Origin: Candidatus Gottesmanbacteria bacterium
GTDB taxonomy: Bacteria > Patescibacteriota > Microgenomatia > UBA10105 > UBA927
NCBI GenBank assembly: GCA_963714095.1
Contig: OY970230.1
Span: forward strand, 134,206 to 198,205
Direction of reading: 5' to 3'
DNA length: 64,000 nt
This document shows, piece by piece, positions 1-64,000 of this stretch. How positions within the stretch are numbered: position 1 is the first letter of the stretch; the number at the start of each line of letters is the position of its first letter. The notes beneath the pieces were generated by a model. The model had not been told where the DNA came from. It did not search any database and was given only the letters and a program-made list of their open reading frames with translations. A program made the position numbers and the translations under genes.

Positions 1-1262
1 CCCCAATCCAGGTTACTGTCCATCAATATCCGGTACCGTGACTGCGCCTGGCCGGCAAATTCATTAACATACGAGATGTAATGCGGAAACGCCGTTCCCG
101 TCCCATAGGCAAACCAGATACAAAGAGTACCAACAAGAATTTTGCCGGCTGATCCTTTCAGACAGTACAAACTTTCAGACGCAACAACCGCAACAAACGG
201 AATTACCGGTAACATATACCGGACCCAGGGCTGAATATTTACCGCGGATATAAGTACCAATACCGCGAAAACCGGAATGGCAAACAGCGCAATCCGTCTG
301 CGGCGCCTCTGTGCACACAATCCGAGAATAAAAAATACCAATAGCGGAATGGGGACTTTTAACAGAAATGTCGTGACCATAAAATACCAGCGGGCAGACG
401 GATAAAACTGTCCCAAAAAAAAGATCTTTGGCTGACGCTGTGGCCTGATGACGGTATTTTTGATGACCGCAAGATAATTTCTAAGCGGCAACTTCTGTGT
501 TTCCGCGATCCGCAGAATTCCCGCGAGCGCCTTGTCGTTACGGGCAAGAGCGTACGCGTACAGGCGGCTCGATACCCTCCCGGCATCCTCACGGGATACT
601 ACAAGGACGTCTGAAGTGAAAAAATATGCTGCCCAAATGACGAATCCGGTTATACAAATAAAGAAAATGACATGAAAAATATTTGTGTATAATTTCTTGA
701 ACGCTTTTTTATACACCGATAATCCCGCAACGACTGTACTGATAACGAGAAACGGGATAGCAGTAATTTTTGAAGAGAACGCTAAACCCCAAGTAATGGC
801 AACGACACCCAGGCGCCGTATTGAATACCGCTCCATAAGCCGGACAAACGCCATGTAGGCAAGAAAAACAAACAGTGTTACACCGGTATCCAGCGTCACG
901 TAATGGCTGTTTGCCAGAAATGTGGGTTCCAGTGCCAGTAAAAACAGGGCAAAAACCGCCTGAGTGCGGCCGAAATACCGTTTGGTGAAAAAATACACGG
1001 CAATAAGCGTCAGCGCTCCGAAGAAAACGGTGACTGCACGCGGGGGCACAAGCGTACCCAGTCCCAGGACTGTAGGCAGCATGGCAAGCTCGCGGATAAG
1101 CGGCGGATTATTCGTGTCGATAAAAAACGTATGCCGGGTAAGTGCGTTCACACCTTCCTGCATGTGCACGATTTCGTCAAACGTCAGCGACTCCGCACGG
1201 GCACTTGCGAAAGATAACGCAATAAAAAGAAAAATGAGAATAACAGGCAACCATCGTTTCAT
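1..1262 (-). CDS. GT-C superfamily membrane glycosyltransferase (ArnT/PMT-like), partial; C-terminus lies beyond the window edge
   Basis: Absent from the ORF track because it has no in-window stop. Manual minus-strand translation from ATG 1262..1260 gives MKRWLPVILIFLFIALSFASARAESLTFDEIVHMQEG...ALEPTFLANSHYVTLD...DSNLDWG, continuous to nt 1. It is multi-TM with a first-loop FDE motif. Its start overlaps the stop of the upstream GT4 gene (TGATG). Confidence 0.6.
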   Translation of the reverse strand, partial: MKRWLPVILIFLFIALSFASARAESLTFDEIVHMQEGVNALTRHTFFIDTNNPPLIRELAMLPTVLGLGTLVPPRAVTVFFGALTLIAVYFFTKRYFGRTQAVFALFLLALEPTFLANSHYVTLDTGVTLFVFLAYMAFVRLMERYSIRRLGVVAITWGLAFSSKITAIPFLVISTVVAGLSVYKKAFKKLYTNIFHVIFFICITGFVIWAAYFFTSDVLVVSREDAGRVSSRLYAYALARNDKALAGILRIAETQKLPLRNYLAVIKNTVIRPQRQPKIFFLGQFYPSARWYFMVTTFLLKVPIPLLVFFILGLCAQRRRRRIALFAIPVFAVLVLISAVNIQPWVRYMLPVIPFVAVVASESLYCLKGSAGKILVGTLCIWFAYGTGTAFPHYISYVNEFAGQAQSRYRILMDSNLDW

Positions 1263-2395
1263 CAAAATAATGAGGTGTAGAGGGCAGCAAGTTTTTTTGC
1301 ACCTATCCGCGCATCGTGAACAGTTACCGCCCGATTACGGGCAGCTTGTCCGTACACGCTGCGTTTCCTGGGGCTCAGTATATAGCTTTTCAGTGCTTGT
1401 GCAAGTGCAGGGACATCTCCAGGATCAACCATGACACCGGCATCTCCGATATTTTCCGGTATTCCGCCGCTTCTTGTGGTGACAATCGGGAGACCCGCGG
1501 CCTGTGCCTCAAGGAGAGCCGTACAATACTGCTCCTCGTATGTCGGCGTGGGTTTACTCGGTGCGATAAACATATCCGCGCTGTTGTAGAACGCGTTCAT
1601 GTCCTCGTACAAAGCACTCGTATGGACGAAATGCCTGCTAAGCCCGTACTGCTCTTCTAAATCCAGTAATTTTCCCCGTTGACTCCCGTTTCCCACAAAA
1701 ACAAACGTGAGGAAATAGCGAGAAAGAGCCGGATCATGAATAAGTTTTTTTGCCGCCTCAACGATATCAAAAACTCCTTTATACCACTGGAGCCTTCCGG
1801 AAAATAAAATCGTCAGTCTCTTTTGTGCATGATTCCGGCGCAGGACCGAGTCTTTCGCAGGATAAAACACTTTTGTATCGATAAAATGGCTGATGACCGT
1901 AATTTTTTCGGGGTCTGCTCCCTCAAGAAGCAGGGCGGTTTTCGTTTTATTGGTAAGGGCAATAATGTGATCGAGTTCCCGTCTTGCCCTGGCTTTGTAC
2001 GCCCTGCGGCCGGGGATTCCTTCATTATTAAACGGGACATTTTCCAAAACCGTTGCGATGACTTTCTTCACATACCCTTTCTTTTTAGCGTTTAAACACT
2101 GCTGCGTATACCGGAAATACGTTTCAGCCGTATGCACGAGATCAAAACCTTTCAGATTCCCTTCCAAACCCCATAAATAATGCGCATCGACAAACAGCCT
2201 GTTTAGCAGAGGCATTTTATACGGGAAATCAGGAAGGTCCATGGGAGACGGAAGTTTGACCACGGGAAACGCGAACCTGTCATGGAAACTTGTCAGCGAG
2301 CCGAACGCAGTCATATCGAACGACTCCGTCAGCGGCTCGAAAAACTGCATCTCGTATTTGTTTAAAAATTTTCCGCGGACGACGGCAACTTTCAT
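1262..2395 (-). CDS. GT4-family (GT-B fold) glycosyltransferase
   Basis: C-terminal EX7E-type motif GLPIVTTRSGGIPENIGDAG typical of GT4. Translationally coupled with both neighbours. Confidence 0.7.
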   Translation of the reverse strand: MKVAVVRGKFLNKYEMQFFEPLTESFDMTAFGSLTSFHDRFAFPVVKLPSPMDLPDFPYKMPLLNRLFVDAHYLWGLEGNLKGFDLVHTAETYFRYTQQCLNAKKKGYVKKVIATVLENVPFNNEGIPGRRAYKARARRELDHIIALTNKTKTALLLEGADPEKITVISHFIDTKVFYPAKDSVLRRNHAQKRLTILFSGRLQWYKGVFDIVEAAKKLIHDPALSRYFLTFVFVGNGSQRGKLLDLEEQYGLSRHFVHTSALYEDMNAFYNSADMFIAPSKPTPTYEEQYCTALLEAQAAGLPIVTTRSGGIPENIGDAGVMVDPGDVPALAQALKSYILSPRKRSVYGQAARNRAVTVHDARIGAKKLAALYTSLF

Positions 2396-3975
2396 ATCTG
2401 CCCCACATTAAGCGCATCACGGATGTCGCGATACCATCGTAAAAATATATTTCCTTCATGTACCGACGTTTGCAGCGGCGACGGTATTGTCGTGTTGATA
2501 TCGGTTGTATTCTGTTTATGTATTTGTTTGGTAATAAGCCAGGCGTCATTGCCTCCGGCCGTGTATGTTTCAACACTCGCCGCACGTTTTAACCGTTCAA
2601 CCTGCTGCAATTCACCCGTGGTACAGACTCCGGCACAAACGAATATTGCTCGGGCAACACCGGGAAAAACGATACCGCGGGTCCAATCCGCCAGTTGCGT
2701 ATATCCGATCGGCTGCGACGGATGAAAAAAGTAATTCTCAAATACATCACCGGGGAAATTCATAACACCGATCGTCTCAAAAGGCGCCAGCTTGGTATTC
2801 ACTGCCCTGGCAACATCATATTTCCACAGCTGCTTTCTGACCTGCTGGATCTTTAAATAATTCACTGCGACACTAAAAACTATAATGATTGCAACCCAGA
2901 AACAGACCGCCCACGACTTTTTTTCTCTTCGCTCAAGCCACAGGCCGCCGGTCCAGGCAAAAAACGGAATAAAGTAATACAGAAAATAACTGTGTCCCCA
3001 CGTCGCAGTAGGGAGAAATATAAGATTTAAGAGCCCGAACAGAAAAAAGAAAATGAGGGTAATGTCCGGTAACTTCCAGGATTCCCTGTGACCGATGAGT
3101 TTGACGATATAGATACCGGATACAAAAGCGAACGGAGAAAAATAAAGAAAAATACGTATGAGGGATATTACCAATAGCCGGACCGGCCACACGGATAATC
3201 CTGTCAGTTCCGCCGTATAGGAACGTGACCAAATGGCAACGGATAGCTCCCCGAATCCTTTCTGTAAGGCCAATACGCCGAAAAGAAAACTCCCTAAACT
3301 GACGGCGGTCGCCGCAAGATACACAACAATTGCGGGGAGCACGCGCTTCCCGAGCTTCGTAAAGAAAAAAATAATAAAGGGAAATAACAGATATAACACA
3401 CCCCAGTCCGCAAGCCCGGAACATATAGTCGCGAAGAATATGGCAACAAGATACCGCGGCTTGGTATCCCGTGCAAAACAGAGAACGAAATAATAGACGA
3501 GAAGATTAAAAAATAGACTTGCCTGTTCAAACAACATGTATTTCCAGAAAAATCCCGTCATCGGAAATATACTCGCAAGCGCCAACGACCATAGTGCAAC
3601 GGATGGATTCCACAGTTTCTTTGCAATCACGTACACCATTACCATGCTGCCGGCGGCAAAGAGTATCTGCGGCACGTGAACGACCCAGTTGGCCGTGCCG
3701 AAAAGAAATACGGAAAGCGCTTCCAGCCAAAAGACGAGAATCGGGTGATGCAGATAATACGGGTCGCCCGGCATAAAATGCGCCCCGGCAAAATAGGTCG
3801 GGAAAAATTTAAGCGTGGCGAACCCGAAGCGCAGATAATTTTTCGCCGCCAAACTTAAATAATTATTGTTCGTGTTGTAAATACCTACAAACGGATACAT
3901 ACTTCCCCAAAGCCATAAGGCGGCTCCGATGAGGATAAGAAAAAGGACAATGCGTTTCTGCCACAATAACTTCAT
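2392..3975 (-). CDS. GT-C superfamily polytopic membrane glycosyltransferase (ArnT/PMT/YfhO-like)
   Basis: 527 aa with more than 10 predicted TM helices. Its architecture parallels the other three GT-C paralogs in the window. Confidence 0.55.
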   Translation of the reverse strand: MKLLWQKRIVLFLILIGAALWLWGSMYPFVGIYNTNNNYLSLAAKNYLRFGFATLKFFPTYFAGAHFMPGDPYYLHHPILVFWLEALSVFLFGTANWVVHVPQILFAAGSMVMVYVIAKKLWNPSVALWSLALASIFPMTGFFWKYMLFEQASLFFNLLVYYFVLCFARDTKPRYLVAIFFATICSGLADWGVLYLLFPFIIFFFTKLGKRVLPAIVVYLAATAVSLGSFLFGVLALQKGFGELSVAIWSRSYTAELTGLSVWPVRLLVISLIRIFLYFSPFAFVSGIYIVKLIGHRESWKLPDITLIFFFLFGLLNLIFLPTATWGHSYFLYYFIPFFAWTGGLWLERREKKSWAVCFWVAIIIVFSVAVNYLKIQQVRKQLWKYDVARAVNTKLAPFETIGVMNFPGDVFENYFFHPSQPIGYTQLADWTRGIVFPGVARAIFVCAGVCTTGELQQVERLKRAASVETYTAGGNDAWLITKQIHKQNTTDINTTIPSPLQTSVHEGNIFLRWYRDIRDALNVGQI

Positions 3976-5054
3976 GAGTCCGAAAGAATCCGATAGACGC
4001 TCTGCGCAAATGCAGCCCAGGTAAATTGTTTACTGCGCGCAGTTCCCATACCAGTTAATTTTTTCCGAAGAGCAGCTGATCCTGCAATCTCTGCAAGTGA
4101 ACGGGCGGCGGCGGCTTCATCGTCTTTAGCAAATACCAAGCCTGAATCCCCGACAATTTCGGGCAATGATCCGGTTTTTGCGTACGCAACCGGACACCCT
4201 GAACGCATAGCCTCTGTTGCCGGCAGACAAAATCCTTCCCAAAGCGATGTCAAAAGAAGCGCGTTCGCGCCGCGGTAGTACGAAGGCAACACACGGTCAG
4301 GAACGTACCCGACAAGCTTCACACGATCCCACAGGCCCAGCTTTTCTATGGCCTGAGGAATCATTTTGTCCGCCCAATAATCACCGCCGACTAAAAGGAA
4401 ATTATATTGTTTTTTGCTCAAATCCAAAAATTTTTTAAACGTTCGTATGGCAAACGGAATATTTTTCCCGCGCTTAAGCGCCCCAACATACAGGATGTAC
4501 GGATTTTTTTCCTTGTGCTTCGGGCCACTTCTGGTAAACCGCTGGTCGACGCCGGGATAGTTAACCGTCACCCTGTCATTGTCGACCTTGTACGTGCGGA
4601 TAATATCCGCTTTTGTGGATTTAGAAATTGTAACAATATGGTCGGATCGTTTTACCAGCTGCCTCGTCTGCATCTCAAGACGGGCAAGAGAGCCGGGATA
4701 CGCCCCTGGATACCGTAAAAATCCGAGGTCATACACAAAACCGATATTCCGCGCGGCTGAAAAAGGAATCATCTGGGACACCCCCAAAAATACATCCACA
4801 GGATTCCGCCGAAGCTCAATAGGTAGTTGAATCATCGACCAGCCTATCACGGGGCGCACAACCACATTTTTCATCCGCGGCCCGAACTCTTTCATTTGCG
4901 CGGGATGAATGGGTAAAAAGGTGTAGAGTCGGTATTCATTTTTTTTATCAATTTTACCGAGTTCGCGCAGAAGATTCACCGTCACACGATATACGCCGAC
5001 TCTCAACCTATCATCCCGAATGGACAATGCTCCCGCATCAACACCGATAATCAT
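3972..5054 (-). CDS. GT4-family glycosyltransferase
   Basis: Motif EGFCLPATEAMRSGCPVAYAKTGSLPEIVGDSG (GT4 E..E signature). Confidence 0.7.
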   Translation of the reverse strand: MIIGVDAGALSIRDDRLRVGVYRVTVNLLRELGKIDKKNEYRLYTFLPIHPAQMKEFGPRMKNVVVRPVIGWSMIQLPIELRRNPVDVFLGVSQMIPFSAARNIGFVYDLGFLRYPGAYPGSLARLEMQTRQLVKRSDHIVTISKSTKADIIRTYKVDNDRVTVNYPGVDQRFTRSGPKHKEKNPYILYVGALKRGKNIPFAIRTFKKFLDLSKKQYNFLLVGGDYWADKMIPQAIEKLGLWDRVKLVGYVPDRVLPSYYRGANALLLTSLWEGFCLPATEAMRSGCPVAYAKTGSLPEIVGDSGLVFAKDDEAAAARSLAEIAGSAALRKKLTGMGTARSKQFTWAAFAQSVYRILSDS

Positions 5055-6202
5055 AAGGTTTGAAGAGACTGAATAAATTTCTTTGCTTGAATTTTGATAT
5101 TGAACCTGTCTATTATATTCTCTCGTGCTTGCCTCTTCAACTCAGCCATCTTAGATTTATGAGCATAAAGGTCTTCAATACGTCTACTAATAGCTGTTAT
5201 ATCAAATTGCCTATAAAGAAAACCGTTTACACCATTCTTAACAATTTCAGGATTACCACCCATTCTGCTGGTTACAACAACCTTTCCCATCGATTGTGCC
5301 TCTAATATAGCCAATGGGAGACCTTCAAAATGACGCGTGGGCAAAAATAATATATCGATACTACCTAAATATTTACGAACGTCCTCAAGAAATCCGGAAC
5401 ACGTATAATTTTGTGCAATATTAAACTTCTTTAGAGTTTTTTGGAGCCAAGAATAATAGGGTCCATCCCCAATAACAATAAAATGGTAATTCGTATTCTT
5501 ATGAATAAGCCGGCGCGATACATCAACAAAATCTTCTATTCCTTTTTCATTCGTCACTGTTCCTAAAAAACCAACGACGAACGCCTTCGGTTGAATATGC
5601 AGACGCCTTCGTATAGTTTGTATTTGAATGTGACTCAGCGGCTTGAATGCATTTGTATCAATACCGACATACAGAGGAATAATTTTATGCACAGATAGTC
5701 CTCCACGAACAAGATCTTGCTTCGTGTCTTTAGAAATCGTTAAAATTTTGCAAACGAATAAACTCGCTGCCTTATAAAGAAATGTAACGACTTTGGAAGT
5801 TTGCGTAGCGTAAATTGGTCCTAACTCAGTCCAAATTATCTTATAACCAAATAACCTAAGTAATGGAGTAAGAAATATTTTTTCTGTCATCGATTGTAAG
5901 CAAATAACATCAAAACGTACACCGTTTTCACGTTGATGAATGAGTGAAATATATCGGGGAAGAATAATTGGAAGCCGTACAAGAACAACCAATAGTTGTC
6001 TTTTTGTTCCAATCCCTTCTGCACCCCAGGAAATAACCGTCGTAGTTACACCGAATCGTGATGCGCGTCTCGCAAATAAAGCTAAATTAGTCAAAAAATA
6101 TGTCTTTACCGACCGATAGTTACGAAACTCCGAAAACAAATTAATATCGTACGTTTCGGAGCCGCTGAACCTATCCGCGTTTCTAATAAATAAAATTTTC
6201 AT
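5051..6202 (-). CDS. GT4-family glycosyltransferase
   Basis: Motif FEGLPLAILEAQSMGKVVVTSRMGGNPEIV. Confidence 0.7.
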   Translation of the reverse strand: MKILFIRNADRFSGSETYDINLFSEFRNYRSVKTYFLTNLALFARRASRFGVTTTVISWGAEGIGTKRQLLVVLVRLPIILPRYISLIHQRENGVRFDVICLQSMTEKIFLTPLLRLFGYKIIWTELGPIYATQTSKVVTFLYKAASLFVCKILTISKDTKQDLVRGGLSVHKIIPLYVGIDTNAFKPLSHIQIQTIRRRLHIQPKAFVVGFLGTVTNEKGIEDFVDVSRRLIHKNTNYHFIVIGDGPYYSWLQKTLKKFNIAQNYTCSGFLEDVRKYLGSIDILFLPTRHFEGLPLAILEAQSMGKVVVTSRMGGNPEIVKNGVNGFLYRQFDITAISRRIEDLYAHKSKMAELKRQARENIIDRFNIKIQAKKFIQSLQTL

Positions 6203-6208
6203 TAAAAA

Positions 6209-6874
6209 TTACTGCTTTTTTGCTACAACAATGTAGTTAATAACGCTGTACTGAGATTTAGTAAAACGTCCAGGCAAACTTGAAAAACCCTTCATCAACA
6301 ATAGGATACCTAGCTGTAGAAGTCGTTTGGGGTATTTAAGGAAAAAACGATTAAATGTGGGTTCAAGATAAGAAATTGTCTCTTGCCCGATTGAAGTAAT
6401 CCAATTTCCTTCACTTCGAATATAGACGATCCTAAAGTTCGCTTTCTTAACCATATATTCGAGACCAAATTTTGTGTACCGGTAATAATCATAAGGAACT
6501 TCATGCAAATATCCCGTAAACGGCGCCGTTAAAATAAGAATGCCGTTTTTATTAAGTATCTTGTTTATTTTATTTAAAAACTGCTGTGGATCGGGCGTAT
6601 GCTCGAGAACTTGCGTACACAGTACTGTGTCATATGATTTTGAATGGAATGGATATCGTAAAAAGTCCTTTTTAATATCAGCAGCAGCACTATGTTTATC
6701 TATACCCGTATAGGAAATAACCTTTGACATAAATATTGACTTATATGGCATGAGTCCACAACCAACGTCTAATAATGAACCTCGAGTGTAACGCGAAGCT
6801 TTTTGCAAAGCATCCCACTGCAAGTCTTTAATAATTTTATCAGGCGAAAAAATTCCTACATTCGGATTGGACAT
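6209..6874 (-). CDS. class I SAM-dependent methyltransferase
   Basis: Motif I LLDVGCGLMPY and motif-II/III-like ILILTAPF. Confidence 0.55.
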   Translation of the reverse strand: MSNPNVGIFSPDKIIKDLQWDALQKASRYTRGSLLDVGCGLMPYKSIFMSKVISYTGIDKHSAAADIKKDFLRYPFHSKSYDTVLCTQVLEHTPDPQQFLNKINKILNKNGILILTAPFTGYLHEVPYDYYRYTKFGLEYMVKKANFRIVYIRSEGNWITSIGQETISYLEPTFNRFFLKYPKRLLQLGILLLMKGFSSLPGRFTKSQYSVINYIVVAKKQ

Positions 6875-6875
6875 A

Positions 6876-8150
6876 TCAACTCAGAAGATTTTTGGCAGGA
6901 GCGGTTTTCATTAACTTCCATAAAATAATAAAATAGCTAATGGATGTTAGTGCTTCCGTTATAACAGTTGAAACACTTGTTCCCAAATAGCTAAATTGTG
7001 GAATAACAAATAAATTCACAACGAAATTAAATATGAGCGAAATAATCAATACCCCTAATATCCATTTAACTTTTGAAAATGACAAAAACAAAAAATAGAA
7101 GATGTTATTCAAAAATACTAGTGGTAAAGCAAAAATTAAGATTCGGAAAGGCAATATACTTGCAACGAAGCTCTTTCCACCAAGAATAGCAATTGCTAGA
7201 GGCGAAGCGATATACCCTACAACAAGTGTTATTAAAGAAAATAGTACAAGAATAATAAGCGATGTTTTTATAATCATCTTTAAATTTTTTACTTCTTCTT
7301 TATGAATATAGCCGGCCATTAAAGGATATGCACTCGCCATATAGAACGCCCAGAGCATAATAACGTTATCGAACAATTTATATGCAAGACTATATATGCC
7401 AACATCAACCGTTGTTTTCATCACGGAAAGCATCAATGTATCGACATTAAAATATAACATTGCTAATAAGGATGTTATACCAACGGGAAATGAAACTTTG
7501 ACCACCTTTTTAAATAATTGCAAGGAAGGTTTTAATGTTATCTGATAAAAATCTGGTGCTAAGTAAATATTTAATAGTGTACTCACCATATTCCCTATGA
7601 GAACTGCAAGAATAATTGCGTATAGCCCCCAATGCAACAAAACAAATATAACGATCGCAACTACCGTTACGATTCGATTGATTATTTCCAGAAGTGCTAC
7701 AAGATCAAGTTTAACCTTTGACTGAAATACAGACGCCCCATATGCATTCATCTGACCAACCCCGACAGCAAGAGAGCCAACAAGAATAGCCATCTTTATT
7801 GTTTGTGAGTAAGGGAAAAATATGAGTGCGACAAGAGCTAATAATATTGAAATAACGGTAAAAATTATTTTAAGTGAAAAATATGTAGATTTTAAATCAT
7901 TCGATGACTTTAAATCATCCGACAAATCACGAACCAATGTAAGTTGAAGTCCAAAATCGGCGAACGTAGCAAAAAAAGCGAGATAGGCAAATACAAGATT
8001 ATATATTCCGTACTGCGCAACACCTAAATATCTTGTTAAAAGTCCCACCGTAAGAAACCCAAGGATGACCGTTGTCGCCTTAGCGACAATCTGACTTGAT
8101 GTGTTAACAAATATCCTGTGAAATACGTTGCTACTATTCATTATAGCCAC
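6876..8150 (-). CDS. polysaccharide/oligosaccharide flippase (Wzx-like, MOP superfamily)
   Basis: 424 aa, about 12 TM helices, Wzx-like hydrophobic profile. Sits in a glycosyltransferase operon. Confidence 0.55.
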   Translation of the reverse strand: MAIMNSSNVFHRIFVNTSSQIVAKATTVILGFLTVGLLTRYLGVAQYGIYNLVFAYLAFFATFADFGLQLTLVRDLSDDLKSSNDLKSTYFSLKIIFTVISILLALVALIFFPYSQTIKMAILVGSLAVGVGQMNAYGASVFQSKVKLDLVALLEIINRIVTVVAIVIFVLLHWGLYAIILAVLIGNMVSTLLNIYLAPDFYQITLKPSLQLFKKVVKVSFPVGITSLLAMLYFNVDTLMLSVMKTTVDVGIYSLAYKLFDNVIMLWAFYMASAYPLMAGYIHKEEVKNLKMIIKTSLIILVLFSLITLVVGYIASPLAIAILGGKSFVASILPFRILIFALPLVFLNNIFYFLFLSFSKVKWILGVLIISLIFNFVVNLFVIPQFSYLGTSVSTVITEALTSISYFIILWKLMKTAPAKNLLS

Positions 8151-8329
8151 ATGCCTCTTGTTAGTTATATCATTTTTGAAGCTACAATGCGAAAATCATA
8201 ATCAAACACCTGTTTCACTTTAGAAATCCTACTCGCACTGTAAACTTACATTTACGTCTGTAATTTTGATGAACAGAAGACGAACGAAGATATTCTCCGC
8301 TGATCCCAGTATAATACGGGTAAAGCTGT

Positions 8330-9790
8330 ATGAAATCTTTCGTGTGGAAGCACCGGATAGCATTTTTATTTTGTCTATTTTTATTCCTCAGACTTTTGCT
8401 TCTTTTCCGTTATCCACCGTTTTCCGATGAATCGATTTATGTCCGTTGGGGCCAGCTGATGGTTCAAAACCCTATGATGCGGTGGGCTTCGATACACTAC
8501 GTGTCCCGTCAACCGCTTGCCTTCTGGATTTTCGGTATTGGTTCACATATATTCGGTACCCCGTTCATCGGCGCACGATTAGCTGTGCTTATTATAAATG
8601 CGATCTCGTTTTTCTTCTTCGCGGACTGGGTCAGTCACATAGTAAATGAAAAGATATCGGTCATTGCGCTTTTCTTATTTGCTGTCACGCCGATTTTTGT
8701 TTTCTTCCAAACAGTCGCACTCATGGACGGGCTACTGGTCACCGCAATGGTTCTCCTTCTGTGGTCGCTATCGCGTAAGAATATTGTCGTAACCGCTTTC
8801 TCACTGGCAGTATCGCTCTGGATCAAATCAACGGGACTCATCATGGCGCTCGTGGCCATGGGCGCCATTACGTACGCCGACCGGAAACACCCCTTCACGG
8901 CGCTTCTCCGTATCGGTCTCTGCATGGGTATTACTGTCATCCTATTGTTACCGCTGCTTCTTCGCCCTGACCGATCATTTCTGTTCGCCGAACCGCATTC
9001 TTTTACGTATTCCATTCGTGAACTATTCACATTCCCATTTCCCATATGGGTAAGAAACATCGGGATAGTAGTTTTTGCTCTCCTCGTATATGTAAATCCG
9101 CTCTACCCCATCGCTATTTTTTTCAGTCGGAATCAGCTTCCCCGACGCTACTTTTATTTCCTCCTCTATTTCACACTCGCGACCGCCGGTATTGTGATTC
9201 TGACCGGAAAGTTATTTACGACACGGTATGTACTCATCTGTCTCGTGCCGCTTCTTCCGCTCCTTGCATCTGGAATCTATGATCTCTGGGTGAAAAAACG
9301 TCGGCTCATCGTCATCATGACATTAACTTTCCCTGCAATCTTTTCCGGGATCCTCATACTCAATGCTCGGTGGTATTTCTGGCTGTTTCCCGATCACACG
9401 CCCCTCACGCAAGAACGTAATTACGCGTATTATTGGACGTCTGGCTACGCATCTTCCGATGCCGCACGGTATATCCGTTCAAACATTTCACATGGGACGC
9501 CCGTTCTCCTGGCCGTTGCTGACACGCCGGACAACCCCTCAGATTATATTCTTGCAACATTTTATTCCAGCAGAACAATCGCCGTCATCTTTCTCAACTC
9601 GCAGGAAGATCTTAAAAACCAGGCGAAACTTATTCAAACGTATCCCACGTACTATATCGTGCGACGCGACACATCACCGCCGTTTCTTTTGCCGTATCTT
9701 ACTGAAGTAAAAAAATTTCCTACCCCGGATGGTGCCGATTTTGTTGGAATATATGCGGTGCAGATTCCGAATAACGATGTTCAACGTTAG
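8330..9790 (+). CDS. GT-C superfamily polytopic membrane glycosyltransferase
   Basis: 486 aa multi-TM protein. N-terminal loop carries a DE-type motif (PPFSDESIYVRWGQ). A TATAAT -10 box lies at about 8304. Confidence 0.55.
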   Translation: MKSFVWKHRIAFLFCLFLFLRLLLLFRYPPFSDESIYVRWGQLMVQNPMMRWASIHYVSRQPLAFWIFGIGSHIFGTPFIGARLAVLIINAISFFFFADWVSHIVNEKISVIALFLFAVTPIFVFFQTVALMDGLLVTAMVLLLWSLSRKNIVVTAFSLAVSLWIKSTGLIMALVAMGAITYADRKHPFTALLRIGLCMGITVILLLPLLLRPDRSFLFAEPHSFTYSIRELFTFPFPIWVRNIGIVVFALLVYVNPLYPIAIFFSRNQLPRRYFYFLLYFTLATAGIVILTGKLFTTRYVLICLVPLLPLLASGIYDLWVKKRRLIVIMTLTFPAIFSGILILNARWYFWLFPDHTPLTQERNYAYYWTSGYASSDAARYIRSNISHGTPVLLAVADTPDNPSDYILATFYSSRTIAVIFLNSQEDLKNQAKLIQTYPTYYIVRRDTSPPFLLPYLTEVKKFPTPDGADFVGIYAVQIPNNDVQR

Positions 9791-9792
9791 TG

Positions 9793-9865
9793 TGGGCGGT
9801 ATAGGACTTGAACCTATGACCTTTTCAATGTCAATGAAACGCTCTACCAGCTGAGCTAACCGCCC
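9793..9865 (-). tRNA. tRNA-Val (anticodon GAC)
   Basis: Manual fold of the reverse complement GGGCGGTTAGCTCAGCTGGTAGAGCGTTTCATTGACATTGAAAAGGTCATAGGTTCAAGTCCTATACCGCCCA. It has a 7-bp acceptor stem, a GCTC/GAGC D stem, anticodon loop TTGACAT and T-loop TTCAAGT. CCA is not encoded. Confidence 0.85.
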
Positions 9866-9912
9866 ATATTTCCTTCCTTGACGGTATTTATTATATCACG
9901 TAGACTTGATGT

Positions 9913-10479
9913 ATGAATTGGATCAAACGGGCATTCACTTCTATATTCGATTTTTTGCAGGGAATCGTCGTCGTACTTGCCCTACTCGTTATGGTGTACC
10001 TCTTCATTATGTCCCCCCAGGAAATTCAGGGTTCTTCTATGGAACCGAACTTTCATGATGGTGAATATATCCTCACCAATAAAATTTTATATAAATTCCG
10101 CGACCCGGTACGGGGTGACGTCGTCATTCTCAAATCCCCGATGAATAAAGAGATTGACTACATCAAGCGTGTCATCGGTCTTCCGGGCGACACAGTGTCA
10201 GTCCATGATAACGCGCTTTGGATAAACGGCGAAAAACTTGTCGAGCCGTATCTGGCGCCCGATACACAAATTTTCGGCGGCACATTCCTTCCGGAGGGGC
10301 AAACCATCACTGTCCCGCCGGATAATTATTTTGTCTGCGGAGACAACAGGGCACACAGTTCCGATTCCCGCGAGTTCGGGACCATTGCAAAAGGGGATCT
10401 TATCGGGGTTGCGATTTTCCGCTATTATCCGTTCTCACTGATGGGACCCATCACCCGTCCCACGTATTCGATGCCGTAG
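9913..10479 (+). CDS. lepB: signal peptidase I
   Basis: Catalytic Ser box GSSMEPNF, Lys box KRVIGLPGD, and GDNRAHSSDSREFG. Confidence 0.85.
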   Translation: MNWIKRAFTSIFDFLQGIVVVLALLVMVYLFIMSPQEIQGSSMEPNFHDGEYILTNKILYKFRDPVRGDVVILKSPMNKEIDYIKRVIGLPGDTVSVHDNALWINGEKLVEPYLAPDTQIFGGTFLPEGQTITVPPDNYFVCGDNRAHSSDSREFGTIAKGDLIGVAIFRYYPFSLMGPITRPTYSMP

Positions 10480-10481
10480 CA

Positions 10482-11303
10482 TTACGGAGATTTTTTCAGA
10501 CCAAGATGTTCATGGATCGTTTTGAGGATTTTACTTGTGGTTTCCAGATTTCCCCGAATGACAAATACCAGTCTCGCTTCAACTTTGGACTGGGTGATTT
10601 TCACAAGACCGTTGACCGCCTGCGCCAAATCTTTAGCCATCGCATCCAGTTCATCGCTGTGGATTCGCTCTACCCGATGAATGGGTTTTTTATCCATCTG
10701 TGCTTTCAGTCTTCTGGCTAGATCTTCAGCGCGCCTGACCGAGGCGTTTTCCGACAGAATCGTCTTATATGCCTCCACCATCAGTTTCACTTCCCCTAAC
10801 CCTGCAATAGCCCTCGCGTGCCCTTCTGTAATGGCACCGGAAATAAGCCCGTCTTTAATAGCATCAGGAAGTGCCATAAGCCGCATGGTATTACTTACAT
10901 ACGATTCGCTTTTGCCGACACGTTTGGCAATCTCCAAAACCGGAAGACCGAATTCCTCGATCAACCGCTGGAATGCCTGAGCGCGCTCAATGGGATTGAG
11001 GTCCTCACGCTGAACGTTCTCCACAATTGCCATTTCAAGCATACCGCGGGCCGTCGTTTCGCGAACAATCACCGGAACGGTCGATAGGCCTGCCTGTTTG
11101 GAAGCGCGCCACCGCCGTTCTCCTGCAATAAGCTGGTATCCTGCGGGAGTTTTGGCAACAACGAGCGGCTCAATGACGCCGTGCTCTTTTATGGAATTGA
11201 CCAATTCCGTAAGCGATTCAGGTGAGATAAGACCACGGGGTTGAAGAGGGTTGGATTGAATAATATCGACGTCCAGATGCAAAACCTGTTGTGTGTCAGC
11301 CAT
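10482..11303 (-). CDS. parB: ParB-family partition/nucleoid-occlusion protein
   Basis: ParB N-terminal box LIAGERRWRASKQAGL with HTH. No parA is adjacent. Confidence 0.8.
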   Translation of the reverse strand: MADTQQVLHLDVDIIQSNPLQPRGLISPESLTELVNSIKEHGVIEPLVVAKTPAGYQLIAGERRWRASKQAGLSTVPVIVRETTARGMLEMAIVENVQREDLNPIERAQAFQRLIEEFGLPVLEIAKRVGKSESYVSNTMRLMALPDAIKDGLISGAITEGHARAIAGLGEVKLMVEAYKTILSENASVRRAEDLARRLKAQMDKKPIHRVERIHSDELDAMAKDLAQAVNGLVKITQSKVEARLVFVIRGNLETTSKILKTIHEHLGLKKSP

Positions 11304-11306
11304 GGT

Positions 11307-11564
11307 TTATGATTGTACAGGCAGGACAGAAACTACTTTTTTTCCTTCTTTCGTTGAAAAGTTGACCATACCCTTCTGTATCGCATAAATCGTATAATCC
11401 CGACCAAGTCTCACTCCTGTCCCAGGATAGACTTTCGTACCTTTCTGCCGCACGATAATGCTGCCGGACTGGGCCATCTGACCGCCGTAGACTTTCACGC
11501 CTAAACGCTTTGAGACTGAATCTTTGTTTCCTGCGGCCGTTCCGCCTGCTTTTACGTGTGCCAT
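11307..11564 (-). CDS. rpmA: 50S ribosomal protein L27
   Basis: MAHVKAGGTAAGNKDSVSKRLGVKVYGG...VRQKGTKVYPG matches the L27 signature. The track ORF starts at an upstream TTG (11579); the internal ATG at 11564 gives the canonical N-terminus. Confidence 0.8.
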   Translation of the reverse strand: MAHVKAGGTAAGNKDSVSKRLGVKVYGGQMAQSGSIIVRQKGTKVYPGTGVRLGRDYTIYAIQKGMVNFSTKEGKKVVSVLPVQS

Positions 11565-11565
11565 A

Positions 11566-12654
11566 TTATCGTTTTTCAAAAAGGTAAAACATTCGTTTTA
11601 CTTTAGCCCCCGGTCTACTATATTCTATGGGTCCAGTCAAAGTAGTATACCCAAGCGTTTCACACATGTCAATAACTTTTTTCACAAAGACTGTTTTTCC
11701 GTTTACGGCATACATGGGAAGTGCCATCATGACCATCCCGTGAGCCTTAAGAACGTGCCTCCAGTCCCGTAAACAGCCGATGTACAGTTTCTCCAGGCCT
11801 TTTATTGTATTGCGGACATCACCAATTTTTGTCGGGCCCATAAACGGCTCCGTCACAATTGCATCAATGGATTCCTTATCAACACAATCGGAAATATGAA
11901 CTGCATCCGAAACATGTAAACGGTATGTAACTCCTAAATCTGAATATTTTTGACCCAACCATTGGAGATTCTTCCGCGCCTTTGCAACAGTCTCGTCCGA
12001 GTAATCGCTGCCTATAACATTCCATCCCATAACAAGTGCTTCTGAAAGAATTGTTCCCATGCCGCAGAAAGGATCAAGGAGTGTTTTTTGAGCAAGTACG
12101 GAGCCAATATCACGCCGTCTGTCGGCAATATTGACGGCCATACGCGACACTTTCGGCGGTAACATGCCGCTTTTGGGGTCCGCGCTGGGCCGACCATAAT
12201 CTCTCGCATTCCATTCCTCAAATGGCTGAACTTCTATAGTTTTTCCCACATAATAGCCGTCTTTCGTTTGCACCAACACATAATCCTGCACATGCTGTTT
12301 TTGAATAACGACACTGGACAACTCATTTCCATTTCTCGATTCAACAAATCGTACGTGCTTTCCGCTCTGCGTGAGCATTGTTTTCACCTCTTCAAGGAGA
12401 TCCCTCGAAGTCTTATAATTGCTAATGCCAAATGTGGCGCTGTCAATGAACGGTGCAAGATGTCCCGCTGTTACCGAGGGAATGGTCCCAATAACCTCAG
12501 CAATCTTTACTGTGCCTCCTAGTTTTTGTATCGGTATATTGTGCGAAGCGATCGCCACCCCGTTGCCAATGAGTACAACATCGGGGATGAATGTCTGAAG
12601 TTCAAGAAAAGCTAATTCCGGGGTACGCCCGAGAATAAATACATAGGATGTCAT
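11566..12654 (-). CDS. THUMP-domain RNA methyltransferase (Trm11/RlmL-like, N2-guanine type)
   Basis: SAM motif LLDPFCGMGTILSEA and catalytic-like IVTEPFMGP, with an N-terminal THUMP-like region. Confidence 0.55.
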   Translation of the reverse strand: MTSYVFILGRTPELAFLELQTFIPDVVLIGNGVAIASHNIPIQKLGGTVKIAEVIGTIPSVTAGHLAPFIDSATFGISNYKTSRDLLEEVKTMLTQSGKHVRFVESRNGNELSSVVIQKQHVQDYVLVQTKDGYYVGKTIEVQPFEEWNARDYGRPSADPKSGMLPPKVSRMAVNIADRRRDIGSVLAQKTLLDPFCGMGTILSEALVMGWNVIGSDYSDETVAKARKNLQWLGQKYSDLGVTYRLHVSDAVHISDCVDKESIDAIVTEPFMGPTKIGDVRNTIKGLEKLYIGCLRDWRHVLKAHGMVMMALPMYAVNGKTVFVKKVIDMCETLGYTTLTGPIEYSRPGAKVKRMFYLFEKR

Positions 12655-12658
12655 GGTT

Positions 12659-12967
12659 TTATCCGATGGAGACTATTTCAAGCTTTGTAACCAGTGGTCG
12701 GAATCCTGTGGATTTCCGGTATCGGACTTTCTGCTTATACCGGCGGACATTAAGTTTTTCTCCCTTTGCCTGAGCAACAATTTTTGCCTTAACGGAGACC
12801 CCCGCGACTGTCGGAGTACCGATTTGAGTTTTTTTGTCATCAGAAACCATTAGTACCCGGTCAAATGTCAAACCGTCGCCCTCTTTTCCTTCAATATATG
12901 AAGCGTTAATGACATCTTTTACCTGTACCCGATATTGTTTTCCCTGAATTTCTACTATTACAAACAT
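12659..12967 (-). CDS. rplU: 50S ribosomal protein L21
   Basis: MFVIVEIQGKQYRVQ N-terminus and length are typical of L21. Confidence 0.85.
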   Translation of the reverse strand: MFVIVEIQGKQYRVQVKDVINASYIEGKEGDGLTFDRVLMVSDDKKTQIGTPTVAGVSVKAKIVAQAKGEKLNVRRYKQKVRYRKSTGFRPLVTKLEIVSIG

Positions 12968-12981
12968 ATTTGGTCATTTTA

Positions 12982-14073
12982 TCAGGAATGATGCGTGATT
13001 GCAATGCCGGATCTTTCATGATTGGTGCGTGCCAACGCCCAAAGTATGCCGAAGGAAATGGCTGTTGACAGGATCGAGCTTCCGCCGTACGACACAAACG
13101 GCAGTGTGATGCCCGTTATTGGAATAAGGCCCATATTCATACCGGCATTTATAAATATCTGTGAAAGTAACATCGCAAACAGGCCGAATGAATAGATAAA
13201 CAAGCGCGTTTCCTCAACCGCCCCCGCGAGAATCGGCTCGATAACACGGTAGAGAAGAAATGCATACCCTGCCAAAATGAGCGTTCCTCCCACAAACCCC
13301 AATTCCTCCACCAGCGTTGCAAAAATAAAGTCCGTATGAAATTCCGGCAAAAACCGCAGGTGAGACTGGGTGCCGCGCCCGAGACCTCGACCGAACCACT
13401 GACCGCTGCCGACTGCAATCATCGCCTGCAGAGCGTTGTATCCAGCACCTTTCGGATCAAGCGCGGGATTTAAGAATGTAAGAACCCGTGATTGTTGATA
13501 CGGTACAAGGTGCGACCATATAAAGGGTAGAAGTATACCGATTGCCGCGGCGGCAGATACAAAAAACCATACAGGCAGACCTGCAGCCAAAAGCATTGCA
13601 CTCCAAAAAGCCGCATATACCAGGCTTGTACCTAAATCCGGTTGCCGGAAAACAAGAAAAAAGGGCAGAACAAACAAAAGAAAAAGTATCGGAACATTTT
13701 TTAAATACCTCGGCGGATATTTCGCCATAAAATGCGCAAATGCGAGCAGTAAAAACGGTTTAACGAACTCAGACGGCTGGATTTGAGCCCCGGCTATCAC
13801 AATCCAACGCGTCGCGCCACGGATGCTGGGTCCAAGATACGACATCGCCAAAAATATGATAGAAAGGACATACCCGACCGGAGCAAACCACCAGAGAAGC
13901 ACCGCATCGACAGAGGAAATGCCGAACAACAAAATAAATCCCAAGATAAGATACAGAAGCTGGGATACAAAATACGCCTGGCTGATCGTCAAAAGGATAA
14001 AAAGTCCGAACGATCCCAGGCACGTAAGAACGAGTGCTGTTATCCAGTCGATATGGTGAGTGCGTCGCCCCAT
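12982..14073 (-). CDS. rodA: SEDS-family peptidoglycan glycosyltransferase (RodA-like; second SEDS paralog besides ftsW)
   Basis: SEDS C-terminal signature MGLIPITGITLPFVSYGGSSILS, 363 aa, about 10 TM. It lies outside the dcw cluster, hence RodA rather than FtsW. Confidence 0.7.
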   Translation of the reverse strand: MGRRTHHIDWITALVLTCLGSFGLFILLTISQAYFVSQLLYLILGFILLFGISSVDAVLLWWFAPVGYVLSIIFLAMSYLGPSIRGATRWIVIAGAQIQPSEFVKPFLLLAFAHFMAKYPPRYLKNVPILFLLFVLPFFLVFRQPDLGTSLVYAAFWSAMLLAAGLPVWFFVSAAAAIGILLPFIWSHLVPYQQSRVLTFLNPALDPKGAGYNALQAMIAVGSGQWFGRGLGRGTQSHLRFLPEFHTDFIFATLVEELGFVGGTLILAGYAFLLYRVIEPILAGAVEETRLFIYSFGLFAMLLSQIFINAGMNMGLIPITGITLPFVSYGGSSILSTAISFGILWALARTNHERSGIAITHHS

Positions 14074-16862
14074 GTTATTGTTTCAGTCAGTGTTTCTTTT
14101 TGTATGTACGCAATAAGATCAGCAGATAAAGACTGTTTATCCTTCGGCAGAGTGAGTTTAATATGCGCATCTATTGTACAGCCTTTTTCTTTGCGGAGCT
14201 TCTGAATATCGCGCACCAGTTCCCGCGCGGCGCCTTCCTGAATAAGTTGCGGCGTCAATTGTATATTCAAATCAACTGATAAATCCCCCACGCTATGTGC
14301 GACACTCTTCACGTTTACCTCTTCTGCTATTACCCGCTGAACATCTTCGGATAATTTTGCCGGTGTTGCGGCTGTAAGAACTGCCAACGGTTGCCGCACC
14401 TTCATCTTCTTCTCTTTCCGTATCGCATGCGCTTTTTCAACAACTTCCCGCGCACTCGTCATTTCTTCTTCTAGCGCCGTATCCGGCACACCGGCCATTG
14501 GCCAAGATTCCAAATGAACAGACTCTTTGCCGGTCAAATTCCTATACATCTCTTCCGTCACAAACGGAATAAGAGGCGCAAGAATTTTGCAATACGTCAC
14601 TAGCACGTACCAGAGAGTCTGATATGCATTATCTTTATCTTTTCCCGAAGGCGCTGCCGGACCCACGCGATCTCGGATTCGGCGCACATACCACAAGGAC
14701 AAATCCTGCATAAATTTCCACGCTACCCCCACAATGACCGGCGTATCATACAATTCATACCCCTTCTCCGTTATTTCCTGAATTGTGCTATCCAACCGTG
14801 AAAGAATCCATCTGTCCATAACGTGTACCGGTTTCACGGCATCCGTTTTTGGCGTCCATTGGTCAATCCCGGCATACGTCACAAAAAAGTTATACACATT
14901 CCATAAAAGCAAAAGCATTCCCTTCACCTGATTGCGGTATTCAAGTTCCGAAATCCTGATATCTTCCCCGTGCATCACCGGACACCCAAGAAGATATAAC
15001 CGCAGGGCATCGCCGCCGTATTTTTGTAACATTTCCTTGGGATCCGGATAATTATTATAGTTTTTGCTCATTTTCCTTCCGTCGGTTCCCAATATGACGC
15101 CGGTGACCAGAACATTTTTAAACGCATGTGAGTCATAAATAGCAGTTGCGATAACATGAAGTACATAAAACCATGCGCGGATCTGTCCGGTATACTCAAC
15201 GATAAAATCCGGCGGAAAGAAGTCGGTAAGCTTCACTTCTGTATTAAACGGAAAATGCCTTTCGGCAAACGGCGCGCTGCCTGCCTCAATCCAACTATCC
15301 AGTACCTCGGTCACGCGTGTTGCTTTTTGCCCGCATTCCTTACACGTTACCGTCACTGCATCAATTCCGGGTTTATGCAGATCGGTAATCTTTGTACCAG
15401 CCGCTTCTTCCAATTCTTTAATCGAGCCGGGGACGAACATATGTCCGTTTTTACATTCCCAAACCGGCACGGGGCTGCCCCAGTAACGAGAGCGGGAGAT
15501 GCACCAGTCCGGCGCGTTCTCCAGGCTTTTGAGGTACCGGCCGTATTTAAAATGTGCGGGGAACCAATTCACTTTCTCATTCGTCGCCTTCATCTTTGCT
15601 TTCAACGACTGGATATTCACATACCACGCATCCTGCGGCGCGTACATAAGACGCGTGTGGCAGCGCCAGCACGTGGGAACCGGATGAGTATACTCGTCCA
15701 CGCGGTAAATAAGTTCACGTTTTTTCAAATCTTCGATAACCAGAGGGTCCACATCCAGATAATATTTCCCTGCCCACTTGGGTACGTCCGGCTTCATCAT
15801 GCCCTCTTCATCCACGTGCAGGACGATCTGAATATTCTCTTTTTGCATGACCCCTAAATCTTCCTCGCCATATGCTGCAATCGTCACGATACCGGTGCCC
15901 TCGTCTGCAGTCACGAAATCTCCCGGGATAATAACAAATGCTTTCTTCCCTTCATCGATTGTATAAAAGTTGTAATGCGGCACAAACTTCTTACCGACGA
16001 GCGTTTCCCCTGAAAATTCCTCAAGAACTTTATACGGCCTATCCGAAAGCATCTTCAGGGTCGTTTTTGCCAAAATATATTTGTCATCCCCCTGCTCAAC
16101 CTTCACGTACGTTAATTTCGGGTTGACGGCGAGAGCGGGTGTGGCGATTTTATTCCACGGCGTCGTACTCCAGGCGAGATAATAGGTGTTCTTATCCTCA
16201 TGAGACTGGTACATAAAAACTCCTGCGGGTTCCGTAATTTCCTTATAATTCTCCGGGTCCATGGCTACTTCAAAATTTGAAATGGGAGTCACGTCATGCG
16301 GACAATAAAGGGATACGCGCAGCCCTTTATAAATCAACTTTTTTTCAAACATTTGTTTAAATACCCACATCACCGTCTCCATGTAACTCGTGTCCATAGT
16401 CTTATAGGCGTTCTTAAAATCCACCCAGCGGCCGATATGATCCACATACCATTCCCACTCGCCGGAAACCTGCGACACATAGGATTTACACTCATCAATA
16501 AATTTCTGTACACCGATTGTGGTTTCTATATCTTTTTTCCGCTTAATATGGAGTTTCGTTTCCACTTTATTTTCTGCCGGCAGTCCATGGCAATCCCATC
16601 CCCACACACGCCGGACCCGATACCCCTTCATCGTCCAATACCGGGGAAACAAATCCTTGGGAATACTGGAGAGAAGTGTCCCGTAATGCGGCAACCCGGT
16701 AATAAACGGCGGCCCATCCAAAAACGTCCACGTTTTATTGGCCGGCCGGCTCTCGACGGATTTCTCAAAAATTTTATTCTCTTTCCAATATTTGAGTACC
16801 CGCTCCTCAAGATCGGGAAAGTTCACCTGCGCCGTTACCGGTTGAAATAAATGCTTTGCCAT
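14040..16862 (-). CDS. ileS: isoleucyl-tRNA synthetase (type 2, eukaryote/archaeal-like)
   Basis: N-terminal HIGH region PPFITGLPHYGTL...WGWDCHGLPAE, KMSKS region GRKMSKNY, 940 aa. Confidence 0.85.
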   Translation of the reverse strand: MAKHLFQPVTAQVNFPDLEERVLKYWKENKIFEKSVESRPANKTWTFLDGPPFITGLPHYGTLLSSIPKDLFPRYWTMKGYRVRRVWGWDCHGLPAENKVETKLHIKRKKDIETTIGVQKFIDECKSYVSQVSGEWEWYVDHIGRWVDFKNAYKTMDTSYMETVMWVFKQMFEKKLIYKGLRVSLYCPHDVTPISNFEVAMDPENYKEITEPAGVFMYQSHEDKNTYYLAWSTTPWNKIATPALAVNPKLTYVKVEQGDDKYILAKTTLKMLSDRPYKVLEEFSGETLVGKKFVPHYNFYTIDEGKKAFVIIPGDFVTADEGTGIVTIAAYGEEDLGVMQKENIQIVLHVDEEGMMKPDVPKWAGKYYLDVDPLVIEDLKKRELIYRVDEYTHPVPTCWRCHTRLMYAPQDAWYVNIQSLKAKMKATNEKVNWFPAHFKYGRYLKSLENAPDWCISRSRYWGSPVPVWECKNGHMFVPGSIKELEEAAGTKITDLHKPGIDAVTVTCKECGQKATRVTEVLDSWIEAGSAPFAERHFPFNTEVKLTDFFPPDFIVEYTGQIRAWFYVLHVIATAIYDSHAFKNVLVTGVILGTDGRKMSKNYNNYPDPKEMLQKYGGDALRLYLLGCPVMHGEDIRISELEYRNQVKGMLLLLWNVYNFFVTYAGIDQWTPKTDAVKPVHVMDRWILSRLDSTIQEITEKGYELYDTPVIVGVAWKFMQDLSLWYVRRIRDRVGPAAPSGKDKDNAYQTLWYVLVTYCKILAPLIPFVTEEMYRNLTGKESVHLESWPMAGVPDTALEEEMTSAREVVEKAHAIRKEKKMKVRQPLAVLTAATPAKLSEDVQRVIAEEVNVKSVAHSVGDLSVDLNIQLTPQLIQEGAARELVRDIQKLRKEKGCTIDAHIKLTLPKDKQSLSADLIAYIQKETLTETITWGDALTISTG

Positions 16863-16932
16863 ACTGATTTCTTTATTATATCAGGACACATGCAACAAAT
16901 CATGGTAAAATAGTGGTTCGGATGAATTCTTT

Positions 16933-18351
16933 ATGAAAAAACGACTGATCGCGCTCCTTTTTATCATTATTCTGCTTACCGGCGCGCTTTTTGCGATCTG
17001 GTACCATTCCGTCCACACGAAAGTGTTCATCACACGCCAAAAAACAGCCAGTGCTCCGCCCGATACCATACCGCAGCATCTTTCAAAAAAAACACCGTTT
17101 GACGTACTCCTTCTGGGCTACGGCGGCGGCACCCACGACGGGCCGTACCTTACCGATTCCATGATGGACATTCACGTCGATCCGAAAACTAAAAAAATAT
17201 TTCTTATTTCCATCCCGAGGGATTTGTGGGTCAATATTCCTACTGCCGGTACATCCGAATCCCCGTCTAAAATTAACGCAGCCTATGCCATTGGGTTGGA
17301 CGACACCATGTATCCCGATAAACAGGCACAGTTTAAAGGCCCGGACGGCGGCGGAAGGCTGGCGGAATATACAGTATCCCAGGTCATGGGACTGCCGGTA
17401 GATTATTTCGTCGGTATGGATTTTTCCGGTTTTGTAAAAACGATCGACACGATCGGCGGCGTTGATATAAATGTCCAGCCTGCATTTGATGATCCCGGGT
17501 ACCCCAACGAAGCCAGTGCCGCGGCCACGTGCGGGCACTCGGATGAAGACATAAAAGCGTTTATCGCAACAGTCTCTGCGGAATCAGATATCTGGGCGTA
17601 TTTCCCCTGCCGGTATGAAAACGTGCATTTTAATGCCGGACTGCAGCATATGGACGGAGATCGCGCGTTAATCTATGCCAGATCGCGCCACAGTGCCCAG
17701 GATGGCACTGACTTCGGCAGGGCGAGACGTCAGCGGAATCTCCTTATCGCAGTCGAACAGAAAATATTTACCGTCGGCTTTATTCCGAAAATCATTCCGT
17801 TTATCGACAGCCTGAAGGATGACCTTCGCACCGACCTGGCGCCATCGGATATCCAAACACTTATTCAGAATGCACCGGCGCTTGGCAAATACCAGATTGT
17901 CTCGCTTGCTCTCACCGACCAAAATTATTTAAAAGACTCATTTTCAAGCGATAACCTGGATATTCTCATCCCGAAAGACGGTCAGGGCAACTATACAAAT
18001 ATTCACGCATGGATTACCGACGTCATCTCAGGTAAACCGGAACCGTTTTCAGCAGTCGTACAGGTGCAAAACGGAACAAAAACAGAAGGACTTGCGCAGG
18101 TTGTAACAAATACGCTGGAGAATCTGAACATCAGGACAACACCGCCGACAAATACCGGCGGGATTATGTCGCCAAAAACAAGCATCATTGCCTTCGGTAC
18201 CAATATTAACCCCTCAGATCTTGCCATACTTGAAAAGGAATTTAACCCAGTAAAAATTTCGTACCAGCCCGCGACAGCCAGCGCCTACAACATCCGTATT
18301 GTTGTGGGAGCAGACTATACTGTGCATCTGACACCAACACCCACTCCGTAA
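16933..18351 (+). CDS. LytR-CpsA-Psr (LCP) family cell-envelope phosphotransferase
   Basis: N-terminal TM, LCP core LLLGYGGGTHDGPYLTDSMMDIHVDP...FLISIPRDLWVNIP...KINAAYAIG...VDYFVGMDFSGF, plus a C-terminal LytR_C-like extension. Confidence 0.75.
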   Translation: MKKRLIALLFIIILLTGALFAIWYHSVHTKVFITRQKTASAPPDTIPQHLSKKTPFDVLLLGYGGGTHDGPYLTDSMMDIHVDPKTKKIFLISIPRDLWVNIPTAGTSESPSKINAAYAIGLDDTMYPDKQAQFKGPDGGGRLAEYTVSQVMGLPVDYFVGMDFSGFVKTIDTIGGVDINVQPAFDDPGYPNEASAAATCGHSDEDIKAFIATVSAESDIWAYFPCRYENVHFNAGLQHMDGDRALIYARSRHSAQDGTDFGRARRQRNLLIAVEQKIFTVGFIPKIIPFIDSLKDDLRTDLAPSDIQTLIQNAPALGKYQIVSLALTDQNYLKDSFSSDNLDILIPKDGQGNYTNIHAWITDVISGKPEPFSAVVQVQNGTKTEGLAQVVTNTLENLNIRTTPPTNTGGIMSPKTSIIAFGTNINPSDLAILEKEFNPVKISYQPATASAYNIRIVVGADYTVHLTPTPTP

Positions 18352-18384
18352 CTTCTTTACCTCAATAACGCGGGGTTTATCAGG
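18349..18384. repeat. copy 1 of a ~36-nt repeated element (TAACTTCTTTACCTCAATAACGCGGGGTTTATCAGG); begins with the LCP stop codon
   Basis: Aligns by eye at about 30/36 with copy 2 (26282..26317) and with copy 3 (41383..41418) over the GCGGGG-centred core. Confidence 0.5.
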
Positions 18385-18421
18385 CATCAAAACGATAAAA
18401 ATCGTATGCTATAATTCTTGT

Positions 18422-20002
18422 ATGCCGAACTATTTGTTTAGGAAAATTCATATATCATTTGATGGTATTCTTTCAATCTTCCTTTTTTTCTTCACGTTTA
18501 TTATCGCCGGAAGTTTTTCACGCATCGGTATTGAACCTCTTCATGACGGGCTTCAGTTAAAGCCAGCCCTGGATGTCGCACGGGGCGTCATGCTTTTCCG
18601 AGATACGTTCACCCAATACGGAGCATTGACTACGCTCATTCAGGCCGGCGCGCTGGTCATTTTCGGCAAATATCTTTTAACACTGAAACTCTTAACAGCA
18701 GCGTTTTATGGTGGAATTGCCACACTCCAGTATCTTATATATAAACGCATTCTTCCGCGGCCTATCGCCTTCACAACTGTCATTCTGTGGGTGTTTTGTG
18801 CCCCCTATTTTTTCTGGATATTTCTTGCTTGGTCGTCGGTGTATACTCTTTTCTTTCAGCTCCTTACAGCGTATTTTTTCTTCATTTGGCTGGAAAAAAA
18901 GAACGTGCGTGTTCTCTTTTGGGCCGGGGTAACAACAGCTATTGTCTTTTATTTTAAACAAACAATAGGAATATTCACAACGTGCGGCATACTCGTATTT
19001 TTTATTGTTCTCTCTCTGCAAAAAAATCCTGCTTTTGCTAAAGCAAAAAAAGCTTTGTTTTATTTTCTCTCAGGAATACTTATCATCAACCTTTGTTTCG
19101 CGGTTTGGCTGGGCGTCAATCATAGTTTTTCTGCTTGGTGGAAAGAATCATTTGTTGTTGGGTATGTCTATGGCACGCAATTTACATCAATCGGTGATTT
19201 CCTGCATCTGCTCAAAATCACGTTATTTCCGCTGTCGGACCCTACGTTTATAACCAGCCCGGTAGAATTATGGGTACTTCTTCCGTGTACAACAATTATT
19301 GTTTTTATTCGCTATTGTTTCTTTGGTAAAAAAGGTAATCAGATCCACAGATCTCTTATTCTCTTGCTTTCGCTTGTCGGATTATCATCATGGAGCCAAT
19401 ATTATCCGATTATAGACTACCGTCATGTGTATTGGGGCGGTACACCGATGTTCGGCATTCTTGCGTTCTTCTGTTATGAAATAATCCGATACGTCATCTC
19501 TATTTTTCAGAAGCGCCCGTCGTCTCTTGCAACCATACTGACGGTTGTGGGATTATGCATTCTTTTTTACCCCGACGTATCCAATAGAATTATCCTGGGA
19601 AAAGAAAAGCTCTCTGCGCCGTACGAAACGCTTGAATATCCGCCTATTTTAAAAGGTATGCAGGTCACCGCAGAAGAAAAACAATATATCATGGCTTTTG
19701 AAAATTCTCTGGATACATATTTTGCAAAACATCCGAACGGCACGGTCGCTAATCTCAGTGAACAGGGTATTTATCCGTCCTTATATGATCATATGATGTA
19801 TATTCCTCCGTTATATGTCTATTGGCCTCAATTCTTCGGTTCAATCTTTCCAGACGTTTTGCCCCGTATGTTAACCTATATTTCACTTCATCACCCGCTC
19901 GTTGTTACATCCCGCACATCCATTCTTCCGCCTGGCTATTGTGCGGTCCAAAATTTAGATTCTCTCTATGGTTCGTACCTTGCGTTACCTTGCGGGGATT
20001 AA
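18422..20002 (+). CDS. GT-C superfamily polytopic membrane glycosyltransferase
   Basis: 526 aa, many TM helices. Fourth paralog of the ArnT/PMT-like type in this window. Confidence 0.5.
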   Translation: MPNYLFRKIHISFDGILSIFLFFFTFIIAGSFSRIGIEPLHDGLQLKPALDVARGVMLFRDTFTQYGALTTLIQAGALVIFGKYLLTLKLLTAAFYGGIATLQYLIYKRILPRPIAFTTVILWVFCAPYFFWIFLAWSSVYTLFFQLLTAYFFFIWLEKKNVRVLFWAGVTTAIVFYFKQTIGIFTTCGILVFFIVLSLQKNPAFAKAKKALFYFLSGILIINLCFAVWLGVNHSFSAWWKESFVVGYVYGTQFTSIGDFLHLLKITLFPLSDPTFITSPVELWVLLPCTTIIVFIRYCFFGKKGNQIHRSLILLLSLVGLSSWSQYYPIIDYRHVYWGGTPMFGILAFFCYEIIRYVISIFQKRPSSLATILTVVGLCILFYPDVSNRIILGKEKLSAPYETLEYPPILKGMQVTAEEKQYIMAFENSLDTYFAKHPNGTVANLSEQGIYPSLYDHMMYIPPLYVYWPQFFGSIFPDVLPRMLTYISLHHPLVVTSRTSILPPGYCAVQNLDSLYGSYLALPCGD

Positions 20003-20032
20003 CTTTAACTTTTTGCTCAAAAACGCAGGGTT

Positions 20033-23000
20033 TTATTTATCCAACAAGAATATTTTAAAAGAGATATCAGTGGAAAAAATCGGCGATCGCAACACTAAAG
20101 CACCTTTTTGTACGGGCTGTTCTGAAAGAATCAACCCTGTGGTCGTGCTAATCCATTGAATTTTTCCGTTTGCAGGAATCTTTAAAGATATTGTGCAATA
20201 GCTCGGCGCTGAATCCCAAATCCGACGAAAAACATAACCCAAAATTTGCTTTCCCGAGTCCATCGCGAATGCATTGGTAGCAGATGACGTAATCGGATGG
20301 TCAATAAGAGTAGTGGATAAATTTTTCGTAAACGTATTCAGAGCGGAAACATATTGTCGTTCGGTAGGGCCAATATAAAGATCGGACGCTCCTGAAGTAG
20401 CATCAACATTAGAGTACTGCATACGAGACGCATTCCAAAAAATAAAAAATATTTTGTTAAAAAAACCAGCCCATAAATGCACTCTCATTCTCGCCGCAGA
20501 CTGGTCATCCCAGTTTGAATAGAAATTTCCCTGTTCACTGAAGACAAGGGGTTTATGAGTCTTTTTATCTAATCCGGAATTCAAGGTTACTTCATTAACG
20601 CACGTTTGATCACATTTACGGGAATACCAGTGAACAGAGGTTATGTCAACTGATGAAAGGTCGGGCCGCTCCCAACTGACGGTAACCGGATGATGATACG
20701 GGTCGATGGATTTAATGTAGTCAGACATGAAGGTTATGAGGTGACCATCCAGCTTTATTTCGTTAGCAAGTTCCCAAACATCGACATACGCGGCATATCG
20801 GGCAACAACATAATCGAGATAGTGTTTGATAACAGTTTGTTTTTGGGCATCATTTAACGACGCATCAAATGGCAATTTAAAGCTGAACAATGTCATCCAG
20901 ACATGATAGTTATGACTGCGCAATGCGGAAAACAGAGTATCTGCCCATACCCCTTCATTGAGCGCATACCTGTTTCCCGAAGACGACAAGGTATTCCATA
21001 ACGTAAAACTACAGTTTCCCGGACCCCAACGGAAAATATTGAATCCGCTTTGTGCATAGGTGGATAGGTAGGTGTTCATAGACACTGCCACTCTGGTGCC
21101 CGGCTTTATATCGATCCCCAAAAACCATTGGCTCAACGGCTCACCGTCATTTTTAAGATCCAGTATACAATCCTGAATTCCTATGGGGGTGAAAATTGTG
21201 CCGTTTTGAAGGGTAAATATACGCGGGTCCGTTCGTGAGATGGACAAAAACCCCGGCATATCTGATGGAAGTGCGGTAAATGACCCATGCTGAGACGCGG
21301 ACGCCGTCCTAATTGTCCAGGTCCACCTTCCCGCCAACGAAGGCATAAAACGAAGTTTCCAAATGTTTTTATCATAATAAAATGCACGCACATTGTAGGT
21401 TTTCCCCTGGGCGTTTGAAAATATTCCTTCTATAAGCCCATCATCATATTTATTAGCGTATTGAGATTCATCTATATGAACAGAGATTTCATAGACGTCG
21501 TTGACGCGGATGGATCTGGGTGATGCATCAATTATTATTTTTTGCGAATTGGGTTTCACCGAAGCGAACGCCGACAACTGCTGAATAAAGTAAGTTACAT
21601 ATCCGTAAATTTTCGAGATACTATGAGAAGCATCGGAGATCATACGAATTCTTTTGCTTTGTAGAAATGGGATTGAGCTCTGGGTGTCTAACATAACGAC
21701 GCTCTTTTTATCTTTCGAAACGAAATACAAATCATCGGTATACACTGCCATACTGTTAATGTTCACATTGTTAGATTGGTATACCCATTTGCGTAATCCG
21801 GAGTGTTTATCAAGATAGGAAATGGTCGTTTGATTAGGATTGTTGGATACAAGATATATACCATCGCTGGTCAAAAAAGAGATATTTCCAAACTGATGTT
21901 CTTTTACACACCATTCCTTCCCCCCGCCGATCTTGAATGCACATTGTGCATCGTCTCCTAAAACGTATACATAATCTACATCAAACAGAATGACATTAAT
22001 TTTCCCGGCATTGACCTCTTCCGACCATTTTGTTGCCCCAGTAGCTGCGTCAACCATGGTAACGCGGTTGTAATCCGCTATCGCTAAAGAGCTAACACCT
22101 ATTTCCTTCATGACCAGCAGTTGTGTGGAATTGGTCGGACGCGTCCAGAGAATCGAGCCATTTGATGAGTCTATAGAGCTAATACTATTTTTTCCCGTTG
22201 GCAAATAACTTCGGGCAGCACCCTCATAGACTTGACTGCGGGAAGCAAACCGTTTATATACCGGCATTCCAGATATTTTATCAATAATGTTGTATGACCC
22301 ATCAGAATCAAAAAAGGCAATAGTTTTTGCAAATATGGTTGGTATTTGGGATAGATATCCATGGAGCGAAAACTTCCATACGGTCTTCCCCGTATTTTTA
22401 TTCAACGCATATATTGTTTTGTCGGCTGCACTGTTAAGGTAGACGTTCAGCTCATCAACAGCGAACCGCCCGAATAGTAAATCAGGATGGTTAATTGTCG
22501 CGTCGGGCGAAAGTGACCACATGTCTACCTGTGATGTTTGAAACTGCCACTTGAGACTGCCCGTAGATGCATCCAGTGCATAGAGTATCCCGTTTCGGCT
22601 CCCGAAATACACAAAGCCTCCGGAAATCACCGGTCCTGTATCCGCCATGAACAGGCCGGGGGTAACAAATTGCCATTGTTCTTTTCCTGTTCGGGTATCA
22701 ATGGCATATACCCGTCCGTCTAAGCTCGATACAAACATTACGTTATTTTCCCCGAATGCTGCAGGATAAATCGATGCCTTTTGCCCTTCATGACGCCATT
22801 GAAACACGCCTGTTATTCTATTTAAGCTATACGTAAATCCGCTCTGAACATTTATATATAGAGATGAATTATTTATCGAGAGCGAATTGTCCTCACGTGG
22901 GGATGCCGTCAATAAAGGAATTTCTTCAGAAAATGCATATTGCCACCCGTTCGTATACATCCACACGCCTACCCTGTCGAGAATCAGGGGTAAAAGAATG

Positions 23001-23179
23001 ATGCACAGTCCAATGAGAAAGTAATCTCGAAGATGCAGCCATCCGCGTTTAAATGTCAGACACTTCTGGTCTTCATGCTTCATGAGTAAATTGTACCTAA
23101 TGGAACCATGAGGAACAAGTCTATGCAAAGAATGCACAAAATGTCGGCGTTTATAAGACGCGTTTAACCAAAATGGCAT
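20033..23179 (-). CDS. membrane-anchored multidomain protein: N-terminal TM anchor, PQQ-like beta-propeller repeats, and a C-terminal TIM-barrel glycoside-hydrolase-like (clan GH-A/GH5-like) domain
   Basis: Repeats of the form DGRVYAIDTRTGKEQWQF, NGILYALDASTGSLKWQF and KTIYALNKNTGKTVWKF. The C-terminal region has VWELANE (NE acid/base-like) and LVFSEQG (nucleophile-like). The hydrolase assignment is tentative. Confidence 0.45.
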   Translation of the reverse strand: MPFWLNASYKRRHFVHSLHRLVPHGSIRYNLLMKHEDQKCLTFKRGWLHLRDYFLIGLCIILLPLILDRVGVWMYTNGWQYAFSEEIPLLTASPREDNSLSINNSSLYINVQSGFTYSLNRITGVFQWRHEGQKASIYPAAFGENNVMFVSSLDGRVYAIDTRTGKEQWQFVTPGLFMADTGPVISGGFVYFGSRNGILYALDASTGSLKWQFQTSQVDMWSLSPDATINHPDLLFGRFAVDELNVYLNSAADKTIYALNKNTGKTVWKFSLHGYLSQIPTIFAKTIAFFDSDGSYNIIDKISGMPVYKRFASRSQVYEGAARSYLPTGKNSISSIDSSNGSILWTRPTNSTQLLVMKEIGVSSLAIADYNRVTMVDAATGATKWSEEVNAGKINVILFDVDYVYVLGDDAQCAFKIGGGKEWCVKEHQFGNISFLTSDGIYLVSNNPNQTTISYLDKHSGLRKWVYQSNNVNINSMAVYTDDLYFVSKDKKSVVMLDTQSSIPFLQSKRIRMISDASHSISKIYGYVTYFIQQLSAFASVKPNSQKIIIDASPRSIRVNDVYEISVHIDESQYANKYDDGLIEGIFSNAQGKTYNVRAFYYDKNIWKLRFMPSLAGRWTWTIRTASASQHGSFTALPSDMPGFLSISRTDPRIFTLQNGTIFTPIGIQDCILDLKNDGEPLSQWFLGIDIKPGTRVAVSMNTYLSTYAQSGFNIFRWGPGNCSFTLWNTLSSSGNRYALNEGVWADTLFSALRSHNYHVWMTLFSFKLPFDASLNDAQKQTVIKHYLDYVVARYAAYVDVWELANEIKLDGHLITFMSDYIKSIDPYHHPVTVSWERPDLSSVDITSVHWYSRKCDQTCVNEVTLNSGLDKKTHKPLVFSEQGNFYSNWDDQSAARMRVHLWAGFFNKIFFIFWNASRMQYSNVDATSGASDLYIGPTERQYVSALNTFTKNLSTTLIDHPITSSATNAFAMDSGKQILGYVFRRIWDSAPSYCTISLKIPANGKIQWISTTTGLILSEQPVQKGALVLRSPIFSTDISFKIFLLDK

Positions 23180-23189
23180 CGTGCATATC
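23167..23189. repeat. R1 repeat copy A (ACCAAAATGGCATCGTGCATATC); antisense to the start codon and first codons of the 20033..23179 gene
   Basis: 22/23 nt identical to 26333..26355. Confidence 0.5.
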
Positions 23190-23245
23190 CAGATCCTTAG
23201 GAAGGAAGTATCAAAAATTAGTACAAAACATGATATATTAATTAA

Positions 23246-24757
23246 ATGAAAAAAATTATTATTTTAATTGTTAGTTTGACTGTTTGTTTATTACTATTGC
23301 TATCTCTCAGATATTATTCCTCATTTAAATCAGTAAATGCAAAGGTGTGTAACAAATGCAATGTAATTTTTATGTATATTGATACGCTGCGCGCGGATGA
23401 ATTGCCTTGCTGGGGATATACATATGATACGATGCCAAACGTATGCCATTTTGCCGAAAACGCAGCAAGTTTTAAAAACGCGTATTCTCAAAGCTCCTGG
23501 ACGTTGCCTGTTAATATGTCCATCATTACGTCACTGTATCCCTCCCAGCATAATATGTTAAGGGCTTATATCGATAGCCTGGATCCGTCGATTGTCACCA
23601 TGCCTCAAACATTCCAGGCAAACGGGTATTATACTGTTTTTGTCGGACAGTTAGACAATCCGCATTTACCAATTGATAAAGGATTAGGTAGGGGTTTTGA
23701 TGAAAAGATTAAGTATGAAACAATTGACGACTGGCATAAGGGATTATCAATTTTAGAAAAAAATAACGCCAAAGGAATCCCTAGTTTCTTATATATGCAT
23801 ACGTACTATGTCCATGATAGTTGGAAAGCAGCCGAAACTGATTCACTTGATTTCCATTTTGCGGGGGAAATGTCCAACCCCTATCACTATGATCCGCAAA
23901 GATTTAATAAAACCATCTGGGATACCGCAACGGCTTATTTGGAATATAATCCTGCTGATGTTCAAGGCGGAACTGAGTATGGGAAATTGGGCAAAGATCT
24001 TGAATCCGCAAAAAATGTAAACGCAGCCAAAATAATTTTCGATCAGCTGCCCGACAATACGAAGTCCATTATTAGGGATCTTTCAATAACGAAAGAATTG
24101 GACCCAACGAATCTAAAACTGATGCAATATCTCAGAAATTACTACGACGATTCCTTGTTTACGTTAGACCGACAAATAGGCATATGGTTAGAAGAATTAA
24201 AACAAAAAGGATTGCTTCAAAATACCATTGTGGTCATAGCAGGCGGAAACGGAGAAGCGTTTGGGGAACATGATGTGCTTGGTCATGCAAAGAATCTCTA
24301 CGATACCGTAACGCATGTTCCTCTTATCTATTATTTCCCCAACATTCAGCCGCAAACAAGATATGAGTTAACTCAAAGTATCGATATCTACCCTACGTTA
24401 TGCGGCTTAACAGGAATTAAATGCCCCGTTAACATTTCTGGTTCAAACTTTGCAAAAAGTCTTATGGGCAATTACTATGACAATCAAAATACGGGGCTGG
24501 TGAGCGAATTTGGTGATCAGAGTGAGCTAAAATCAATTCGAAATTTACGATGGAAATTTTATATTAACGAACAAACGAAAGATAAAGAATTGTATGATGT
24601 ATTACTTGATAAGGGAGAACGGACAAATCTAATCCAAAAATACCCGCAAATTGCCGATCATATGGAGCAGATGCTGTATTATACTCTCAGCACTAAAAGC
24701 AATCTCCCTATATTCGCGCTGCCTCCAATTCCGGTCCAAATACCAACATTGAAATAG
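23246..24757 (+). CDS. alkaline-phosphatase/sulfatase-superfamily protein, LtaS/MdoB-like (Thr-nucleophile type), secreted or anchored
   Basis: N-terminal signal anchor. Metal-site motif NVIFMYIDTLRADE. NAYSQSSWTLPVNMSIITSLYP parallels the LtaS/MdoB active-site block. No sulfatase CxPxR motif. Confidence 0.5.
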   Translation: MKKIIILIVSLTVCLLLLLSLRYYSSFKSVNAKVCNKCNVIFMYIDTLRADELPCWGYTYDTMPNVCHFAENAASFKNAYSQSSWTLPVNMSIITSLYPSQHNMLRAYIDSLDPSIVTMPQTFQANGYYTVFVGQLDNPHLPIDKGLGRGFDEKIKYETIDDWHKGLSILEKNNAKGIPSFLYMHTYYVHDSWKAAETDSLDFHFAGEMSNPYHYDPQRFNKTIWDTATAYLEYNPADVQGGTEYGKLGKDLESAKNVNAAKIIFDQLPDNTKSIIRDLSITKELDPTNLKLMQYLRNYYDDSLFTLDRQIGIWLEELKQKGLLQNTIVVIAGGNGEAFGEHDVLGHAKNLYDTVTHVPLIYYFPNIQPQTRYELTQSIDIYPTLCGLTGIKCPVNISGSNFAKSLMGNYYDNQNTGLVSEFGDQSELKSIRNLRWKFYINEQTKDKELYDVLLDKGERTNLIQKYPQIADHMEQMLYYTLSTKSNLPIFALPPIPVQIPTLK

Positions 24758-24825
24758 ATAACAATATACATAGGTACGTCGGCGAGTGTTCATGATATAA
24801 TTTCATCATACTATAGTAAAGTACA

Positions 24826-25470
24826 ATGAATATTCAGAGACATATAAAACTATATTTTTTTATCCTAATCTTGGTGTGCCTACTCGCAGTTGTAGGAATT
24901 ATTGTATGGAAAACCCGATTCACCTGTTCAACATATGAATGTCTGGTATTCCCCGAAAAAAATCTTTGGAAGATTCAGACTGTGTATGAAAAAGACAGTA
25001 ACGTTTTTAGGGGGCTTTTGGAGCGTCCTGATTATTTCGTCCGGCTGGAACGGGTCTCGCTTTTGCAACAGCAACAAAGCGCTGACAACCTCACGAAGAT
25101 CCGTCTCATGCAAATTCAGGGATTATTTGATACTGCACAGTCACCATATCCGGGTGTTATTACCGACAGAATTGTGTGTGCCGATACATACAAACCTAAT
25201 CCCGACATCCTAACCACGGCGTCGGGCGTAGGCATCACGTATTTTTCCGCTTTTCTCAATAGTCGGCTCCAATACGGTATATGTACTGATGACCAAATTG
25301 TCTATAAGGTATATACAGCATTATTTTCCTGTCAACAAACGGACGATTGGTATTCGGTTGAACTTATTGTTCCGAAGGGGAAAGCTTCTAGCGATTCCGC
25401 GTATATTGGGCTCTTTCGGCAGATTGGTTGTCAACGACCATCTGTAAACCTAGTCAAATTTTTGCCTTGA
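24826..25470 (+). CDS. hypothetical secreted/membrane-anchored protein
   Basis: N-terminal TM helix. No recognisable catalytic motifs. Confidence 0.35.
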   Translation: MNIQRHIKLYFFILILVCLLAVVGIIVWKTRFTCSTYECLVFPEKNLWKIQTVYEKDSNVFRGLLERPDYFVRLERVSLLQQQQSADNLTKIRLMQIQGLFDTAQSPYPGVITDRIVCADTYKPNPDILTTASGVGITYFSAFLNSRLQYGICTDDQIVYKVYTALFSCQQTDDWYSVELIVPKGKASSDSAYIGLFRQIGCQRPSVNLVKFLP

Positions 25471-25523
25471 ACAAAACCCGGGATCGTAAATTGAAGTATA
25501 TAGTAATATGAGAACATATTATC

Positions 25524-26270
25524 ATGGATAAATCATTTGAAGGGCTTGTAGTAACCAGTCGATCATTAGAATCTTATACATCTAATCTTAATATCGATAA
25601 AAAAGTATTATTCGGCTCTACCGTCCTGAATGTAGGATCAGGCGGTTCAAATATTGGTAAGGAATTCCCAGGTGACACTGGTAAAAAAGTAGTCAATGTG
25701 GATTTACTTCATGATCCATATTTTAGTATCCTTCCTCTTTCACACTTACCCAGATCATTATTTGCCAAACTGGTTGAACGTGCTGATCCAAATAACGTAC
25801 ATCTTAAACGTCAAATGGCCGGAACAGAGGGAAGGACTATGGTTCAAGCGGATGCTTTTAAATTGCCTTTCAAGGATGATCAATTTGATTATGTATTGGC
25901 AAACTGGTTTACCCAACAGATTCCAGTAGAAAAAAGGAATGACGTTATCAGAGAATTAGTCAGGGTTGGTAAACATATCCATATAGCACCAGTTTTTGAA
26001 GTTGATATCCCAAATCTATTAGATATGCATAAAAATGGAGGAGTGACAATCGTGTCATGTACTGCTCAACCAACCATGATGGATCCCCCACCATTTACGA
26101 TCGAAGATGCAAGTGATTACGCACGATATGTCAATGAACATCCAAAGTTATCCGAACGTGCTGTCATGCCACAAAGAACTGATGTATCTTTCAAAAAGAA
26201 GTTTGGCAGAATTGTTACAAACGCAACAGGTGGTAATAGTCTGATTTTGTGCAAGGATAAATATCTATAA
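25524..26270 (+). CDS. probable class I SAM-dependent methyltransferase-fold protein
   Basis: Gly-rich motif VLNVGSGGSNIG and acidic loop DAFKLPFKDDQFDYVL. Confidence 0.4.
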   Translation: MDKSFEGLVVTSRSLESYTSNLNIDKKVLFGSTVLNVGSGGSNIGKEFPGDTGKKVVNVDLLHDPYFSILPLSHLPRSLFAKLVERADPNNVHLKRQMAGTEGRTMVQADAFKLPFKDDQFDYVLANWFTQQIPVEKRNDVIRELVRVGKHIHIAPVFEVDIPNLLDMHKNGGVTIVSCTAQPTMMDPPPFTIEDASDYARYVNEHPKLSERAVMPQRTDVSFKKKFGRIVTNATGGNSLILCKDKYL

Positions 26271-26281
26271 GTCACAAATCT

Positions 26282-26317
26282 TAACTTCTCTGTCTCAAAA
26301 ATGCGGGGATTTATAGG
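26282..26317. repeat. copy 2 of the ~36-nt repeated element (TAACTTCTCTGTCTCAAAAATGCGGGGATTTATAGG)
   Basis: Lies 11 nt after the stop of the 25524..26270 gene. Its antisense reads ...IPAFLRQRS*, identical to the FtsZ C-terminus encoded antisense to copy 3. Confidence 0.5.
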
Positions 26318-26332
26318 ACAGTCGCTTATTTC

Positions 26333-26355
26333 GCTTCGATCTCCCTCACTACACC
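26333..26355. repeat. R1 repeat copy B (ACCAAAATGGCACCGTGCATATC)
   Basis: 22/23 nt identical to 23167..23189. Sits in the mosaic intergenic region 26271..26538. Confidence 0.5.
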
Positions 26356-26538
26356 AAAATGGCACCGTGCATATCAAAGTCTCCAATGAAAATGTAACAG
26401 GGAAGTGAAATAAAATCAACACGAACAATTTCTTGAAGCTAGTTTATGGATTTAGACTAATTTATCTGACATCATTTCACAAACTTCTTGCTACGACGCT
26501 CTGTTTTTAGTATTTTGTAGTATAATACCTATATTCCT

Positions 26539-27318
26539 ATGAAAGACATTCAAAACGAGAAAGACAAGCGGAATATAGCTCTTCAACTTGTGGGAATTAA
26601 AGACCTTATTCTTCCCGTTGTTATTGAAAATAAAAACGGAGAACCCGTCCAAATTTCTGCGACATTTAGCTGCTATACAGATTTGCCTTCCCATCAACGC
26701 GGCACACACATGAGCCGTCCCGCGCAACTATTACATACGCTTGAGGATAAACCGTTAACGCTATCCCAGCGGAAAGACATTGCAACACGCATTAAAGAAT
26801 CGCTTCATGCAAAACTCGCACTGCTAAATTTTACCTTCACCTATCATATTAAAAAAGAATCGCCGGTATCAAAAATGAAGAGTTATATGTCATATCCTTG
26901 CGAAATGCAGACAGTTTCAAACGGAATAAAATCAGCAAACCGCACAACCGTTCACGTACCGGTACTCCTACTCTGTCCGTGCAGTAAAGCCATAAGCGAA
27001 CAGAATGCCCATAATCAACGGGCAGTTATTACCATCCAAGTTGAATCAACAAATTCAGTGTTTCTCGAGGATCTTATTACCATCGCGGAAAACGCAGCAA
27101 GCAGCCCGCTCTATACAATTTTAAAACGTCCGGATGAAAAGTATGTAACAGAACGTTCATACGCGAATCCAAAATTTGTTGAAGATGCCGTAAGGGATGT
27201 CGCTTTAAAATTGAAAAAAATCAAAGCTATAACTGCCTTTAGTGTCGAATGTGAAAGCCAGGAATCAATTCATGGTCACAACGCATATGCACGGTTCTCA
27301 CAAGGAGGGCTTCAATGA
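26539..27318 (+). CDS. folE2: GTP cyclohydrolase FolE2/MptA-type (first step to the 7-deazaguanine precursor)
   Basis: Motifs QRGTHMSR, CPCS and ESIHGHNAYA, characteristic of FolE2 (DUF198). A TATAAT lies at about 26520. Confidence 0.8.
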   Translation: MKDIQNEKDKRNIALQLVGIKDLILPVVIENKNGEPVQISATFSCYTDLPSHQRGTHMSRPAQLLHTLEDKPLTLSQRKDIATRIKESLHAKLALLNFTFTYHIKKESPVSKMKSYMSYPCEMQTVSNGIKSANRTTVHVPVLLLCPCSKAISEQNAHNQRAVITIQVESTNSVFLEDLITIAENAASSPLYTILKRPDEKYVTERSYANPKFVEDAVRDVALKLKKIKAITAFSVECESQESIHGHNAYARFSQGGLQ

Positions 27319-27692
27319 AATCTGCGATCGTGTATATCAATAAAGAGTTTACCTTTGAAGCGGCACATAAACTGAATAACTATAACGGAAAATGCGCGAA
27401 TCTTCACGGGCATACGTATAAACTGCGCGTTACAACAAAGGGACCGGTTCACAAAAACGGCTTAGCTATTGATTTCGTTGATCTTAAAAAGATTGTGGAA
27501 GACAAAATTCTTATCCGGGTAGATCATACCTATTTAAATGACCTGATAAGCCAGCCTACGGCAGAAAATATTATCGTTTGGATGTGGCAAACACTGGACA
27601 AATACTTACCGCTCTATGAATTGTCTCTCTGGGAGACGCCAACCAGCTGGGTGACGTATCAGGGAAAGCATAAAATCTATGCCAACAAATGA
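27315..27692 (+). CDS. queD: 6-carboxy-5,6,7,8-tetrahydropterin synthase
   Basis: CANLHGHTYKL zinc/catalytic motif, 125 aa. AAGGAGGG Shine-Dalgarno immediately upstream. ATGA overlap with folE2. Confidence 0.85.
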   Translation: MKSAIVYINKEFTFEAAHKLNNYNGKCANLHGHTYKLRVTTKGPVHKNGLAIDFVDLKKIVEDKILIRVDHTYLNDLISQPTAENIIVWMWQTLDKYLPLYELSLWETPTSWVTYQGKHKIYANK

Positions 27693-28428
27693 ATGCTACC
27701 AACCTACACCAGGCGAAATCCAAGCGGCTCAGTTGAAACCGAACCTACTTAAAGTTTCAGGCGATTCCACTTTTTTTACTATTCAGGGAGAAGGAGACAG
27801 CATAGGAAAACCGGCAGTATTTTTACGTCTGCATCTGTGTAATCTCACCTGCACTTGGTGCGATACACCCTACACATGGAAGCGCACCACTCCGGAATTC
27901 TGGCAGGAAAGCCAGGATTGGGATATAGATCGGGCAGTATCGGAAATCAGCATCTTCAATCAACATCGACTGGTTCTTACGGGCGGAGAACCCATGATGC
28001 AACAAAAAATGATCTCGCAATTACTGAAGCGTGTTCCTGATTGGGATATAGAAATTGAAACAAACGGAACAATCTCTCCTATTCAGGATCTTGCAGAGCG
28101 GTGCCAATTCAATGTGTCACCAAAACTCGCCAATTCAGGCAATAAAGAACGATCACGATTAAAACCAGATGTTTTACGTGCATATAACGCCTTACCCAAA
28201 ACAACATTTAAGTTTGTGGCACAATCCGTTGATGATGTTCGGGAAATTGACGCAATTGTTGCAGAATGTGCTATTGACCCTCATAAAATTATTATTATGC
28301 CAGAGGGAAAAAATGAGGCATCAATCCGTGAACATGCACTCGCCGTAGTGGAAGAAGTAAAGAATCGCGGCTGGCGCCTGGTTCCGAGACTTCAGGTTAC
28401 CTTATGGGGTAATCAGCGAGGTATCTGA
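27679..28428 (+). CDS. queE: 7-carboxy-7-deazaguanine synthase (radical SAM)
   Basis: CNLTCTWCDTPY radical-SAM CxxxCxxC motif in a QueE-type context (FFTIQGEGDSIGKPAVFLRL), 249 aa. Confidence 0.85.
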   Translation: MPTNECYQPTPGEIQAAQLKPNLLKVSGDSTFFTIQGEGDSIGKPAVFLRLHLCNLTCTWCDTPYTWKRTTPEFWQESQDWDIDRAVSEISIFNQHRLVLTGGEPMMQQKMISQLLKRVPDWDIEIETNGTISPIQDLAERCQFNVSPKLANSGNKERSRLKPDVLRAYNALPKTTFKFVAQSVDDVREIDAIVAECAIDPHKIIIMPEGKNEASIREHALAVVEEVKNRGWRLVPRLQVTLWGNQRGI

Positions 28429-29154
28429 GATATTGAACAACCAGGGCTCTTTGACGAATTCTTCCGAATACCCTTTAGACGACATCATCTGCTGAGCCTT
28501 TTGTTCAATTTTTATCAATAAAGAGAATGTTTGTTGAAAATTTCTCGAGTCGAATGATTCTAGCTCACGTATGAACGAGCTTTCTATTAATTTCTCTCTT
28601 CTTATAAAATACCATCTCCACTTAAATGTGGGCACGGGCTTATCATAATAGATAAAACAGAATTTTGATAACGCATCGAGTGTTTTAAACATAAACATCC
28701 ATGATGTAATCAGATCACGCCGTTTCATTGTTTTTTCAAAATTGTAGGATTGAAACAATTCTTTGTATAGTCTGATGAGTATCCTTTGATATATTTTTTT
28801 ATGATATTTATTTAACTCCAAAAACTTCTTCTTCAATATTTTTTGAGGGTCATACAATATATGAGCCTTCTCCCTAATCCAAAATTCATCCGTGTCGGGA
28901 TCTGTTTTTTGTAATAGCTGACAAGAGGAAACTGTGTCTACTTCTATCTTTACCTCTTCGCTTTTGAACTGACTCATCTTAAATTCACTGTCTTCTTTAT
29001 CACAAACGAGTTTAATATCAATATCAGCAAGAGCGTCAGATATTCCGTATGCGGTTGATCCAATCCAGATGATACCCTGAAGACCGGGGACATTTAAATA
29101 CTTTTTGCTTACGTTTAAAGCAATTTTTTTAAAATCAGTAACATTTTTCATCAT
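28402..29154 (-). CDS. Pol-beta superfamily nucleotidyltransferase (ANT/Lnu-like fold)
   Basis: NTase motif IWIGSTAYGISDALADIDIKLV (G[SG]...D.D). Alpha-helical C-terminal region. Confidence 0.6.
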   Translation of the reverse strand: MMKNVTDFKKIALNVSKKYLNVPGLQGIIWIGSTAYGISDALADIDIKLVCDKEDSEFKMSQFKSEEVKIEVDTVSSCQLLQKTDPDTDEFWIREKAHILYDPQKILKKKFLELNKYHKKIYQRILIRLYKELFQSYNFEKTMKRRDLITSWMFMFKTLDALSKFCFIYYDKPVPTFKWRWYFIRREKLIESSFIRELESFDSRNFQQTFSLLIKIEQKAQQMMSSKGYSEEFVKEPWLFNISDTSLITP

Positions 29155-30119
29155 ACGGGTATTCCGGTAACTCTTAGTATATCGCGCTTTATATCACCAT
29201 GAAATCCGGGCTTATTCCATTGCCAAATCCAATAATTAAGACTTTCGAACGGTTTATAATAATTAACCTGGATTGTAATATCGTCTTTATTCATTTTTCC
29301 TACTGAAGCATATCCTTCGTGAAAAGCATCGCTTAAATCCATATTTTCCCGCGAATTTTCAAAAGCAGCACTCACTCTGGTTAAATCCCAACCGGGAATC
29401 CAATATTTCGCGAGTTCGAAATCTACAATACCGGCAATTCTCTGAGTATCAGGATTGATGATTATATTCTGTGGAGCAAAATCACCGTGACATAAGGTTG
29501 GTCTAACGCGGCAATGAGTAAGAATCGGACTTGTTAACCTATCAGTAAAATAATTAACGTGGGCTTGATGTAAAACACCTAAACTAAGTCCAAATTCAAG
29601 GTGTCTGAGTGTGTCTTGAGTAAAACAATCCTTCCAATCTGGAAATTTATCACCGGCATCGCCAACATCACCAAAATAGGGAGCGGTAATTCCGTGTATT
29701 CGGGATAAATATGTTCCTACTTCATGCGCGATTGCCCGTAAACTATCTCTGGAAAAATTGGATCCATTCATTAACGTATCAAAAGGTACTCCCCTAACTT
29801 CCTCCAAAAGTATTGCTGCATATCCCGACTTATCTTTTCCCAGATAAGTTGATTGAGAGGTATGTATACCCAAAGTCTCCCGAATCAATCGGGAAACAAT
29901 CAACTCTCTTTGAACTTTCAGCTCAGGTAATTCTCCCATTTCATCCGGCGTATTCGGAAAAATTTTTAAATAATATGATTTCAAATACGGAGACGCGTCG
30001 TGAGAAAAATATAAAAGGGTGTTTTGACTCGGTCTATCAACGGATTTAAACGAATACCCTTGATATGCTTCACCAACTTGCACTACGTGTTGAAAATATT
30101 CAGCATTCATTGCTACCAT
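29151..30119 (-). CDS. APH/choline-kinase-family small-molecule kinase (aminoglycoside-phosphotransferase-like fold)
   Basis: Brenner motif LCHGDFAPQNIII and metal-binding GIVDFE. Confidence 0.7.
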   Translation of the reverse strand: MVAMNAEYFQHVVQVGEAYQGYSFKSVDRPSQNTLLYFSHDASPYLKSYYLKIFPNTPDEMGELPELKVQRELIVSRLIRETLGIHTSQSTYLGKDKSGYAAILLEEVRGVPFDTLMNGSNFSRDSLRAIAHEVGTYLSRIHGITAPYFGDVGDAGDKFPDWKDCFTQDTLRHLEFGLSLGVLHQAHVNYFTDRLTSPILTHCRVRPTLCHGDFAPQNIIINPDTQRIAGIVDFELAKYWIPGWDLTRVSAAFENSRENMDLSDAFHEGYASVGKMNKDDITIQVNYYKPFESLNYWIWQWNKPGFHGDIKRDILRVTGIPV

Positions 30120-31300
30120 CCTATTTGCACTATTCCTTTTGGATTTGCTACAGCTTTATCCATTCGTTGAAAATCTTCCATATATTCGCACACCCGACAT
30201 TTACTGCCCGGCGTCATATCCGGAAAATGACCTTTCCTGAACTCAGAATATTTTTTACCTTCCCAAATATCTGCAAATCGCTCAGACCTGATATTGCCCA
30301 TAATAAATTTATCTCTACTTGTATCAGCAAAAGGACCATTATCATCATAAAGATATAAACAGGGTCTGACGTTACCCTGGGGATCTATCATGACACTGTA
30401 TTCACCGATATGGCACTGAGGGTGATTTTGAGTCTTCAAATATGAAGAGGGCGCAAGTACATTGTTATCGAAATCTTCAACCCGGATTAAACCGTGTGCA
30501 GCATATTTTATTGCAGATGAAAGATCCACTTCAGTGACAGGATGTAGATTTTCCAATCTGGCGATAAAAGACTTTAATATATCGAACGCTGAGTGGTTAA
30601 GCTCGTATGATCCGGTTCCATGAACGAGCGCCATCCTGAGCGTATCAACCCCGATATGATCTATATCCTCTGCAGTAACCGCGGTCAAATCCCGAATATT
30701 ACCTTTTTGAATAGTAAAGTTTGCAGATATTCTTACGTGATTCGCATCTAACCCCCATTCATCACGTGCTTGTCTTAATCGATGGATTGATTGTAATGTT
30801 CTCCCAAATGCATCAAAGGTTCCGTCAGGCATTCTGATTCCGTTATGGCTATCCTTATTAAACCCATCAACTGAAAAGGCAACATCAGTTTCCGTATCAA
30901 GTACCGCCTGTATAACAGCATCATCTAATTTTATTCCCGCAGTATATAACTCCGGTTTTATTCCATTCGTCCGTATATCAGTCAAAATTTGAGGCAAGTC
31001 TTCTCTCATAACAGGCTCCGTCCCGACGAGGGTTATCTTTCTTGTATGAAGCGTTTGTAACTGATCCATCAAGTCATCAAGCTCGGAAGTATTTAATGCG
31101 TTCTCCGATGGAGCACCTGAAGAAATCCACTTGTGCCGATCGCACATTTGACACCTCAGATAACAGGCATAATTAATTTGTAAAATTACGTTATTCGGAC
31201 CGATAGTCGCTGGGAGTTCACCGCTTCTGGATAAATCCTGATATACGCGTTGATCGACCTCTTTAAGTGAATAAGGGTTATAACGAAAAGCTTCATTCAT
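30113..31300 (-). CDS. radical SAM enzyme with C-terminal SPASM/twitch-like Cys cluster
   Basis: NYACYLRCQMCDRHKW (CxxxCxxC) at the N-terminus. C-terminal Cys motifs ...CHIGEY...RPCLY...GSKCRVCEY. Confidence 0.7.
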   Translation of the reverse strand: MNEAFRYNPYSLKEVDQRVYQDLSRSGELPATIGPNNVILQINYACYLRCQMCDRHKWISSGAPSENALNTSELDDLMDQLQTLHTRKITLVGTEPVMREDLPQILTDIRTNGIKPELYTAGIKLDDAVIQAVLDTETDVAFSVDGFNKDSHNGIRMPDGTFDAFGRTLQSIHRLRQARDEWGLDANHVRISANFTIQKGNIRDLTAVTAEDIDHIGVDTLRMALVHGTGSYELNHSAFDILKSFIARLENLHPVTEVDLSSAIKYAAHGLIRVEDFDNNVLAPSSYLKTQNHPQCHIGEYSVMIDPQGNVRPCLYLYDDNGPFADTSRDKFIMGNIRSERFADIWEGKKYSEFRKGHFPDMTPGSKCRVCEYMEDFQRMDKAVANPKGIVQIGW

Positions 31301-31369
31301 AATTTGCGTTTAAATACAAAAACAGATAGTATTATATACTAAATTAGGTTGATATGACAATAAAAAGCT

Positions 31370-32254
31370 ATGGTCAAGCATGAAATGTTTTTACCAATTG
31401 AAGCCCCTGCATTTATCCGACACGCGCCACTGGATTTGAGCATTGTCATACGTTGCGGCAGAGACAAAAACGGACTAATCCGTTTTCTTACATCAGTTAA
31501 TGAAAACGTTGAAGTAGTCGTAAGCGCAGCAGAAGATGCTTCATTTATTCACGAATTTCAGGAAAAAGGGTACAAAATTGCTCCTCATACATACGGAAAC
31601 TGGAGCAGCGCCGCACAGGCGGGAATAAATGCATCTACCAATAATGACGTTATTATCATGGATTCTGATTCAGTTTTTGGTGAGGGCGCAATAAATACGA
31701 TTGATAAAGCACTTAAAGACGGTCACTTATTAGTACAACCAAGAATTATCTTTATGGATAACGGAACGCCGTTAAGTAAAATAATCGCACAGGCAAGAAC
31801 CTATGAAAACAGAAGAGTACCCAAATCATATTCTCCGGGTTTAGGATTGAAAGTGCAGGAATTGACTGAAAGAATCGGAGTCGGAGGAAACGTATATAAC
31901 TTATCGGTTGCCTACGGAGATGACGGAGATTTAGATCAACGAAGAAGAAATGCAGGCATAGACGTATATGTTGCGGAGGACGCATTAATATATTCAGATC
32001 CGAATACGCTTGAACATGAATTAAAAACAGCGTATCGTTTTGGAATCGGAGAAAGGCAATCGCAACAGGGAAAAACGAACCAAAAAAATATCGTTGATAT
32101 CATGAATGAGGAATTCTTTTCTAAAGAAGCTAAGGAATACTATATGAATCTTATACGACAGTTTGGCATACCAACTGCCATGTTTATGATGTTCTGCAGA
32201 TCCGCCTATGTCACTGGGTTTCAAACGGCGGGCAATATAAAAACTACCCTATGA
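31370..32254 (+). CDS. GT-A fold (GT2-like) glycosyltransferase-like protein
   Basis: LDLSIVIRCGRD (GT2 N-terminal strand) and DxD-like VIIMDSDSVF. Confidence 0.45.
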   Translation: MVKHEMFLPIEAPAFIRHAPLDLSIVIRCGRDKNGLIRFLTSVNENVEVVVSAAEDASFIHEFQEKGYKIAPHTYGNWSSAAQAGINASTNNDVIIMDSDSVFGEGAINTIDKALKDGHLLVQPRIIFMDNGTPLSKIIAQARTYENRRVPKSYSPGLGLKVQELTERIGVGGNVYNLSVAYGDDGDLDQRRRNAGIDVYVAEDALIYSDPNTLEHELKTAYRFGIGERQSQQGKTNQKNIVDIMNEEFFSKEAKEYYMNLIRQFGIPTAMFMMFCRSAYVTGFQTAGNIKTTL

Positions 32255-33831
32255 ACGAACGACTACTATCAGGTCCCGTTGCGTACGCAGCCACACAATA
32301 TAAAGAATATAACACTACTGATCAGGCGAGTAAGCTTGAGCATTTAGATTCGGTTGGCAGAGCGTATATCGAACAAGGTCACGCTCCCTTTTATGATGCA
32401 CAATTTCTGGAACATCATATTGCGAAACTAAGAGAAGAACAAAGAGGTAACAATTTTTCTTTTACATGGATGCCGGAAAATCCCCACGGTAACTTTTTAA
32501 GGCAAAATACCCATCGTGATGGGTACATCATGCCCGAACCAGCGACGATTGAAAGTATCGAGAAGCTTATTCATGATGAACCGGATATACGAAATATTGT
32601 TTTTGCTGTATATTCCAACGGGTATAGTATTTTCAGAGATATTGCAACACATCTTCACAAAGAACATCCGCAAATCGAAATCGTCGCGGGAGCAGTAGGA
32701 TCGTTATATCGCGAAACACAACAATTAGCTCAGCATATCCTTGGGGGTAACCAGATTGATGATATGCGGAGATTACTTGGTGAACCGGTTTTAAATCCTC
32801 TTCACATATCCACTGCCCCATCTCATACGTCTACCACATATAACGGTGCTACGAAACAAAGCACATATGGAGTTATGATAAGCAGCTACGGTTGTCCATA
32901 TCGATGTGATTTTTGTCCGACTACAGCACAATATCAGGGTAAATACAGTACTCCGCATAGTGCGGATGAAATTGTGAAAGCCATACATGAAGCACACGAT
33001 GCTATCGCTCCTGATAAACCAATAATGTCACTCAGTATTGCTGACCCACAGGGTTTGGGCGATGTTCCTGTATGGAAGGAGGTTTTTCAAAGATGCCAAA
33101 ATACGGGTTTCATGGTAGAACTGGCGACAACGACATCTTCAAAAATATTAGAACAGTATTCTCCTGATGAACTAACGCAGGGAGATTTATACCTTTCGTG
33201 TGTGAATATAGGGGTTGAATCTATGATATCACCCTATGTAAAAAACCGCGGAATAGATTTGAGGAAAGAAATTGAAAAGTATCAGTCTGCCGGGATACGT
33301 ATAGCTGCAACATTTATCGTTGGGCATGATTGGCATAACCAAACAAATATTTGGGAGGACGTTGATAAAATTCAACAGTTAGGAGCGTCCGGCTATATCG
33401 TTTCCAATATGATGATGGAACGCGGGACAACTATTTTTAGTAAAATGCAAGCTGATGGAAGACTATTGGATGTGCCGCCTGAATTTGAGGCGACATACGG
33501 ATATCAGTCATTCAGACATCCGAACTTTGAACCGGGTTTCAATGCCATGGTTCCTATCCTTTCACAAATTGAAGCCAAGCTAAATCAAGGAATTGATGTT
33601 TTTACCGGTGATGAACACTTCTATCTTCAAAGGGTTAATGCGCGAATTACAGAAACTCAAACTCAATTAAGAACACGAATGAAAGAAATAGAGAGAACTG
33701 TTATGGCAGATAGTTCATTGCATCCGGATGCAAAAACTTCTGAAATCAAAAAACAACAGGTACAACTATACTATGATACTATTTTCAGGAATATTGACCT
33801 GTTTCACCCATATATAACCTGGAATGTCTAA
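32251..33831 (+). CDS. radical SAM enzyme, class-B-like (putative N-terminal Rossmann/B12-binding-like domain followed by radical SAM core)
   Basis: SSYGCPYRCDFCPTT (CxxxCxxC) at about residue 215, preceded by a flavodoxin-like block IVFAVYSNGYSIF...IEIVAGAVGS. Confidence 0.55.
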   Translation: MNERLLSGPVAYAATQYKEYNTTDQASKLEHLDSVGRAYIEQGHAPFYDAQFLEHHIAKLREEQRGNNFSFTWMPENPHGNFLRQNTHRDGYIMPEPATIESIEKLIHDEPDIRNIVFAVYSNGYSIFRDIATHLHKEHPQIEIVAGAVGSLYRETQQLAQHILGGNQIDDMRRLLGEPVLNPLHISTAPSHTSTTYNGATKQSTYGVMISSYGCPYRCDFCPTTAQYQGKYSTPHSADEIVKAIHEAHDAIAPDKPIMSLSIADPQGLGDVPVWKEVFQRCQNTGFMVELATTTSSKILEQYSPDELTQGDLYLSCVNIGVESMISPYVKNRGIDLRKEIEKYQSAGIRIAATFIVGHDWHNQTNIWEDVDKIQQLGASGYIVSNMMMERGTTIFSKMQADGRLLDVPPEFEATYGYQSFRHPNFEPGFNAMVPILSQIEAKLNQGIDVFTGDEHFYLQRVNARITETQTQLRTRMKEIERTVMADSSLHPDAKTSEIKKQQVQLYYDTIFRNIDLFHPYITWNV

Positions 33832-33852
33832 CGTCGTTCAGGTTGTCATTAC

Positions 33853-34932
33853 GTGCCAAACTGTAGTAGAATCAGCCAAGGAATTACTATGGTACGGAAT
33901 CTGGAAATCGAACCACGCAGGCTTATCGAAAATCAACGTACGTTGCCACCGATATGGTGGGACAGTTTGAACGGACTTACCGACCCTCATAAAGTATTAT
34001 TAGTTACTACTCCTTCTGCAGAGTTGCAGTTTAATCCAGTCTCAGCTGGATTTAATATTGTTGACCATCTGCACGTGGCAGATGAAACGCAAAAAACAGC
34101 AGACGAGATGCTACTCTACCCCGGCGATACTATTGAAAAAGTTTTCGCTGTGGGCGGCGGAAGAGCAATAGATATGGCAAAACTTATAGCCCACCGATGG
34201 GATAAAGAATTAATTGCCATTCCGACGATTCTTTCGACCGATGCGTTTCTGGTAAATTCTACGGGAGTGAGAACTGACGGATGCGTCAAATATATTCAAT
34301 CTAAACAACCTGATCTGATACTTTTCGACATGGATGTATTAAAACAAGCACCCTATGTATATCATGCTTCCGGTTGTTGTGATGTTCTCTCCATTGTTAC
34401 CGCCGTATCGGATTGGAAATTGGCTCATGACAAAGGTAAATTACTTCCCGATGAACCATATATCGAATCGGTTGCACAAACATCAAAAGCGATAGTGAGC
34501 TATCTATTTGAAAATGCTGAAAATATTTCTGCAAAAACTCCTGAAGGGCTTACTGCCATCATCAATGCTCTTTCTATGGAAGTTGAGTTATGTAATCTGT
34601 ATGGAAATAGCCGACCGGAAGAAGGCGGTGAACATTTTTTTGCATATGCTATTGAATCCCGTTTACCTCACGCAATACATGGAGAACTAGTAGGACTTGG
34701 TATTCTCTTAACTGCATATATGCAGCACCAACCATGGCAAGAGGTACAACATTTTATGGACAGCATCGGAATGAATTATCGCCCTCAAGGTATATCTACC
34801 CAGATAATCACTGACACACTGGAGGGAATGCGTGAGTATGTTGAACGTCATGCGCTTCGATACAGTATCTGGAATGAATATCATCATAATGAAAAAAACA
34901 TCCAGACATTTCTAAATGCCATACATTTATGA
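33853..34932 (+). CDS. iron-containing ADH superfamily polyol(-phosphate) dehydrogenase, glycerol-dehydrogenase/G1PDH(AraM)-like
   Basis: VFAVGGGRAIDMAKLIA (NAD-binding GGG..D.AK) and IAIPTILSTDAFLVNS (IPT..STDA block of GldA/G1PDH rather than the VPTTLLAQVDS of DHQS). Confidence 0.6.
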   Translation: MPNCSRISQGITMVRNLEIEPRRLIENQRTLPPIWWDSLNGLTDPHKVLLVTTPSAELQFNPVSAGFNIVDHLHVADETQKTADEMLLYPGDTIEKVFAVGGGRAIDMAKLIAHRWDKELIAIPTILSTDAFLVNSTGVRTDGCVKYIQSKQPDLILFDMDVLKQAPYVYHASGCCDVLSIVTAVSDWKLAHDKGKLLPDEPYIESVAQTSKAIVSYLFENAENISAKTPEGLTAIINALSMEVELCNLYGNSRPEEGGEHFFAYAIESRLPHAIHGELVGLGILLTAYMQHQPWQEVQHFMDSIGMNYRPQGISTQIITDTLEGMREYVERHALRYSIWNEYHHNEKNIQTFLNAIHL

Positions 34933-35633
34933 ATGAAATACCACTAAAAACAACAGAACTTGAGGCGGTCATGAAAGGGTTAGAGCGACAATCAACAAAA
35001 CGGGTTGTCCTACTCTATTCCGGCGGCGCGGACAGTACTGCAGCAGGACTAAAACTTCGTGAAGACGGATATTCCGTCTACCCTATATTCTTTGACTATA
35101 ATCAAAGCGCCCGGGACGCAGAGCGTTTTCTTGTAAGTAATGCTCCCGATACACTTGGTTTTGAAAAAACGAAAATCGTGCGAACAGACTTACTTACAGA
35201 CCTAAGTCACAGCGCACTGCTTGGAGGCGACGCCAAAGATGACACATCGGCATGGGTTCCCGGTCGAAACACGCTTTTCATGATTGCTGCGGGCATTTAT
35301 GGACATCAGATAGATGCTGACGGCATCGCCATCGGATATATGCGTTCAGATGAAGGGGTATTCGGAGATTCAAATAAGCTGCATCACAAAATAGTAGAAA
35401 CACTTCTTGAAAAAACACTTTCCCGACCTATGGAAGTTCGCTTACCTTTGGCACAAATGACAAAAATGGACGTATTGCAGTACCTCAACGATCACAGAGT
35501 TATTGATCTTACCGTATCGTGTTGGAATGCAACACTTCAGGGTAATACAGTTCAAACGTGCCATACATGCGCAAACTGCGTCGAACGTGAAGAAAGCCTT
35601 CGTGGGATTATCTACCAATACGGTAAAAAATAG
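34929..35633 (+). CDS. queC: 7-cyano-7-deazaguanine synthase
   Basis: PP-loop VVLLYSGGADST. C-terminal zinc motif CWNATLQGNTVQTCHTCANC. ATGA overlap with the preceding Fe-ADH gene. Confidence 0.85.
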   Translation: MNEIPLKTTELEAVMKGLERQSTKRVVLLYSGGADSTAAGLKLREDGYSVYPIFFDYNQSARDAERFLVSNAPDTLGFEKTKIVRTDLLTDLSHSALLGGDAKDDTSAWVPGRNTLFMIAAGIYGHQIDADGIAIGYMRSDEGVFGDSNKLHHKIVETLLEKTLSRPMEVRLPLAQMTKMDVLQYLNDHRVIDLTVSCWNATLQGNTVQTCHTCANCVEREESLRGIIYQYGKK

Positions 35634-35676
35634 AGTTTAGATTGATTTTACGGTCTAAAAGCGTATAATATTCCCT

Positions 35677-36648
35677 ATGCCTGTCTCAGAAATTCTCAAA
35701 CGACTCGACGAATACGACATCCGTCCCAACGAACAACTTGGGCAACATATTCTCATTGACCCCAAATGGCTTGGCTATATTGCTGATCAAACCTGTCGTG
35801 GCGGACATGTTATAGAAATCGGAGCCGGACCAGGGAACCTGACTGAACCCATTGCGGCGCTCGCAAAATACGTTACTGCGATTGAACTGGATCGCCGATA
35901 TGAACCCATGTTGCAGGATCTTCATGAACGACATCCCAACGTAACCGTTATATTCGGGGACGCCATTAAGCAGGATTTTCGACAATTACAAAAACAATCT
36001 GATAGAACACTGCAGATTATCGGAAATATCCCCTATCACATTTCAGAACCGCTTATGAAAAAACTTACTGATGTCCCTATGGAAGATGCCGTGCTTACGG
36101 TCGGCGATAAACTGAGTGAAACATTACGGGAAACGAATCCTTCTAGCATTAATTTCACAAGACTTTCTCTTCTTGCATTAGGTTTTTTCGACGTAGATTT
36201 ATTAGCTAAAATTCCAAAAAGTGCCTTTTATCCAATGCCAAGGACAGAATCGCAAATCATAAGGATTACGCCGAAAATGAAAGCGGAATCATCCAATCCC
36301 GGTATTCGCGTTATTCAACAATTATTTCTAAGCGGTGATAGTTCATCAGTCGAAAATATTATGAGAACGGCACTCAACGGCGGAATATCGGATCGAAAGC
36401 TACGATACAAAGATGAACAGAATAGATACGAACGTCGGGAAACACGAAGATCGTTGGAAATGATGAGGCGCGGATATAATGCTTCTCAAGACCTCTCGGA
36501 AGAAGATGGGCAACAAGGCATGTCTAAAGATCCGATATCACTAATGAACATACCGGGACAGATTCTCACCCACAGATTTTCCAGTCTTAGCAATGACGAA
36601 GTGTGCACGCTCTCAAAAGCTATCTTAGACGTCTATCCAAGTCAATAA
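35677..36648 (+). CDS. KsgA/Dim1/Erm-family rRNA adenine N6-dimethyltransferase-like protein with a ~100-aa basic C-terminal extension
   Basis: QHILIDPKW, HVIEIGAGPGNLTEPIA and IIGNIPYHISEP (NLPYNIS-type catalytic motif). The C-terminal extension is unusual: RKLRYKDEQNRYERRETRRSLEMMRRG. Confidence 0.65.
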   Translation: MPVSEILKRLDEYDIRPNEQLGQHILIDPKWLGYIADQTCRGGHVIEIGAGPGNLTEPIAALAKYVTAIELDRRYEPMLQDLHERHPNVTVIFGDAIKQDFRQLQKQSDRTLQIIGNIPYHISEPLMKKLTDVPMEDAVLTVGDKLSETLRETNPSSINFTRLSLLALGFFDVDLLAKIPKSAFYPMPRTESQIIRITPKMKAESSNPGIRVIQQLFLSGDSSSVENIMRTALNGGISDRKLRYKDEQNRYERRETRRSLEMMRRGYNASQDLSEEDGQQGMSKDPISLMNIPGQILTHRFSSLSNDEVCTLSKAILDVYPSQ

Positions 36649-37399
36649 ATCCGGAACCTTTAGATTTTTCTATCAACTCTATTTCACGACTCCACTGTTC
36701 GTTCATGGCACATTTTTTACTCACCAAATCAGATACCATTTCTATTATCGGGTTGCTATCCTGATTATCTGATAAATTAATCTTCTTATCATCTATATAA
36801 ACCGACTTATTCAAAAGATCCAACACTATCTTCCCTTTTCGTTTCAAATAAATGGTTATCTCTCTTCTTGGATTGCCATATCCGCAATAAAGTTTCCAGG
36901 GAATTTTTTTCTTGGTTAAATAAAACCATAAATCAACATCGTGTATCCCTAGATCATATAACGGATCACATTCATAATCCCATGGTGGCTTCATTCCTAA
37001 TCGGTAACTTGTTATATAATCAATTTCTGACAGTTCAATAGTTTTCTTAAAATATTTGACGGCAGGATTATATCGTTCTAAAGTTGACTGATAAAAAAGT
37101 AATTTTTTCTCTTTGGCTAACGTTTCCAATTCTTTTGCATCGGATGATGAAAAACATACGGGCTTTTCGCATAAAACATTATATCCGTGTAACAGGAGCA
37201 TTTTTGAACATTTAAAATGTAATGGGGTTGGTGTCGCGACGATTGCAAAATCAACAGTCTCACCATATCGTATAAATTTTTCAACTGTATTGAAGTACAT
37301 CCCGTGAGATACCGGAAGGATATCCACGATGTATGTTGCATGAAGAAGGCTATCATAAAGTTTTCCCATTCTTCCGTAACCGATTATTGCTGTAGTCAT
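36620..37399 (-). CDS. Gfo/Idh/MocA-family NAD(P)-dependent oxidoreductase
   Basis: N-terminal Rossmann TAIIGYGRMGK and the family EKP motif (VLCEKPVCFS). Confidence 0.6.
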   Translation of the reverse strand: MTTAIIGYGRMGKLYDSLLHATYIVDILPVSHGMYFNTVEKFIRYGETVDFAIVATPTPLHFKCSKMLLLHGYNVLCEKPVCFSSSDAKELETLAKEKKLLFYQSTLERYNPAVKYFKKTIELSEIDYITSYRLGMKPPWDYECDPLYDLGIHDVDLWFYLTKKKIPWKLYCGYGNPRREITIYLKRKGKIVLDLLNKSVYIDDKKINLSDNQDSNPIIEMVSDLVSKKCAMNEQWSREIELIEKSKGSGFIDLDRRLR

Positions 37400-37403
37400 A
37401 CAA

Positions 37404-38468
37404 TTATTTATTCACAAAATCAGTAAGTTTTTTCGCAAGAGTCTGCCAAGACAGGTCTTTTACCAAATTCGTATTGTATATTCTGCAAGCAGCGTCCAAT
37501 AATACAGCCCGTTCGATACCTTTACGCCATGCATCAACAGTGGAAGCAACCAAATACCCGGTCTTTCCATTTTTCAACAGCCAGTCAATTCTTCCGGTTC
37601 CCATAACGATCGGTTTGCCGACGGCTAAATACTCGCTGATGGCAATGGGACTACAATCCGTTTCAACCGGGAATACAAGCACATCGGCGATATTTGTATA
37701 TTTAGGCACATCAGCATAGGAAACAGCACCGCAAAGAATAACATTTTTACGTTTTGGAATTTCCCTCTTCACAGGCCCGTCTCCTACGATAAGGAAAATA
37801 TAATTATCCGGAATTGCGCGTGCAATGAGTTTAATATGTTCATAAAACCTACCGAGCTTTCCCGTATATACAACGATCTTTTTATTGAGTAAATCAGTAT
37901 GGAATGTGCTTGAAAAATCTTTTTTCAATGCTACAACATCCGGCTGCGAGTACGGATAAAAAAGTGTTTTATCGTACCCATTAGGAATAACGATTACATC
38001 CTTTGTTTTTAATCCGGACTGCTGGAGCATTTTTAAATTTACTGGGGATTGAGAAACAACTTTGTTTGCTTTTTCCAAAAGGTATGAGAGTCCGTATTGT
38101 AATAAATAATACGTTGCGTTTATACCATATTCCTTCAGGTACATCTCGTTATACCAATCGATACTGTCAAATAGCAAAGAAATTTTACATGTTTCTTCTA
38201 TAAGCAACCCGCTCAGAGGATTATCTACCATCAAAAGATCGAATCGCCGGGTGCGCAGATATTTCTGCAAACGCTGTCTTTCGCGGATAACATCATCAAT
38301 TGAACAAATAACTGCATGGCGGAAAAAACTAAAAGAAATATCCGTACAATGTTGTGCTAAAAACTGTTCCCGCTGGGGAAATCCGGATACATACGACTGG
38401 CTGAAATTCTGTAAGCTTTGAGCATAAACTTTATCGCCGATTTTCAGTATCTTTTTCATTGAAACCAT
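37404..38468 (-). CDS. GT4-family (GT-B) glycosyltransferase
   Basis: C-terminal VLVFPVETDCSPIAISEYLAVGKPIVMGTGR resembles the GT4 E..E region. Confidence 0.55.
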   Translation of the reverse strand: MVSMKKILKIGDKVYAQSLQNFSQSYVSGFPQREQFLAQHCTDISFSFFRHAVICSIDDVIRERQRLQKYLRTRRFDLLMVDNPLSGLLIEETCKISLLFDSIDWYNEMYLKEYGINATYYLLQYGLSYLLEKANKVVSQSPVNLKMLQQSGLKTKDVIVIPNGYDKTLFYPYSQPDVVALKKDFSSTFHTDLLNKKIVVYTGKLGRFYEHIKLIARAIPDNYIFLIVGDGPVKREIPKRKNVILCGAVSYADVPKYTNIADVLVFPVETDCSPIAISEYLAVGKPIVMGTGRIDWLLKNGKTGYLVASTVDAWRKGIERAVLLDAACRIYNTNLVKDLSWQTLAKKLTDFVNK

Positions 38469-39463
38469 CCTTGTAATGCATGGGTAACTCTATGTATCTC
38501 CGCATGAGTAAGATTCCAACGGCATGGTATGGCAACGATAGAAGAAGTTACATCTTTATAGTTTTGTTTTTGATCATCGGGGAGCATGTCTTCGTCATAA
38601 TATACCAATGTTTGGATACCCTGTTTATCCATATATGTTCTAAATTTATTTCTATCCGTGATAAGCATATTAAAAACTGAATAGGTATGATAGGTGTTCG
38701 CTTCTTCCGCTAAAAACGGTTGATATCCCGGAATAACTTTTTTATACTCGTGTGCTATATCCCGCTGGGTTGCGATACGTGTGTCATACCCCTTAAGCTC
38801 TTTGAGAAGATATTCTGCTTTAATTTCATCAATACGCAGATTCAGTGCGATCGAATCTGTCATCGCTCCGTTTTCCCGCCCGGATTCTATAAATGTTTTC
38901 ATCTGCCGGTAATAGTGTTCATCACTCGTAACAACGGCTCCCGCGTGACCACAAGCATGAAGTGATTTGGTTGGATAAAAGCTGAAGCAACCTATTTTCC
39001 CGAAGGTACCCACAAATTTACCGTTAAACTTTGCTCCGAATGCCTGACAGGCATCCTCAATATAATTCTGCATTTTTATCTGACCAAGCAAATAATGTGG
39101 CTGACCGAAAAGATGAGTAATCGTCATCAAACTCGACCGTGATGGTATTCTGACATTCTTCTTCGGATTGTAAGGAATATACCGTTTAAAATTCACGGTA
39201 TACTGCAGCATTTTTGCCGGCTGATATGTTGCAGGGAACGTATATGGATCAACAGTTAAACTTTTATAGTTATCTTTCAACACCCAATACGCGGCAAGGA
39301 GCGCTGCCGTTCCGTTATTCGTTAATACAACGTACGGAGCATGGAGATATTCCTTTAATTTTTCCTCCAGCTCTTTTGTTTTTTTACCGTCAACCCACTT
39401 ACCGCTGTTATAGATATCACTTGTATAGTTCGAACCTAATTTATATATGGAAATATACTTCAT
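38456..39463 (-). CDS. DegT/DnrJ/EryC1/StrS-family PLP-dependent sugar aminotransferase
   Basis: DACQAFGAKFNGKFVGTFGKIGCFSFYPTKSL block with PLP Lys (YPTKSL). Confidence 0.75.
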   Translation of the reverse strand: MKYISIYKLGSNYTSDIYNSGKWVDGKKTKELEEKLKEYLHAPYVVLTNNGTAALLAAYWVLKDNYKSLTVDPYTFPATYQPAKMLQYTVNFKRYIPYNPKKNVRIPSRSSLMTITHLFGQPHYLLGQIKMQNYIEDACQAFGAKFNGKFVGTFGKIGCFSFYPTKSLHACGHAGAVVTSDEHYYRQMKTFIESGRENGAMTDSIALNLRIDEIKAEYLLKELKGYDTRIATQRDIAHEYKKVIPGYQPFLAEEANTYHTYSVFNMLITDRNKFRTYMDKQGIQTLVYYDEDMLPDDQKQNYKDVTSSIVAIPCRWNLTHAEIHRVTHALQGWFQ

Positions 39464-40185
39464 AATAAATTCAGCAAATCAATAGCCTTATGATTTAATG
39501 GCTGATAATTATTTACAATAAACGCTTCACCATACGATGCTCCGATAGACTTTCCCCTAAATTCCGCAAGATGGAACAATTTAGTACGTAACCATTGCTC
39601 ATCAGCTCCATGCTCACCTTTCACTGATGCATACAATGAAAATGCTTCTATTTTTCTTTGGATATTTTGCTTCGACAATTCAGATACGAAATGGAAACTA
39701 AATATAGATGTCATCTCCAAATCAATCTCTCCCTGCAACACAACAGGCGCTTTCCATGTTTGTGTACCGCCACAGAGTTCACAGTCGCTTTGGAAATTAG
39801 CTTCAGGAACAATTTCTCCAAGCGTTCTATGGTCTATATGCTTATCTTCTGCATGATGTGTGATAATAACATCCGGTTGAACACGTCGAATCTCTTTAAT
39901 GGTTTTTTGAATAAGCAGTCCTTTGTCTTTTTGAAGACGCATGTCCTGAAGTTTTAGAAATTTCACGGAATAACCCAAATATTTACTGCTTTTAGTCGCT
40001 TCGCTCATTGCTCTATGGCGACGCGTGTTTTGCGTCTCCGTTTTAAAGTACGCCTGGTCATTCAGGGTGTAATAGGTTACGAAAACTTTATGACCGTGCT
40101 TCACGAGCTTATCCATCATCGCTCCGCACATGATCACTTCATCATCCGGATGTGCCACTAAAACAAGAATTTTCATAGATTGCAA
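39460..40185 (-). CDS. PIG-L/LmbE-family N-acetylglucosaminyl deacetylase
   Basis: VLVAHPDDEVIMCGA zinc-binding motif and downstream HHAEDKHIDH. Confidence 0.75.
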   Translation of the reverse strand: MQSMKILVLVAHPDDEVIMCGAMMDKLVKHGHKVFVTYYTLNDQAYFKTETQNTRRHRAMSEATKSSKYLGYSVKFLKLQDMRLQKDKGLLIQKTIKEIRRVQPDVIITHHAEDKHIDHRTLGEIVPEANFQSDCELCGGTQTWKAPVVLQGEIDLEMTSIFSFHFVSELSKQNIQRKIEAFSLYASVKGEHGADEQWLRTKLFHLAEFRGKSIGASYGEAFIVNNYQPLNHKAIDLLNLL

Positions 40186-40299
40186 TAACTAGAATATATT
40201 GCTAGGACGGGCTTATTATATCATTTTACTCAAATACACCTATAGAAACCAGTCTTAAAATAACAACTTCGGGGATACTTGCATTGAAACAGCCCACAA

Positions 40300-40572
40300 T
40301 CATTTATTCGAATCAAATGGCGCACTTATATTACATTCCTTACAAGACAAATAATATAAAACAGTGCCTGTAGGCATTGATTGACCAAATAATGGTCTGG
40401 TAACGGCATTTTTGATAGTAACTTCTAACGGGACACTTTTCGAACAATTTTCCAAATGAGGAAAATTGCCTCTCAATTCCTCTTGAGAATAAACAGCAAG
40501 ATTTGTTTTCCAAGAAAAACCTTCCTTTAAGAATTGTCCGATTACGTGAAGTTTATTGGTTATTTTTTCCAT
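40300..40572 (-). CDS. hypothetical small protein
   Basis: 90-aa ORF with no recognisable motifs. Sits between the LmbE gene and a methyltransferase gene on the same strand. Confidence 0.3.
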   Translation of the reverse strand: MEKITNKLHVIGQFLKEGFSWKTNLAVYSQEELRGNFPHLENCSKSVPLEVTIKNAVTRPLFGQSMPTGTVLYYLSCKECNISAPFDSNK

Positions 40573-40589
40573 AAATATTTTGTTTAAAA

Positions 40590-41348
40590 TTATATCCTCT
40601 TTGCAACCAGTACGATTCTATGTCGAGGAAGTTGAATACCCTTTTCTGTTTTGAATTTTACTACGTATTCTTTGAGCAACGCTCCGTCTTTTTCGGAATC
40701 AAAATCTTCAAAAATAGGCACTCCTTGTAAAAATTTGTCTACATCCTCATACGATGCATAATATTCGTCATAAAAATATTCCTGGGCGAAAACGATGTTA
40801 AATCCTGCGTCAATAAGTTTTTGTTTTTCCTTTTCTAACCTTGAAGTACTCCATGCCTTATATCCCTGCCCTCGCCCAAATACTTCTTTGATTGCCTGAC
40901 AATCCCTTTCACCTATATCAATTCCCACAAAATAGCCGTCTGGTTTCAATAATCGTTGAAACTCAAGATATGGTGTTGGTCCCCGGCGGGAAAAAATAAC
41001 ATCAAACGATCTATCAGAAAATGTTGTTCTTTGCGCGTCTTGAAGTTTAAATGTAAAATTTTTAACTACGAGTACCTTTTGTTTTTCTCCCGCAACTTTG
41101 AGTAATTCCTTGGATGTATCAATACCTGTAATCGATAAAAAAGACTTGGCGATTCCAAAGGAAAACTTGCCGTCTCCGCAACCCGCATCAAAAGCTTTTA
41201 TCTTGTTACCCGCTAAACCAAGGAGTTTTTCTTTGAAAACTTTTTCAGGATCTCCGGCTGGATATTCCGTACGGTAATCAACACGACCGGTACCAAAGGC
41301 ATATCCACCGAATTTCTTTGCAACTTTATCGTAAAAATTTGTGGTCAT
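40590..41348 (-). CDS. class I SAM-dependent methyltransferase
   Basis: Motif I KAFDAGCGDGKFSFGIA and motif II VIFSRRG. Confidence 0.65.
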   Translation of the reverse strand: MTTNFYDKVAKKFGGYAFGTGRVDYRTEYPAGDPEKVFKEKLLGLAGNKIKAFDAGCGDGKFSFGIAKSFLSITGIDTSKELLKVAGEKQKVLVVKNFTFKLQDAQRTTFSDRSFDVIFSRRGPTPYLEFQRLLKPDGYFVGIDIGERDCQAIKEVFGRGQGYKAWSTSRLEKEKQKLIDAGFNIVFAQEYFYDEYYASYEDVDKFLQGVPIFEDFDSEKDGALLKEYVVKFKTEKGIQLPRHRIVLVAKRI

Positions 41349-41381
41349 ACAGCTATTTTACCATTGAAGAAAGTAAATGTA

Positions 41382-42524
41382 TTAGCTTCTCTGTCTCAAG
41401 AACGCGGGGATATCAAATTCGTCTTCCTCCGGCGGCAATTCGTCGGCAGGAATCGGAGGCGTATTGCGCGGTTGTTGCGGCTGATTGGACGTCTGTGTCA
41501 CGCGCGTCGCCTGCGGCTGGGCCATTGTGCTGTAACTCGGCTGGCCGGAAAGCTCCCGTAATCGTTTCTTGGTTTCGTCAAATCCCGTTGCAATCACGGT
41601 GATTTTTACCTGATCAACCATATTCTGATCGATTGTTGCTCCGAAAATGATATTTGCGTCCGGATCAACGGCTGATGCAATTTGTTTGGCGGCTTCATCC
41701 ACTTCGGACATCGTGAGGTCCGGTCCGCCGGTAATGTTAAACAGAACCCCCTTCGCCCCTTCAATGGAAATCTCAAGAAGCGGCGAGGCGATCGCTGTAC
41801 GTGCAGCCGTGGCAGCACGGTTTTCCCCGACACCGGTCCCGATACCCATAAGGGAACTTCCTGCATTGGTCATAATGGTACGCACATCGGCGAAATCTAC
41901 ATTAATAAGGCCGGGCATCGTGATGAGGTCTGCAATTCCCTGCACACCCTGACCGAGAACCGAATCCGTCACGCGGAATGCGTCCAAAAGCGTCATTTTC
42001 TTATCAATCACCTCCATAAGCCGCTGGTTGGGAATGACGATAAGCGTATCAACCTTGTCTTTGAGATTCATGATGCCTTCTTCCGCGGTTACCATGCGGC
42101 GCGTTCCTTCAAAATGAAACGGTTTGGTAACGACCGCTACGGTAAGAGATCCTAATTCTTTGGCAATTTCGGCGATAATCGGCGTTGCGCCTGTCCCCGT
42201 ACCTCCCCCTTCACCGCAGGTCAAAAATACCATGTCGGCATCCCGCAGATATTCTTTCAGTTTTTCCCGCGATTCTTCCGCCGCTTGTTTCCCTATCTCT
42301 GGATCACCGCCTGCCCCCAGTCCTCGTGTCAAATTTTCTCCTATCTGTACTTTCGTTGCCGCCTGGCACGTCAATAGTGCCTGTGCGTCGGTATTGACGC
42401 CGATAAAATCTACACCGGTTATCTCATTCCCGACAACCATTGAATTAATGGCGTTGCATCCGCCGCCGCCGATACCGATGACCTTAATTTTTGCAAACCG
42501 GGCAATGTCAGGTTTTATGAGCAT
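41382..42524 (-). CDS. ftsZ: cell division GTPase FtsZ
   Basis: GGGTGTG tubulin signature ([15 protein letters not shown]) and conserved C-terminal peptide [10 protein letters not shown]. Confidence 0.95.
41383..41418. repeat. copy 3 of the ~36-nt repeated element (TAGCTTCTCTGTCTCAAGAACGCGGGGATATCAAAT); antisense to the last codons of ftsZ (..[10 protein letters not shown])
   Basis: About 28/36 identical to copy 2 by eye. Overlaps the conserved FtsZ C-terminal peptide coding sequence. Confidence 0.5.
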
Positions 42525-42566
42525 AAAACTTTTGGGGGCAGAAGAAATAAATGCGCAGGTTTTTTA

Positions 42567-43871
42567 TCAGGGCATAAATGACTTTACCAGATCTATGAGC
42601 TTCCCTGCAAGTCCCTTAATTTGTACCTTCTCACCGATTTTTCCGAAACCAGCAAATTTCCAGCCTTGCTGGCCGGACTCTCCGGTAGCGCCGTATAAAA
42701 GAAGGCCGACACCGGTTGCATAGGCGGGAACCATAATTTCATCGACCAGCCCCGTAATTTTTTTGGGCTCGCCGATATGCACGGGCATCGCCAGATTTCT
42801 TCGTGCAGATTCAACCGCGCCGATCGTCTGGGCTCCCCCGCCCGTAAGAACGACCCCTGAAGGTGTCATACCGCCGAACCCGCTCCTTTTTATTTCAAGA
42901 CCGACCATGGTGAATATTTCATTTAAACGCGGCTTGATAATTCCCTCAATAAGGGTTTTTCTGGATAATATCCGAAGTTCTTCAGGCAAACCCAGCCCCG
43001 ATACATCCAACTCGTCGTTCTTTTCGCCTTTGGTCGCTTTCAGTGGTGCAATATTTTCCTCAGGAATTGCAGGATTCCGCGGAACTGTCCCTAAAAGAAG
43101 CTTAATTTTTTCAGCACTCTCCAGCGATACGCGCAGACCCGCTGCCAAATCCTTGGTGATATTGATGGCGCCAATCGGAATAACAGATGAATATGACAGT
43201 GCCCCTTCCACAAAAATCGCCACGTCCGTTGTGCCTCCGCCGATATCGATAAGAACGACACCTAATTCCTTTTCCGTATCCGTAATCGTAGCGATAGCGG
43301 AGGCCAGTCCCCCGAATACCATGCCCACAACTTCGACACCAAGCTCTTCCACACACTTGCGCAAGTTTCGCAGTGCCGTCGCGCCCCCCGTCACCAAATG
43401 CGTGTCAACTTCCAGTCTTACGCCGGTCATGCCGATGGGATCCACGACACCCTCCTGACTGTCTACGACATACCCGCGCGGAAGCACATGAAGTATTTCA
43501 CGCGAGGAAGGCAATGATACCGCCTTTGCCGCTTCGATTACCCTCCTGACATCATTTTCTGATATTTCCTTATCAGGTTCAGAAACCGCGACAACTCCGT
43601 GCGAATTTTGTGATGCAATATGGGCTCCACCGACGGACAAAAATGCACGGCCTACCTGAGTCCCGGCCATGCGTTCTGCCGCCTCAAGCGATTGGGAAAT
43701 TGCAACCGTTGCTTCCTCGATATTGACAACCTGTCCCTTCCTGATGCCGCGGCTGTTTACGGTTGAAACGCCGATGACGCGAGCATCCCCCTCCTCAGGA
43801 ACAGTTGCAATGAGGGTCGTTATCTTACTGGTCCCGACATCAATGCCGGATACTATGTGGTCTCGCGCCAT
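42567..43871 (-). CDS. ftsA: cell division protein FtsA (actin-like ATPase)
   Basis: Actin/Hsp70 fold motifs (VGIDVGTSKI, DIGGGTTDVAIF), 434 aa, immediately upstream of ftsZ. Confidence 0.9.
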   Translation of the reverse strand: MARDHIVSGIDVGTSKITTLIATVPEEGDARVIGVSTVNSRGIRKGQVVNIEEATVAISQSLEAAERMAGTQVGRAFLSVGGAHIASQNSHGVVAVSEPDKEISENDVRRVIEAAKAVSLPSSREILHVLPRGYVVDSQEGVVDPIGMTGVRLEVDTHLVTGGATALRNLRKCVEELGVEVVGMVFGGLASAIATITDTEKELGVVLIDIGGGTTDVAIFVEGALSYSSVIPIGAINITKDLAAGLRVSLESAEKIKLLLGTVPRNPAIPEENIAPLKATKGEKNDELDVSGLGLPEELRILSRKTLIEGIIKPRLNEIFTMVGLEIKRSGFGGMTPSGVVLTGGGAQTIGAVESARRNLAMPVHIGEPKKITGLVDEIMVPAYATGVGLLLYGATGESGQQGWKFAGFGKIGEKVQIKGLAGKLIDLVKSFMP

Positions 43872-43875
43872 AAAA

Positions 43876-44577
43876 CTAAAATTTTATTATCGGTTTGTTA
43901 AAACGTAGGTCGATATACGTGGGCAACGTACCTTTTATTCTAAACCCCGAAAGAAGTGTTTGTAAAGTAGCCAGTGTAGAGCTCATATCCCCGTCCTGAG
44001 AAAAGAGTATATCGAGAGAATTGCTTTTAGCGCGGAGTGACTGCTCATCTTCAACGCTTACCGTCTGAATAGGGACTATGTTTTGCATCCCTGTAATAAA
44101 AGAAATACCCGCAGTCACCCTGCTGTCACGTATCGTTTCCCCAATCCGAACGGCCGCGAGAGGTACGATAATACTCGGAAGAGGTGGGGATTGACTATCC
44201 GCATCCGCAAGAACAACTGCAGACTCATCCAGCAACACCTCCCGTCCGGTGAGAATTAAACGAACAACGGCAGCGCGCAGAGTCGGCACGATCACCAGCG
44301 TATGAGGATATTTTTTTTGAAATTGAATATCGGCAAGTATCGGGTTATCCGCCAACAGCTGCGCCCGGATCTTCGCAGACGGAAATAATAAGAGAGTTTT
44401 CGGTAGCCGCCTCTGGTTTATCTGAACCTGAATATTATTTCCTATGACGACAATATTCTTTATGGAAAACGCCGATATACAAACCCACCAGACGACACCG
44501 GAAAACAGACAAAAAAGAAGGAAATACCCGACAATCTTACCGAATTTCCGCCAAAAAATTGCCTGTTTGGGTTTCAT
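43876..44577 (-). CDS. ftsQ: FtsQ/DivIB-like division protein (TM plus POTRA)
   Basis: N-terminal TM helix and a 233-aa periplasmic part. Positioned between murG and ftsA. Confidence 0.55.
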   Translation of the reverse strand: MKPKQAIFWRKFGKIVGYFLLFCLFSGVVWWVCISAFSIKNIVVIGNNIQVQINQRRLPKTLLLFPSAKIRAQLLADNPILADIQFQKKYPHTLVIVPTLRAAVVRLILTGREVLLDESAVVLADADSQSPPLPSIIVPLAAVRIGETIRDSRVTAGISFITGMQNIVPIQTVSVEDEQSLRAKSNSLDILFSQDGDMSSTLATLQTLLSGFRIKGTLPTYIDLRFNKPIIKF

Positions 44578-45698
44578 GCCGTTTTAAGAAGAATGTGTTC
44601 GATTTCGACCATTACTCTCTCTGCACCGTTCCGCGGAATGTGCTCTGCACATGCATCTGCCTGTGCCTGAAGCGACTTGATGTTTACCCATACATCATCG
44701 ATCTTTCGCTCCAGGAGGTCTGAAGTTAATTCCCGTTGCGTAAGAACAACTGCGCCGCCGTTTCTCGCGAGCCACTCGGCATTTGCCTGCTGTTCCCCCC
44801 CGCCAGCCCAAGGAAGAGGCACAAAGAGTGCAACTTTACCAAGCGCCGCCAGCTCCAGGACTGTATTGGCTCCGGATCTACCGACGATAAATACCGCGCG
44901 TGATAACACCCATGACAACACAGGGAGAGGAATATATGACCGGACAATATACCGGTCTTTATATTCATCCGGAAGTGCCATGCGGATATTTTGTGCTTCA
45001 GCAAGGGACATATCCCCCACCTGATGAACGATCGAGTAACGCTGTAACAAATGCGGCAGTATAGGATACAACAGCCGGTTTATTGATTGCGCGCCGGTTC
45101 CGCCGCCTGTAATATACAGCAGGGGGAACCGTTTGGTATCGGGGGCAAACGGTGCTGTTTTTGGCGGGCTGAACAACCCTCTGCGCATCGGCAGACCTGT
45201 GTAAACGGCTTTCCCTTTCGGAAGTCGGCCTACGACTTCAGGAAATGTCACACAGACACGATTCGCGATACGGGCAATAATTCTATTGGCCAGTCCGACA
45301 ACCAACGTTTGCTCATGGGTAATAACGGGTACCCGACAAAGCCAGCCGGCAATTGCCACAGGCAGTGCAACATATCCGCCGAAACTTACAATCAGGGACG
45401 GTCTTTCCCGAAGACAATAGACGTATGCCTGCGTAAAACCGACGGGAACCTTAAGAATAGACGGAATGGTTTGCAGGGTAAATTGCCGCTGCAGTCTTCC
45501 TGCCGTGATTGGTACAAACCGGATGCCTTTTTGGTGAATGAGTTGATATTCAAATGAAGGCACATGGCTTCCCTCAATCGCGCTGCGCCTGCCGATAAAA
45601 ACCATGTCAATGTCTTTTTCTCCTTTCAACGCATCGATAAGGGCGAGCGCGGGCGTAATATGTCCGCCGCAAATGACAATGGTACGTTTATTTTTCAT
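44574..45698 (-). CDS. murG: UDP-GlcNAc:undecaprenyl-PP-MurNAc-pentapeptide GlcNAc transferase
   Basis: N-terminal ICGGHITPALALIDAL, GT28 fold, dcw context. Confidence 0.85.
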   Translation of the reverse strand: MKNKRTIVICGGHITPALALIDALKGEKDIDMVFIGRRSAIEGSHVPSFEYQLIHQKGIRFVPITAGRLQRQFTLQTIPSILKVPVGFTQAYVYCLRERPSLIVSFGGYVALPVAIAGWLCRVPVITHEQTLVVGLANRIIARIANRVCVTFPEVVGRLPKGKAVYTGLPMRRGLFSPPKTAPFAPDTKRFPLLYITGGGTGAQSINRLLYPILPHLLQRYSIVHQVGDMSLAEAQNIRMALPDEYKDRYIVRSYIPLPVLSWVLSRAVFIVGRSGANTVLELAALGKVALFVPLPWAGGGEQQANAEWLARNGGAVVLTQRELTSDLLERKIDDVWVNIKSLQAQADACAEHIPRNGAERVMVEIEHILLKTA

Positions 45699-46786
45699 GC
45701 TACTTTACTTATATTTAATAATATCCCAACCGCAGCCAACATAATAATAAGACTGGATCCGCCGTATGAAACAAACGGAAGCGGAACACCGGTAAGCGGC
45801 ATAAGCGCTACCATAGCCGAGAGATTAATAATGGTTTGCACCGAAATCCATGCAGTAATGCCAATTGCCAATAACCTCCCGAACCCGTCGCGGGCCCGAT
45901 TTGCAATGCGAAACCCCCGCCATGAGGCGAAGACAAACATAAGAATAACTGCGACACCCCCGATGAATCCCGTTTCCTCCCCGATAATTGCAAATATCGA
46001 ATCCGTATTTGCCTCAGGAAGATATTCATATTTCTGCCGTGATTGTCCGATGCCTACGCCGGTCAATCCGCCGGACCCCAAACCTAAGAGTACCTGCCGG
46101 ATATGATACGAGGAACCAAGCGGGTCTTCTTCCGGATGCAAAAACGTCGTGAGTCTCGCCATCCGGTACGGGGAAATAATCGCAAGACCGACAATCCCGA
46201 GGATTAAAACCGGTATGATGACGGCAAAATGCATGACCGGCGCCCCTGATGCAAAGTATAAAATCAATGCAATTAAAACGATAATAACGCTTGTTCCTAA
46301 ATCCGGCTCCAGAAGGACCAGTCCCACAACCATGGAAACCAGCAGTGCAAATGCCCTGAGCCTTCCCCTCTCGCGGACCGAAAACCACGCTGAGAGATAT
46401 ATGACCAGTGCCAGTTTGGCAAACTCCGCCGGCTGCAAAACAAAAAACCCGAAATTAATCCACCTGTGCGCCCCCAGTGCCGCAACGCCGATGCCGGGCA
46501 AAAAAACAGCCAAGAGTAATACTATCGTTCCCAAGAGTATCGGTAAGGCAATGTTATACCACCAGTGGTAATCAACAAAAGAAAAAATAGTGAGTAGTAC
46601 GAAACCGGCTGCCAACCATTTCAGCTGATCCCTGAGGTAATAGTATTGGTTGCCGAAATCCCGTATGGCGATAGCGACCGATGAATCATAAACCATAAGA
46701 ATTCCGAACAACGAAAGACCTACGACCGCCAGCAGCATCCACCGGTCCGCAGGACGGTTCTTCAATTTAAAGAAGGGAAACTTCAT
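45695..46786 (-). CDS. ftsW: SEDS-family lipid II flippase/peptidoglycan polymerase FtsW
   Basis: SEDS signature LMPLTGVPLPFVSYGGSS. The track ORF starts at 46906, but the internal ATG at 46786 (MKFPFFKL...) avoids a 140-nt overlap with murD. Confidence 0.8.
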   Translation of the reverse strand: MKFPFFKLKNRPADRWMLLAVVGLSLFGILMVYDSSVAIAIRDFGNQYYYLRDQLKWLAAGFVLLTIFSFVDYHWWYNIALPILLGTIVLLLAVFLPGIGVAALGAHRWINFGFFVLQPAEFAKLALVIYLSAWFSVRERGRLRAFALLVSMVVGLVLLEPDLGTSVIIVLIALILYFASGAPVMHFAVIIPVLILGIVGLAIISPYRMARLTTFLHPEEDPLGSSYHIRQVLLGLGSGGLTGVGIGQSRQKYEYLPEANTDSIFAIIGEETGFIGGVAVILMFVFASWRGFRIANRARDGFGRLLAIGITAWISVQTIINLSAMVALMPLTGVPLPFVSYGGSSLIIMLAAVGILLNISKVA

Positions 46787-48161
46787 GTTTAAATAATTTG
46801 CCGCGCTCTTTGTAGTTTTTAAACATATCAAAGGATGCACATGCCGGAGAAAGCAGTACCACATCTCCGGAGGCGGCCTCACGTTGAGCAGAAACGACAA
46901 TCTCATGCATTGAACCGGCGCCCGTGAGGATTTTTCCCCTAAACCCGGCGTCTTTCACAGCTTTTACGATTCTCCCGGTCATTCGGCCGACGGCAATAAG
47001 TACTTTTACCGGGTGAGTAGCAATTTCCTTCCCCAACTGGGTAAAATCCGATCCTTTTTCCGATCCGCCTGCTATCAGTACGATGGGCTGGGTAAATGAT
47101 TCTATCGCCGCGATTGCGGTTTCGGGAACGGTCGAAAATGAATCGTTGATATACAGCACTCCGCGAACCGCCCGGACTGTCTCCAACCGGTGTTCCAATC
47201 CTTCAAACGCAGTTGCGGCCGTCACAATCGATTCCCAACATACTCCTGCCGCGCGGGCCGCAAGCGCAGCCGCGGCAATATTATCGAGATTGTGAATACC
47301 ACGGAGTTTAATTTCAGACATGGAACAAATCTTGTGAACAGATTCTCCCTCACGGACGTAAACGGTCTGGTCGTCTATGTACGCATTGGCGGTTTTCTGA
47401 AATCGGCTAAAATAGCAGACCCGCGCCGGTGTGTCATCGGCAAACGAACTACTTGTCGGGTCATCTGCATTTAAAATAGCAACGTCTGTTTTTTTCTGAT
47501 AACGGACAATGGATTTTTTTGCTTCCACGTAATCCTGCCGGGATACATGGAAATTTGAAGCAAGTTTGTCCTGATTGGCTAGATGTTCCTGAGTGGTTTT
47601 AAGTACCACTGCAATATGGGGGCTGGTCCGGCAGTCCTCCAATTGAAATGAGGATAATTCTAAAACAACAACGTCCGATGGCTTTATCATTCTCACCTTC
47701 GACAGCAGCGGTGTACCGACGTTCCCACCTAGCCAAACCGTTTTCCCGTCAGCTTCCAGCATATGCGCGATGAGTGTACTGGTTGTACCTTTCCCTTTTG
47801 TACCTGTCACTCCGATAACCGGCGCCGCGCATAAAGAAAAAAACAGTTTTGTTTGGCTGGTAATATTTTTTCCTTTTCTTTGAAGCGAAACGAGTTGGGG
47901 TAAATGCAATGACATGCCGGGCGTACGTACAATCATGTCAAATCTTTCCAAATGTTCCAAATACGTTTTTCCCAGCTGGAACCCGGCAGCAAGCGGCGCC
48001 AACTGATCAAAGGTATCTCCGAGCTCATCCTTATCTCTCCTGTCGCAGCAGCAAATACGCGCGCCTTCGCTACGGAAAAAAAGAACGGAATCCATACCTT
48101 CAACCGACAAGCCTAAAATCGCAACAGTTTTGCCTTTATAATGCTGCATATCGTACCTCAA
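46767..48161 (-). CDS. murD: UDP-N-acetylmuramoylalanine--D-glutamate ligase
   Basis: N-terminal Rossmann VAILGLSVEGMDSV and Mur-ligase P-loop GVTGTKGKGTTSTL. Confidence 0.85.
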   Translation of the reverse strand: MRYDMQHYKGKTVAILGLSVEGMDSVLFFRSEGARICCCDRRDKDELGDTFDQLAPLAAGFQLGKTYLEHLERFDMIVRTPGMSLHLPQLVSLQRKGKNITSQTKLFFSLCAAPVIGVTGTKGKGTTSTLIAHMLEADGKTVWLGGNVGTPLLSKVRMIKPSDVVVLELSSFQLEDCRTSPHIAVVLKTTQEHLANQDKLASNFHVSRQDYVEAKKSIVRYQKKTDVAILNADDPTSSSFADDTPARVCYFSRFQKTANAYIDDQTVYVREGESVHKICSMSEIKLRGIHNLDNIAAAALAARAAGVCWESIVTAATAFEGLEHRLETVRAVRGVLYINDSFSTVPETAIAAIESFTQPIVLIAGGSEKGSDFTQLGKEIATHPVKVLIAVGRMTGRIVKAVKDAGFRGKILTGAGSMHEIVVSAQREAASGDVVLLSPACASFDMFKNYKERGKLFKHEVSLL

Positions 48162-48915
48162 CAGATATCCCTGCTAATGTTGACGCGATATCGGATGCTT
48201 TCCCCCATTCCCGTGTTGAATAAAATGTGTGGGTGCTACTCCGATCGGAGGACCGGATGTGATTTCGTTCCAGTATCCGGCCCACATGCCGCGCCACAGC
48301 CCCACCTGAATCCAAAATCGCAATATCTTCCCCTACTATAGCACGGATTTGATCCCTCAAAAATGGATAGTGCGTACACCCCAAGGCTATAACATCAGTT
48401 CCGCTTCTAACTGCAGGAGTCAGAACTATCCGCAGTTCTTTTTCAATGACTGCACCCCGCAATTTTGCTTTCTCAACAAATGACACAAGGTTGGGGCATC
48501 CGAGATTGTACACACGGCAGCCGCCGGCAAATTTACGGATAAGCCGTTTCTGATAGATACTGCGAGCAGTAAAGCTCGTAGACAAAATAATGATTTTTTT
48601 CGTTTTTGATACTTCGGCAGCAGTCTTAACCACCGGGACAACGCCTATAATGGGAACGCCGGGAAACCAGCGGCGATACTGGTCAATACCTGCAACGGTC
48701 GCCGTGTTACATGCAATGACAATAAGCTTCGCCTGTTTTTCAATAAGAAATTGTATCAATTTTTTAATGCGCCGGCGGATGGCAACCCGCGTTTTGGTAC
48801 CGTACGGGAGATATGCATGGTCACCTATGTAGACGGTTGATTCATTCGGCAGAAGCGCCGTAATGCACCGATACACTGATAACCCCCCAAAACCGGAGTC
48901 CAATATTCCTATCAT
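48136..48915 (-). CDS. murI: glutamate racemase
   Basis: MIGILDSGFGGLSVY, plus CNTATV and GCTHYP catalytic Cys motifs. Start set at ATG 48915 (ATGA overlap with the mraY stop); the 120-codon Cys-rich N-terminal extension in the track ORF is rejected. Confidence 0.8.
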   Translation of the reverse strand: MIGILDSGFGGLSVYRCITALLPNESTVYIGDHAYLPYGTKTRVAIRRRIKKLIQFLIEKQAKLIVIACNTATVAGIDQYRRWFPGVPIIGVVPVVKTAAEVSKTKKIIILSTSFTARSIYQKRLIRKFAGGCRVYNLGCPNLVSFVEKAKLRGAVIEKELRIVLTPAVRSGTDVIALGCTHYPFLRDQIRAIVGEDIAILDSGGAVARHVGRILERNHIRSSDRSSTHTFYSTREWGKASDIASTLAGISVEVRYAAL

Positions 48916-49982
48916 ACGGCAGGTATTTTCGTGAGCATGGCAATCCACAGACCGAAAATTGCAAGAATAATGGCGACGACCCACATGCGCATGACGATTT
49001 TCGGCTCCGGCCAGCCGTTGTATTGGAGCCACAAATGAAACGGGGCGACTGAAAATGTTTTTTTGTGTAAGAACTTTTTCGATAATAACTGCACAAGAGA
49101 TGATGCGACCTCTATCACAAAAATACCGCCGATCACAACCAGAGCAGGCGCTTTCCCCAGAACAAGACCCACAACCGCCATTGTGGCTCCGAATGAAAGG
49201 GCCCCCACATCTCCTAAAAATATACGCGCCGGATAGATATTGAAATATAAAAAAGCGATGAGGCTTCCGAGCCAAATAGCGATAAACACAGAAAGCGGAG
49301 TATCCAGTATCGATGCAGATATTATCCAGAATGCACCGAGGGCTATCATCAAAAGTCCCGATGCAAGTCCGTCCAGGCCGTCGGTAATGTTAAACGCATT
49401 GGCGAATGAGATAATAACAAGAGTCGCAAACGGAATGTACCACCATCCCAGACGCATGATGCCGATAAACGGTACGTAAAAAATATCGATTTTGAGGTTA
49501 TAAATCATCCAGAAACTGATGATGCCGGCAAGAAGGATCTCGAGCAGTAATTTATGCCGCAGGCGCAGGCCGAAAAATTTCGGGGAAATTCCTCCGAACG
49601 TTTTTTTGATATCGTCCAAAAGACCGAGGGCTCCGAACGAAACAAAGGTAAACAGGAGGATTTCAATTTCACCGGCAATCGGGTACACCGCGGTTATCGG
49701 AACCCAGAAGTAGTGCATAAGCAGTACCGCCAGCGGAAAAAGTATTGTCGTGACGGCAATAATCAGTAAGCCTCCGCCCACCGGCGTTCCTGCTTTCTTT
49801 TCATGAAAACTGTCAAATATGGGAGTTCGCCTGTTAAACGCGTCCAGCGTCTTCTGGTGAAGCCGCTGCATGCGCCATTTATAGAGAAGCCGTATAAACG
49901 GAATATAGAGAAGACTACTCACCAGCCATGAAAACAACAGGAGTCCGAACAAAATAACCATAGGATTATATATACTGACCAA
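48912..49982 (-). CDS. mraY: phospho-N-acetylmuramoyl-pentapeptide transferase
   Basis: MraY motifs NAFNITDGLDGLA and polytopic membrane topology, 356 aa. Confidence 0.9.
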   Translation of the reverse strand: MVSIYNPMVILFGLLLFSWLVSSLLYIPFIRLLYKWRMQRLHQKTLDAFNRRTPIFDSFHEKKAGTPVGGGLLIIAVTTILFPLAVLLMHYFWVPITAVYPIAGEIEILLFTFVSFGALGLLDDIKKTFGGISPKFFGLRLRHKLLLEILLAGIISFWMIYNLKIDIFYVPFIGIMRLGWWYIPFATLVIISFANAFNITDGLDGLASGLLMIALGAFWIISASILDTPLSVFIAIWLGSLIAFLYFNIYPARIFLGDVGALSFGATMAVVGLVLGKAPALVVIGGIFVIEVASSLVQLLSKKFLHKKTFSVAPFHLWLQYNGWPEPKIVMRMWVVAIILAIFGLWIAMLTKIPAV

Positions 49983-50322
49983 ATATTACGATTGCGACAA
50001 TGACCGCACCGATAGCGGTGGTGAGCATCATGCCGGCAGATACATCTTTGGCAATTTTTGCTTCCTGGCGCCATTCTTTTGTAATCAAATCCGTCATAGA
50101 TTCAATGGCCGTATTGATAAGTTCTGCCGTGAGCCCCAAAACTATAGTGAAAATGATAATTGCCCATTCGGTTCCCGTAATGCCGAAATACACGCTTAAG
50201 CCGATTGCAATTGCGGAAAGTACCAGATGCACACGAAAGTTCGGCTGTGTCCGAAGAGCCCACTCAAGACCGGCAAAGGCATGTTTGAACGAAATCGTGT
50301 GTTTCCGTATGATTTCCTTCAT
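49966..50322 (-). CDS. dgkA: diacylglycerol/undecaprenol kinase (DgkA family)
   Basis: MKEIIRKHTISFKHAFAGLEWAL...TAELINTAIES matches the DgkA family. Start taken at the internal ATG 50322 (118 aa). Confidence 0.65.
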   Translation of the reverse strand: MKEIIRKHTISFKHAFAGLEWALRTQPNFRVHLVLSAIAIGLSVYFGITGTEWAIIIFTIVLGLTAELINTAIESMTDLITKEWRQEAKIAKDVSAGMMLTTAIGAVIVAIVIFGQYI

Positions 50323-50363
50323 AACTATATAAAAGTATAACGGCTGGCTCAACAAATTACAAA

Positions 50364-51353
50364 TCAATACCCTTTTAATTGTTTTCTGATACTCTCTATC
50401 GTTTTCGGTATTACGTAGAATGGTGACACCGGATAGTCCTGCGCATGCATAAACTCCATCTGCCGACCCCCAAACCCTGTTTTGAACAACGTTATACCCC
50501 GCCACGGGTGATTCTCCTTACCTTCCGGCGCTATACCCCAAAAATTGTACAGTTTTTTGCCCCGTTTCTTTGCCTCACGGATTGCATCCCACTGAATAAG
50601 GTACGAGGCCGGGATCTTCGATTGAATTGATGCGCCATGATGATAAATCGCCTGTTCACCCCAAAAGAGAACAATTGCAGACGCAAGTACTTTTTTCTCA
50701 AATATCGCGCTGAATACAACTGCATCAGACCCGAATGTTTTCACTTCTTCGGCAATCCCCGTGTGCCGGACGAACCCATGACGCTCGGATGTTTCTCCGT
50801 AAAGAGCAAAAAAATCGTCCAAACCGGCCTCTTTCACGATGGTGACTCCTACCTTTTGAGCGCGCTTTATTTCGTAACGCGTGGTTTTTCTCATGCCGGC
50901 CAATAGTTCTTCCTCGCTTTTGTCCAAATCCAAAACCCAGCAAAGCTCCGCGTCCATTGCGTGAATCGGGGCACTGTGCAATCCCAAATTTCTGTAAAGT
51001 TCCTTATTCTCAGCCGTAATTTCCAACAACGGGCTTATCCGAATAAACCAGGCATGTTCCTTTTTCGCGAGATTTTGGAGATCACGAAGTACCGTTTTAA
51101 AATATTTTTTGTTTTGAACAATCGGCCCGTGCCGCACGTGCAAAAACGTGCCGCGGCGGGCTGTCACTTTCTGAACCTGCGCAACTGCAATAAGATTATT
51201 GCCCTCATACCATCCGAATCGCCACAACGCATGATTTCCTGCTTTGACCACCTCACCCCACGTCCAACTCTGAAATAACGCCATGGGGGAATATTTTTTT
51301 AAAAACGAATCCCACGTGCTTTGGGACGAAATCTCCTTTAAGAGGTATGCCAT
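50364..51353 (-). CDS. FemAB-family peptidoglycan interpeptide-bridge aminoacyltransferase-like protein
   Basis: N-terminal FQSWTWGEV block and a two-GNAT-like domain length (329 aa) typical of FemX/FemAB. Confidence 0.6.
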   Translation of the reverse strand: MAYLLKEISSQSTWDSFLKKYSPMALFQSWTWGEVVKAGNHALWRFGWYEGNNLIAVAQVQKVTARRGTFLHVRHGPIVQNKKYFKTVLRDLQNLAKKEHAWFIRISPLLEITAENKELYRNLGLHSAPIHAMDAELCWVLDLDKSEEELLAGMRKTTRYEIKRAQKVGVTIVKEAGLDDFFALYGETSERHGFVRHTGIAEEVKTFGSDAVVFSAIFEKKVLASAIVLFWGEQAIYHHGASIQSKIPASYLIQWDAIREAKKRGKKLYNFWGIAPEGKENHPWRGITLFKTGFGGRQMEFMHAQDYPVSPFYVIPKTIESIRKQLKGY

Positions 51354-51910
51354 AGTTTTATTGTATCACCTGAGTCTCCGTGTCCGGAAAAAAATTTCGT
51401 TTTCGGGGGCAGCGCAAGAATTTTGTTTATAGACTGGGATAACGCTGTTTTATCGGAATATTGGTGATCTGTACTCCCCACTGCACCACCTGCAAAAATA
51501 GTATCGCCGGTAAAAACGACGCCGTCTCCAACCAAACAAACACTTCCCGGTGTATGACCCGGGGCGTGCATAACGGTAAAATCCCCAATCTTATCTTCTT
51601 CTGTAATATAGCTGGTAATTTTCGGTGGAGGATCTGTAACAATATGCAAAAAATGTTTTGCGCTTGACTGCATAGTTTTAACAAGAAATGCATCTTTTTC
51701 GTGAATAACAAACGGAATATTGTACGCAAGCTGCAGCGCATACGAGGCCATGATGTGATCAAAATGCCCGTGGGTCGCCACAATCATAATAGGTTTCGTT
51801 TGGAGATGCCCCATAATATATTCAGCGTCATCTCCTGGGTCTATGATTATTCCGTCAACAATATAACAGTTGGTTGCCATTTGCCCAACAACAAGCGTTT
51901 CTATTCTCAT
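51338..51910 (-). CDS. MBL-fold metallo-hydrolase (glyoxalase II-like)
   Basis: Motifs VATHGHFDHI and HAPGHTPGS. Confidence 0.7.
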   Translation of the reverse strand: MRIETLVVGQMATNCYIVDGIIIDPGDDAEYIMGHLQTKPIMIVATHGHFDHIMASYALQLAYNIPFVIHEKDAFLVKTMQSSAKHFLHIVTDPPPKITSYITEEDKIGDFTVMHAPGHTPGSVCLVGDGVVFTGDTIFAGGAVGSTDHQYSDKTALSQSINKILALPPKTKFFSGHGDSGDTIKLWHTS

Positions 51911-53082
51911 AGAACAGCAAGCACCTTTTTTGCTTCACACACTGAAATACGTGTCGGCAGATTGACAATGTGTTCGGCTGCTTTCTCTGCTACGGGACAA
52001 CTGCCCATTTTATACCCGATGTTTCGAAAATCGACGCCTGCCGGATCAATAACATTGTGATACCAATTCCCCAGGAGTATCCCCTGTTTTTTTGCTTTTG
52101 TAATAAAAAGCTCCGGTTGATCGACGAACTTCGGAAAACGTAAATAGGGCTTATCAATGCCGTACATTCTGCTAATTTCCTGTCGCTCTCGAGTGAACCG
52201 TTCAAGTTTTTTCAGCTGTTTTAAGAGTAGTATTGCCAAAGCGTTTGGGTATTTTGCAGGAAAATCATTTGGCTGACGACCGAGCTTTTCTTCACGATAC
52301 ACAGGAAACCCCAAAAATCCCAATCGCTGGAATAAAACAAGCAACGCTTTGCCGATTCCGATCTGGTAGAGAGGCAGAATAATAGCAAACGCCACAGGAT
52401 GGAACAGTTGTTGAAATGTCCACGGCAAAGAAGAATTGTTTAATTTCTTGTGATATGCTTTTAATTTTTCGATTTGAATAGGAAATGTATCCTGTATTGT
52501 AGCCAGCCCTCCGAAAACGCTTGATACGACTTTATCCCGTCCAAAACTATAAAACGCCGCGTCACCGAACGTTCCGATTTTTTTCCCGTTGTACAGGGCG
52601 CCTAATGCATGCGCGCAATCCTCGATAACAATAATATTCTTTTTTTTTGCGATGGAAATAAGTTCGTCTAATTTCGCGGGCATGCCGAATGTATGTTGGA
52701 CGATAACCGCTTTCGTTTTTTTTGTAATTTTTTTCTCTATATCCGCAGGATCCAAATTATACGACCCATCAATATCCGCATACACGGGTGTTGCCCCGGC
52801 CCAACGAACACTGTTTGGCACGGCAACACACGTAAACGCCTGGACCACGACCTCATCCCCGCGCCCGATATTAAAAGCCTTCAAGATTCCAAGAAGCGCG
52901 GACCTTCCGCTGTTAAATGATACAGCACACGCGGCTCCCGAATATTTCCGGAACCACGCTTCAACTTTTCCTACTGCCGATCCGCGTTGCCACACCCATG
53001 GAGCAAATAATAACCGGAATGCAAGGAATACATCATCGGGCTCAGTGTTAGGTGATAGCGAAGCTGAAATTATCCGACTCAT
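51907..53082 (-). CDS. DegT/DnrJ/EryC1-family sugar aminotransferase
   Basis: AVSFNSGRSALLGILKAFNIGRGDEVVVQAFTCVA and FYSFGRDKVVSS (PLP Lys). Start moved to ATG 53082 (ATGA overlap with the hydrolase stop) from the track's 53244. Confidence 0.7.
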   Translation of the reverse strand: MSRIISASLSPNTEPDDVFLAFRLLFAPWVWQRGSAVGKVEAWFRKYSGAACAVSFNSGRSALLGILKAFNIGRGDEVVVQAFTCVAVPNSVRWAGATPVYADIDGSYNLDPADIEKKITKKTKAVIVQHTFGMPAKLDELISIAKKKNIIVIEDCAHALGALYNGKKIGTFGDAAFYSFGRDKVVSSVFGGLATIQDTFPIQIEKLKAYHKKLNNSSLPWTFQQLFHPVAFAIILPLYQIGIGKALLVLFQRLGFLGFPVYREEKLGRQPNDFPAKYPNALAILLLKQLKKLERFTRERQEISRMYGIDKPYLRFPKFVDQPELFITKAKKQGILLGNWYHNVIDPAGVDFRNIGYKMGSCPVAEKAAEHIVNLPTRISVCEAKKVLAVL

Positions 53083-53798
53083 AATGCATGAAGCCAACCG
53101 GCAATAGAATGATAAAACAATACGGGATTTTTGTACGAAACGCCATGACCGCTGTTGGGTAAAATAATAAGCCCAGCGCCAATAATTGTTTGTTTCATTT
53201 TTTGGGCAACCAGCAGCGGCACGATGATATCGTTGGCCCCCCACACCAGAAGCGTCGGAACACGAACCTTTTTCATGCTTGTGATAAGCTCTTCCTGCAC
53301 GATACGCTTAAATGTTTCCCGCATGACTCCTTCTGCCCGGTAATAATCCCTAGCCCCGACCACATAGTAATACCAGCTACGAACCTTATCACGGAAAAGA
53401 TGCATAAAAGGAATGAAGAAAAATATTTTACCGATCTTTGCGATCGTCACAGCGATAAATATTTTTTTCTTCGCTATCGGGGTATATCCCGGCGTTCCGG
53501 TTAACACCAAGGCGCGGATATTTGCAGGATGCGCAGCCTGATATTTCAGTGCTACCCTGCCGCCGAACGATTGCGCGATGATAATAGGGTGAACGATATG
53601 CTCAGTTTTAAAATACTCATCCAAAAAACTGACGTAATCGGAAAGCTGCAATGGTTTATCAGGAATCTTGCTGTTGCCGAAGCCCGGAAGGTCCGGTGCC
53701 CAAACGGGATACCCGTGCCGTCGCAACTCGCCAACGAGAGGCAAAAACGTACTGCCTGATAATCCCCACCCATGTAACACGACGATCGGATGTTTCAT
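53079..53798 (-). CDS. alpha/beta-fold hydrolase
   Basis: HGWGLSGSTF oxyanion region and GxSxG-like IAQSFGGRVA. Confidence 0.6.
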   Translation of the reverse strand: MKHPIVVLHGWGLSGSTFLPLVGELRRHGYPVWAPDLPGFGNSKIPDKPLQLSDYVSFLDEYFKTEHIVHPIIIAQSFGGRVALKYQAAHPANIRALVLTGTPGYTPIAKKKIFIAVTIAKIGKIFFFIPFMHLFRDKVRSWYYYVVGARDYYRAEGVMRETFKRIVQEELITSMKKVRVPTLLVWGANDIIVPLLVAQKMKQTIIGAGLIILPNSGHGVSYKNPVLFYHSIAGWLHAL

Positions 53799-53803
53799 TA
53801 AAA

Positions 53804-55093
53804 TTATATTTTTTTCCTGAACGATTCGCGGGAAACGGGAGCACGGGTATTATTTTTTGTAATAGTAAATCCAGGCTTGGCAATACAAAACGATTCTTCC
53901 GGAATATCACGGTCCACAACAGCTCCGCTGCCGATAAAGGAATTTTTTCCGATCTTGATGCCCGGCATAATTGATGCGTTGACACCGATCCTCACGCCCG
54001 TACTGATCATAGCGCCTAATTTATTTTTTCCTGTCGGAATTTTTACTTTATCAACAACCGAAAAAATTTCTCCGTCATCAAGCCGGAGATTGGCAAGACT
54101 GGCTCCCGACCCCATGCTGATATTTCCTTCAAGAACGGAATCCCCGATGTAGTTGCTGTGAAACCAGCAGTCATTGCCGATATAACTGCGGGTTACATCA
54201 CAGTTAAATCCGACAACGCTGTTTGCCCCGATATGAGACCCCCGGATAATACAGTTATTTCCGATAATCGTATTTTTTCCTATATAGCATGGCCCAACAA
54301 TTTTTACGTTCTCAAAAATTTTAACGTTGTCTTCGATATACACCGGCCCTTCAATAATGACATTTTTATTTATAACCACGTCTTTGCCTTTATGCTCTTC
54401 CATTCCGTCAAACAACGCATGCATGACATCTAAAACATGCCAGGGATATTTTAATACCGCCCAAGGACCTTCGTATGGAAGAAAAACGAACGTATGATCC
54501 ATCATAAGGCTTGATAATGCTTTTTCGTAAACATCGTCGGATGTACTTTTCGTTTTTGAGATTTCGGTAATAAACGCAGATCCGTCTGCAATATAATGAC
54601 AGACAATATTTGCATAGGCACTCGGTTCACGACCGGCTTCAGGTTTTTCGATAATCCCGGTTACACGATTGCCTGCAAGAGATAAATATCCAAATGGGCC
54701 GTGATTCTGCGCATGCCGGCCGGGAATCACTCCGAATGCGTCTGTCTTACAAATTTGTGTTAAGAGATCAGGATCAACGACATCGTCAACATTCACAATA
54801 AGAATCGGGGAGGTTTTCACGATATCCCGGCAGGCCAGCAGTGCATCCGCCATACCTGTGGGTTCCTTCTGCATAACCGTTGCGGTTTCTATCGGAAAAC
54901 GGAACGAACGAATCGCGGCATTATTTGCAGGGCTGGTCACGATAATCATCCGGGAAACGGAGGCAGGGATATCAGCAATGCTTTGGGCAAACATCGGCAA
55001 ACCGAAAAACGGAAACAGGGCTTTATTGGTTGTAAAAGGCCAAAATCGTTTTCCTGCCCCTCCCGCCAACACTATCATTGTAATATCTTTCAT
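53804..55093 (-). CDS. bifunctional-type sugar-1-phosphate nucleotidyltransferase with C-terminal left-handed beta-helix (hexapeptide repeat) domain, GlmU-like
   Basis: N-terminal MIVLAGGAGKRFWPFT (G-x-G-x-R nucleotidyltransferase motif). C-terminal [LIV]G-x-x-x-x hexapeptide repeats (IGKNTIIGNNCIIRGSHIGANSVVG). Confidence 0.6.
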   Translation of the reverse strand: MKDITMIVLAGGAGKRFWPFTTNKALFPFFGLPMFAQSIADIPASVSRMIIVTSPANNAAIRSFRFPIETATVMQKEPTGMADALLACRDIVKTSPILIVNVDDVVDPDLLTQICKTDAFGVIPGRHAQNHGPFGYLSLAGNRVTGIIEKPEAGREPSAYANIVCHYIADGSAFITEISKTKSTSDDVYEKALSSLMMDHTFVFLPYEGPWAVLKYPWHVLDVMHALFDGMEEHKGKDVVINKNVIIEGPVYIEDNVKIFENVKIVGPCYIGKNTIIGNNCIIRGSHIGANSVVGFNCDVTRSYIGNDCWFHSNYIGDSVLEGNISMGSGASLANLRLDDGEIFSVVDKVKIPTGKNKLGAMISTGVRIGVNASIMPGIKIGKNSFIGSGAVVDRDIPEESFCIAKPGFTITKNNTRAPVSRESFRKKI

Positions 55094-55094
55094 A

Positions 55095-56426
55095 TTATTC
55101 CTCCTTCACCCGTTTAATCCGGGCTCCAAGCGCCCCCAGCCGCTCTTCTATTTTCTCATATCCGCGGTCAACCTGCTCAACGCCGTGAACGAGACTTTCT
55201 CCGGGCGCGGACAGTGCTGCCAGTATAAGCGTCGCTCCGGCCCGAAGGTCATCAATCTCGAGTACTGCATTATGCAGCGGTGTCGGACCCATAATTTTAA
55301 TACCCTGATGATACCCTTTCACGCGGTCCGCCCAATTAAAATTGTAAAACGCTTCGGGACCGGCGACCTCCGGATCAAAAAATTCAATAACCGCTCCCAT
55401 CTTCCGTAACTCCGATACATAGGAAAACCTGCTTTCAAATACCGTTTCATGGATAGTTGAGGTACCGTGGGCCTGCGTCATAAGGACCGCCCACGGCGCC
55501 TGCCAGTCCGTCATAAATCCCGGGTGCGGTGCTGTCACGATATCGGTCGCCGAAAGTTTGCCCTTAGAATAATATCGTGTCGTTACGGCATCAATTTCTT
55601 CATACTTCCCTCCTGCCTTTTTATACATATCAAGAAACACACCTAAATTATTCCGCGAAGAATGCGTGACTGTCACATTTCCGCCGGTCATCAGTGCGCC
55701 AACGGCGAACGTCACTTCCTCATTACGGTCCGGCATGATCGAATATTCGGTTCCGTGAAGAAGACTGACCCCATCAATAACAATAGTGCGTGTTTTCACC
55801 CGCCGAACTCGCGCACCCATCTGGTTCAGACACGCAATCAGATCGTCAATTTCAACCTCCTCTGCCGCGTTTTCCAGAACCGTCTGCCCGCGCGCTAGGA
55901 CCGCAGCTAAGAGTAGCGTTTCCGTCCCCGTGTGGGTATTTTTCTCAAACCGTACCGTTGCACCGTGTAGGCCACCCGCTTTTGCATAAAAATAGCCGTC
56001 ATCCGAATGGTATTGAATCTGAGCCCCCATATGCTTCAGGGCACTGATGTGACGGTCAATAGGCCGCGCCCCCAACCTGCACCCTCCCGGATTCGGGGTC
56101 GTGGCCGTGCCGTACCGCGCAAGAAGCGGCCCCAACACCATCGACGACGTCCGCAGCCTCGCCGCTACATCAAGAGGAACTTTTGCATTATGGACGTGAT
56201 TGTGAGTAACGTGAATCGTATGCCCCTCTCGCCTGCTGACAACACCCAGCACCGCAAGAACTTCCAGCATAAGCGTCACATCGCGGATCAAAGGCACATT
56301 ATGAATGACCATCTCTTCGTCGGTCAGAAGTGACGCAACAAGAATTTTAAGCGCCACGTTTTTGGCACCTGCGACAGCAATTTCACCTTTGAGAGGCACT
56401 CCACCCGTAATAATAAACTTATCCAT
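55095..56426 (-). CDS. murA: UDP-N-acetylglucosamine 1-carboxyvinyltransferase
   Basis: MDKFIITGGVPLKGEIAVAGAKNVALKIL N-terminus and active-site Cys region PGGCRLGARPID. Confidence 0.9.
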   Translation of the reverse strand: MDKFIITGGVPLKGEIAVAGAKNVALKILVASLLTDEEMVIHNVPLIRDVTLMLEVLAVLGVVSRREGHTIHVTHNHVHNAKVPLDVAARLRTSSMVLGPLLARYGTATTPNPGGCRLGARPIDRHISALKHMGAQIQYHSDDGYFYAKAGGLHGATVRFEKNTHTGTETLLLAAVLARGQTVLENAAEEVEIDDLIACLNQMGARVRRVKTRTIVIDGVSLLHGTEYSIMPDRNEEVTFAVGALMTGGNVTVTHSSRNNLGVFLDMYKKAGGKYEEIDAVTTRYYSKGKLSATDIVTAPHPGFMTDWQAPWAVLMTQAHGTSTIHETVFESRFSYVSELRKMGAVIEFFDPEVAGPEAFYNFNWADRVKGYHQGIKIMGPTPLHNAVLEIDDLRAGATLILAALSAPGESLVHGVEQVDRGYEKIEERLGALGARIKRVKEE

Positions 56427-56428
56427 AG

Positions 56429-57409
56429 TTAAAATTCCCCCACCTGAAGTATTTCTTCACTCAGCGCGACGCCGAATTGTTCCTTAACTCTGGCTCTTAC
56501 AAGCTCGATTAATTGTACCACGTCGCGGGCTCGTGCCCGCCCGCGGTTTATTATAAAATTTGCATGAACGTCGGATATCTGGGCATCCCCCACCCGCACA
56601 CCTTTAAGTCCCGCGTGATCGATAAGAAATCCCGCGGACGTCGTATGATTGGGAGTCCCGGCCACGAGGGCTTCCGCTTGCGAAATATTTCGGAATGTGC
56701 ACCCCGCAGACGGTATGCCCTGCGGCTGCGTTTCTCTCCGATACGCAATACTTTCGTTTGCAATTTTCCACAACCGTTCTTTCGTCTCGGAGCGGAGCGA
56801 AAAAATAACATTCAAAAGAACATCGTTGATCTTTTGAAGACTGCTCGTGTCATACCCAAAATGGAAATATGTATTCGGGACGATTCGGCGGTTGTTTTCA
56901 GAGGTGAGAACCTCAGCTTGATACACAGTATCACCCACGAACGATTGCGGATGTGTCCATTTGGAATTCATAAATATCGCGCCCCCCACAGAGCCGGGGA
57001 GTCCCAAATGCATCTCCAACCCCGCAAGCCCTTCCTCAACGGTGAATCGGACGAATGAGTTAAAAATAACACCGGAATCGGCTTCAACAAATACCAATCC
57101 TCGTTTTGTTTTACCGCCCGTTACTGTACCCTTAATGCCTTTCATCCGTATGCCGCCCGTGCTGTTTTTTATAACCAAACCACGGATCCCGCGGTCTCCG
57201 ACAAGAATATTGGTTCCTCCGCCGAGAATAAACACCGGGACACGCAGGGCGCGGCCCAGTGTTATGGCCCCAACAAACTCATCCGTCGTTTTCGCATCAA
57301 AAAAATAGTCTGCGGGGCCGCCGATTTTAAACGTCGTATACATAGCCAACGGCTCATTCTCTTTCACCCTATTTCCTACATTCTTTTTTAATTCTTCAAA
57401 AATATTCAT
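56429..57409 (-). CDS. murB: UDP-N-acetylenolpyruvoylglucosamine reductase
   Basis: FAD-binding PCMH-type N-terminus (TTFKIGGPADYF, PVFILGGGTNIL) with a MurB C-terminal domain. Confidence 0.85.
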   Translation of the reverse strand: MNIFEELKKNVGNRVKENEPLAMYTTFKIGGPADYFFDAKTTDEFVGAITLGRALRVPVFILGGGTNILVGDRGIRGLVIKNSTGGIRMKGIKGTVTGGKTKRGLVFVEADSGVIFNSFVRFTVEEGLAGLEMHLGLPGSVGGAIFMNSKWTHPQSFVGDTVYQAEVLTSENNRRIVPNTYFHFGYDTSSLQKINDVLLNVIFSLRSETKERLWKIANESIAYRRETQPQGIPSAGCTFRNISQAEALVAGTPNHTTSAGFLIDHAGLKGVRVGDAQISDVHANFIINRGRARARDVVQLIELVRARVKEQFGVALSEEILQVGEF

Positions 57410-57415
57410 ATTGGG

Positions 57416-58816
57416 TTATTTGTGTATTAATCTCTTCCCCCATGTATATATGCTCCCTGCCCCCATAAATATCAGTATATCCTGCGGCTTCAGATGTTGA
57501 TGCAATAAATTTTTTACTGCAGGAAAATTCGGCGCATAAAAAACGTTCCGGTGGTGTTTGGCAGTTTCTTCAACAAGGGTTTTGCCGGAAATACCCAGGT
57601 CGCTCGTCTCACGGGCGGACGAATAAATATCAGTAAGAATTATTTCGGATGCGCCTGTGAAAGCGCGGGAAAATTCGCTCATGAGCGCTTTCGTCCTGGA
57701 ATACGTGTGCGGCTGAAAGACTGCAATAATACGCCGTCCGGGATACCACTCACTGGCGGCTGCGAGAGTCGCCATAATTTCTTTCGGATGATGGGCGTAA
57801 TCGTCAATCACGTGTATATCTCCTATAGCACCAACCGGCTCAAATCTGCGTTTCGTCCCGCCGAATAAACCCAACCCCTTTTTAATATTTTCCCACGACA
57901 CACCTACCTGTCTACACGCAAGCGCTGCAGCAGCGGCGTTGACGGCGTTGTGTCTCCCCGGAACTCGCAGTGTAAATTCTCCGATGCCGATACCCCGCTG
58001 GGACAGTGTAAAGAACGTCCGTTCTTCTCCGAAGTGAACATTGGTCACCTGAAACTCAGATTTTGCAGAAAAACCATAAGAAATATAATTATGTTCCATT
58101 AAAACGCTGCTAGCAGGATCATCGGCATTGACAATGGAACATTTCTGCCCTTTTTGGTTCTTTTGGAGTTGTATAAATGCTTTCTGTACTTCAACCAAAG
58201 ACGCATATGCATCGGGGTGATCAAAATCCACGTTCGTTACCACGAGTATATCCGGCTTCTGCCATAAAAATCGTGGTGTACTGTCGTGCCCCGGGTCTGT
58301 GATGTATTCATCTGCCTCCGCTACAAAAATACCCTTTTTTCCACAGTGGCCGGGAAGTCCTAAACCACGGATTTCTCCGCAACCGATGGCATATGAAGGA
58401 TCAAGATCTGAGTGAGATAGGATTGTGGCAATCATTGCAGATGTTGTGGTTTTCCCGTGTGACCCTGCAACCGATATCTGTATGGCACCCGCCATCACCA
58501 TACCTAATGCCTGCCCGTGCGGTACCACGTTAATTCCCTGCCTTACCGCTTCAACTACTTCACTGTTATCTTTTCCTCCGTGTGCACCGGTGAAAACCAC
58601 CAGATGCGGATGAATACGGGAAATATTCTTTGCATTAAAGCGCAATACGGAAATTTTCGCTTTTGCAAGAACTGCGTCCGTCGGAAACTCTTCCTCCGTA
58701 TCGGAACCGGTAACCACATATCCCGATTCTTTTGCCCACACTGCAAGTGCAGTCATAGCCACACCCTTGACACCCACGAAATGGATACGCTTTATCGTTT
58801 TCCAATTGATATTCAT
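57416..58816 (-). CDS. murC: UDP-N-acetylmuramate--L-alanine ligase
   Basis: IHFVGVKGVAMTALA N-terminus, P-loop VAGSHGKTTTSAM, 466 aa. Confidence 0.85.
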   Translation of the reverse strand: MNINWKTIKRIHFVGVKGVAMTALAVWAKESGYVVTGSDTEEEFPTDAVLAKAKISVLRFNAKNISRIHPHLVVFTGAHGGKDNSEVVEAVRQGINVVPHGQALGMVMAGAIQISVAGSHGKTTTSAMIATILSHSDLDPSYAIGCGEIRGLGLPGHCGKKGIFVAEADEYITDPGHDSTPRFLWQKPDILVVTNVDFDHPDAYASLVEVQKAFIQLQKNQKGQKCSIVNADDPASSVLMEHNYISYGFSAKSEFQVTNVHFGEERTFFTLSQRGIGIGEFTLRVPGRHNAVNAAAAALACRQVGVSWENIKKGLGLFGGTKRRFEPVGAIGDIHVIDDYAHHPKEIMATLAAASEWYPGRRIIAVFQPHTYSRTKALMSEFSRAFTGASEIILTDIYSSARETSDLGISGKTLVEETAKHHRNVFYAPNFPAVKNLLHQHLKPQDILIFMGAGSIYTWGKRLIHK

Positions 58817-58820
58817 AGCT

Positions 58821-59546
58821 CTAGAACCGTATTATACCGAGTTGTACGCCAAAAGTTTTTTTCGAGTCTTTCCGGAACGAGTTAAACTCACCAACCTGAC
58901 ATGACGTGCAGGTTACGGGAGCATCAATATGCATCGGAATGATACCCGCGTCCAACAGCTGAACGTAGTTTGCATACCCGATATCCAAATGCCACTCATT
59001 TTTAATTTTTGATGTAATTTTTTCATCCCCACCAAATTTTTTCTGAAATTCCTTTACCCGATCCTCGAGCACGTTGTAGCAACACATCCCGATATGCGGC
59101 CCCACAGACACTCGGATATCTTTCGCCGTACATCTTACGCTGAGCATCGTTTGAATTAGTTCGCGGGCAACGCCGTGGAGGGTCCCGCGCCATCCTGCGT
59201 GGGCGACCCCTATAACGCGGGCAACCGGGTCAACCGCAATCAGCGGCACGCAGTCAGCAAACGAAACGCCCAAAACAACAGGCGATCTGTCGTTTTTAAA
59301 CACCAAACCATCCGTATCTGCAAGTGTTTTTCCGCGATCTTCTTTTGTAACGATTGCCACCTGCACTCCATGGATTTGCCGCGCCATAATGAGATCTTCA
59401 GCGTCTGACCCCACGAGTCGGAGGAACGCTTCGCGGCTTTTATCCGTACGCATATCGCCCAATGTACGGCAGGAATACGCAGCCGTCACAGGTAACAAAT
59501 CAAACGTAGAAATACCATAGATACCGTCTGAATTTTTGTAGATCAT
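58821..59546 (-). CDS. pgeF: YfiH/PgeF-family (DUF152) purine-nucleoside phosphorylase/peptidoglycan editing factor
   Basis: AHAGWRG signature and Cys/His metal ligands. Confidence 0.7.
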   Translation of the reverse strand: MIYKNSDGIYGISTFDLLPVTAAYSCRTLGDMRTDKSREAFLRLVGSDAEDLIMARQIHGVQVAIVTKEDRGKTLADTDGLVFKNDRSPVVLGVSFADCVPLIAVDPVARVIGVAHAGWRGTLHGVARELIQTMLSVRCTAKDIRVSVGPHIGMCCYNVLEDRVKEFQKKFGGDEKITSKIKNEWHLDIGYANYVQLLDAGIIPMHIDAPVTCTSCQVGEFNSFRKDSKKTFGVQLGIIRF

Positions 59547-60727
59547 CTCAGTAGTCTCAGTGCCTTTTTCACTGCCTCATGGTCACTCCAGGGATATTCA
59601 TTTTTACCCCGCGCTAAACTCTGCTCATGGCCCTTGCCGGTAATTATGACCACATCGCGGGGTTTCGCCAGTCGAAGGGCAAAATCAATCGCATTCTGGC
59701 GGTTGGAAAATCGGTAGACTTGAGGTCCCGGCTCGATTCCAGCAGCAATTTCATCCATAATCGTCTCCACATTCTCGGTCCGGTAGTCCTCTTCCGTAAG
59801 GATTATACTGTCCGCGTACGTCCCCGACGCTTTCCCCATCAGTGGCCGTTTGGTTCGGTCCCGCAGGCCGGCGCTGCCGAAGACATGAATAAGGCGTTTC
59901 TTGGCAAGTGCCCGCGCGGTTTTGAGCGCCCGGTCGATAGCGTTGGGCGTATGAGCAAAATCCACGATCACGGTAAACGGATCCGCGGCAACGATCTCCA
60001 TCCGGCCGACGACCCCGGAAAATGCCCCAACAGCTTCCCGCGCAACCTTTTTCGAAATTCCCAGTATATGAGCCACCGAAAGAGCAGCCAGGCAATTGTA
60101 CTGATTAAATTCACCGAGTAATCGGGTACTAAACGGATATGTTTGGGGGGTTATTTGAGCCTCACGGTGAATCCCGTAGGTTACAAGCGTTTTCCTGCGC
60201 AGTAGCGGGATTGCCCGATTATATAATTCCGCTTCATCACGGTTAATAACGGCAACATTCGCCCGGGTCAACAAAGAAAGTTTCGTTTTAACATAGTGCT
60301 CAAACGTCCTGTGCCAGTCCAGATGTTCATGTGTAACATTGGTGAGGACGCCGATGGCAAACCGAACGCCGAATACTCTGTGCTGTGCAAGACCGTGAGA
60401 GGTTACCTCCAAAACCATATGCGTATCGCCGTGTTTAACCGCGGCCCTCAGGTACTTTTGCACGGCAAACGGGCCGGGATTGGTCACGTGAAGACCTGTG
60501 TCATAGGTTTTACCGGCAATGACAGCATGGACGGTCGAAATCATTGATACTTTGAACCCCGCGGCTTTCAAAATCTCGTAAATAAGCGTGGCCGTGGTGG
60601 TCTTCCCGTCCGTTCCTGAGACGCCGATGACGGTGATCTCTCGGCTGGGGAAACCGTACCAGACATTTGCCGCTATTGCCAAAACCAGATGATAGAGCCC
60701 TTTGAGGCTTCGTAGCATGATACTCAT
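59543..60727 (-). CDS. Mur-ligase-family enzyme with a very short N-terminal domain (MurE/MurF position in the dcw cluster)
   Basis: P-loop VIGVSGTDGKTTTATL only about 35 aa from the N-terminus. C-terminal IITGKGHEQ. Position between ftsI and murC suggests murE or murF, but the usual about 80-100-aa UDP-binding N-domain is missing. Confidence 0.55.
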   Translation of the reverse strand: MSIMLRSLKGLYHLVLAIAANVWYGFPSREITVIGVSGTDGKTTTATLIYEILKAAGFKVSMISTVHAVIAGKTYDTGLHVTNPGPFAVQKYLRAAVKHGDTHMVLEVTSHGLAQHRVFGVRFAIGVLTNVTHEHLDWHRTFEHYVKTKLSLLTRANVAVINRDEAELYNRAIPLLRRKTLVTYGIHREAQITPQTYPFSTRLLGEFNQYNCLAALSVAHILGISKKVAREAVGAFSGVVGRMEIVAADPFTVIVDFAHTPNAIDRALKTARALAKKRLIHVFGSAGLRDRTKRPLMGKASGTYADSIILTEEDYRTENVETIMDEIAAGIEPGPQVYRFSNRQNAIDFALRLAKPRDVVIITGKGHEQSLARGKNEYPWSDHEAVKKALRLLR

Positions 60728-60734
60728 TATATCA

Positions 60735-62411
60735 CTATGGCGAGGCGGGGATGCTGTAGTAGGTAAACAAATCTTTCGCGATATTGAAAAAGAGCGGAGC
60801 CGCAGTTTCCGAGCCCCAGATGGATGAACTCGGCTCGGTTAAGGTAACGAGCATCACAAACTTCGGATTATCGGCAGGCGCAAAACCCACAAAGGATGCA
60901 ATCGTTTTTGTGGCGTCATAATGACCCGCTATAGGAATCTGTGCCGTGCCGGTTTTGCCGGCGATGCGGTACCCGGCGGGCGCGGCCCACTTTGCCTCAC
61001 CCAAATTGACTGCGGATATCATCATCTCCGTAAGCACGCTTGCCGTCGCGCTGCTGATAACCTGCCGGATTTTCTTCGGCGCGATGACAACTTTCTTCCC
61101 TGTATCATCAATGATTTCACGGACAACGTGCGGTTCCATAAGCCACCCTCCGTTGGCGATGGCTGCCACTGCGCGAACCATTTGGATCGGAGTGACGGCA
61201 ATTCCCTGGCCGAATGATGCAGTTGCAAGATCTATATCCTTCCAATCGCGATCAGCCCGCAGATCAGGAGAACTTTCATCCTGAAGGTCAATACCGGTCG
61301 GTTCTCCGATGTCATATGCATGGAGATATTTGAGCATGGTTGCTTTGCCCATTTTTTGTTCAATATGTACCATGCCGACGTTACTTGAATATTCCAACAC
61401 CTGTGTCGTTGTAATCTGCCCGTGATAGGAATCATTCCACGTATGAATCTCGTAGCCGGACACCGGCGCCGGCCCGCTTTCATCAACCTTGGTATCAGGG
61501 GTCACCAGTTTCTCCTGCAGCGCTCCGCTCATAATAAGGACTTTAAACGTACTTCCGGGCTCGTATGCTTGGGAAACTGCCGGGTTCGCATAAAGAGATT
61601 TATCATACGTGCTATACGCTCCAGGGTCGTAACTGGGAAAACTCGCCATCGCCAGAATTCCGCCGGTTTTGGGGTCCATAATCGTCACTGTACCGGCCTT
61701 GGCACCGTACGCCTGAATACCATCGGATAACCGTTTCTCAGCTATTTGCTGAACCGTCCGGTCGGTCCAAAGAATAAGAGACCGTCCGTCTTCAGGTTCA
61801 ATCCGTTTCGTATCCCCCACCAATATTGCAGATCCCTGCACGTCTTTTTCCAGCTGTATGCTGCCATCACGACCTCGAAGCTCCCGGTCATAATACCCCT
61901 CTAATCCGAAATACCCCTGATCATTGCCATTTTGATCCGATCCAACAAATCCCAAAAGTTGTGCCGCCATGGATGCTTCGGGGTAGTAGCGTTTGGCTTC
62001 ATCTTCAAATCCCAACCCTTTCAGATTTAACGCGCTCAATTGATCTTTCGTTTGCGCATCTACTTTATGCGCGATGGGCACCCACACGCGGTCGGGTATA
62101 TTCAATATGGCTGAAATAGACGCTTCATCCTGATGTAAAATCGGCGCCACGACTTTGGCAAATACATCGGCATTTTCTATTTCCTTCGGTTGTGCATAAA
62201 CCAATGACCCCGGCTGATTCATGGCCAAGGGGCTCCCATCTGTGGCCGCGATTGTTCCCCGCATGGCAGGAATGGTAAGTTCCAGATTATATTGCTGGTT
62301 TGCTTCAGCACTCAGCGCATCCCCTTGTATAATCTGCCAGTAAAATAGCCGTACGATAATCGCGAAAAAAAGAAGTATAATGATGCCAAACAATGTCCAA
62401 ATCCTCCACAT
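60735..62411 (-). CDS. ftsI: class B penicillin-binding protein / septal transpeptidase
   Basis: N-terminal TM, PBP dimerisation domain, SxxK (PGSTFKV), SxN-like (YSSNVG) and KTG (AGKTGT). Confidence 0.85.
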   Translation of the reverse strand: MWRIWTLFGIIILLFFAIIVRLFYWQIIQGDALSAEANQQYNLELTIPAMRGTIAATDGSPLAMNQPGSLVYAQPKEIENADVFAKVVAPILHQDEASISAILNIPDRVWVPIAHKVDAQTKDQLSALNLKGLGFEDEAKRYYPEASMAAQLLGFVGSDQNGNDQGYFGLEGYYDRELRGRDGSIQLEKDVQGSAILVGDTKRIEPEDGRSLILWTDRTVQQIAEKRLSDGIQAYGAKAGTVTIMDPKTGGILAMASFPSYDPGAYSTYDKSLYANPAVSQAYEPGSTFKVLIMSGALQEKLVTPDTKVDESGPAPVSGYEIHTWNDSYHGQITTTQVLEYSSNVGMVHIEQKMGKATMLKYLHAYDIGEPTGIDLQDESSPDLRADRDWKDIDLATASFGQGIAVTPIQMVRAVAAIANGGWLMEPHVVREIIDDTGKKVVIAPKKIRQVISSATASVLTEMMISAVNLGEAKWAAPAGYRIAGKTGTAQIPIAGHYDATKTIASFVGFAPADNPKFVMLVTLTEPSSSIWGSETAAPLFFNIAKDLFTYYSIPASP

Positions 62412-62417
62412 AAGGGG

Positions 62418-62720
62418 TTATTGCGGGCGGTTCAAGGCAACGGGCAGGGACTCATTCCCTATCATAACAAATTGTTTCACCGAAGGCTCAACAAATCCCA
62501 TATCTTTCGCCTTTGCAGCAACCGTCATAAGAGATGAAGCGGAAGCAACTTGCTGGGCCAACTGTTCGTTTGCCGCGCGCAGCGAAACGATTTGCAAGTC
62601 AACGGAGCTTACTTCACGTCCCGAAACGACAAGCGTATTGGACCAGAGTATTTCAATAACCACGAGGATAATAACAATTCCCGGTATACTTTTAGCGAGC
62701 GTCCGTAATACGTTCATCAT
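62418..62720 (-). CDS. ftsL: FtsL-like small bitopic division protein
   Basis: 100 aa with a single TM and a coiled-coil. Conserved position between rsmH and ftsI. Confidence 0.5.
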   Translation of the reverse strand: MMNVLRTLAKSIPGIVIILVVIEILWSNTLVVSGREVSSVDLQIVSLRAANEQLAQQVASASSLMTVAAKAKDMGFVEPSVKQFVMIGNESLPVALNRPQ

Positions 62721-63544
62721 AGTTTTTCTGCTATTCGCAATTTTGCGCTATGCGCACGTTTATTTACCGTCACCTCTTCATCGATTGCGACTATCGGCTT
62801 TTTGGTTATCAATTTCCATGCATCGGTTCTTAAGAATCGTTTTACAATCCGATCTTCCAATGAATGAAAGCTGATAACCGCCAGTCTTCCTCCAGGCTTT
62901 AATAGAGTTTTTGCTCCATTCAATCCTTCCTTTAAGGCATTGAGTTCGTCATTGACGGCAATGCGTAACGCCTGAAAAACCCGGGACGCGCTTCGCGTAT
63001 CAACAAATTGTAAAAGATCTCCCGTTGTGACGACCGGGCTCACCCGACGGGCGCGGACAATAGCAGAAGCAATTGCCCGACTATGCTCTTCTTCACCAAA
63101 CGTTGCCAAAATTTCATAGAGTTCTTGTTCTGTAACTTTTTGTAACAATTCAGCTGCTCTCTGTCCTTCGCGTTGGTTCAACCGCAAATCTAATGGCGCG
63201 TCGCCGAATCTATAGCTAAATCCCCGCTGGGGTGTATCAAGCTGATGGCTTGAAACACCTAAATCAAACAAAATCCCATCTACGTCAGTAAAACCTTTCT
63301 CTTTCGCAATCTTTTCAATATCTCTAAAATTCCCCAGTACGTCTGCATGAGCATCCGGATCCGTATCTATCCCAAGTACCGCTCCTCCCATCGCACGAAT
63401 CGCTTGTGTATGCCCCCCTCCGCCGTAGGTCGCGTCGATAAAGCGCTTACCCGGAACCACCTGCAGGCCTTCAACGACCTCTTTAACCATTACCGGCGTG
63501 TGATACGGCATAGTTCCTCCAGTTTTCCTTATCCCAAATCTCAA
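62717..63544 (-). CDS. rsmH: 16S rRNA (cytosine1402-N4)-methyltransferase
   Basis: HTPVMVKEV and DATYGGGGHT motifs. The true start is probably an internal ATG (63511 or 63493), since the track ORF overlaps mraZ by 62 nt. Confidence 0.85.
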   Translation of the reverse strand: MRFGIRKTGGTMPYHTPVMVKEVVEGLQVVPGKRFIDATYGGGGHTQAIRAMGGAVLGIDTDPDAHADVLGNFRDIEKIAKEKGFTDVDGILFDLGVSSHQLDTPQRGFSYRFGDAPLDLRLNQREGQRAAELLQKVTEQELYEILATFGEEEHSRAIASAIVRARRVSPVVTTGDLLQFVDTRSASRVFQALRIAVNDELNALKEGLNGAKTLLKPGGRLAVISFHSLEDRIVKRFLRTDAWKLITKKPIVAIDEEVTVNKRAHSAKLRIAEKL

Positions 63545-63890
63545 AATGGTCTCCGGCGCCTATGATGGCTACATTACGGGAAATCGAAGCATATTCCTTG
63601 AGCTGGGCAGGCAAAAGAATACGACCAAGCTTGTCTAATTCCTCTTTTTGCGCCCCACTAAAGAGATAGCGGCGCAAACTTCGTCCTTTTTCATCGGTCA
63701 CCGGCGTTTCAAGGTGCTTTCCCGCTTCTCGTTCCCAACTGGACAAGTCAAATCCAAATATGCATGTATCAAAACCTCTCGCAAGTACCAATTCCCGTTC
63801 GTTCCCTAACTCTTGCCTAATCTTTCTCGGGAGCGTTATACGGCCCCGATCGTCCAGTGCATGTTCGTATTCCCCAAGGAATAGTTTCAT
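63483..63890 (-). CDS. mraZ: transcriptional regulator MraZ
   Basis: MKLFLGEYEHALDDRGRITLP N-terminus and a second DxxxR-like repeat later (duplicated MraZ fold), 135 aa. First gene of the dcw operon. Confidence 0.85.
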   Translation of the reverse strand: MKLFLGEYEHALDDRGRITLPRKIRQELGNERELVLARGFDTCIFGFDLSSWEREAGKHLETPVTDEKGRSLRRYLFSGAQKEELDKLGRILLPAQLKEYASISRNVAIIGAGDHFEIWDKENWRNYAVSHAGNG

Positions 63891-63901
63891 TCCCTTAATC
63901 T

Positions 63902-63953
63902 ACCATATCTTCCCATCTATATCCATAGTCACCCATTTTTCACGCTTTGTCAA
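63902..63953 (-). promoter_or_regulatory. dcw promoter with MraZ-operator-like array: four TGGN direct repeats on an exact 10-nt pitch downstream of a TTGACA -35 hexamer
   Basis: The minus strand reads cTTGACAaagcgtgaaaaaTGGGtgactaTGGAtatagaTGGGaagataTGGTagat...ATG(mraZ). The plus-strand CCA cores are at 63902-05, 63912-15, 63922-25 and 63932-35. Confidence 0.5.
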
Positions 63954-64000
63954 GAGGCATTTCACGGACTATAATCAGCGTATGGACAAGAAAAAAACCA

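Follow-up and report, generated by a model that had tools for sequence, protein, structure and literature searches.

Mobile elements with tyrosine integrases enter the 3′ ends of conserved genes: prophages and islands do so in tRNA and tmRNA genes, SXT/R391 targets prfC, and ICESt1 and ICESt3 target the 3′ end of fda. CIMEs, as known from the ICESt family of Streptococcus thermophilus, are cis-mobilisable, att-flanked remnants without an integrase. Other elements exploit Xer at dif, among them the IMEX, such as the CTX phage, and the pdif modules of Acinetobacter plasmids. In the searchable literature we found no description of ftsZ as an integration site. The stretch analysed here, 64 kb of a Candidatus Gottesmanbacteria (Patescibacteria/CPR) genome and hereafter called the window, carries repeated copies of the ftsZ 3′ end. 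We put the probability at roughly 85% that these repeats are the att products of small elements of Gottesmanbacteria and other Microgenomates, whose Xer-like tyrosine integrase would target the tail codons of ftsZ.

The three repeat copies that an earlier note had placed along the window were found where it had put them, with the sequences it had given (Table 1). Copy 1 does start with the stop codon of the LCP gene (TAA at 18349–18351), copy 2 begins 11 nt past the stop of the 25524–26270 gene, and copy 3 is the reverse complement of the final ftsZ codons. What had been missed is that copy 2, in reverse complement, reads IPAFLRQRS* as copy 3 does, with a stop codon directly before it and outside any gene, and that there are two extra pieces, listed as the weak copy and the arm fragment.

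Table 1. Features between ileS and ftsZ, in positions of the 64-kb window (asterisks in peptides denote stop codons).
Feature	Position	Strand	Description
ileS	14040–16862	−	core composition; far side of the insertion block
LCP gene	16933–18351	+	core composition (GC3 0.53); far side of the insertion block
Copy 1	18348–18388	−	decayed attR-type relic, reads LINPALLR*RSY
Segments D, C and B	18389–26280		38–42% GC
Weak copy	20001–20043	−	indel-bearing, ftsZ-tail-like, NPAFLSKKL
Arm fragment	23163–23218	−	same element arm; repeat family D6
Copy 2	26281–26419	−	intact attR-type site; repeat proper 26281–26321
Copy 2, tail part	26281–26310	−	displaced non-coding ftsZ tail, IPAFLRQRS
Copy 2, core-proximal arm	26311–26321	−	CTGTCCTATAA
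Copy 2, element-derived arm	to 26419	−	~100 nt
Segment A	26420–41381		15.0 kb; 39.6% GC; Pfam-annotated content
Copy 3	41382–41422	−	live ftsZ 3′ end; attB, or attL once integrated
Common core in copy 3	41404–41411	−	ATCCCCGC
ftsZ	41382–42524	−	final gene of the dcw cluster (mraZ ... murG-ftsQ-ftsA-ftsZ); 52% GC

A repeat search of the window clusters copies 1, 2 and 3 as one family (D3). A 29-nt consensus, with up to three mismatches allowed, matches copies 2 and 3 only and matched in 0/100 shuffles, and a 15-nt core with at most one mismatch has four matches against 0.09 expected, all of them on one strand, which bears out the common orientation claimed for the copies. When the window was compared with copy 2 over 41 ungapped nucleotides, only the ftsZ tail (30/41) and copy 1 (27/41) reached at least 25. 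With an attR profile built from the sites of several genomes and searched against the window only, copy 3 scores E = 5e-8 and copy 1 E = 1.4e-4; no other copies of the motif were found in the 64 kb, and over ~1.5 Mb of loci the profile matches are confined to the region downstream of ftsZ. Copies 3 and 2, the direct repeats bounding the insert, have ATCCCCGC in common and agree at 27/30 positions over core and tail. The similarity is indeed mosaic: copies 1 and 2 have an element-type arm in common (CCTG..ATAAA; the left arm in copy 1), and copies 2 and 3 the tail codons. Copy 2, moreover, together with ~110 nt of its flank can be aligned to attR arms at four loci in related genomes, L004 (where there are two copies), L081, L082 and L091, the alignment being ~130 nt long (nhmmer E = 1.5e-36; 3.6e-35 for the window only).

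The arm fragment repeats part of copy 2 almost exactly (23167–23189 against 26353–26375, 22/23 identical), with an nhmmer E of 0.007 over 1.4 Mb and 0.029 for the window alone. Beside it lies a candidate decayed core (23121–23161; 20/41, not significant alone), and the fragment is probably the scar of another insertion. The weak copy, which is the fourth match of the 15-nt core, sits between the convergent ends of a 526-aa and a 1048-aa gene. With a profile E of 0.22 and 22/41 identities it is within background alone; it could be an old scar. Taken together, the two pieces suggest up to four stacked insertions. Where the earlier note had spoken of one or two islands, there were probably more than two insertions, with up to four segments.

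Base composition, for which a check of GC and codon-usage shifts had been suggested, changes in steps that coincide with copy 1 and copy 3. GC is 0.38–0.42 between these copies versus 0.47–0.52 in the flanks, and GC3 is 0.25–0.47 in every gene between them and 0.49–0.54 in ileS, the LCP gene, ftsZ, ftsA and murG. Copy 1 thus lies at the outer edge of a low-GC block with sharp island boundaries and a composition unlike that of the flanking core genes. The idea of a dif or terminus site was discarded, as the cumulative GC skew is monotonic over the window and indicates no terminus.

Copies 2 and 3 delimit the 7-deazapurine cluster, as had been claimed. According to its Pfam annotation, this segment A consists of biosynthetic genes only, namely folE2, queD, queE, queC, sugar-modifying enzymes, two radical-SAM proteins, an APH-like kinase and an Erm/KsgA-like methyltransferase, and contains neither an integrase nor a replication gene. 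A 2-deoxystreptamine-type aminoglycoside pathway was considered for it and dropped as an unsupported guess. Its Fe-ADH-like protein is nearest to glycerol-1-phosphate and glycerol dehydrogenases, and its SPASM radical-SAM protein has no relative among solved structures. Segment D corresponds to a PMT_2-like membrane glycosyltransferase, segment C to the 1048-aa PQQ-propeller/DUF5060 protein, and segment B to a sulfatase, a 214-aa protein and a methyltransferase; homologues of these three segments were sought 3′ of ftsZ in the relatives examined, and none was found. No recombinase of any kind is encoded anywhere in the 64-kb window, and no replication genes lie in it or between its att-like sites. 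Since the window has no recombinase, its sites are either relics or dependent on an integrase acting in trans.

Related genomes carry elements of 4.7–7.9 kb, which combine an Xer-like tyrosine integrase with a replication protein. At L082, for example, the order is ftsZ, attL, tyrosine integrase (PF00589, 6e-32), Phage_CRI replication protein, attR and def. The integrase family has 332 matches at E ≤ 1e-20, the best 120 of which are 62–80% identical, and the closest solved structures include IntI4 and Xer proteins. The integrase gene directly adjoins the ftsZ 3′ end in all ten distinct members with context examined (L002, L082, L085/86, L087–90, L091, L096, L097, L098, L100 and L101), and in seven of the ten a second copy of the ftsZ tail (attR) closes the element at its far end. 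The contigs of L096 and L098 start and stop at att sites. Copy 3 of the window corresponds to attL in seven elements that bear an integrase, those of L082, L085, L087, L091, L096, L098 and L100.

In six of the seven closed elements, attL and attR are identical over a run of 8–21 nt from AT(C/T)CCCGC; in L096 the run is interrupted by a T/C mismatch. The tail codons of attL and attR show synonymous differences. Because the two sites have only AT(C/T)CCCGC(ATT) in common, it is the element that supplies synonymous codons for FLRQR(S/N)*, and the suggestion that integration regenerates the FtsZ C-terminal peptide is upheld by this comparison. The attP site reconstructed from these junctions reads TGTCCTATAAAT-CCCCGC-ATTCTTAAGACA; its inverted arms of ~12 bp, with a symmetry of 9/12 as read by eye, are putative recombinase arms. 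As replicons, the elements have either an RCR (Phage_CRI) or a Prim-Pol type, with no conjugation or virion genes. Their cargo, located just inside attR, is variable and includes HicA, NYN, KAP NTPase and zeta toxin genes. L004 has a different arrangement, with def and a 173-aa gene, a site, small ORFs and a second site, and no integrase. The codons of both its site copies are unlike those of its own ftsZ tail.

Empty target sites (attB) are also found among relatives. Many relatives have ileS directly after ftsZ on the same strand, as in L003, where the gap is 426 nt, and likewise in L011, L012, L017, L019 and L022; L004 has ftsZ–def where L082 has ftsZ–element–def. The relatives in which ileS directly follows ftsZ mark the ftsZ–ileS gap as an insertion hot spot. 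Among the relatives, none has an LCP gene in this gap, and the ancestral arrangement once proposed, with the LCP gene convergent with ftsZ, finds no counterpart there. In the lineage of the window, the two genes may have been convergent ancestrally, the LCP gene being core-like in its GC3.

From these data we propose the following course of events. The integrase would recombine the element into the I-P-A-F codons of the conserved FtsZ C-terminal peptide, with strand exchange inside AT(C/T)CCCGC(ATT). The element's own synonymous FLRQR(S/N)* codons would keep FtsZ intact, and the old ftsZ tail, displaced and joined to the element arm, would persist as the attR of the distal end. If so, copy 3 would be the ftsZ-side site of the window, copy 2 an intact attR and copy 1 an attR that is older and decayed; the 23.2-kb arm fragment, perhaps also the weak copy at 20.0 kb, would be further attR scars. 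Each newcomer would insert beside ftsZ and shove older material toward ileS, a scheme that the order of the scars fits, and the low-GC DNA between the copies, 23 kb in all, would be horizontally acquired cargo stacked at the hot spot. Integration at the ftsZ 3′ end leaving att-like direct repeats, which the earlier note had given as one reading, is thus supported by the intact elements of relatives, the arm homology of copy 2 and the steps in GC and GC3.

We infer that this recombination would have brought in the window segments, the 15-kb cluster included, and that their integrase modules either disappeared afterwards or were absent from the start (mobilisation in trans). Segment A calls for some caution in this respect. 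The 33 nt past the ftsZ stop in the window are unlike the arm gggcatttagcttcaa that is conserved beside ftsZ in integrase-bearing loci; together with the lack of an integrase or replication gene, this sets segment A apart from a plain copy of such an element. It is CIME-like, with att copies 3 and 2 on either side and no recombination or transfer genes. Furthermore, the same 15-kb cluster is found at unrelated loci in other Patescibacteria (L092–L095), and the attR profile detects no att sites around these homologues; the cluster can therefore move by other routes.

A reading that overlaps the one preferred here, and adds to it only present-day mobility and a cassette-like unit, holds that the ftsZ tail is a still-active cassette-capture platform. 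The 5–8 kb integrase–replication mini-elements would supply the integrase in trans for blocks that have none and end in an arm-plus-core site, so that such blocks, up to the size of the 15-kb cluster, could move into and out of the ftsZ tail. Copy 2 would suit such a role, as it keeps a perfect dyad core and the full arm, whereas the older copies are decayed and fossil-like. Segments without an integrase but with such sites at their borders are seen again in L004, and the element cargo just inside attR is variable, but the cluster is present elsewhere without these sites and the window has no integrase. The right arms of the window's ftsZ tail and of copy 2 are closer to the element-type arm TTYTTRAGACAG than are the tails of three loci without an integrase element, L001, L003 and L004. 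Searches for current movement, however, gave little: a free circular attP form or the site itself had no match in viral contigs, so that no circular junction is at hand there, and the window's own population gave no sign of polymorphism for insertion or excision, other contigs with an identical FtsZ or an identical 248-aa methyltransferase having the same arrangement. A metagenome scan for the site returned two loci only, L081 and L082, and the integrase had one match among viral contigs, 46% identical; this match opens a 38-kb IMG/VR contig, and its upstream side is cut off. We consider a platform active today unlikely, if worth keeping in mind.

The other readings dispense with a site-specific recombinase or with integration altogether, and are far less probable. 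If the ftsZ 3′ end had been duplicated locally, by slippage, unequal crossing-over or gene conversion in the course of unrelated insertions, this would explain why every copy is near ftsZ and in ftsZ orientation in a window without an integrase. Such a duplication would not produce the copy 2 flank, which is homologous to element arms of other genomes, and the same sites bound intact integrase elements; in L004 the site codons differ from the genome's own ftsZ tail, so these copies are not local duplications. We regard this origin as very improbable. Still harder to entertain is a conserved terminator, 3′-UTR element or REP-like dispersed repeat. The earlier note had offered a terminator or 3′-UTR motif as its alternative, and indeed copies 1 and 2 are at the 3′ ends of plus-strand genes and the site has weak dyad symmetry. 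Yet RNA folding at the copies is no better than in shuffles (z = −0.6, −1.0 and +0.1) and no terminator was called there, on which grounds we rejected it; a dispersed repeat would also sit poorly with a motif that has no further copies in 64 kb and in relatives occurs only downstream of ftsZ. The chances are equally slight that the extra copies encode small peptides or tails of proteins which, as mimics of the FtsZ C-terminal peptide, compete for FtsA binding. IPAFLRQRS* is exact in copy 2, and a short upstream reading frame runs in frame into one of the L004 copies, but the nine codons in copy 2 directly follow a stop and have no start codon, copy 1 and the attR of L087 contain internal stops, and conservation runs into the non-coding arm and not along a reading frame.

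Integration at the ftsZ tail, if correct, matters in several ways. Little is known of the mobile elements of CPR/Patescibacteria, a group of ultra-small bacteria that are very hard to manipulate genetically. The widespread integrase family, with element- and chromosome-side sites defined at base resolution, could be a candidate site-specific integration tool for Microgenomates. It also offers an explanation for the variation of the ftsZ–ileS gap in this lineage and for the arrival of accessory genes, here the 7-deazapurine/sugar cluster, and would be a natural case of a mobile element rewriting the FtsA-binding tail of FtsZ while leaving the protein unchanged.

How, then, does the locus compare with the systems named at the outset? 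As in elements that integrate at 3′ ends of genes, the att core lies over the last codons, a synonymous replacement end is brought in, the core is dyad-symmetric, direct repeats bound the insert and the integrase gene is at one end. Unlike there, the target here consists of the codons for the FtsZ C-terminal peptide in CPR hosts, and the elements are ~5–8 kb long with an RCR or Prim-Pol replicon and without conjugation or virion genes. Tandem accretion and CIMEs are matched by the stacking of segments at one att site with att copies between them, by internal segments without recombination genes and by the greater decay of the outer copies; the cargo of the window differs in that it includes a 15-kb biosynthetic cluster also found elsewhere without att sites. 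Integron arrays likewise have gene blocks, each with a copy of a recombination site, beside a fixed platform, and the closest solved relatives of the integrase, IntI4 and Xer, point the same way. However, no IntI-type integrase stands beside the array of the window, the copies are not attC-like hairpins, and the integrase travels with intact elements instead of being fixed on the platform; were the ftsZ tail an active platform after all, this would be integron-like gene shuffling in CPR bacteria, with an essential cell-division gene as its anchor. With IMEX and pdif modules the locus has in common a short dyad site of 28–30 bp, an Xer-like recombinase and modules bounded by site copies, and many of the elements carry, as IMEX do, a filamentous-phage-type replication protein (Phage_CRI); the recombinase, by contrast, is encoded by the element and not by the host, and the target is inside ftsZ and not dif. 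Therefore, what is new is the target, the host and the element family, and the mechanism itself is a classical, known one.

The ftsZ tail recurs in the window as displaced copies. Three att-like repeats had been placed in the earlier note, bracketing about 23 kb, and re-inspection of the sequence confirmed all three positions. The TAA stop of a LytR-CpsA-Psr (LCP) gene (16933-18351) falls within copy 1, copy 2 begins 11 nt beyond the stop of a methyltransferase gene (25524-26270), and copy 3 is the antisense of the ftsZ C-terminal codons, the minus-strand product ending in exactly those residues. The repeat is well above chance expectation. A repeat search of the window grouped the three copies into one family (D3); a 29-nt consensus matched copies 2 and 3 and none of 100 shuffles; and the 15-nt core had four matches, all on one strand, against 0.09 expected. 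When copy 2 was compared without gaps to every 41-nt stretch of the window, at least 25 of 41 positions were matched only by the ftsZ tail (30/41) and copy 1 (27/41).

Read in the ftsZ orientation, copy 2 gives V-L-stop followed by I-P-A-F-L-R-Q-R-S-stop, that is, the codons of the FtsZ C-terminal peptide without any gene upstream. Copy 1 reads as a decayed version (L-I-N-P-A-L-L-R-stop-R-S-Y), and a fourth, weak copy at about 20.0 kb, just beyond the stop of a 1048-aa gene, as N-P-A-F-L-S-K-K-L. The copies are displaced ftsZ 3′ ends and not a structural RNA motif. The earlier note had offered a terminator-like motif as the alternative; we reject it, for the copies fold no better than their shuffles (z = -0.6, -1.0 and +0.1) and terminator prediction across the window placed no such site at any of them. 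Local duplication of the ftsZ end can be weighed in L004, another Gottesmanbacteria genome, which has two additional ftsZ-tail copies downstream of its own ftsZ. Their DNA, CTGTCCTATAAATCCCCGCRTTTTTGAGACAGAGAA, is nearly identical to window copy 2 and differs in its codons from the L004 ftsZ tail, which argues for a site that moves from genome to genome and against local copying.

A metagenome scan with the L004-type site retrieved L082, a locus with the gene order ftsZ, a 340-aa tyrosine recombinase (PF00589, 6e-32), a Phage_CRI rolling-circle replication (RCR) protein, the site, and def. Candidate catalytic motifs GCRYSE, HNFRHS, GHKD and STYMH can be read in the recombinase, whose nearest relatives of solved structure are Xer-type recombinases and IntI4. 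The peptide deformylase gene def lies directly after ftsZ in L004 (11156-11698) and after the element's attR in L082 (269-847), and by eye the two proteins differ considerably. Since an attR-type site follows def and a 173-aa gene in L004, def there may be island cargo.

The integrase family comprises 332 matches at E ≤ 1e-20, the best 120 of which share 62-80% identity at a length of about 338 aa; few of these 120 have a named source, and those are Gottesmanbacteria or other Patescibacteria. In all ten distinct members examined in context (L002, L082, L085/86, L087-90, L091, L096, L097, L098, L100 and L101), the integrase gene directly adjoins the ftsZ 3′ end, and in seven the element is closed 4.7-7.9 kb away by a second ftsZ-tail copy and a conserved arm. 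The two junctions, attL and attR, are identical only across 8-21 nt from AT(C/T)CCCGC onward; past this stretch both tails encode FLRQR(S/N)-stop with different synonymous codons, and the sequence 3′ of the ftsZ stop (gggcatttagcttcaa...) is conserved among elements in different hosts. This pattern is the signature of integration inside the I-P-A-F codons of ftsZ, where the crossover would fall, with the element bringing a replacement ftsZ end. The reconstructed attP, the element's own site, has two imperfectly inverted 12-bp arms (TGTCCTATAAAT / ATTCTTAAGACA) around CCCCGC, symmetrical at 9/12 positions by our own reading, and would represent a typical tyrosine-recombinase core.

For replication, the elements encode either the RCR protein or a Prim-Pol/PriCT primase-helicase, together with variable cargo (HicA, NYN, KAP NTPase, zeta toxin, S49-type protease). 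No recognisable virion or conjugation genes were present in the elements examined, so that they resemble small integrative, plasmid-like elements. Two short contigs, L096 (1-4778) and L098 (1-5770), start precisely at attL and end precisely at attR. The assembly graph is thus interrupted at the att sites, suggesting a mixture of integrated, empty or circular forms in these samples; this is the sole hint of ongoing activity in the family. In addition, L084, a 38-kb predicted viral contig (IMG/VR UViG_3300020152_000254), opens with an integrase gene (1-1032) whose product is 46% identical; should ftsZ be its target too, the site would also serve larger phages.

Table. Coordinates of the ftsZ-tail copies, the biosynthetic cluster and variant elements
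Feature	Locus	Position	Orientation	Remark
Copy 1	window	18348-18388
Copy 2	window	26281-26321
Copy 3	window	41382-41422		live ftsZ tail
ftsZ	window	41382-42524	minus	ORF; copy 3 is the antisense of its last codons
Segment A	window	26420-41381		solely biosynthetic cluster
Cluster	window	26539-41348
Cluster homologue	L092	2741-18814
Cluster homologue	L094/L095	8241-20966
ftsZ-tail relic	L007	8563-8602		0.5-1.7 kb downstream of ftsZ
ftsZ-tail relic	L023	11777-11808		0.5-1.7 kb downstream of ftsZ
ftsZ-tail relic	L006	12837-12875	inverted	0.5-1.7 kb downstream of ftsZ
Replicase	L097	1423-3387		Prim-Pol/PriCT/AAA_25 in place of Phage_CRI; same integrase family
Element	L100	9204-15409		modules of a 7.9-kb element with KAP NTPase and zeta toxin; same integrase family
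Integrase	L101	4742-5824	convergent with ftsZ	not co-directional; same integrase family

The window copies can be placed within this scheme. Copy 2 and roughly 110 nt beside it (26281-26419) can be aligned to the attR arms of L004, L081, L082 and L091 (profile E = 1.5e-36 over 1.4 Mb and 3.6e-35 over the window alone); this is a complete attR-type site. The left arm of copy 1 is of the element type (CCTGATAAACCCCGC) and not the ftsZ coding arm (E = 1.4e-4); it is an older attR. The earlier note had described the similarity as mosaic; this is accounted for, since the element arm is common to copies 1 and 2 and the tail to copies 2 and 3. Its att-site reading is supported, now with base resolution. 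A further direct repeat (23167-23189 versus 26353-26375, 22/23 identical) belongs to the attR arm, of which the profile finds a fragment at 23163-23218 (E = 0.007 over 1.4 Mb and 0.029 over the window alone). As the annotated start of the 1048-aa ORF falls within this repeat, the true start of this gene is probably further downstream than 23179. The 20.0-kb copy and a core-like stretch after the 23.2-kb fragment, neither significant alone in the 41-nt comparison, are possible further scars. The intact site lies nearest ftsZ and the decayed ones toward ileS, an order that matches a model in which every new arrival would insert beside ftsZ and displace older scars toward ileS.

Gene order and composition were compared with relatives. 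The window FtsZ is 78-83% identical to those of Candidatus Gottesmanbacteria genomes within the Microgenomates (CPR/Patescibacteria), and the gene stands at the end of a dcw cluster (mraZ ... murG-ftsQ-ftsA-ftsZ). In many relatives the next gene, on the same strand, is ileS, with a gap of 426 nt in L003 and similar gaps in L011, L012, L017, L019 and L022; in others the gap is 1-7 kb, against 24.5 kb in the window. For the genes that separate ileS from ftsZ in the window, the LCP gene included, no homologue lies downstream of ftsZ in any of about 90 related loci. The variable gap and its unshared content argue that this interval is an insertion hot spot. Relics of the ftsZ tail in L007, L023 and L006, from other Microgenomates lineages, e.g. 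Levyibacteriota, indicate that targeting reaches beyond Gottesmanbacteria. GC is 0.38-0.42 in the four segments between copies 1 and 3, versus 0.47-0.52 in ileS, the LCP gene and ftsZ, and GC3 is 0.25-0.47 in every gene between these copies, versus 0.49-0.54 in ileS, the LCP gene, ftsZ, ftsA and murG; the compositional shifts that the earlier note proposed to look for thus fall exactly at copies 1 and 3. Its further proposal, that the LCP gene and ftsZ were ancestrally convergent, is unproven: the LCP gene is core-like in composition, but the arrangement is seen in no relative.

Two other features of the window may be recorded. FtsW/RodA/SpoVE-family genes occur twice, just past ileS (12982-14073) and in the dcw cluster (45695-46906). 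A second low-GC patch (5001-8000; 0.35 versus about 0.47) lies inside a polysaccharide locus encoding GT1, a methyltransferase and a Wzx-type flippase, and is probably another horizontally replaced segment.

Segment A, the 15-kb 7-deazapurine cluster between copies 2 and 3, encodes preQ0 genes (folE2, queD, queE, queC), PIG-L, DegT, GT1, GFO, a G1PDH-like dehydrogenase (Fe-ADH_2), a SPASM radical-SAM protein, an APH-like kinase, an Erm/KsgA-like (RrnaAD) methyltransferase and a 526-aa radical-SAM protein for which 5.8 billion proteins include only 16 homologues. With its rRNA-methylase-like and kinase genes, the cluster might make a deazapurine glycoside that acts on the ribosome, and confer self-resistance. 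The window's ORFs of at least 110 aa include no member of a Pfam recombinase family, tblastn with the family integrase gave no match in the window, and the 33 nt from the ftsZ stop to the first gene of segment A are unlike the element arm beside ftsZ in integrase-bearing loci. A few other Patescibacteria have a conserved form of the cluster (40-75% protein identity) at unrelated loci with neither ftsZ nor att sites, which argues that it is horizontally mobile in its own right. It may have entered through an integrase, either as cargo or in trans, or have been inserted between pre-existing scars. Scans of viral contigs and of contigs with identical proteins found neither a circular junction nor an empty-site variant for the window's population.

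Integration into tRNA genes or into the 3′ end of a conserved protein-coding gene is classical for prophages, islands and ICEs, and the ftsZ-tail elements use the same mechanism. The stacked, partly integrase-less layout of the window resembles tandem accretion and CIMEs; if such integrase-less blocks were mobilised in trans, the significance of the finding would be higher. Identity with integrons is rejected, as no IntI adjoins the array and attC-type folded sites are absent from the window; so is identity with systems exploiting dif/Xer, since here the element encodes the recombinase itself and no terminus is apparent in the window. We found no account of integration into ftsZ in the searchable, incomplete literature, which is absence of evidence only. 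The mechanism is thus already known; what is new here is the target gene, the host clade and the small-element family.

Follow-up and report, generated by a model that had tools for sequence, protein, structure and literature searches.

Behind ftsZ, a cell-division gene, a Microgenomates-group CPR bacterium carries a block of genes of ~15 kb, which was analysed here within a window of 64 kb, the whole stretch of DNA under study (Table 1). Positions, reading frames and domains of all genes agreed with the preliminary description, save for the count of SAM methyltransferases: one of the two reported lies inside 26539-41348, while the second (25524-26270) falls outside the bracketing repeat. The 90-aa ORF at 40300-40572 matched no family and had no homologue in any related locus. 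Transporter, exporter or regulator genes were not found in the window copy; transporters and regulators are usual in biosynthetic clusters, and CPR genomes are small and seldom hold such clusters.

Table 1. Genes and border features of the ftsZ-linked block
Feature	Coordinates	Strand	Remarks
Relic ftsZ 3' end, left border	26281..26310	-	Encodes IPAFLRQRS* amid otherwise non-coding DNA
FolE2, GTP cyclohydrolase IB (GTP to H2NTP)	26539..27318	+	Pfam GCHY-1 2.7e-83; NCBIfam equivalog 266 bits, cutoff 215
QueD, 6-carboxytetrahydropterin synthase	27315..27692	+	PTPS 1.3e-33; TIGR03367 97.5 bits, cutoff 89
QueE-like radical SAM (7-carboxy-7-deazaguanine synthase), divergent	27679..28428	+	
Pol-beta nucleotidyltransferase (NTase250), minimal, accessory module B	28402..29154	-	DUF4037; weakly ANT(4')-like
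APH-family kinase, accessory	29151..30119	-	Pfam APH 3.1e-15
SPASM radical SAM, BlsE-like, accessory module B	30113..31300	-	Predicted nucleobase-sugar remodelling
GT-A (GT2-like) glycosyltransferase, accessory module B	31370..32254	+	DSD motif; weak Pfam GT2 matches
rSAM526, signature 526-aa radical SAM, AprD4-like	32251..33831	+	B12-domain-like N-terminus, CX3CX2C core
FeADH2, G1PDH/glycerol-dehydrogenase-like Fe-ADH_2 dehydrogenase	33853..34932	+	Alternative start ATG 33889
QueC*, non-canonical QueC-subfamily ATP-dependent enzyme	34929..35633	+	Predicted to act on CDG
KsgA/Erm-family N-methyltransferase domain, variable C-terminus	35677..36648	+	RrnaAD 1.4e-36
GFO, Gfo/Idh/MocA oxidoreductase (sugar or NDP-sugar dehydrogenase)	36620..37399	-	
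GT4 (GT-B) glycosyltransferase	37404..38468	-	
DegT/DnrJ/EryC1 PLP aminotransferase	38456..39463	-	
PIG-L/LmbE GlcNAc-type de-N-acetylase	39460..40185	-	
Class I SAM methyltransferase (Methyltransf_11/25/31)	40590..41348	-	Same Pfam family as huimycin-type MTases
Live ftsZ 3' end, right border	41382..41411	-	att-like copy

Bracketing of the block by a 36-nt repeat, as noted earlier, was borne out, and the repeat is explained as the duplicated 3' end of ftsZ. The two border copies differ by 3 mismatches, and a match was obtained in 0 of 100 shuffles. Because the relic copy stands at the opposite end of the cluster from the live ftsZ, 26311-41381 is a discrete insertion, of low GC content (0.38-0.43, against 0.47-0.50 in the flanks), and the repeats are read as target-site duplications. 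The segment is a horizontally acquired, mobile biosynthetic cassette. Elsewhere, the L006 copy, next to tRNA-Thr, lies between two copies of a repeat that match perfectly over more than 125 nt, and a tRNA-Glu gene lies at the border of the L002 copy.

FolE2 and QueD pass housekeeping equivalog models. The top five NCBIfam matches of the QueE-like protein are all QueE models, at 77-101 bits with cutoffs of 200-300, and its orthologues occur in most related loci. QueC*, labelled '7-cyano-7-deazaguanine synthase' in source databases, has the QueC fold with SGGxDS and a C-terminal 4-Cys site and scores 97 bits against a curated cutoff of 150. Cap9 is its third PDB match, the YxQ(x)5E variant being common to both. 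In the motif comparison with PMC13329287 it has neither the YPDC motif nor the His residue of YxQxHxxE, and judged by these motifs QueC* is a distinct QueC subfamily lacking two canonical catalytic motifs. The last step may therefore yield either preQ0 or an amide of 7-carboxy-7-deazaguanine (CDG), QueC* being a candidate nitrile synthase or CDG:amine ligase. For the same reason the 'complete preQ0 pathway' proposed previously holds as to the presence of folE2, queD, queE and a queC-family gene, while its completeness is not established. The ATGA overlap of queC with the upstream Fe-ADH/G1PDH-like gene was confirmed at 34929; no riboswitch was found for the cassette.

By structure, the nearest counterparts of both extra radical-SAM enzymes are enzymes that remodel sugars in the biosynthesis of aminoglycoside and nucleoside antibiotics. 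For rSAM526 the nearest structure is AprD4, an aminoglycoside sugar diol dehydratase (TM-scores 0.46-0.55, identity 11-14%), with class-B methylases ranking close behind; its earlier designation as 'class-B-like' is right as to the radical-SAM family, but the protein is nearer to AprD4 than to any cobalamin methylase. The best structural neighbour of the SPASM enzyme is BlsE, which decarboxylates a nucleobase-sugar in the blasticidin pathway (identity 15%). In FeADH2 the NAD and metal motifs are conserved, and its nearest relative is glycerol-1-phosphate dehydrogenase, not DHQS or DOIS.

Among the sugar genes, DegT has as top PDB matches glutamine:scyllo-inosose transaminase (7b0d, 9e-31), QdtB and WbpE, GFO matches best an archaeal UDP-GlcNAc 3-dehydrogenase (63 bits), and PIG-L is BshB1-like (90 bits) with AHPDDE conserved. 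A PDB sequence search with GT4 gave no match; weak matches are to teichuronic-acid and EPS transferases. The GT-A gene, translationally coupled to the rSAM526 gene, matched GalT1 (5hea, 5.7e-5) in a profile search against the PDB. The KsgA-like protein reaches 147 bits with the ksgA model (cutoff 171), covers model positions 1-191 of 256 only and conserves NIPY; it may be a putative self-resistance rRNA methylase or a putative base-amine methylase. Orthologues of the SAM methyltransferase are present in L002, L010 and other loci.

The cassette genes are a co-inherited unit. The set recurs in ~40 non-redundant loci, mainly in Patescibacteria, but also in a 66% GC genome and in a phage, with different flanks. 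Gene order is shuffled and flanks are unrelated in L002, L004/5, L006/7, L008-L013, L015, L017 and ~30 metagenome loci, and L010 carries 13 cassette genes as a single collinear operon. The partner that accompanies QueC* most constantly is FeADH2, which lies directly upstream of it in 16/27. Among the 11 non-redundant loci that have 4 kb or more of sequence to each side, FeADH2 is present in 10/11, followed by PIG-L and rSAM526 (9/11 each), GT4 and GFO (8/11 each) and DegT (7/11), whereas cluster genes occur around 0 of 26 canonical QueC. The KsgA-like methyltransferase is found in 12/17 QueC* loci versus 0/26 controls. Since GT4, DegT and GFO are absent from some loci (L017), the sugar part is not universal. 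Module B (GT-A, SPASM, NTase) is confined to clade 1, the Pol-beta NTase included, and the SPASM module appears also without deazapurine genes in L099; APH is carried by the window, L002, L011, L020, L022 and L040. A carbamoyltransferase is encoded in L013 and a GNAT in many loci.

The AprD4-like and BlsE-like enzymes together with GT4, PIG-L, DegT and Gfo/Idh/MocA indicate that the product is, somewhat probably, a small molecule joining 7-deazaguanine to a remodelled (deoxy)amino-sugar, uniting deazapurine with aminoglycoside/hexopyranosyl-nucleoside logic. Every chemical step below, as well as the nature of the product, we infer from likeness in family or fold, at identities of 10-20%. FolE2, QueD and QueE would convert GTP to CDG, an assignment made at family level, which is strong in the case of FolE2 and QueD and good in that of QueE. 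QueC* would activate the CDG carboxylate with ATP, and then either complete the nitrile, giving preQ0 that is N-glycosylated at a later stage (cf. huimycin), or, in the manner of RoyL, Cap9 and QatC, form a CDG-amine amide. As suggested by their families and nearest characterised relatives, GT4 would transfer a GlcNAc-type sugar, PIG-L would remove the N-acetyl group, and Gfo/Idh/MocA with DegT would introduce a second amine by oxidation and transamination at a carbon of the sugar. Fold and gene adjacency suggest that the AprD4-like enzyme and the G1PDH-like dehydrogenase may act as a dehydratase/reductase pair deoxygenating a vicinal diol. The extra module present here (GT-A, BlsE-like SPASM, Pol-beta NTase, APH) may add and tailor a further sugar or protect the producer. 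The SAM and KsgA-like methyltransferases would methylate the product, unless the latter methylates rRNA for self-resistance. In the literature searched we found no such pathway described, in this bacterial group or elsewhere.

Nucleic-acid hypermodification, in which a decorated 7-deazaguanine is inserted by a TGT/DpdA encoded elsewhere, or sugar enzymes decorate deazaguanine already in nucleic acid, appears unlikely. It is hinted at by phage contig L016 (= IMG/VR UViG_3300032177_002703) and L053, where QueC*-GFO-FeADH2-FolE lies within the replication module, by RNA-associated families (the near-core KsgA-like methyltransferase and, in clade 2, a GlyRS paralogue that is truncated and bears an HGTP anticodon-binding domain), and by the helicase, PD-(D/E)XK and HEPN genes adjoining L004/5. 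However, a scan of all substantial ORFs of the window found no tgt, queA, queF or dpdA, in agreement with the preliminary description, and no arcS; TGT, DpdA, QueA and QueF are likewise absent from the annotated related loci, and no TGT/DpdA-family protein is recognisable in the phage. Moreover, the module occurs in a single viral contig out of 2.9 million, the two radical-SAM enzymes are akin to enzymes that tailor the sugars of small molecules, and small-molecule pathways are typically marked by GT4 with PIG-L, carbamoyltransferase and MFS.

A cell-envelope glycoconjugate, that is a GlcN-glycerol-phosphate-type unit on a surface polymer or lipid with deazaguanine as decoration, is quite improbable. 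The order G1PDH-like, GT4, PIG-L recalls the first GPI, mycothiol or teichoic-type steps, and the window copy, which has no exporter, is flanked by the dcw/mur cluster on one side and by further envelope genes (LytR, PMT_2 glycosyltransferases, sulfatase) on the other; the affinities of FeADH2 and GT4 point the same way. This context is nevertheless peculiar to the present genome, flanks of the other loci being unrelated, and the conserved set holds no polyprenyl-phosphate transferase, flippase or ligase. To our knowledge, deazapurine in envelope polymers is without precedent. Less credible still is protein deazaguanylation or anti-phage defence, with QueC* attaching CDG to an amine of a protein, after the manner of Cap9 and QatC, within an immune or signalling system: the island is mobile, QueC* resembles Cap9 and a Pol-beta NTase is nearby, but PADLOC places the cassette in no system, Cap10, CD-NTase and QatA/B/D are missing, NTase250 is accessory and not a CD-NTase, and the conserved partners are sugar-tailoring enzymes with no role in known deazaguanylation systems. 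That housekeeping queuosine-precursor genes merely adjoin unrelated sugar genes, as the FolE2 and QueD models and the database name of QueC* might suggest, is effectively refuted by the co-inherited loci with different flanks, the repeat-bounded low-GC insertion, the sub-cutoff scores of QueC* and QueE, and the overlapping start/stop codons linking que genes to tailoring genes. A dedicated deazapurine cluster, rather than a locus for queuosine, archaeosine or Dpd whose neighbours are fortuitous, is supported and strengthened by this co-inheritance, the 0/26 count, the target-site duplications, the lack of TGT/DpdA and the two extra radical-SAM enzymes.

Set against known systems, the cassette shares with the huimycin/dapiramicin type (Kutzneria, Streptomyces) clustered GTP-to-deazaguanine genes, a GT-B (PF13439), a class I SAM methyltransferase (PF08241), a GlcNAc-type sugar and the lack of TGT or DpdA. 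The huimycin cluster consists of seven genes (preQ0 genes, one methyltransferase, one glycosyltransferase, a LuxR regulator), with a canonical QueC 72% identical to ToyM. The likeness proposed earlier thus stands for preQ0-type genes, glycosyltransferase and methyltransferase, but not for the deacetylase, which hui lacks along with aminotransferase, dehydrogenase and radical-SAM tailoring; its hosts are actinomycetes, whereas the cassette, of 10-17 genes, occurs in CPR hosts and encodes QueC* and two additional radical-SAM enzymes.

Among QueC homologues, RoyL (roseomycin), Cap9 (type IV CBASS) and QatC are amide ligases and set a precedent for stopping at a bulky-amine amide. QueC*, besides the YxQ(x)5E variant of Cap9, has altered substrate-pocket motifs, while RoyL keeps the His that QueC* lacks, and ligase activity of QueC* is putative; the cassette has neither a CD-NTase/QatB partner nor the ATP-grasp/dioxygenase genes of roy clusters. 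In mycothiol and bacillithiol synthesis (MshA/BshA GT4, MshB/BshB PIG-L, MshD GNAT) a GT4 and a PIG-L likewise expose a GlcN amine, the candidate ATP-dependent ligase here being QueC*, with GNAT in many loci and PIG-L nearest BshB1. This likeness is one of logic only, as BshA/BshB models score far under cutoffs and no cysteine ligase is present.

The blasticidin S/mildiomycin hexopyranosyl-nucleoside pathway employs the CGA synthase BlsD and the radical-SAM decarboxylase BlsE. The SPASM C-terminus of the window enzyme is longer than that of BlsE, deazaguanine would take the place of cytosine as the base, and the BlsE-like module is accessory. Neomycin, kanamycin and butirosin pathways use GT4, PIG-L deacetylase and DegT aminotransferase steps. 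The cassette likewise combines GT4, PIG-L, DegT and a dehydrogenase, with APH and, in L013, a carbamoyltransferase (cf. TobZ carbamoylation); as in apramycin AprD4/AprD3, a dehydrogenase is encoded immediately downstream of the AprD4-like rSAM526. Unlike aminoglycoside pathways, it has a deazapurine core and no 2-deoxy-scyllo-inosose synthase, and identity to AprD4 is low. Taken as a whole, the cassette has the appearance of a transferable pathway built along the lines of those for nucleoside and aminoglycoside antibiotics.

The window carries IleRS and LytR on one side and dcw/mur genes (ftsZ, ftsA, ftsQ, murG, ftsW, murD, mraY through mraW and mraZ) on the other, and a GC content of 0.47-0.50 gives way to 0.38-0.43 over the stretch from about 18 to 42 kb. 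The two repeat copies reported in the preliminary description as bracketing the cluster are real and correspond to the last 30 nt of ftsZ, a match this good being found in 0 of 100 shuffles. Copy 3 belongs to the live gene, whose 3' end it forms, and encodes a stretch of ten protein letters, while copy 2 differs at three positions and still encodes IPAFLRQRS and a stop within non-coding, stop-rich surroundings; copy 1 is decayed. The presence of ftsZ ends at both borders indicates that the cassette is a discrete insertion downstream of ftsZ, with the end of the gene regenerated. The region between copies 1 and 2 is a second, older insertion, so that the three copies mark two successive events; neither insertion contains an integrase or transposase. 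The older one has low GC and encodes a PMT_2 glycosyltransferase, a 1048-aa PQQ-beta-propeller/DUF5060/apiosidase-like protein, a sulfatase, a SAM methyltransferase and a 214-aa protein of no family. These genes do not recur in the related loci.

Two further regions of the window were noted. A gene set unusual for a dcw cluster lies between mraY and murA and comprises a FemAB-family transferase, a metallo-beta-lactamase-fold protein, a 445-aa DegT aminotransferase, an alpha/beta hydrolase and a GlmU-like NTP-transferase/hexapeptide protein. Near the other end, a polysaccharide-type cluster with three GT4s, PMT_2, a SAM methyltransferase and a Wzx-like flippase is possibly a further variable locus for surface glycans; its GC falls as low as 0.34 at 6-8 kb.

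Features of the window, with family-model results for the deazaguanine genes and occurrence around cluster-type and canonical QueC genes in metagenome loci of at least 6 kb
Feature	Position	Model result or remark	Cluster-type loci	Canonical loci
Polysaccharide-type cluster	1262-8150			
ParB	10482-11303			
ftsZ-end copy 1	18348-18377			
Older insertion	18378-26280			
ftsZ-end copy 2	26281-26310			
Cassette	26311-41381			
FolE2	26539-27318	266 bits, NCBI equivalog cutoff 215, passed		
QueD	27315-27692	97.5 bits, equivalog cutoff 89.25, passed		
QueE-like radical SAM	27679-28428	top five matches all QueE models, 46-101 bits, cutoffs 200-300		
NTase250 (Pol-beta nucleotidyltransferase)	28402-29154			
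APH (kinase)	29151-30119			
SPASM enzyme (BlsE-like radical SAM)	30113-31300			
GT-A glycosyltransferase	31370-32254			
rSAM526 (526-aa AprD4-like radical SAM)	32251-33831		11/17	0/26
FeADH2 (G1PDH-like Fe-ADH_2)	33853-34932		12/17	0/26
QueC	34929-35633	97 bits, TIGR00364 cutoff 150, below cutoff		
RrnaAD (KsgA/Erm-like methyltransferase)	35677-36648		12/17	0/26
GFO (Gfo/Idh/MocA)	36620-37399		7/17	0/26
GT4	37404-38468		6/17	0/26
DegT	38456-39463		5/17	0/26
PIG-L	39460-40185		12/17	0/26
90-aa ORF	40300-40572			
SAM methyltransferase	40590-41348			
ftsZ-end copy 3	41382-41411			
mraY-murA gene set	50364-55093			
GNAT			9/17	0/26

The ORFs and domain assignments proposed earlier for the cassette were right in place and family. 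Of the complete preQ0 pathway that had been claimed, FolE2 and QueD hold against equivalog models, whereas QueE and QueC fall below their cutoffs and QueC is non-canonical. The ATGA overlap of the G1PDH-like gene with queC was confirmed in the sequence; of the two SAM methyltransferases assigned to the block, only one lies inside it. The 404-nt gap between PIG-L and this methyltransferase (40186-40589) holds a 90-aa ORF of no family and with no counterpart among related loci, which is probably not a gene. At gathering thresholds Rfam returned only tRNAs, and no riboswitch or other RNA element, in the window and four loci. Promoter and terminator counts were no higher than chance, and the operon structure therefore rests on overlaps and gene order.

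A Pfam scan of all substantial ORFs of the window bore out the reported absence of tgt, queA, queF and dpdA, and arcS is likewise absent. None of TGT, QueA, QueG, QueH, QueF and ArcS was found in the 64-kb window or within the 10 kb annotated to either side of the related loci. As for DpdA with DpdB/DpdC, the window has no PF01702-type protein and PADLOC gives only a generic QueC match; its sole ParB is a canonical chromosomal ParB with HTH_ParB.

The cluster QueC, here QueC*, belongs to a discrete subfamily of about 98 sequence clusters at 41-91% identity, followed by a gap to 27%. We set its motifs against the signature of canonical QueC (PF06508 cluster 1) that Libby et al. 2026 refined by experiment (PMC13329287). 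In nine QueC* sequences SGGADS, VPGRN and the 4-Cys zinc site C...CxxCxxC are kept, the spacing of the latter being C(x)12-13 instead of C(x)8. QueC* does not match the canonical set of YxQxHxxE, YPDC and Y189: YxQ(x)5E stands for YxQxHxxE with loss of the His, F-G-D-[S/N] for YPDC and CWN for CYN, and a conserved 24-aa N-terminal extension is added. The Cap9 ligase has the same YxQ(x)5E variant, and both Cap9 and QatC are QueC homologues which stop at the amide with a bulky amine (PMC13329287); RoyL of roseomycin is another such homologue. Formation of 7-carboxy-7-deazaguanine (CDG) by the cluster is well supported; QueC* may then yield either preQ0 or a CDG-amide. Beside the cluster copy at locus L012, which retains QueC*, lies a gene of the Vut_1/YhhQ family (the queuosine-precursor transporter family; 7569-8264), and ortholog comparison for FolE2, QueD and QueE, with type-I FolE outside its scope, found none of the three within 10 kb. 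This arrangement points to salvage of a precursor and is weak evidence against a plain preQ0-synthase role for QueC*.

The deazaguanine and tailoring genes of the cassette are co-inherited as one unit. A search of 5.8 billion proteins yielded just 16 close homologues of the signature rSAM526, at 39-71% identity, and all named ones are from Patescibacteria. In the neighbourhoods of these homologues and in a scan of GTDB species genomes, one set of genes recurs with its order shuffled and at chromosomal sites that are not related: GCH-I (FolE or FolE2), QueD and QueE, the pair Fe-ADH_2 then QueC, a 509-526-aa radical SAM, the block PIG-L, DegT, GT4 and Gfo/Idh/MocA and, often, the KsgA-like methylase. 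At L010 thirteen cluster genes form one collinear operon. A metagenome scan with a QueC alignment gave 38 cluster-type QueC loci and 42 canonical ones, the latter serving as a natural control; counts for those of at least 6 kb (17 and 26, respectively) are listed in the table. Against chance adjacency, the least likely reading, stand the recurrence of these genes in cluster-type loci and their absence around canonical QueC. Of the 11 non-redundant loci that extend 4 kb or more to both sides, 10 had FeADH2, 9 had PIG-L, 9 had rSAM526, 8 had GT4 and 8 had GFO.

Hosts are mostly CPR of the Microgenomates group, the nearest named relatives of the window being Gottesmanbacteria and Roizmanbacteria. 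A non-CPR genome of 66% GC (L015) has a minimal operon FeADH2-QueC*-PIG-L-GT4-QueD-QueE (5795-13692). Ahead of this operon lie a Peptidase_S66 (MccF-like)-ABC2 fusion and an ABC2 permease, which may serve as a pair for immunity and export. The cluster also occurs in MAGs labelled Pedobacter, Gammaproteobacteria and Methanosarcinales, labels that may be binning errors. In a different CPR genome (L006) the cluster copy, beside a tRNA-Thr gene, has at its two ends a direct repeat (about 34-178 and 13813-13990) that is perfect over more than 125 nt and is made of the tRNA-Thr-proximal region and the 5' end of a transketolase gene; with the left copy abutting the contig end, the repeat might yet be an assembly effect. 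No tRNA-derived repeats were found around the L002 cluster.

Among the tailoring enzymes, FeADH2 is encoded directly downstream of the radical SAM in most loci and keeps its NAD and metal ligands. Its identification as a 2-deoxy-scyllo-inosose synthase was rejected, the nearest relative being G1PDH/glycerol dehydrogenase (1e-25), with a DHQ_synthase match of only 0.0024 and no DOIS among PDB matches. DegT is nearest to glutamine:scyllo-inosose and sugar-3-aminotransferases, PIG-L to BshB-type GlcNAc deacetylases and GFO to UDP-GlcNAc 3-dehydrogenase. RrnaAD retains the SAM and NIPY motifs and has a C-terminus of varying extent (259 to 353 aa). Housekeeping KsgA/RsmA was rejected for it, since it scores 147 bits (TIGR00755 cutoff 171), matches only model positions 1-191 of 256, the catalytic half, and accompanies QueC*, not canonical QueC. 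Sequence-level PDB searches with GT4, the rSAM526 family profile and the SPASM enzyme gave no match, so that structure prediction was needed.

The GT-A gene adjoins that of the SPASM enzyme, and the genes for SPASM, GT, APH and NTase together make up an accessory module that can be separated from the rest and is also carried by integrative or conjugative elements. On these elements the BlsE-like SPASM family occurs once with a different deazapurine cluster (L100, 3086-17242, with a 400-aa QueC-like protein, NUDIX, His_Phos_1, GT4, GT2, carbamoyltransferase, APH and StiP) and once with GT4, GT2, GNAT and a methyltransferase at a locus without deazapurine genes (L099, 6203-11182). Variant loci add a TobZ/NodU-type carbamoyltransferase, MFS transporters, GNATs, an HDAC-like deacetylase, a racemase and, in the place held by the GT-A gene in the window, a truncated GlyRS paralogue. 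In clade-2 clusters this paralogue lies directly upstream of the signature radical SAM (L006, 7338-8540; L010, 2403-3602; L012, 8661-9878; L017, 6310-7509); it has about 400 aa with the catalytic core and the HGTP anticodon-binding domain, scores 227 bits against a cutoff of 312, and may either donate glycyl groups in biosynthesis or be there as a resistance copy.

The best-supported reading is that the cassette is a mobile biosynthetic unit for a small molecule built from 7-deazaguanine and a remodelled (deoxy)amino-sugar. From family or fold resemblance we infer all chemical steps as follows. GTP would be converted to CDG, which QueC* would activate; a GlcNAc-type sugar would be transferred by GT4, deacetylated by PIG-L and aminated by GFO with DegT, and deoxygenation would fall to the AprD4-like radical SAM with FeADH2. 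In this genome the GT-A/BlsE-like module could carry out further glycosylation and tailoring, methylation would come last, and rRNA methylation might provide self-resistance. A more specific version, which we hold only tentatively and consider rather unlikely as a whole, has CPR episymbionts carrying a transferable pathway to hybrid antibiotics of a new class that target the ribosome. QueC* would there be a CDG:amine ligase that amide-links CDG to a deoxy-diamino sugar, made by mycothiol-like (GT4, PIG-L) and aminoglycoside-like (AprD4-like radical SAM with FeADH2; GFO with DegT) steps, with the KsgA-like methylase as self-resistance and the QueC*/FeADH2 chemistry captured by phage.

Nucleic-acid hypermodification is a possible alternative, as several cluster members come from RNA-associated families and QueC*-GFO-FeADH2-FolE occurs in the replication module of a phage contig and of a second similar one (L053); on the other hand, no annotated locus has TGT or DpdA, and IMG/VR contributes a single viral contig. 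The latter, the only one found when IMG/VR was scanned for the module, is the 42-kb IMGVR_UViG_3300032177_002703 (L016, identical with L018 and L050), with DnaB, primase, UDG, PolA and a clamp loader. Within its replication module (10001-15675) lie QueC*, an antiterminator-like KOW protein, GFO, a short FeADH2, proteins of 218 aa and 525 aa, FolE and an AAA_33 kinase; recognisable DpdA, QueD or QueE are absent from the contig. The 525-aa protein was rejected as the signature radical SAM (hhalign probability 0.2%), and neither it nor the 218-aa protein has a family in Pfam or PHROGs. An envelope glycoconjugate is less likely than hypermodification, and protein deazaguanylation or defence less likely again; for defence PADLOC reports only generic QueC, viperin-like and methyltransferase domain similarity, with no match for NTase250, APH, FeADH2 or rSAM526.

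CPR bacteria, whose genomes measure about 1 Mb, count as metabolically minimal. A family at the scale of a tenth of a percent of CPR nevertheless gives 15 kb to a specialised pathway moving between genomes. If the product is indeed a deazapurine-aminosugar antibiotic or signalling molecule, it would bear on dealings of episymbionts with hosts and competitors, and the cluster would add a new scaffold to nucleoside and aminoglycoside antibiotics, two medically important classes. Three enzyme families are offered for testing: the discrete QueC* subfamily, which counts about 100 sequence clusters and has changed catalytic motifs; a second lineage, putatively related to AprD4, the only radical-SAM dehydratase known according to a 2017 review; and a BlsE-like SPASM enzyme outside actinomycetes.

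Literature searches on CPR/Patescibacteria with preQ0, 7-deazaguanine or aminoglycoside clusters gave nothing relevant. Neither this neighbourhood nor Patescibacteria is mentioned in the 2026 QueC-family survey, nor in the main text of the 2026 deazapurine-cluster genome-mining survey, which covers about 2 million genomes, mostly Streptomyces (10.64898/2026.04.15.718813). The cluster is not a member of the Dpd, queuosine, type IV CBASS, Qat or 2-deoxystreptamine systems: PADLOC found no Cap10, CD-NTase or QatA/QatB/QatD partners at it, and a DHQS-like 2-deoxy-scyllo-inosose synthase is absent. The likeness to deazapurine natural-product clusters put forward earlier is closest for the huimycin type and fails for the toyocamycin type. 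The toyocamycin/tubercidin set, as given in the deazapurine-cluster survey, consists of a PF00156 phosphoribosyltransferase, GMP reductase, adenylosuccinate synthetase and lyase, and a HAD or Nudix phosphatase (10.64898/2026.04.15.718813). None of its defining Pfam families is present in the window, and without a phosphoribosyltransferase or purine-salvage-like enzymes the cluster is not of this type. Huimycin-type deazapurine glycoside clusters are the closest known; at the level of Pfam families the apparent overlap comprises the preQ0 genes, a PF13439 glycosyltransferase (in GT4 weak at 2.3e-4, with PF00534/PF13692 strong) and a PF08241 methyltransferase (1.6e-13), and this type likewise has no enzyme for insertion into nucleic acid. 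In contrast to it, the present cluster lacks a LuxR regulator, has a non-canonical QueC with its FeADH2 partner and two putative radical-SAM sugar-tailoring enzymes, adds the deacetylase/aminotransferase/dehydrogenase block and resides in CPR hosts.

Follow-up and report, generated by a model that had tools for sequence, protein, structure and literature searches.

Clusters for toyocamycin/sangivamycin, tubercidin, huimycin, dapiramicin and roseomycin encode dedicated GTP cyclohydrolase, QueD, QueE and QueC enzymes for deazapurine supply, and in huimycin and dapiramicin the deazapurine is decorated by glycosyltransferases and methyltransferases. None of the described 7-deazapurine cluster families contains a twitch/SPASM radical SAM enzyme, an APH kinase, a Pol-beta nucleotidyltransferase, a PIG-L/DegT/GFO module or a KsgA/Erm-like gene. 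A preliminary description of the locus treated here had stated that no kinase or nucleotidyltransferase function is known for preQ0-derived metabolites; the literature searched agrees, and describes no SPASM enzyme for them either.

Comparable enzymes are known from other antibiotic pathways. BtrN, the 2-deoxy-scyllo-inosamine dehydrogenase of butirosin biosynthesis, is the founding twitch enzyme, and its four-Cys auxiliary cluster serves a two-electron oxidation (PMC9012708, which gives the definition of the twitch type). BlsE, the cytosylglucuronate decarboxylase of blasticidin S biosynthesis, and DesII, a TDP-4-amino-4,6-dideoxyglucose deaminase/dehydrogenase, abstract hydrogen from sugars that already carry a nucleobase or nucleotide. 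In the muraymycin pathway, the phosphotransferase Mur28 and the nucleotidyltransferase Mur29 modify one hydroxyl for self-protection at different pathway times, as reviewed in PMC12710036.

Organization of the gene cluster

The window is a 64,000-nt stretch of DNA from Candidatus Gottesmanbacteria bacterium (GCA_963714095.1 OY970230.1:134206-198205), with positions counted from its first letter. Three minus-strand genes within 28402-31300 encode a radical SAM enzyme (30113-31300, 395 aa), an APH-fold small-molecule kinase (29151-30110, 319 aa) and a nucleotidyltransferase (NTase) of the Pol-beta/kanamycin-nucleotidyltransferase fold (28402-29154, 250 aa). The ORFs were originally given as 28402-29154, 29151-30119 and 30113-31300, and all three are present, although the reported overlaps hold only in part. 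At 29151-29154 there is indeed an ATGA overlap, and translation of the kinase and NTase genes is coupled. The longest kinase ORF reaches 30119 (322 aa), but its start is most likely the ATG at 30110 (MNAEYF), which is shared by the homologues and the database gene call and is preceded, 8 nt upstream, by AGGA. With this start, the kinase gene would begin 2 nt from the stop codon of the radical SAM gene instead of overlapping that gene by 7 nt. The 27-nt overlap with the 3' end of queE exists in the ORFs, but it is due to the last 10 residues of the NTase, a non-conserved, low-confidence tail, the homologues all ending in ...PWLF. Transcription of the three genes as one unit forms part of the best explanation of the locus. 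The 69-nt divergent promoter region upstream (31301-31369) contains a sigma-70-like site matching at 11 of 12 positions (minus strand, 31360 to 31331); across this region as a whole, the number of sigma-70-like sites was not above chance.

The three genes are embedded in a low-GC cluster of about 16 kb (about 25.5-41.3 kb) comprising a full preQ0 pathway (FolE2, QueD, QueE, QueC), glycosyltransferases, an aminosugar module and a KsgA/Erm-like methyltransferase. Its probable left edge is a SAM-dependent methyltransferase gene (25524-26270, plus strand) that is not conserved in other loci. The genes folE2-queD-queE follow on the plus strand (26539-28428; Pfam GCHY-1 280 bits, PTPS 116 bits and Radical_SAM/Fer4_12; NCBIfam QueE models up to 101 bits), the 3' end of queE (27679-28428) converging on the NTase ORF. 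They correspond to the first three steps toward the 7-deazaguanine precursor CDG. Beyond the promoter region, also on the plus strand, lies a gene for a GT2-like glycosyltransferase (31370-32254, 294 aa; GT-A, DxD), which matches PF00535 weakly, as do 9/9 family members, with M97-D98-x-D100-S101 invariant. This protein is presumed to put the sugar on the deazaguanine. It is followed by a second, large radical SAM protein (32251-33831, plus strand, 526 aa), with weak matches to Pfam Radical_SAM and to the HpnJ and B12-radical-SAM models of NCBIfam and no PDB match by sequence.

Further along the plus strand are a Fe-ADH_2/glycerol-1-phosphate-dehydrogenase-like oxidoreductase (33853-34932; best PDB match G1PDH 5fb3, E 1e-25), queC for preQ0 synthase (34929-35633; Pfam QueC, 111 bits) and a KsgA/Erm-family rRNA adenine dimethyltransferase-like gene (35677-36648; Pfam RrnaAD 126 bits). 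The last, a candidate self-resistance gene, scores 147 bits with the KsgA model and 108 bits with the Erm model, both under the model cut-offs. A DOIS-type cyclase is absent from the cluster, the Fe-ADH-like protein being nearest to glycerol-1-phosphate dehydrogenase. On the minus strand, four genes form the aminosugar module (36620-40185), encoding a PIG-L deacetylase, a DegT aminotransferase, a GT4 glycosyltransferase and a GFO/IDH/MocA oxidoreductase, and a SAM-dependent methyltransferase gene (40590-41348, minus strand) marks the right edge, with FtsZ next at 41382. Unlike the described 7-deazapurine clusters, this one has no phosphoribosyltransferase.

The GC content is 0.38-0.43 over roughly 18-42 kb versus 0.45-0.51 in the flanks, so that the low-GC island reaches left beyond the cluster. 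Non-conserved host genes lie to the left and FtsZ/FtsA/FtsQ genes to the right. Horizontal acquisition of the cluster, supported by the GC island and the flanking genes, is likewise part of the best explanation.

Related loci

About 15 related loci were found. All come from uncultivated bacteria, of which one is labelled Candidatus Roizmanbacteria, whereas the described 7-deazapurine clusters are hosted by actinomycetes. The common core of the related loci consists of the preQ0 genes, the radical SAM gene and the adjoining gene for a GT2-like protein of about 285 aa, which in 10 loci is the immediate divergent neighbour of the radical SAM gene and in the others lies at most 4 kb from it. L009, the Candidatus Roizmanbacteria contig, has the three genes in the same order, radical SAM, kinase and NTase, with 62, 44 and 54% identity; radical SAM and kinase are consecutive in L101, and kinase and NTase in L092. 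This recurrence indicates that the arrangement is not due to chance. The three genes do not form a fixed functional unit: the radical SAM gene is an invariant core gene, the NTase gene, found in most loci, is near-core, and the kinase gene is a dispensable accessory whose position varies. The pathway itself may require the NTase.

The minimal cluster, L091, consists only of a KsgA/Erm-like gene, GCH-I, QueD, QueE, QueC, the GT2-like gene and the radical SAM gene. Other orthologues of the KsgA/Erm-like gene occur in L005/L097, L094 and L098. The four genes of the aminosugar module are found in identical order in L003, L005/L097 and L098, and the 526-aa radical SAM protein accompanies them in the window cluster, L003 and L005. 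The right-edge methyltransferase has orthologues in L005, L009 and L176.

The radical SAM enzyme

The 395-aa protein matches Pfam Radical_SAM and SPASM (53 bits), and C46, C50 and C53 form its CX3CX2C motif. Seven cysteines are invariant across 24 family sequences; the four auxiliary ones, C296, C314, C368 and C371, are predicted to hold a single, fully ligated auxiliary cluster. Their layout, C-x12/13-G-x4-C ... C-x2-C, is that of BtrN, which points to one fully Cys-ligated cluster of the type linked to two-electron carbinol oxidation (PMC9012708). In a profile alignment, the C-terminus matches BtrN 163-239, the twitch domain, with the four cysteines in register (E 4e-7), and the AF2 model (pLDDT 90) has a beta-hairpin between C296 and C314. 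Because there are exactly four auxiliary cysteines in a BtrN-like layout, together with the C-terminal alignment and the hairpin, a BtrN-like twitch enzyme of the small-molecule kind is supported over a full SPASM enzyme or peptide maturase, and the short N-terminus agrees. The label SPASM-type proposed at first is therefore right as to the Pfam match but not as to the auxiliary cysteines. BtrN and the present enzyme are both encoded in glycoside antibiotic-type clusters. They differ in length (about 250 aa in BtrN), their similarity is detectable only in the C-terminal 85 or so residues and not in the cores, and the cluster here has neither DOIS nor a 2-deoxystreptamine pathway.

Among solved structures, Foldseek placed BlsE closest to the model by TM-score (0.63/0.74); DesII, SkfB, anSME and MoaA also matched, DesII being among the best E-values, which fail to split sugar-acting from peptide-acting radical SAM enzymes. 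The role proposed here beside a glycosyltransferase resembles that of BlsE and DesII, although identity is only 15-17%, the base is 7-deazaguanine instead of cytosine or TDP, and the outcome (oxidation, decarboxylation or deamination) is not readable from the sequence. Since the radical SAM gene is kept in L091, which lacks aminocyclitol and aminosugar genes, its substrate is more likely a deazaguanine-linked sugar than an aminocyclitol. The enzyme most likely oxidises a sugar on the deazaguanine; of the BtrN analogy drawn earlier, the kind of enzyme is supported, and an aminocyclitol is the less likely substrate.

Maturation of a RiPP peptide, or of the product of a 'sulfatase'-family gene 6 kb away (23246-24757) by an anaerobic sulfatase-maturating enzyme, is effectively refuted as a function of this protein. 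The SPASM match would fit it, as would the top NCBIfam models and several Foldseek matches, which are peptide or cofactor maturases. However, two auxiliary clusters need seven cysteines and four are conserved, the approximately 35 residues before the core in the AF2 model are too short for a peptide-recognition domain, and the genes that always accompany it belong to the preQ0 pathway or encode a glycosyltransferase. No small ORF conserved between independent related loci was found that could encode a precursor peptide, and the combination of maturase clustering with a nearby precursor, raised earlier as an objection, is not seen. The 'sulfatase' carries DTLRAD, with a Thr nucleophile, in place of C/S-x-P-x-R and is absent from all related loci.

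The kinase and the nucleotidyltransferase

The kinase has a Pfam APH match (57 bits for the 322-aa ORF) and invariant K49, E69, H208-x-D210-x4-N215 and D230-F-E, a set of catalytic residues that it shares with APH(2'')-IVa/Id. The best PDB match of its family profile is APH(2'')-Id/IVa (E 1e-12), and its nearest relatives are APH(2''), the hygromycin B 7''-kinase and other antibiotic kinases, which it also resembles in being acidic (family pI 4.8-5.8). Homoserine kinase, MTR kinase and NahK-type models, all raised in the preliminary description, gave no match. In contrast with APH(2''), it scores far under all curated APH cut-offs (18.5 bits against a cut-off of 600), and only five close relatives were found among 5.8 billion proteins.

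In the NTase, the sole Pfam match is DUF4037, and the assignment as a Pol-beta enzyme is based on its signature, G32-S33, D44-x-D46 and E71, invariant in the family. An N-terminal NTase domain precedes the DUF4037 helical domain, classed as a C-terminal substrate domain of aminoglycoside NTases (PMC3710099). The AF2 model (pLDDT 91) has a kanamycin-nucleotidyltransferase-like fold, and Foldseek ranks ANT(4')-Ia first (E 7e-8, TM 0.57), then LinB, ANT(6) and HalB, with ANT(4')-IIb also among the top matches. The domain arrangement (NTase domain plus helical substrate domain, inactive HEPN or DUF4037-type) and the catalytic G-S, D-x-D and E are those of ANT(4')-Ia, LinB and ANT(6), although identity to ANT(4')-Ia is 16% and the NCBIfam ANT(4')-I model gives 16.5 bits versus a cut-off of 350. 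No PDB match was found by sequence, and the family is tiny: a search of 1.84 billion proteins gave 8 representatives with E<=1e-30. Its members are strongly basic throughout (pI 9.1-9.9), unlike aminoglycoside resistance NTases, which are acidic. Catalytic motifs are intact in both kinase and NTase, and all three families, that of the radical SAM enzyme included, are orphan clades far under every curated family cut-off.

The basic NTase, with HalB among its structural matches, might instead act on RNA, DNA or nucleotides like MenT, HalB or CD-NTase, in a defence system built on a modified 7-deazaguanine nucleotide with a viperin-like radical SAM enzyme. The radical SAM core does match the PADLOC pVip models, but weakly (57 bits), under many other radical SAM families (W-cofactor maturase, 88 bits), and kinase and NTase have no PADLOC match. 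L003 adjoins HEPN/helicase genes, and L088/L089 adjoin conjugation and recombinase genes. Against this, neither the window cluster nor any of the related loci encodes a tRNA-guanine transglycosylase or a DpdA-type enzyme for insertion, and the content of the clusters is mainly glycosyltransferases, aminotransferase and deacetylase. A nucleic-acid or defence role is very unlikely.

The preliminary description had favoured phosphorylation followed by nucleotidylation to activate a sugar. The kinase would make a phosphate monoester on a sugar, polyol or deazaguanine glycoside, and the NTase would add an NMP, yielding an NDP donor for a glycosyltransferase. The translational coupling of the two genes, their adjacency in the same order in L009 and L092, and the uniformly basic NTase, as for an anionic substrate, agree with this. 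The kinase orthogroup occurs only alongside the NTase (5/5 loci with enough context), genes for phosphatases and for NUDIX hydrolases, enzymes that cleave NDP-X bonds, accompany the NTase gene in L089, L090 and L175, and L089 and L090 encode a different, fructosamine-kinase-like APH-fold kinase. APH-fold anomeric sugar kinases such as NahK and AmgK also exist. The idea is nevertheless weakened: L003/L008 is a complete cluster that includes the NTase but lacks any type of kinase up to 10 kb away in both directions, the L096+L098 composite has a GT4 gene at the kinase position, and in L176 the kinase is separated from the NTase. Moreover, the structural neighbours of the NTase all transfer NMP onto hydroxyl groups, and the kinase is nearest to antibiotic kinases, not to NahK, AmgK or MTR kinase. 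Known NDP-sugar-forming enzymes are, to our knowledge, all of other folds. Such sequential activation is thus regarded as rather unlikely.

The kinase, perhaps with the NTase, could also prepare a sugar hydroxyl for elimination by a PLP or radical SAM enzyme. Precedent comes from gentamicin biosynthesis, in which phosphorylation by GenP initiates 3',4'-dideoxygenation; this APH-type kinase serves biosynthesis only (PMC7941887). The window cluster has the PLP-dependent DegT and two radical SAM enzymes, and the kinase gene always adjoins core GT2-like or radical SAM genes. However, the presence of the kinase does not track that of DegT, as L094 contains only the former of the two and L003 only the latter, and nothing at the sequence level distinguishes such chemistry from masking. 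As far as we know, DegT-family enzymes are not of the GenB3/GenB4 type. Leaving-group formation is considered improbable.

Proposed pathway and role

A proposal that we rate at about an even chance is that the cluster makes a glycosylated, preQ0-derived 7-deazaguanine metabolite, probably ribosome-targeting, with kinase and NTase most likely adding transient masks. A hexose would be joined to deazaguanine by the GT2-like enzyme. The twitch radical SAM enzyme would then take a hydrogen from a carbinol carbon of the deazaguanine-linked sugar, the second electron passing to the fully ligated auxiliary cluster to yield a keto-sugar (a dehydrogenation of the BtrN/DesII type), perhaps with subsequent loss of a group as in BlsE. 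In the larger clusters, keto/hydroxy positions would be aminated by GFO/IDH/MocA and DegT, and GlcNAc would be added by GT4 and deacetylated by PIG-L. The acidic APH(2'')-like kinase may then phosphorylate a hydroxyl of the cationic glycoside, and the basic NTase may put an NMP on a hydroxyl of the anionic, phosphate- or nucleotide-bearing form. These transfers would keep the intermediates inactive inside the producer, as with Mur28/Mur29, while the KsgA/Erm-like methyltransferase would protect the target.

The proposal as a whole is supported by the opposite charges of kinase and NTase, kept across the families, by the sugar-acting BlsE and DesII among the best structural neighbours of the radical SAM enzyme, and by the distribution of resistance-type genes: the kinase and the KsgA/Erm-like methyltransferase occur together in the window cluster, L005 and L094, and L003, which lacks both, has an MFS transporter. 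The muraymycin pair is likewise encoded together in a nucleoside-antibiotic cluster, a likeness drawn from its description; it differs in that the NTase here is basic and near-core and the kinase accessory. A basic NTase is hard to reconcile with a simple modifying role on a polycationic end product, and its retention in L003 without kinase and methyltransferase suggests that it behaves more like a biosynthetic than a resistance gene. The NUDIX/phosphatase genes of L089, L090 and L175 suggest pyrophosphate-linked (NDP-X) intermediates, which favours sequential activation. Sequence alone does not separate masking or self-resistance, at first raised only as the alternative, from sequential sugar activation; the former has no less support, and masking or cryptic modification on the Mur28/Mur29 model is the slightly better fit.

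The ribosome is probably the target, a view whose single basis is the KsgA/Erm-like gene, below both family cut-offs. The cluster is rare and none like it is described in the literature searched, and its product in these uncultivated bacteria is probably an antibiotic.

Organization of the Three Minus-Strand Genes

Three minus-strand open reading frames lie at 28402-31300, exactly as the preliminary description had placed them. The nucleotidyltransferase (NTase; 28402-29154, 250 residues) matches DUF4037 alone in Pfam, the kinase (29151-30119 as the longest reading frame, 322 residues) matches APH, and the radical SAM enzyme (30113-31300, 395 residues) matches Radical_SAM and SPASM. The kinase stop and the NTase start share a genuine ATGA overlap (29151/29154). 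The 7-nt overlap proposed at 30113/30119 between the radical SAM and kinase genes is not retained. Homologues and the database gene call share a kinase start at the ATG at 30110 (MNAEYF), with an AGGA 8 nt upstream, which puts 2 nt between the stop codon of the radical SAM gene and the start of the kinase. At the far end, the NTase reading frame shares 27 nt with the convergent plus-strand gene for a queE-type radical SAM enzyme (27679-28428; QueE-like in NCBIfam). This overlap, also described previously, is present in the reading frames, but it is made by a 10-residue C-terminal tail of the NTase that occurs in no homologue; the tail is modelled with low confidence. Upstream of the radical SAM gene, a gap of 69 nt holds a sigma-70-like site (11 of 12 positions), and no terminator-like site was found between the three genes.

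A Twitch-Type Radical SAM Enzyme

The 395-residue protein belongs to the radical SAM superfamily (Pfam Radical_SAM, 39 bits against a cut-off of 29.5). In an alignment of 24 family members exactly seven cysteines are invariant. Three of them form the CX3CX2C motif (C46-x3-C50-x2-C53), and the others, C296, C314, C368 and C371, follow the layout C-x12-G-x4-C ... C-x2-C. The SAM-binding motif of the GGE type, G93-T94-E95-P96, is also invariant. SPASM domains are defined by CX9-15GX4C ... CX2CX5CX3C ... C, with seven cysteines binding two auxiliary Fe-S clusters. Only four invariant cysteines follow the core here and the CX5CX3C...C part is missing, which rejects the full SPASM class; the earlier label "SPASM-type" is only half right, with the Pfam model still matching at 53 bits. 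A twitch domain is a shortened version of the SPASM domain with a single auxiliary cluster, and that of BtrN, fully ligated by four cysteines, has been associated with a two-electron oxidation (PMC9012708). A family profile aligns residues 290-376 with the twitch domain of BtrN (163-239; E 4e-7), with all four auxiliary cysteines in register with the BtrN cluster ligands, which bears out the earlier suggestion of a BtrN-like, small-molecule enzyme. The protein is assigned by these sequence features to the twitch type, with a single predicted auxiliary cluster.

The AlphaFold model (pLDDT 90) has a beta-hairpin between C296 and C314, and its radical SAM core begins at about residue 37, leaving no space for a peptide-recognition domain. 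In Foldseek searches of the PDB, peptide maturases and sugar-acting enzymes match at similar E-values; by TM-score BlsE comes first, and DesII too ranks among the best matches. Both structural neighbours act on sugars already joined to a base or nucleotide. Single-sequence searches of the PDB gave no match for this enzyme, the NTase, the GT2-like protein or the 526-residue radical SAM protein described below. The family is very small: a search of 5.8 billion proteins yielded 33 members, none below 47% identity to the query. Across 185,579 species-representative genomes and the JGI metagenomes, identity drops sharply from at least 50% to at most 28%.

Several other roles were considered. Maturation of a ribosomally synthesized peptide would call for a recognition domain and a precursor; the enzyme has no RRE or similar domain, no small open reading frame is conserved across independent loci, and the intergenic reading frames of the window are unremarkable. 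Anaerobic sulfatase-maturating enzymes carry three clusters and serve a client sulfatase bearing the motif C/S-x-P-x-R. The radical SAM protein has four auxiliary cysteines rather than the three-cluster set, and the anSME structure matches it at fold level only. The annotated "sulfatase" at 23246-24757 (plus strand) has DTLRAD, with a threonine nucleophile, and is absent from all related loci. With no conserved small reading frame and no suitable client, both maturase readings are effectively refuted.

The 23246-24757 protein itself has an N-terminal hydrophobic anchor, and with DTLRAD in place of the sulfatase motif it looks like an exported phosphodiesterase or transferase of the alkaline phosphatase superfamily. 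It lies beside the cluster, and extracellular unmasking of a phosphorylated or nucleotidylated product by it is conceivable; related loci do without it. The aminocyclitol substrate first envisaged for the radical SAM enzyme is not supported. A pathway of the 2-deoxystreptamine type was rejected because the sole DHQS-superfamily protein is nearest to glycerol-1-phosphate dehydrogenase and not to a cyclase.

A PreQ0 Cluster with Tailoring Genes

The block holding the three genes has a GC content of 0.38-0.43, compared with 0.45-0.51 in its flanks. It encodes a complete route from GTP to preQ0 (FolE2, QueD, QueE and QueC), together with the GT2-like protein (31370-32254, plus strand), the glycerol-1-phosphate-dehydrogenase-like oxidoreductase, two methyltransferases, and a four-gene module of PIG-L deacetylase, DegT aminotransferase, GT4 glycosyltransferase and GFO/IDH/MocA oxidoreductase. 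With GCH-I function, QueD, QueE, QueC and tailoring enzymes, the window holds a preQ0-based 7-deazapurine cluster, and the same four preQ0 functions occur in six of the related loci from uncultivated bacteria (L003, L005, L089, L090, L091 and L094).

A role in nucleic-acid modification or defence was also weighed. The prokaryotic viperin (pVip) model matches the radical SAM core region at 57 bits, more weakly than other families do, and no defence model matches the kinase or the NTase. No match to a tRNA-guanine transglycosylase (TGT) or DpdA was seen in the window or the related clusters, so the deazaguanine is not obviously bound for nucleic acid. Such a role is highly unlikely. No Rfam match at E<=1 lies within 23000-42600, and a riboswitch or other RNA element was dropped from consideration; over the full window, Rfam at its gathering threshold and ARAGORN both gave one tRNA-Val and nothing more.

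A second radical SAM protein is encoded at 32251-33831 (plus strand, 526 residues), with very weak matches to HpnJ and to B12-dependent radical SAM models. Its counterparts (L003 13123-14652, L005 12023-13600 and L176 907-2487; 509-526 residues across the set) accompany the PIG-L/DegT/GT4/GFO module. The cyclitol-ether route of hopanoids runs through HpnI, HpnK and HpnJ. The combination of this protein with a glycosyltransferase and a PIG-L deacetylase recalls that route, a likeness too weak to claim, and with 17.5 bits against an HpnJ cut-off of 577, an HpnJ-like ring contraction is only a lead.

The gene at 35677-36648 (plus strand) resembles methyltransferases of the KsgA/Erm family and falls short of both family cut-offs (KsgA 147 against 171 bits; Erm 108 against 212 bits). 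Counterparts are found at L005 16313-17275, L091 3769-4821, L094 10525-11589 and near position 4524 of L098. It is a candidate self-resistance gene, hinting at a ribosomal target.

The cluster is bordered on its right by FtsZ, FtsA and FtsQ, and on its left by a cell-envelope polysaccharide locus and IleRS. The polysaccharide locus (1262-9790 and 16933-20002) contains three GT4 and three PMT_2 (ArnT-like) genes, a Wzx-type flippase, a methyltransferase and an LCP-family protein, and the GC content falls to 0.34 at 6-8 kb.

Related Loci and the Scaffold-Forming Core

About 15 lineages carry this radical SAM enzyme, and their orthologues were tabulated by tblastn and clustering. Wherever flanking sequence is available, the gene is accompanied by that of the GT2-like protein (about 285 residues, with an invariant M-D-x-D-S), directly divergent in ten loci and at most 4 kb away in the remainder. 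The preQ0 genes are present in all loci with enough context, L088 excepted. The minimal cluster, L091, consists of seven genes: KsgA/Erm-like, GCH-I, QueD, QueE, QueC, GT2-like and radical SAM. From this constancy and the minimal set, the scaffold-forming core is preQ0 plus the GT2-like protein and the twitch radical SAM enzyme.

The NTase is close to a core gene, and the kinase is accessory. Of ten loci with substantial context, eight have the NTase; L091 and L088 lack it. The kinase orthogroup comprises the window, L005/L097, L009, L093, L094, L100, L101 and L176. The complete L003/L008 cluster lacks it and has a GT4 gene at its position and an MFS transporter, and L089 and L090 have another, distinct APH-fold kinase. 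Gene order is fluid. The order of the window recurs in L009, a Candidatus Roizmanbacteria contig, and partly in L101; in L176, a kinase 66% identical to that of the window converges on queE, where the window has the NTase. With this uneven occurrence and shifting order, the earlier view of the three genes as a single functional unit does not hold.

Other features of the related loci deserve mention. A second GT4 protein of about 394 residues (GT4_394; L003 11194-12387), which also matches the Pfam model GT4-conflict, is common in the cluster family (L009, L088, L089, L090, L093, L094, L095 and L096 in addition). It takes the kinase position in L003 and L096 and has no orthologue in the window. 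The metagenome contigs L096 and L098 have identical DNA across the QueD region and so come from one organism; joined, they encode GFO, GT4, DegT, PIG-L, KsgA/Erm-like, QueE, QueD, GCH-I, GT2-like, radical SAM, GT4_394 and NTase. Because this cluster has the methyltransferase and a GT4 gene at the kinase site, the idea that kinase and methyltransferase are correlated "resistance" genes was downgraded.

The two most divergent clusters, L089 and L090, encode a QueC of about 400 residues (5748-6950 and 5790-6995, respectively) with an N-terminal extension of about 115 residues and about 22% identity to the QueC of the window. They have extra StiP-like, S6PP-like, His_Phos_1 and NUDIX genes, joined in L089 by a carbamoyltransferase gene. 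Their product may be a deazapurine derivative of another kind.

In L092 (9182-10849; GCA_041643095.1), a fragmented kinase (87 and 145 residues; 59% identical over 138 residues) lies beside an NTase that is 68% identical and has an altered C-terminus. The pair is surrounded by genes for UvrABC, ribosomal protein L19, CTP synthase and ATP synthase, with no biosynthetic genes within 10 kb, and may be either a cluster relic or a stand-alone modifying pair. Integrase, resolvase, relaxase, TraG-like or HEPN/helicase genes are found in the flanks of L088 and L089 and at L003 16879-21200, and the cluster of the window sits in a low-GC island wedged against the FtsZ operon. These surroundings suggest horizontal mobility.

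Affinities of the Kinase

The catalytic residues of the kinase (K49, E69, H208, D210, N215 and D230-F231-E232) are invariant in seven sequences, and the APH/protein-kinase-like fold is recognized by Pfam APH at 57 bits (cut-off 23.2). The protein lies outside the aminoglycoside kinase families APH(2''), APH(3') and APH(7'') of NCBIfam, with best scores of 18-23 bits against cut-offs of 264-640. Its weak NCBIfam matches are to antibiotic kinases, Bud32 and CotS-type kinases. In a family-profile search of the PDB, APH(2'')-Id/IVa was best, with E 1e-12 for a remote relationship, followed by other APH(2'') enzymes, hygromycin B 7''-kinase and gentamicin-resistance kinases. NahK, AmgK, MTR kinase and homoserine kinase II appear neither among the eight NCBIfam matches at E<=0.01 nor in the best 60 of 281 PDB profile matches (E<=1), and the objection that the protein might be a homoserine or MTR kinase finds no footing among these matches. 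Only five close relatives were found. The family is acidic (pI 4.8-5.8), as would be expected for a cationic, aminoglycoside-like substrate.

Affinities of the Nucleotidyltransferase

The NTase carries the signature of the Pol-beta superfamily, with G32-S33, D44-x-D46 and E71 invariant. Its N-terminal domain aligns to minimal NTases, and its wider relatives combine NTP_transf_2 with DUF4037, a domain classed with KNTase_C, the C-terminal substrate domain of aminoglycoside NTases (PMC3710099). The best Foldseek match of the model (pLDDT 91) is ANT(4')-Ia kanamycin nucleotidyltransferase (E 7e-8, TM 0.57); a structural-genomics NTase, HalB, LinB, ANT(6) and ANT(4')-IIb come next. By sequence the protein appears far from the antibiotic NTase families (16.5 bits for ANT(4')-I in NCBIfam, cut-off 350). 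A HMMER search of 1.84 billion representatives returned only 8 proteins at E<=1e-30, a number that rose to 99 at E<=1e-3. Members of the tight clade are all basic (pI 8.9-9.9, compared with 4.4-9.7 among wider DUF4037 relatives), which suggests an anionic substrate.

The preliminary description preferred sequential activation, in which the kinase phosphorylates a sugar and the NTase converts the phosphate to an NDP-linked intermediate. The basic NTase, the translational coupling of the two genes, the finding of the kinase only where the NTase is, and the NUDIX and phosphatase genes that accompany the NTase, as in the L089 and L090 clusters, are consistent with this reading. However, the L003 cluster is kinase-free, the affinities of the kinase lie elsewhere, and the NTase fold is unlike that of NDP-sugar synthases, all of which, to our knowledge, use another fold. 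Sequential activation is considered doubtful.

A homologue 43% identical to the NTase was found in L175 (536-5744), flanked by two NUDIX genes and overlapping the first by 4 nt. Beside it are encoded a 426-residue protein with a CX9CX2C motif and a 349-residue protein with a PRPP-binding-like motif (CLIIDKTYTGKT) of the PRTase type, and the contig also encodes CYTH and thymidylate-kinase-like proteins. Here the same NTase clade has another setting, one centred on nucleotides.

A Proposed Deazaguanine-Glycoside Pathway

Gene content, conservation across loci, catalytic motifs, cluster-binding cysteines and fold relationships are observed, and the reaction steps that follow are inferred from them. 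In the proposed pathway, the GT2-like enzyme would put a sugar on deazaguanine, and the twitch radical SAM enzyme would oxidise a carbinol of the linked sugar, with more tailoring after. In the larger clusters, the GFO/IDH/MocA and DegT enzymes would install an amino group, and GT4 would add GlcNAc for deacetylation by PIG-L. The kinase and NTase would each place an anionic group on a hydroxyl. The scheme works like those of known glycoside and nucleoside antibiotic pathways. This overall picture, with masking by kinase and NTase, is judged about evenly balanced between right and wrong.

The purpose of the last step is its weakest part. Transient masking or self-protection, which the preliminary description had given as its alternative, is favoured because both enzymes have their closest kin among antibiotic-modifying enzymes, because a candidate target-protecting methyltransferase lies in the cluster, and because the kinase is replaceable, L003 having an exporter in its place. 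It is favoured also by analogy with Mur28 and Mur29, a comparable pair of kinase and NTase type in a nucleoside-antibiotic cluster (PMC12710036). The kinase might instead supply a leaving group, as GenP does (PMC7941887), which is possible if improbable.

Implications for Deazapurine Metabolism

The radical SAM enzyme, kinase and NTase have known folds, and each is placed by its scores in an orphan clade below every curated family threshold. Known 7-deazapurine natural products are almost all from actinomycetes and are formed by ribosylation, simple glycosylation or amide formation. Candidatus Roizmanbacteria are generally thought poor in biosynthetic capacity. A survey from 2026, covering about 2 million genomes, described deazapurine families with phosphoribosyltransferases, GT4, methyltransferases, ATP-grasp enzymes and dioxygenases; the terms SPASM, aminoglycoside, phosphotransferase and nucleotidyltransferase do not occur in its text, and other full-text literature searches found no description of this gene combination. 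New in deazapurine clusters are the pairing of a twitch radical SAM enzyme with a GT-A protein as a signature, the aminosugar module in aminoglycoside style and the antibiotic-type modifying enzymes. The hosts are also unexpected, being uncultivated lineages, one of them labelled Candidatus Roizmanbacteria.

A further reading, speculative and distinctly doubtful, is that uncultivated bacteria, in part of the candidate phyla radiation, make a ribosome-targeting hybrid of 7-deazaguanine and aminoglycoside-like aminosugars, with kinase and NTase acting in sequence to give an NDP-activated intermediate. If such an intermediate were real, the NTase would be the first Pol-beta-fold enzyme to act as a sugar-phosphate nucleotidyltransferase, and its product the first nucleotide-activated building block of deazapurine metabolism. 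The seven-gene L091 cluster suits heterologous expression. Should the product inhibit the ribosome, a new scaffold would come from this family along with three orphan enzyme families whose reactions can be tested, and the kinase, the NTase and the KsgA/Erm-like methyltransferase might prove to be new resistance determinants.
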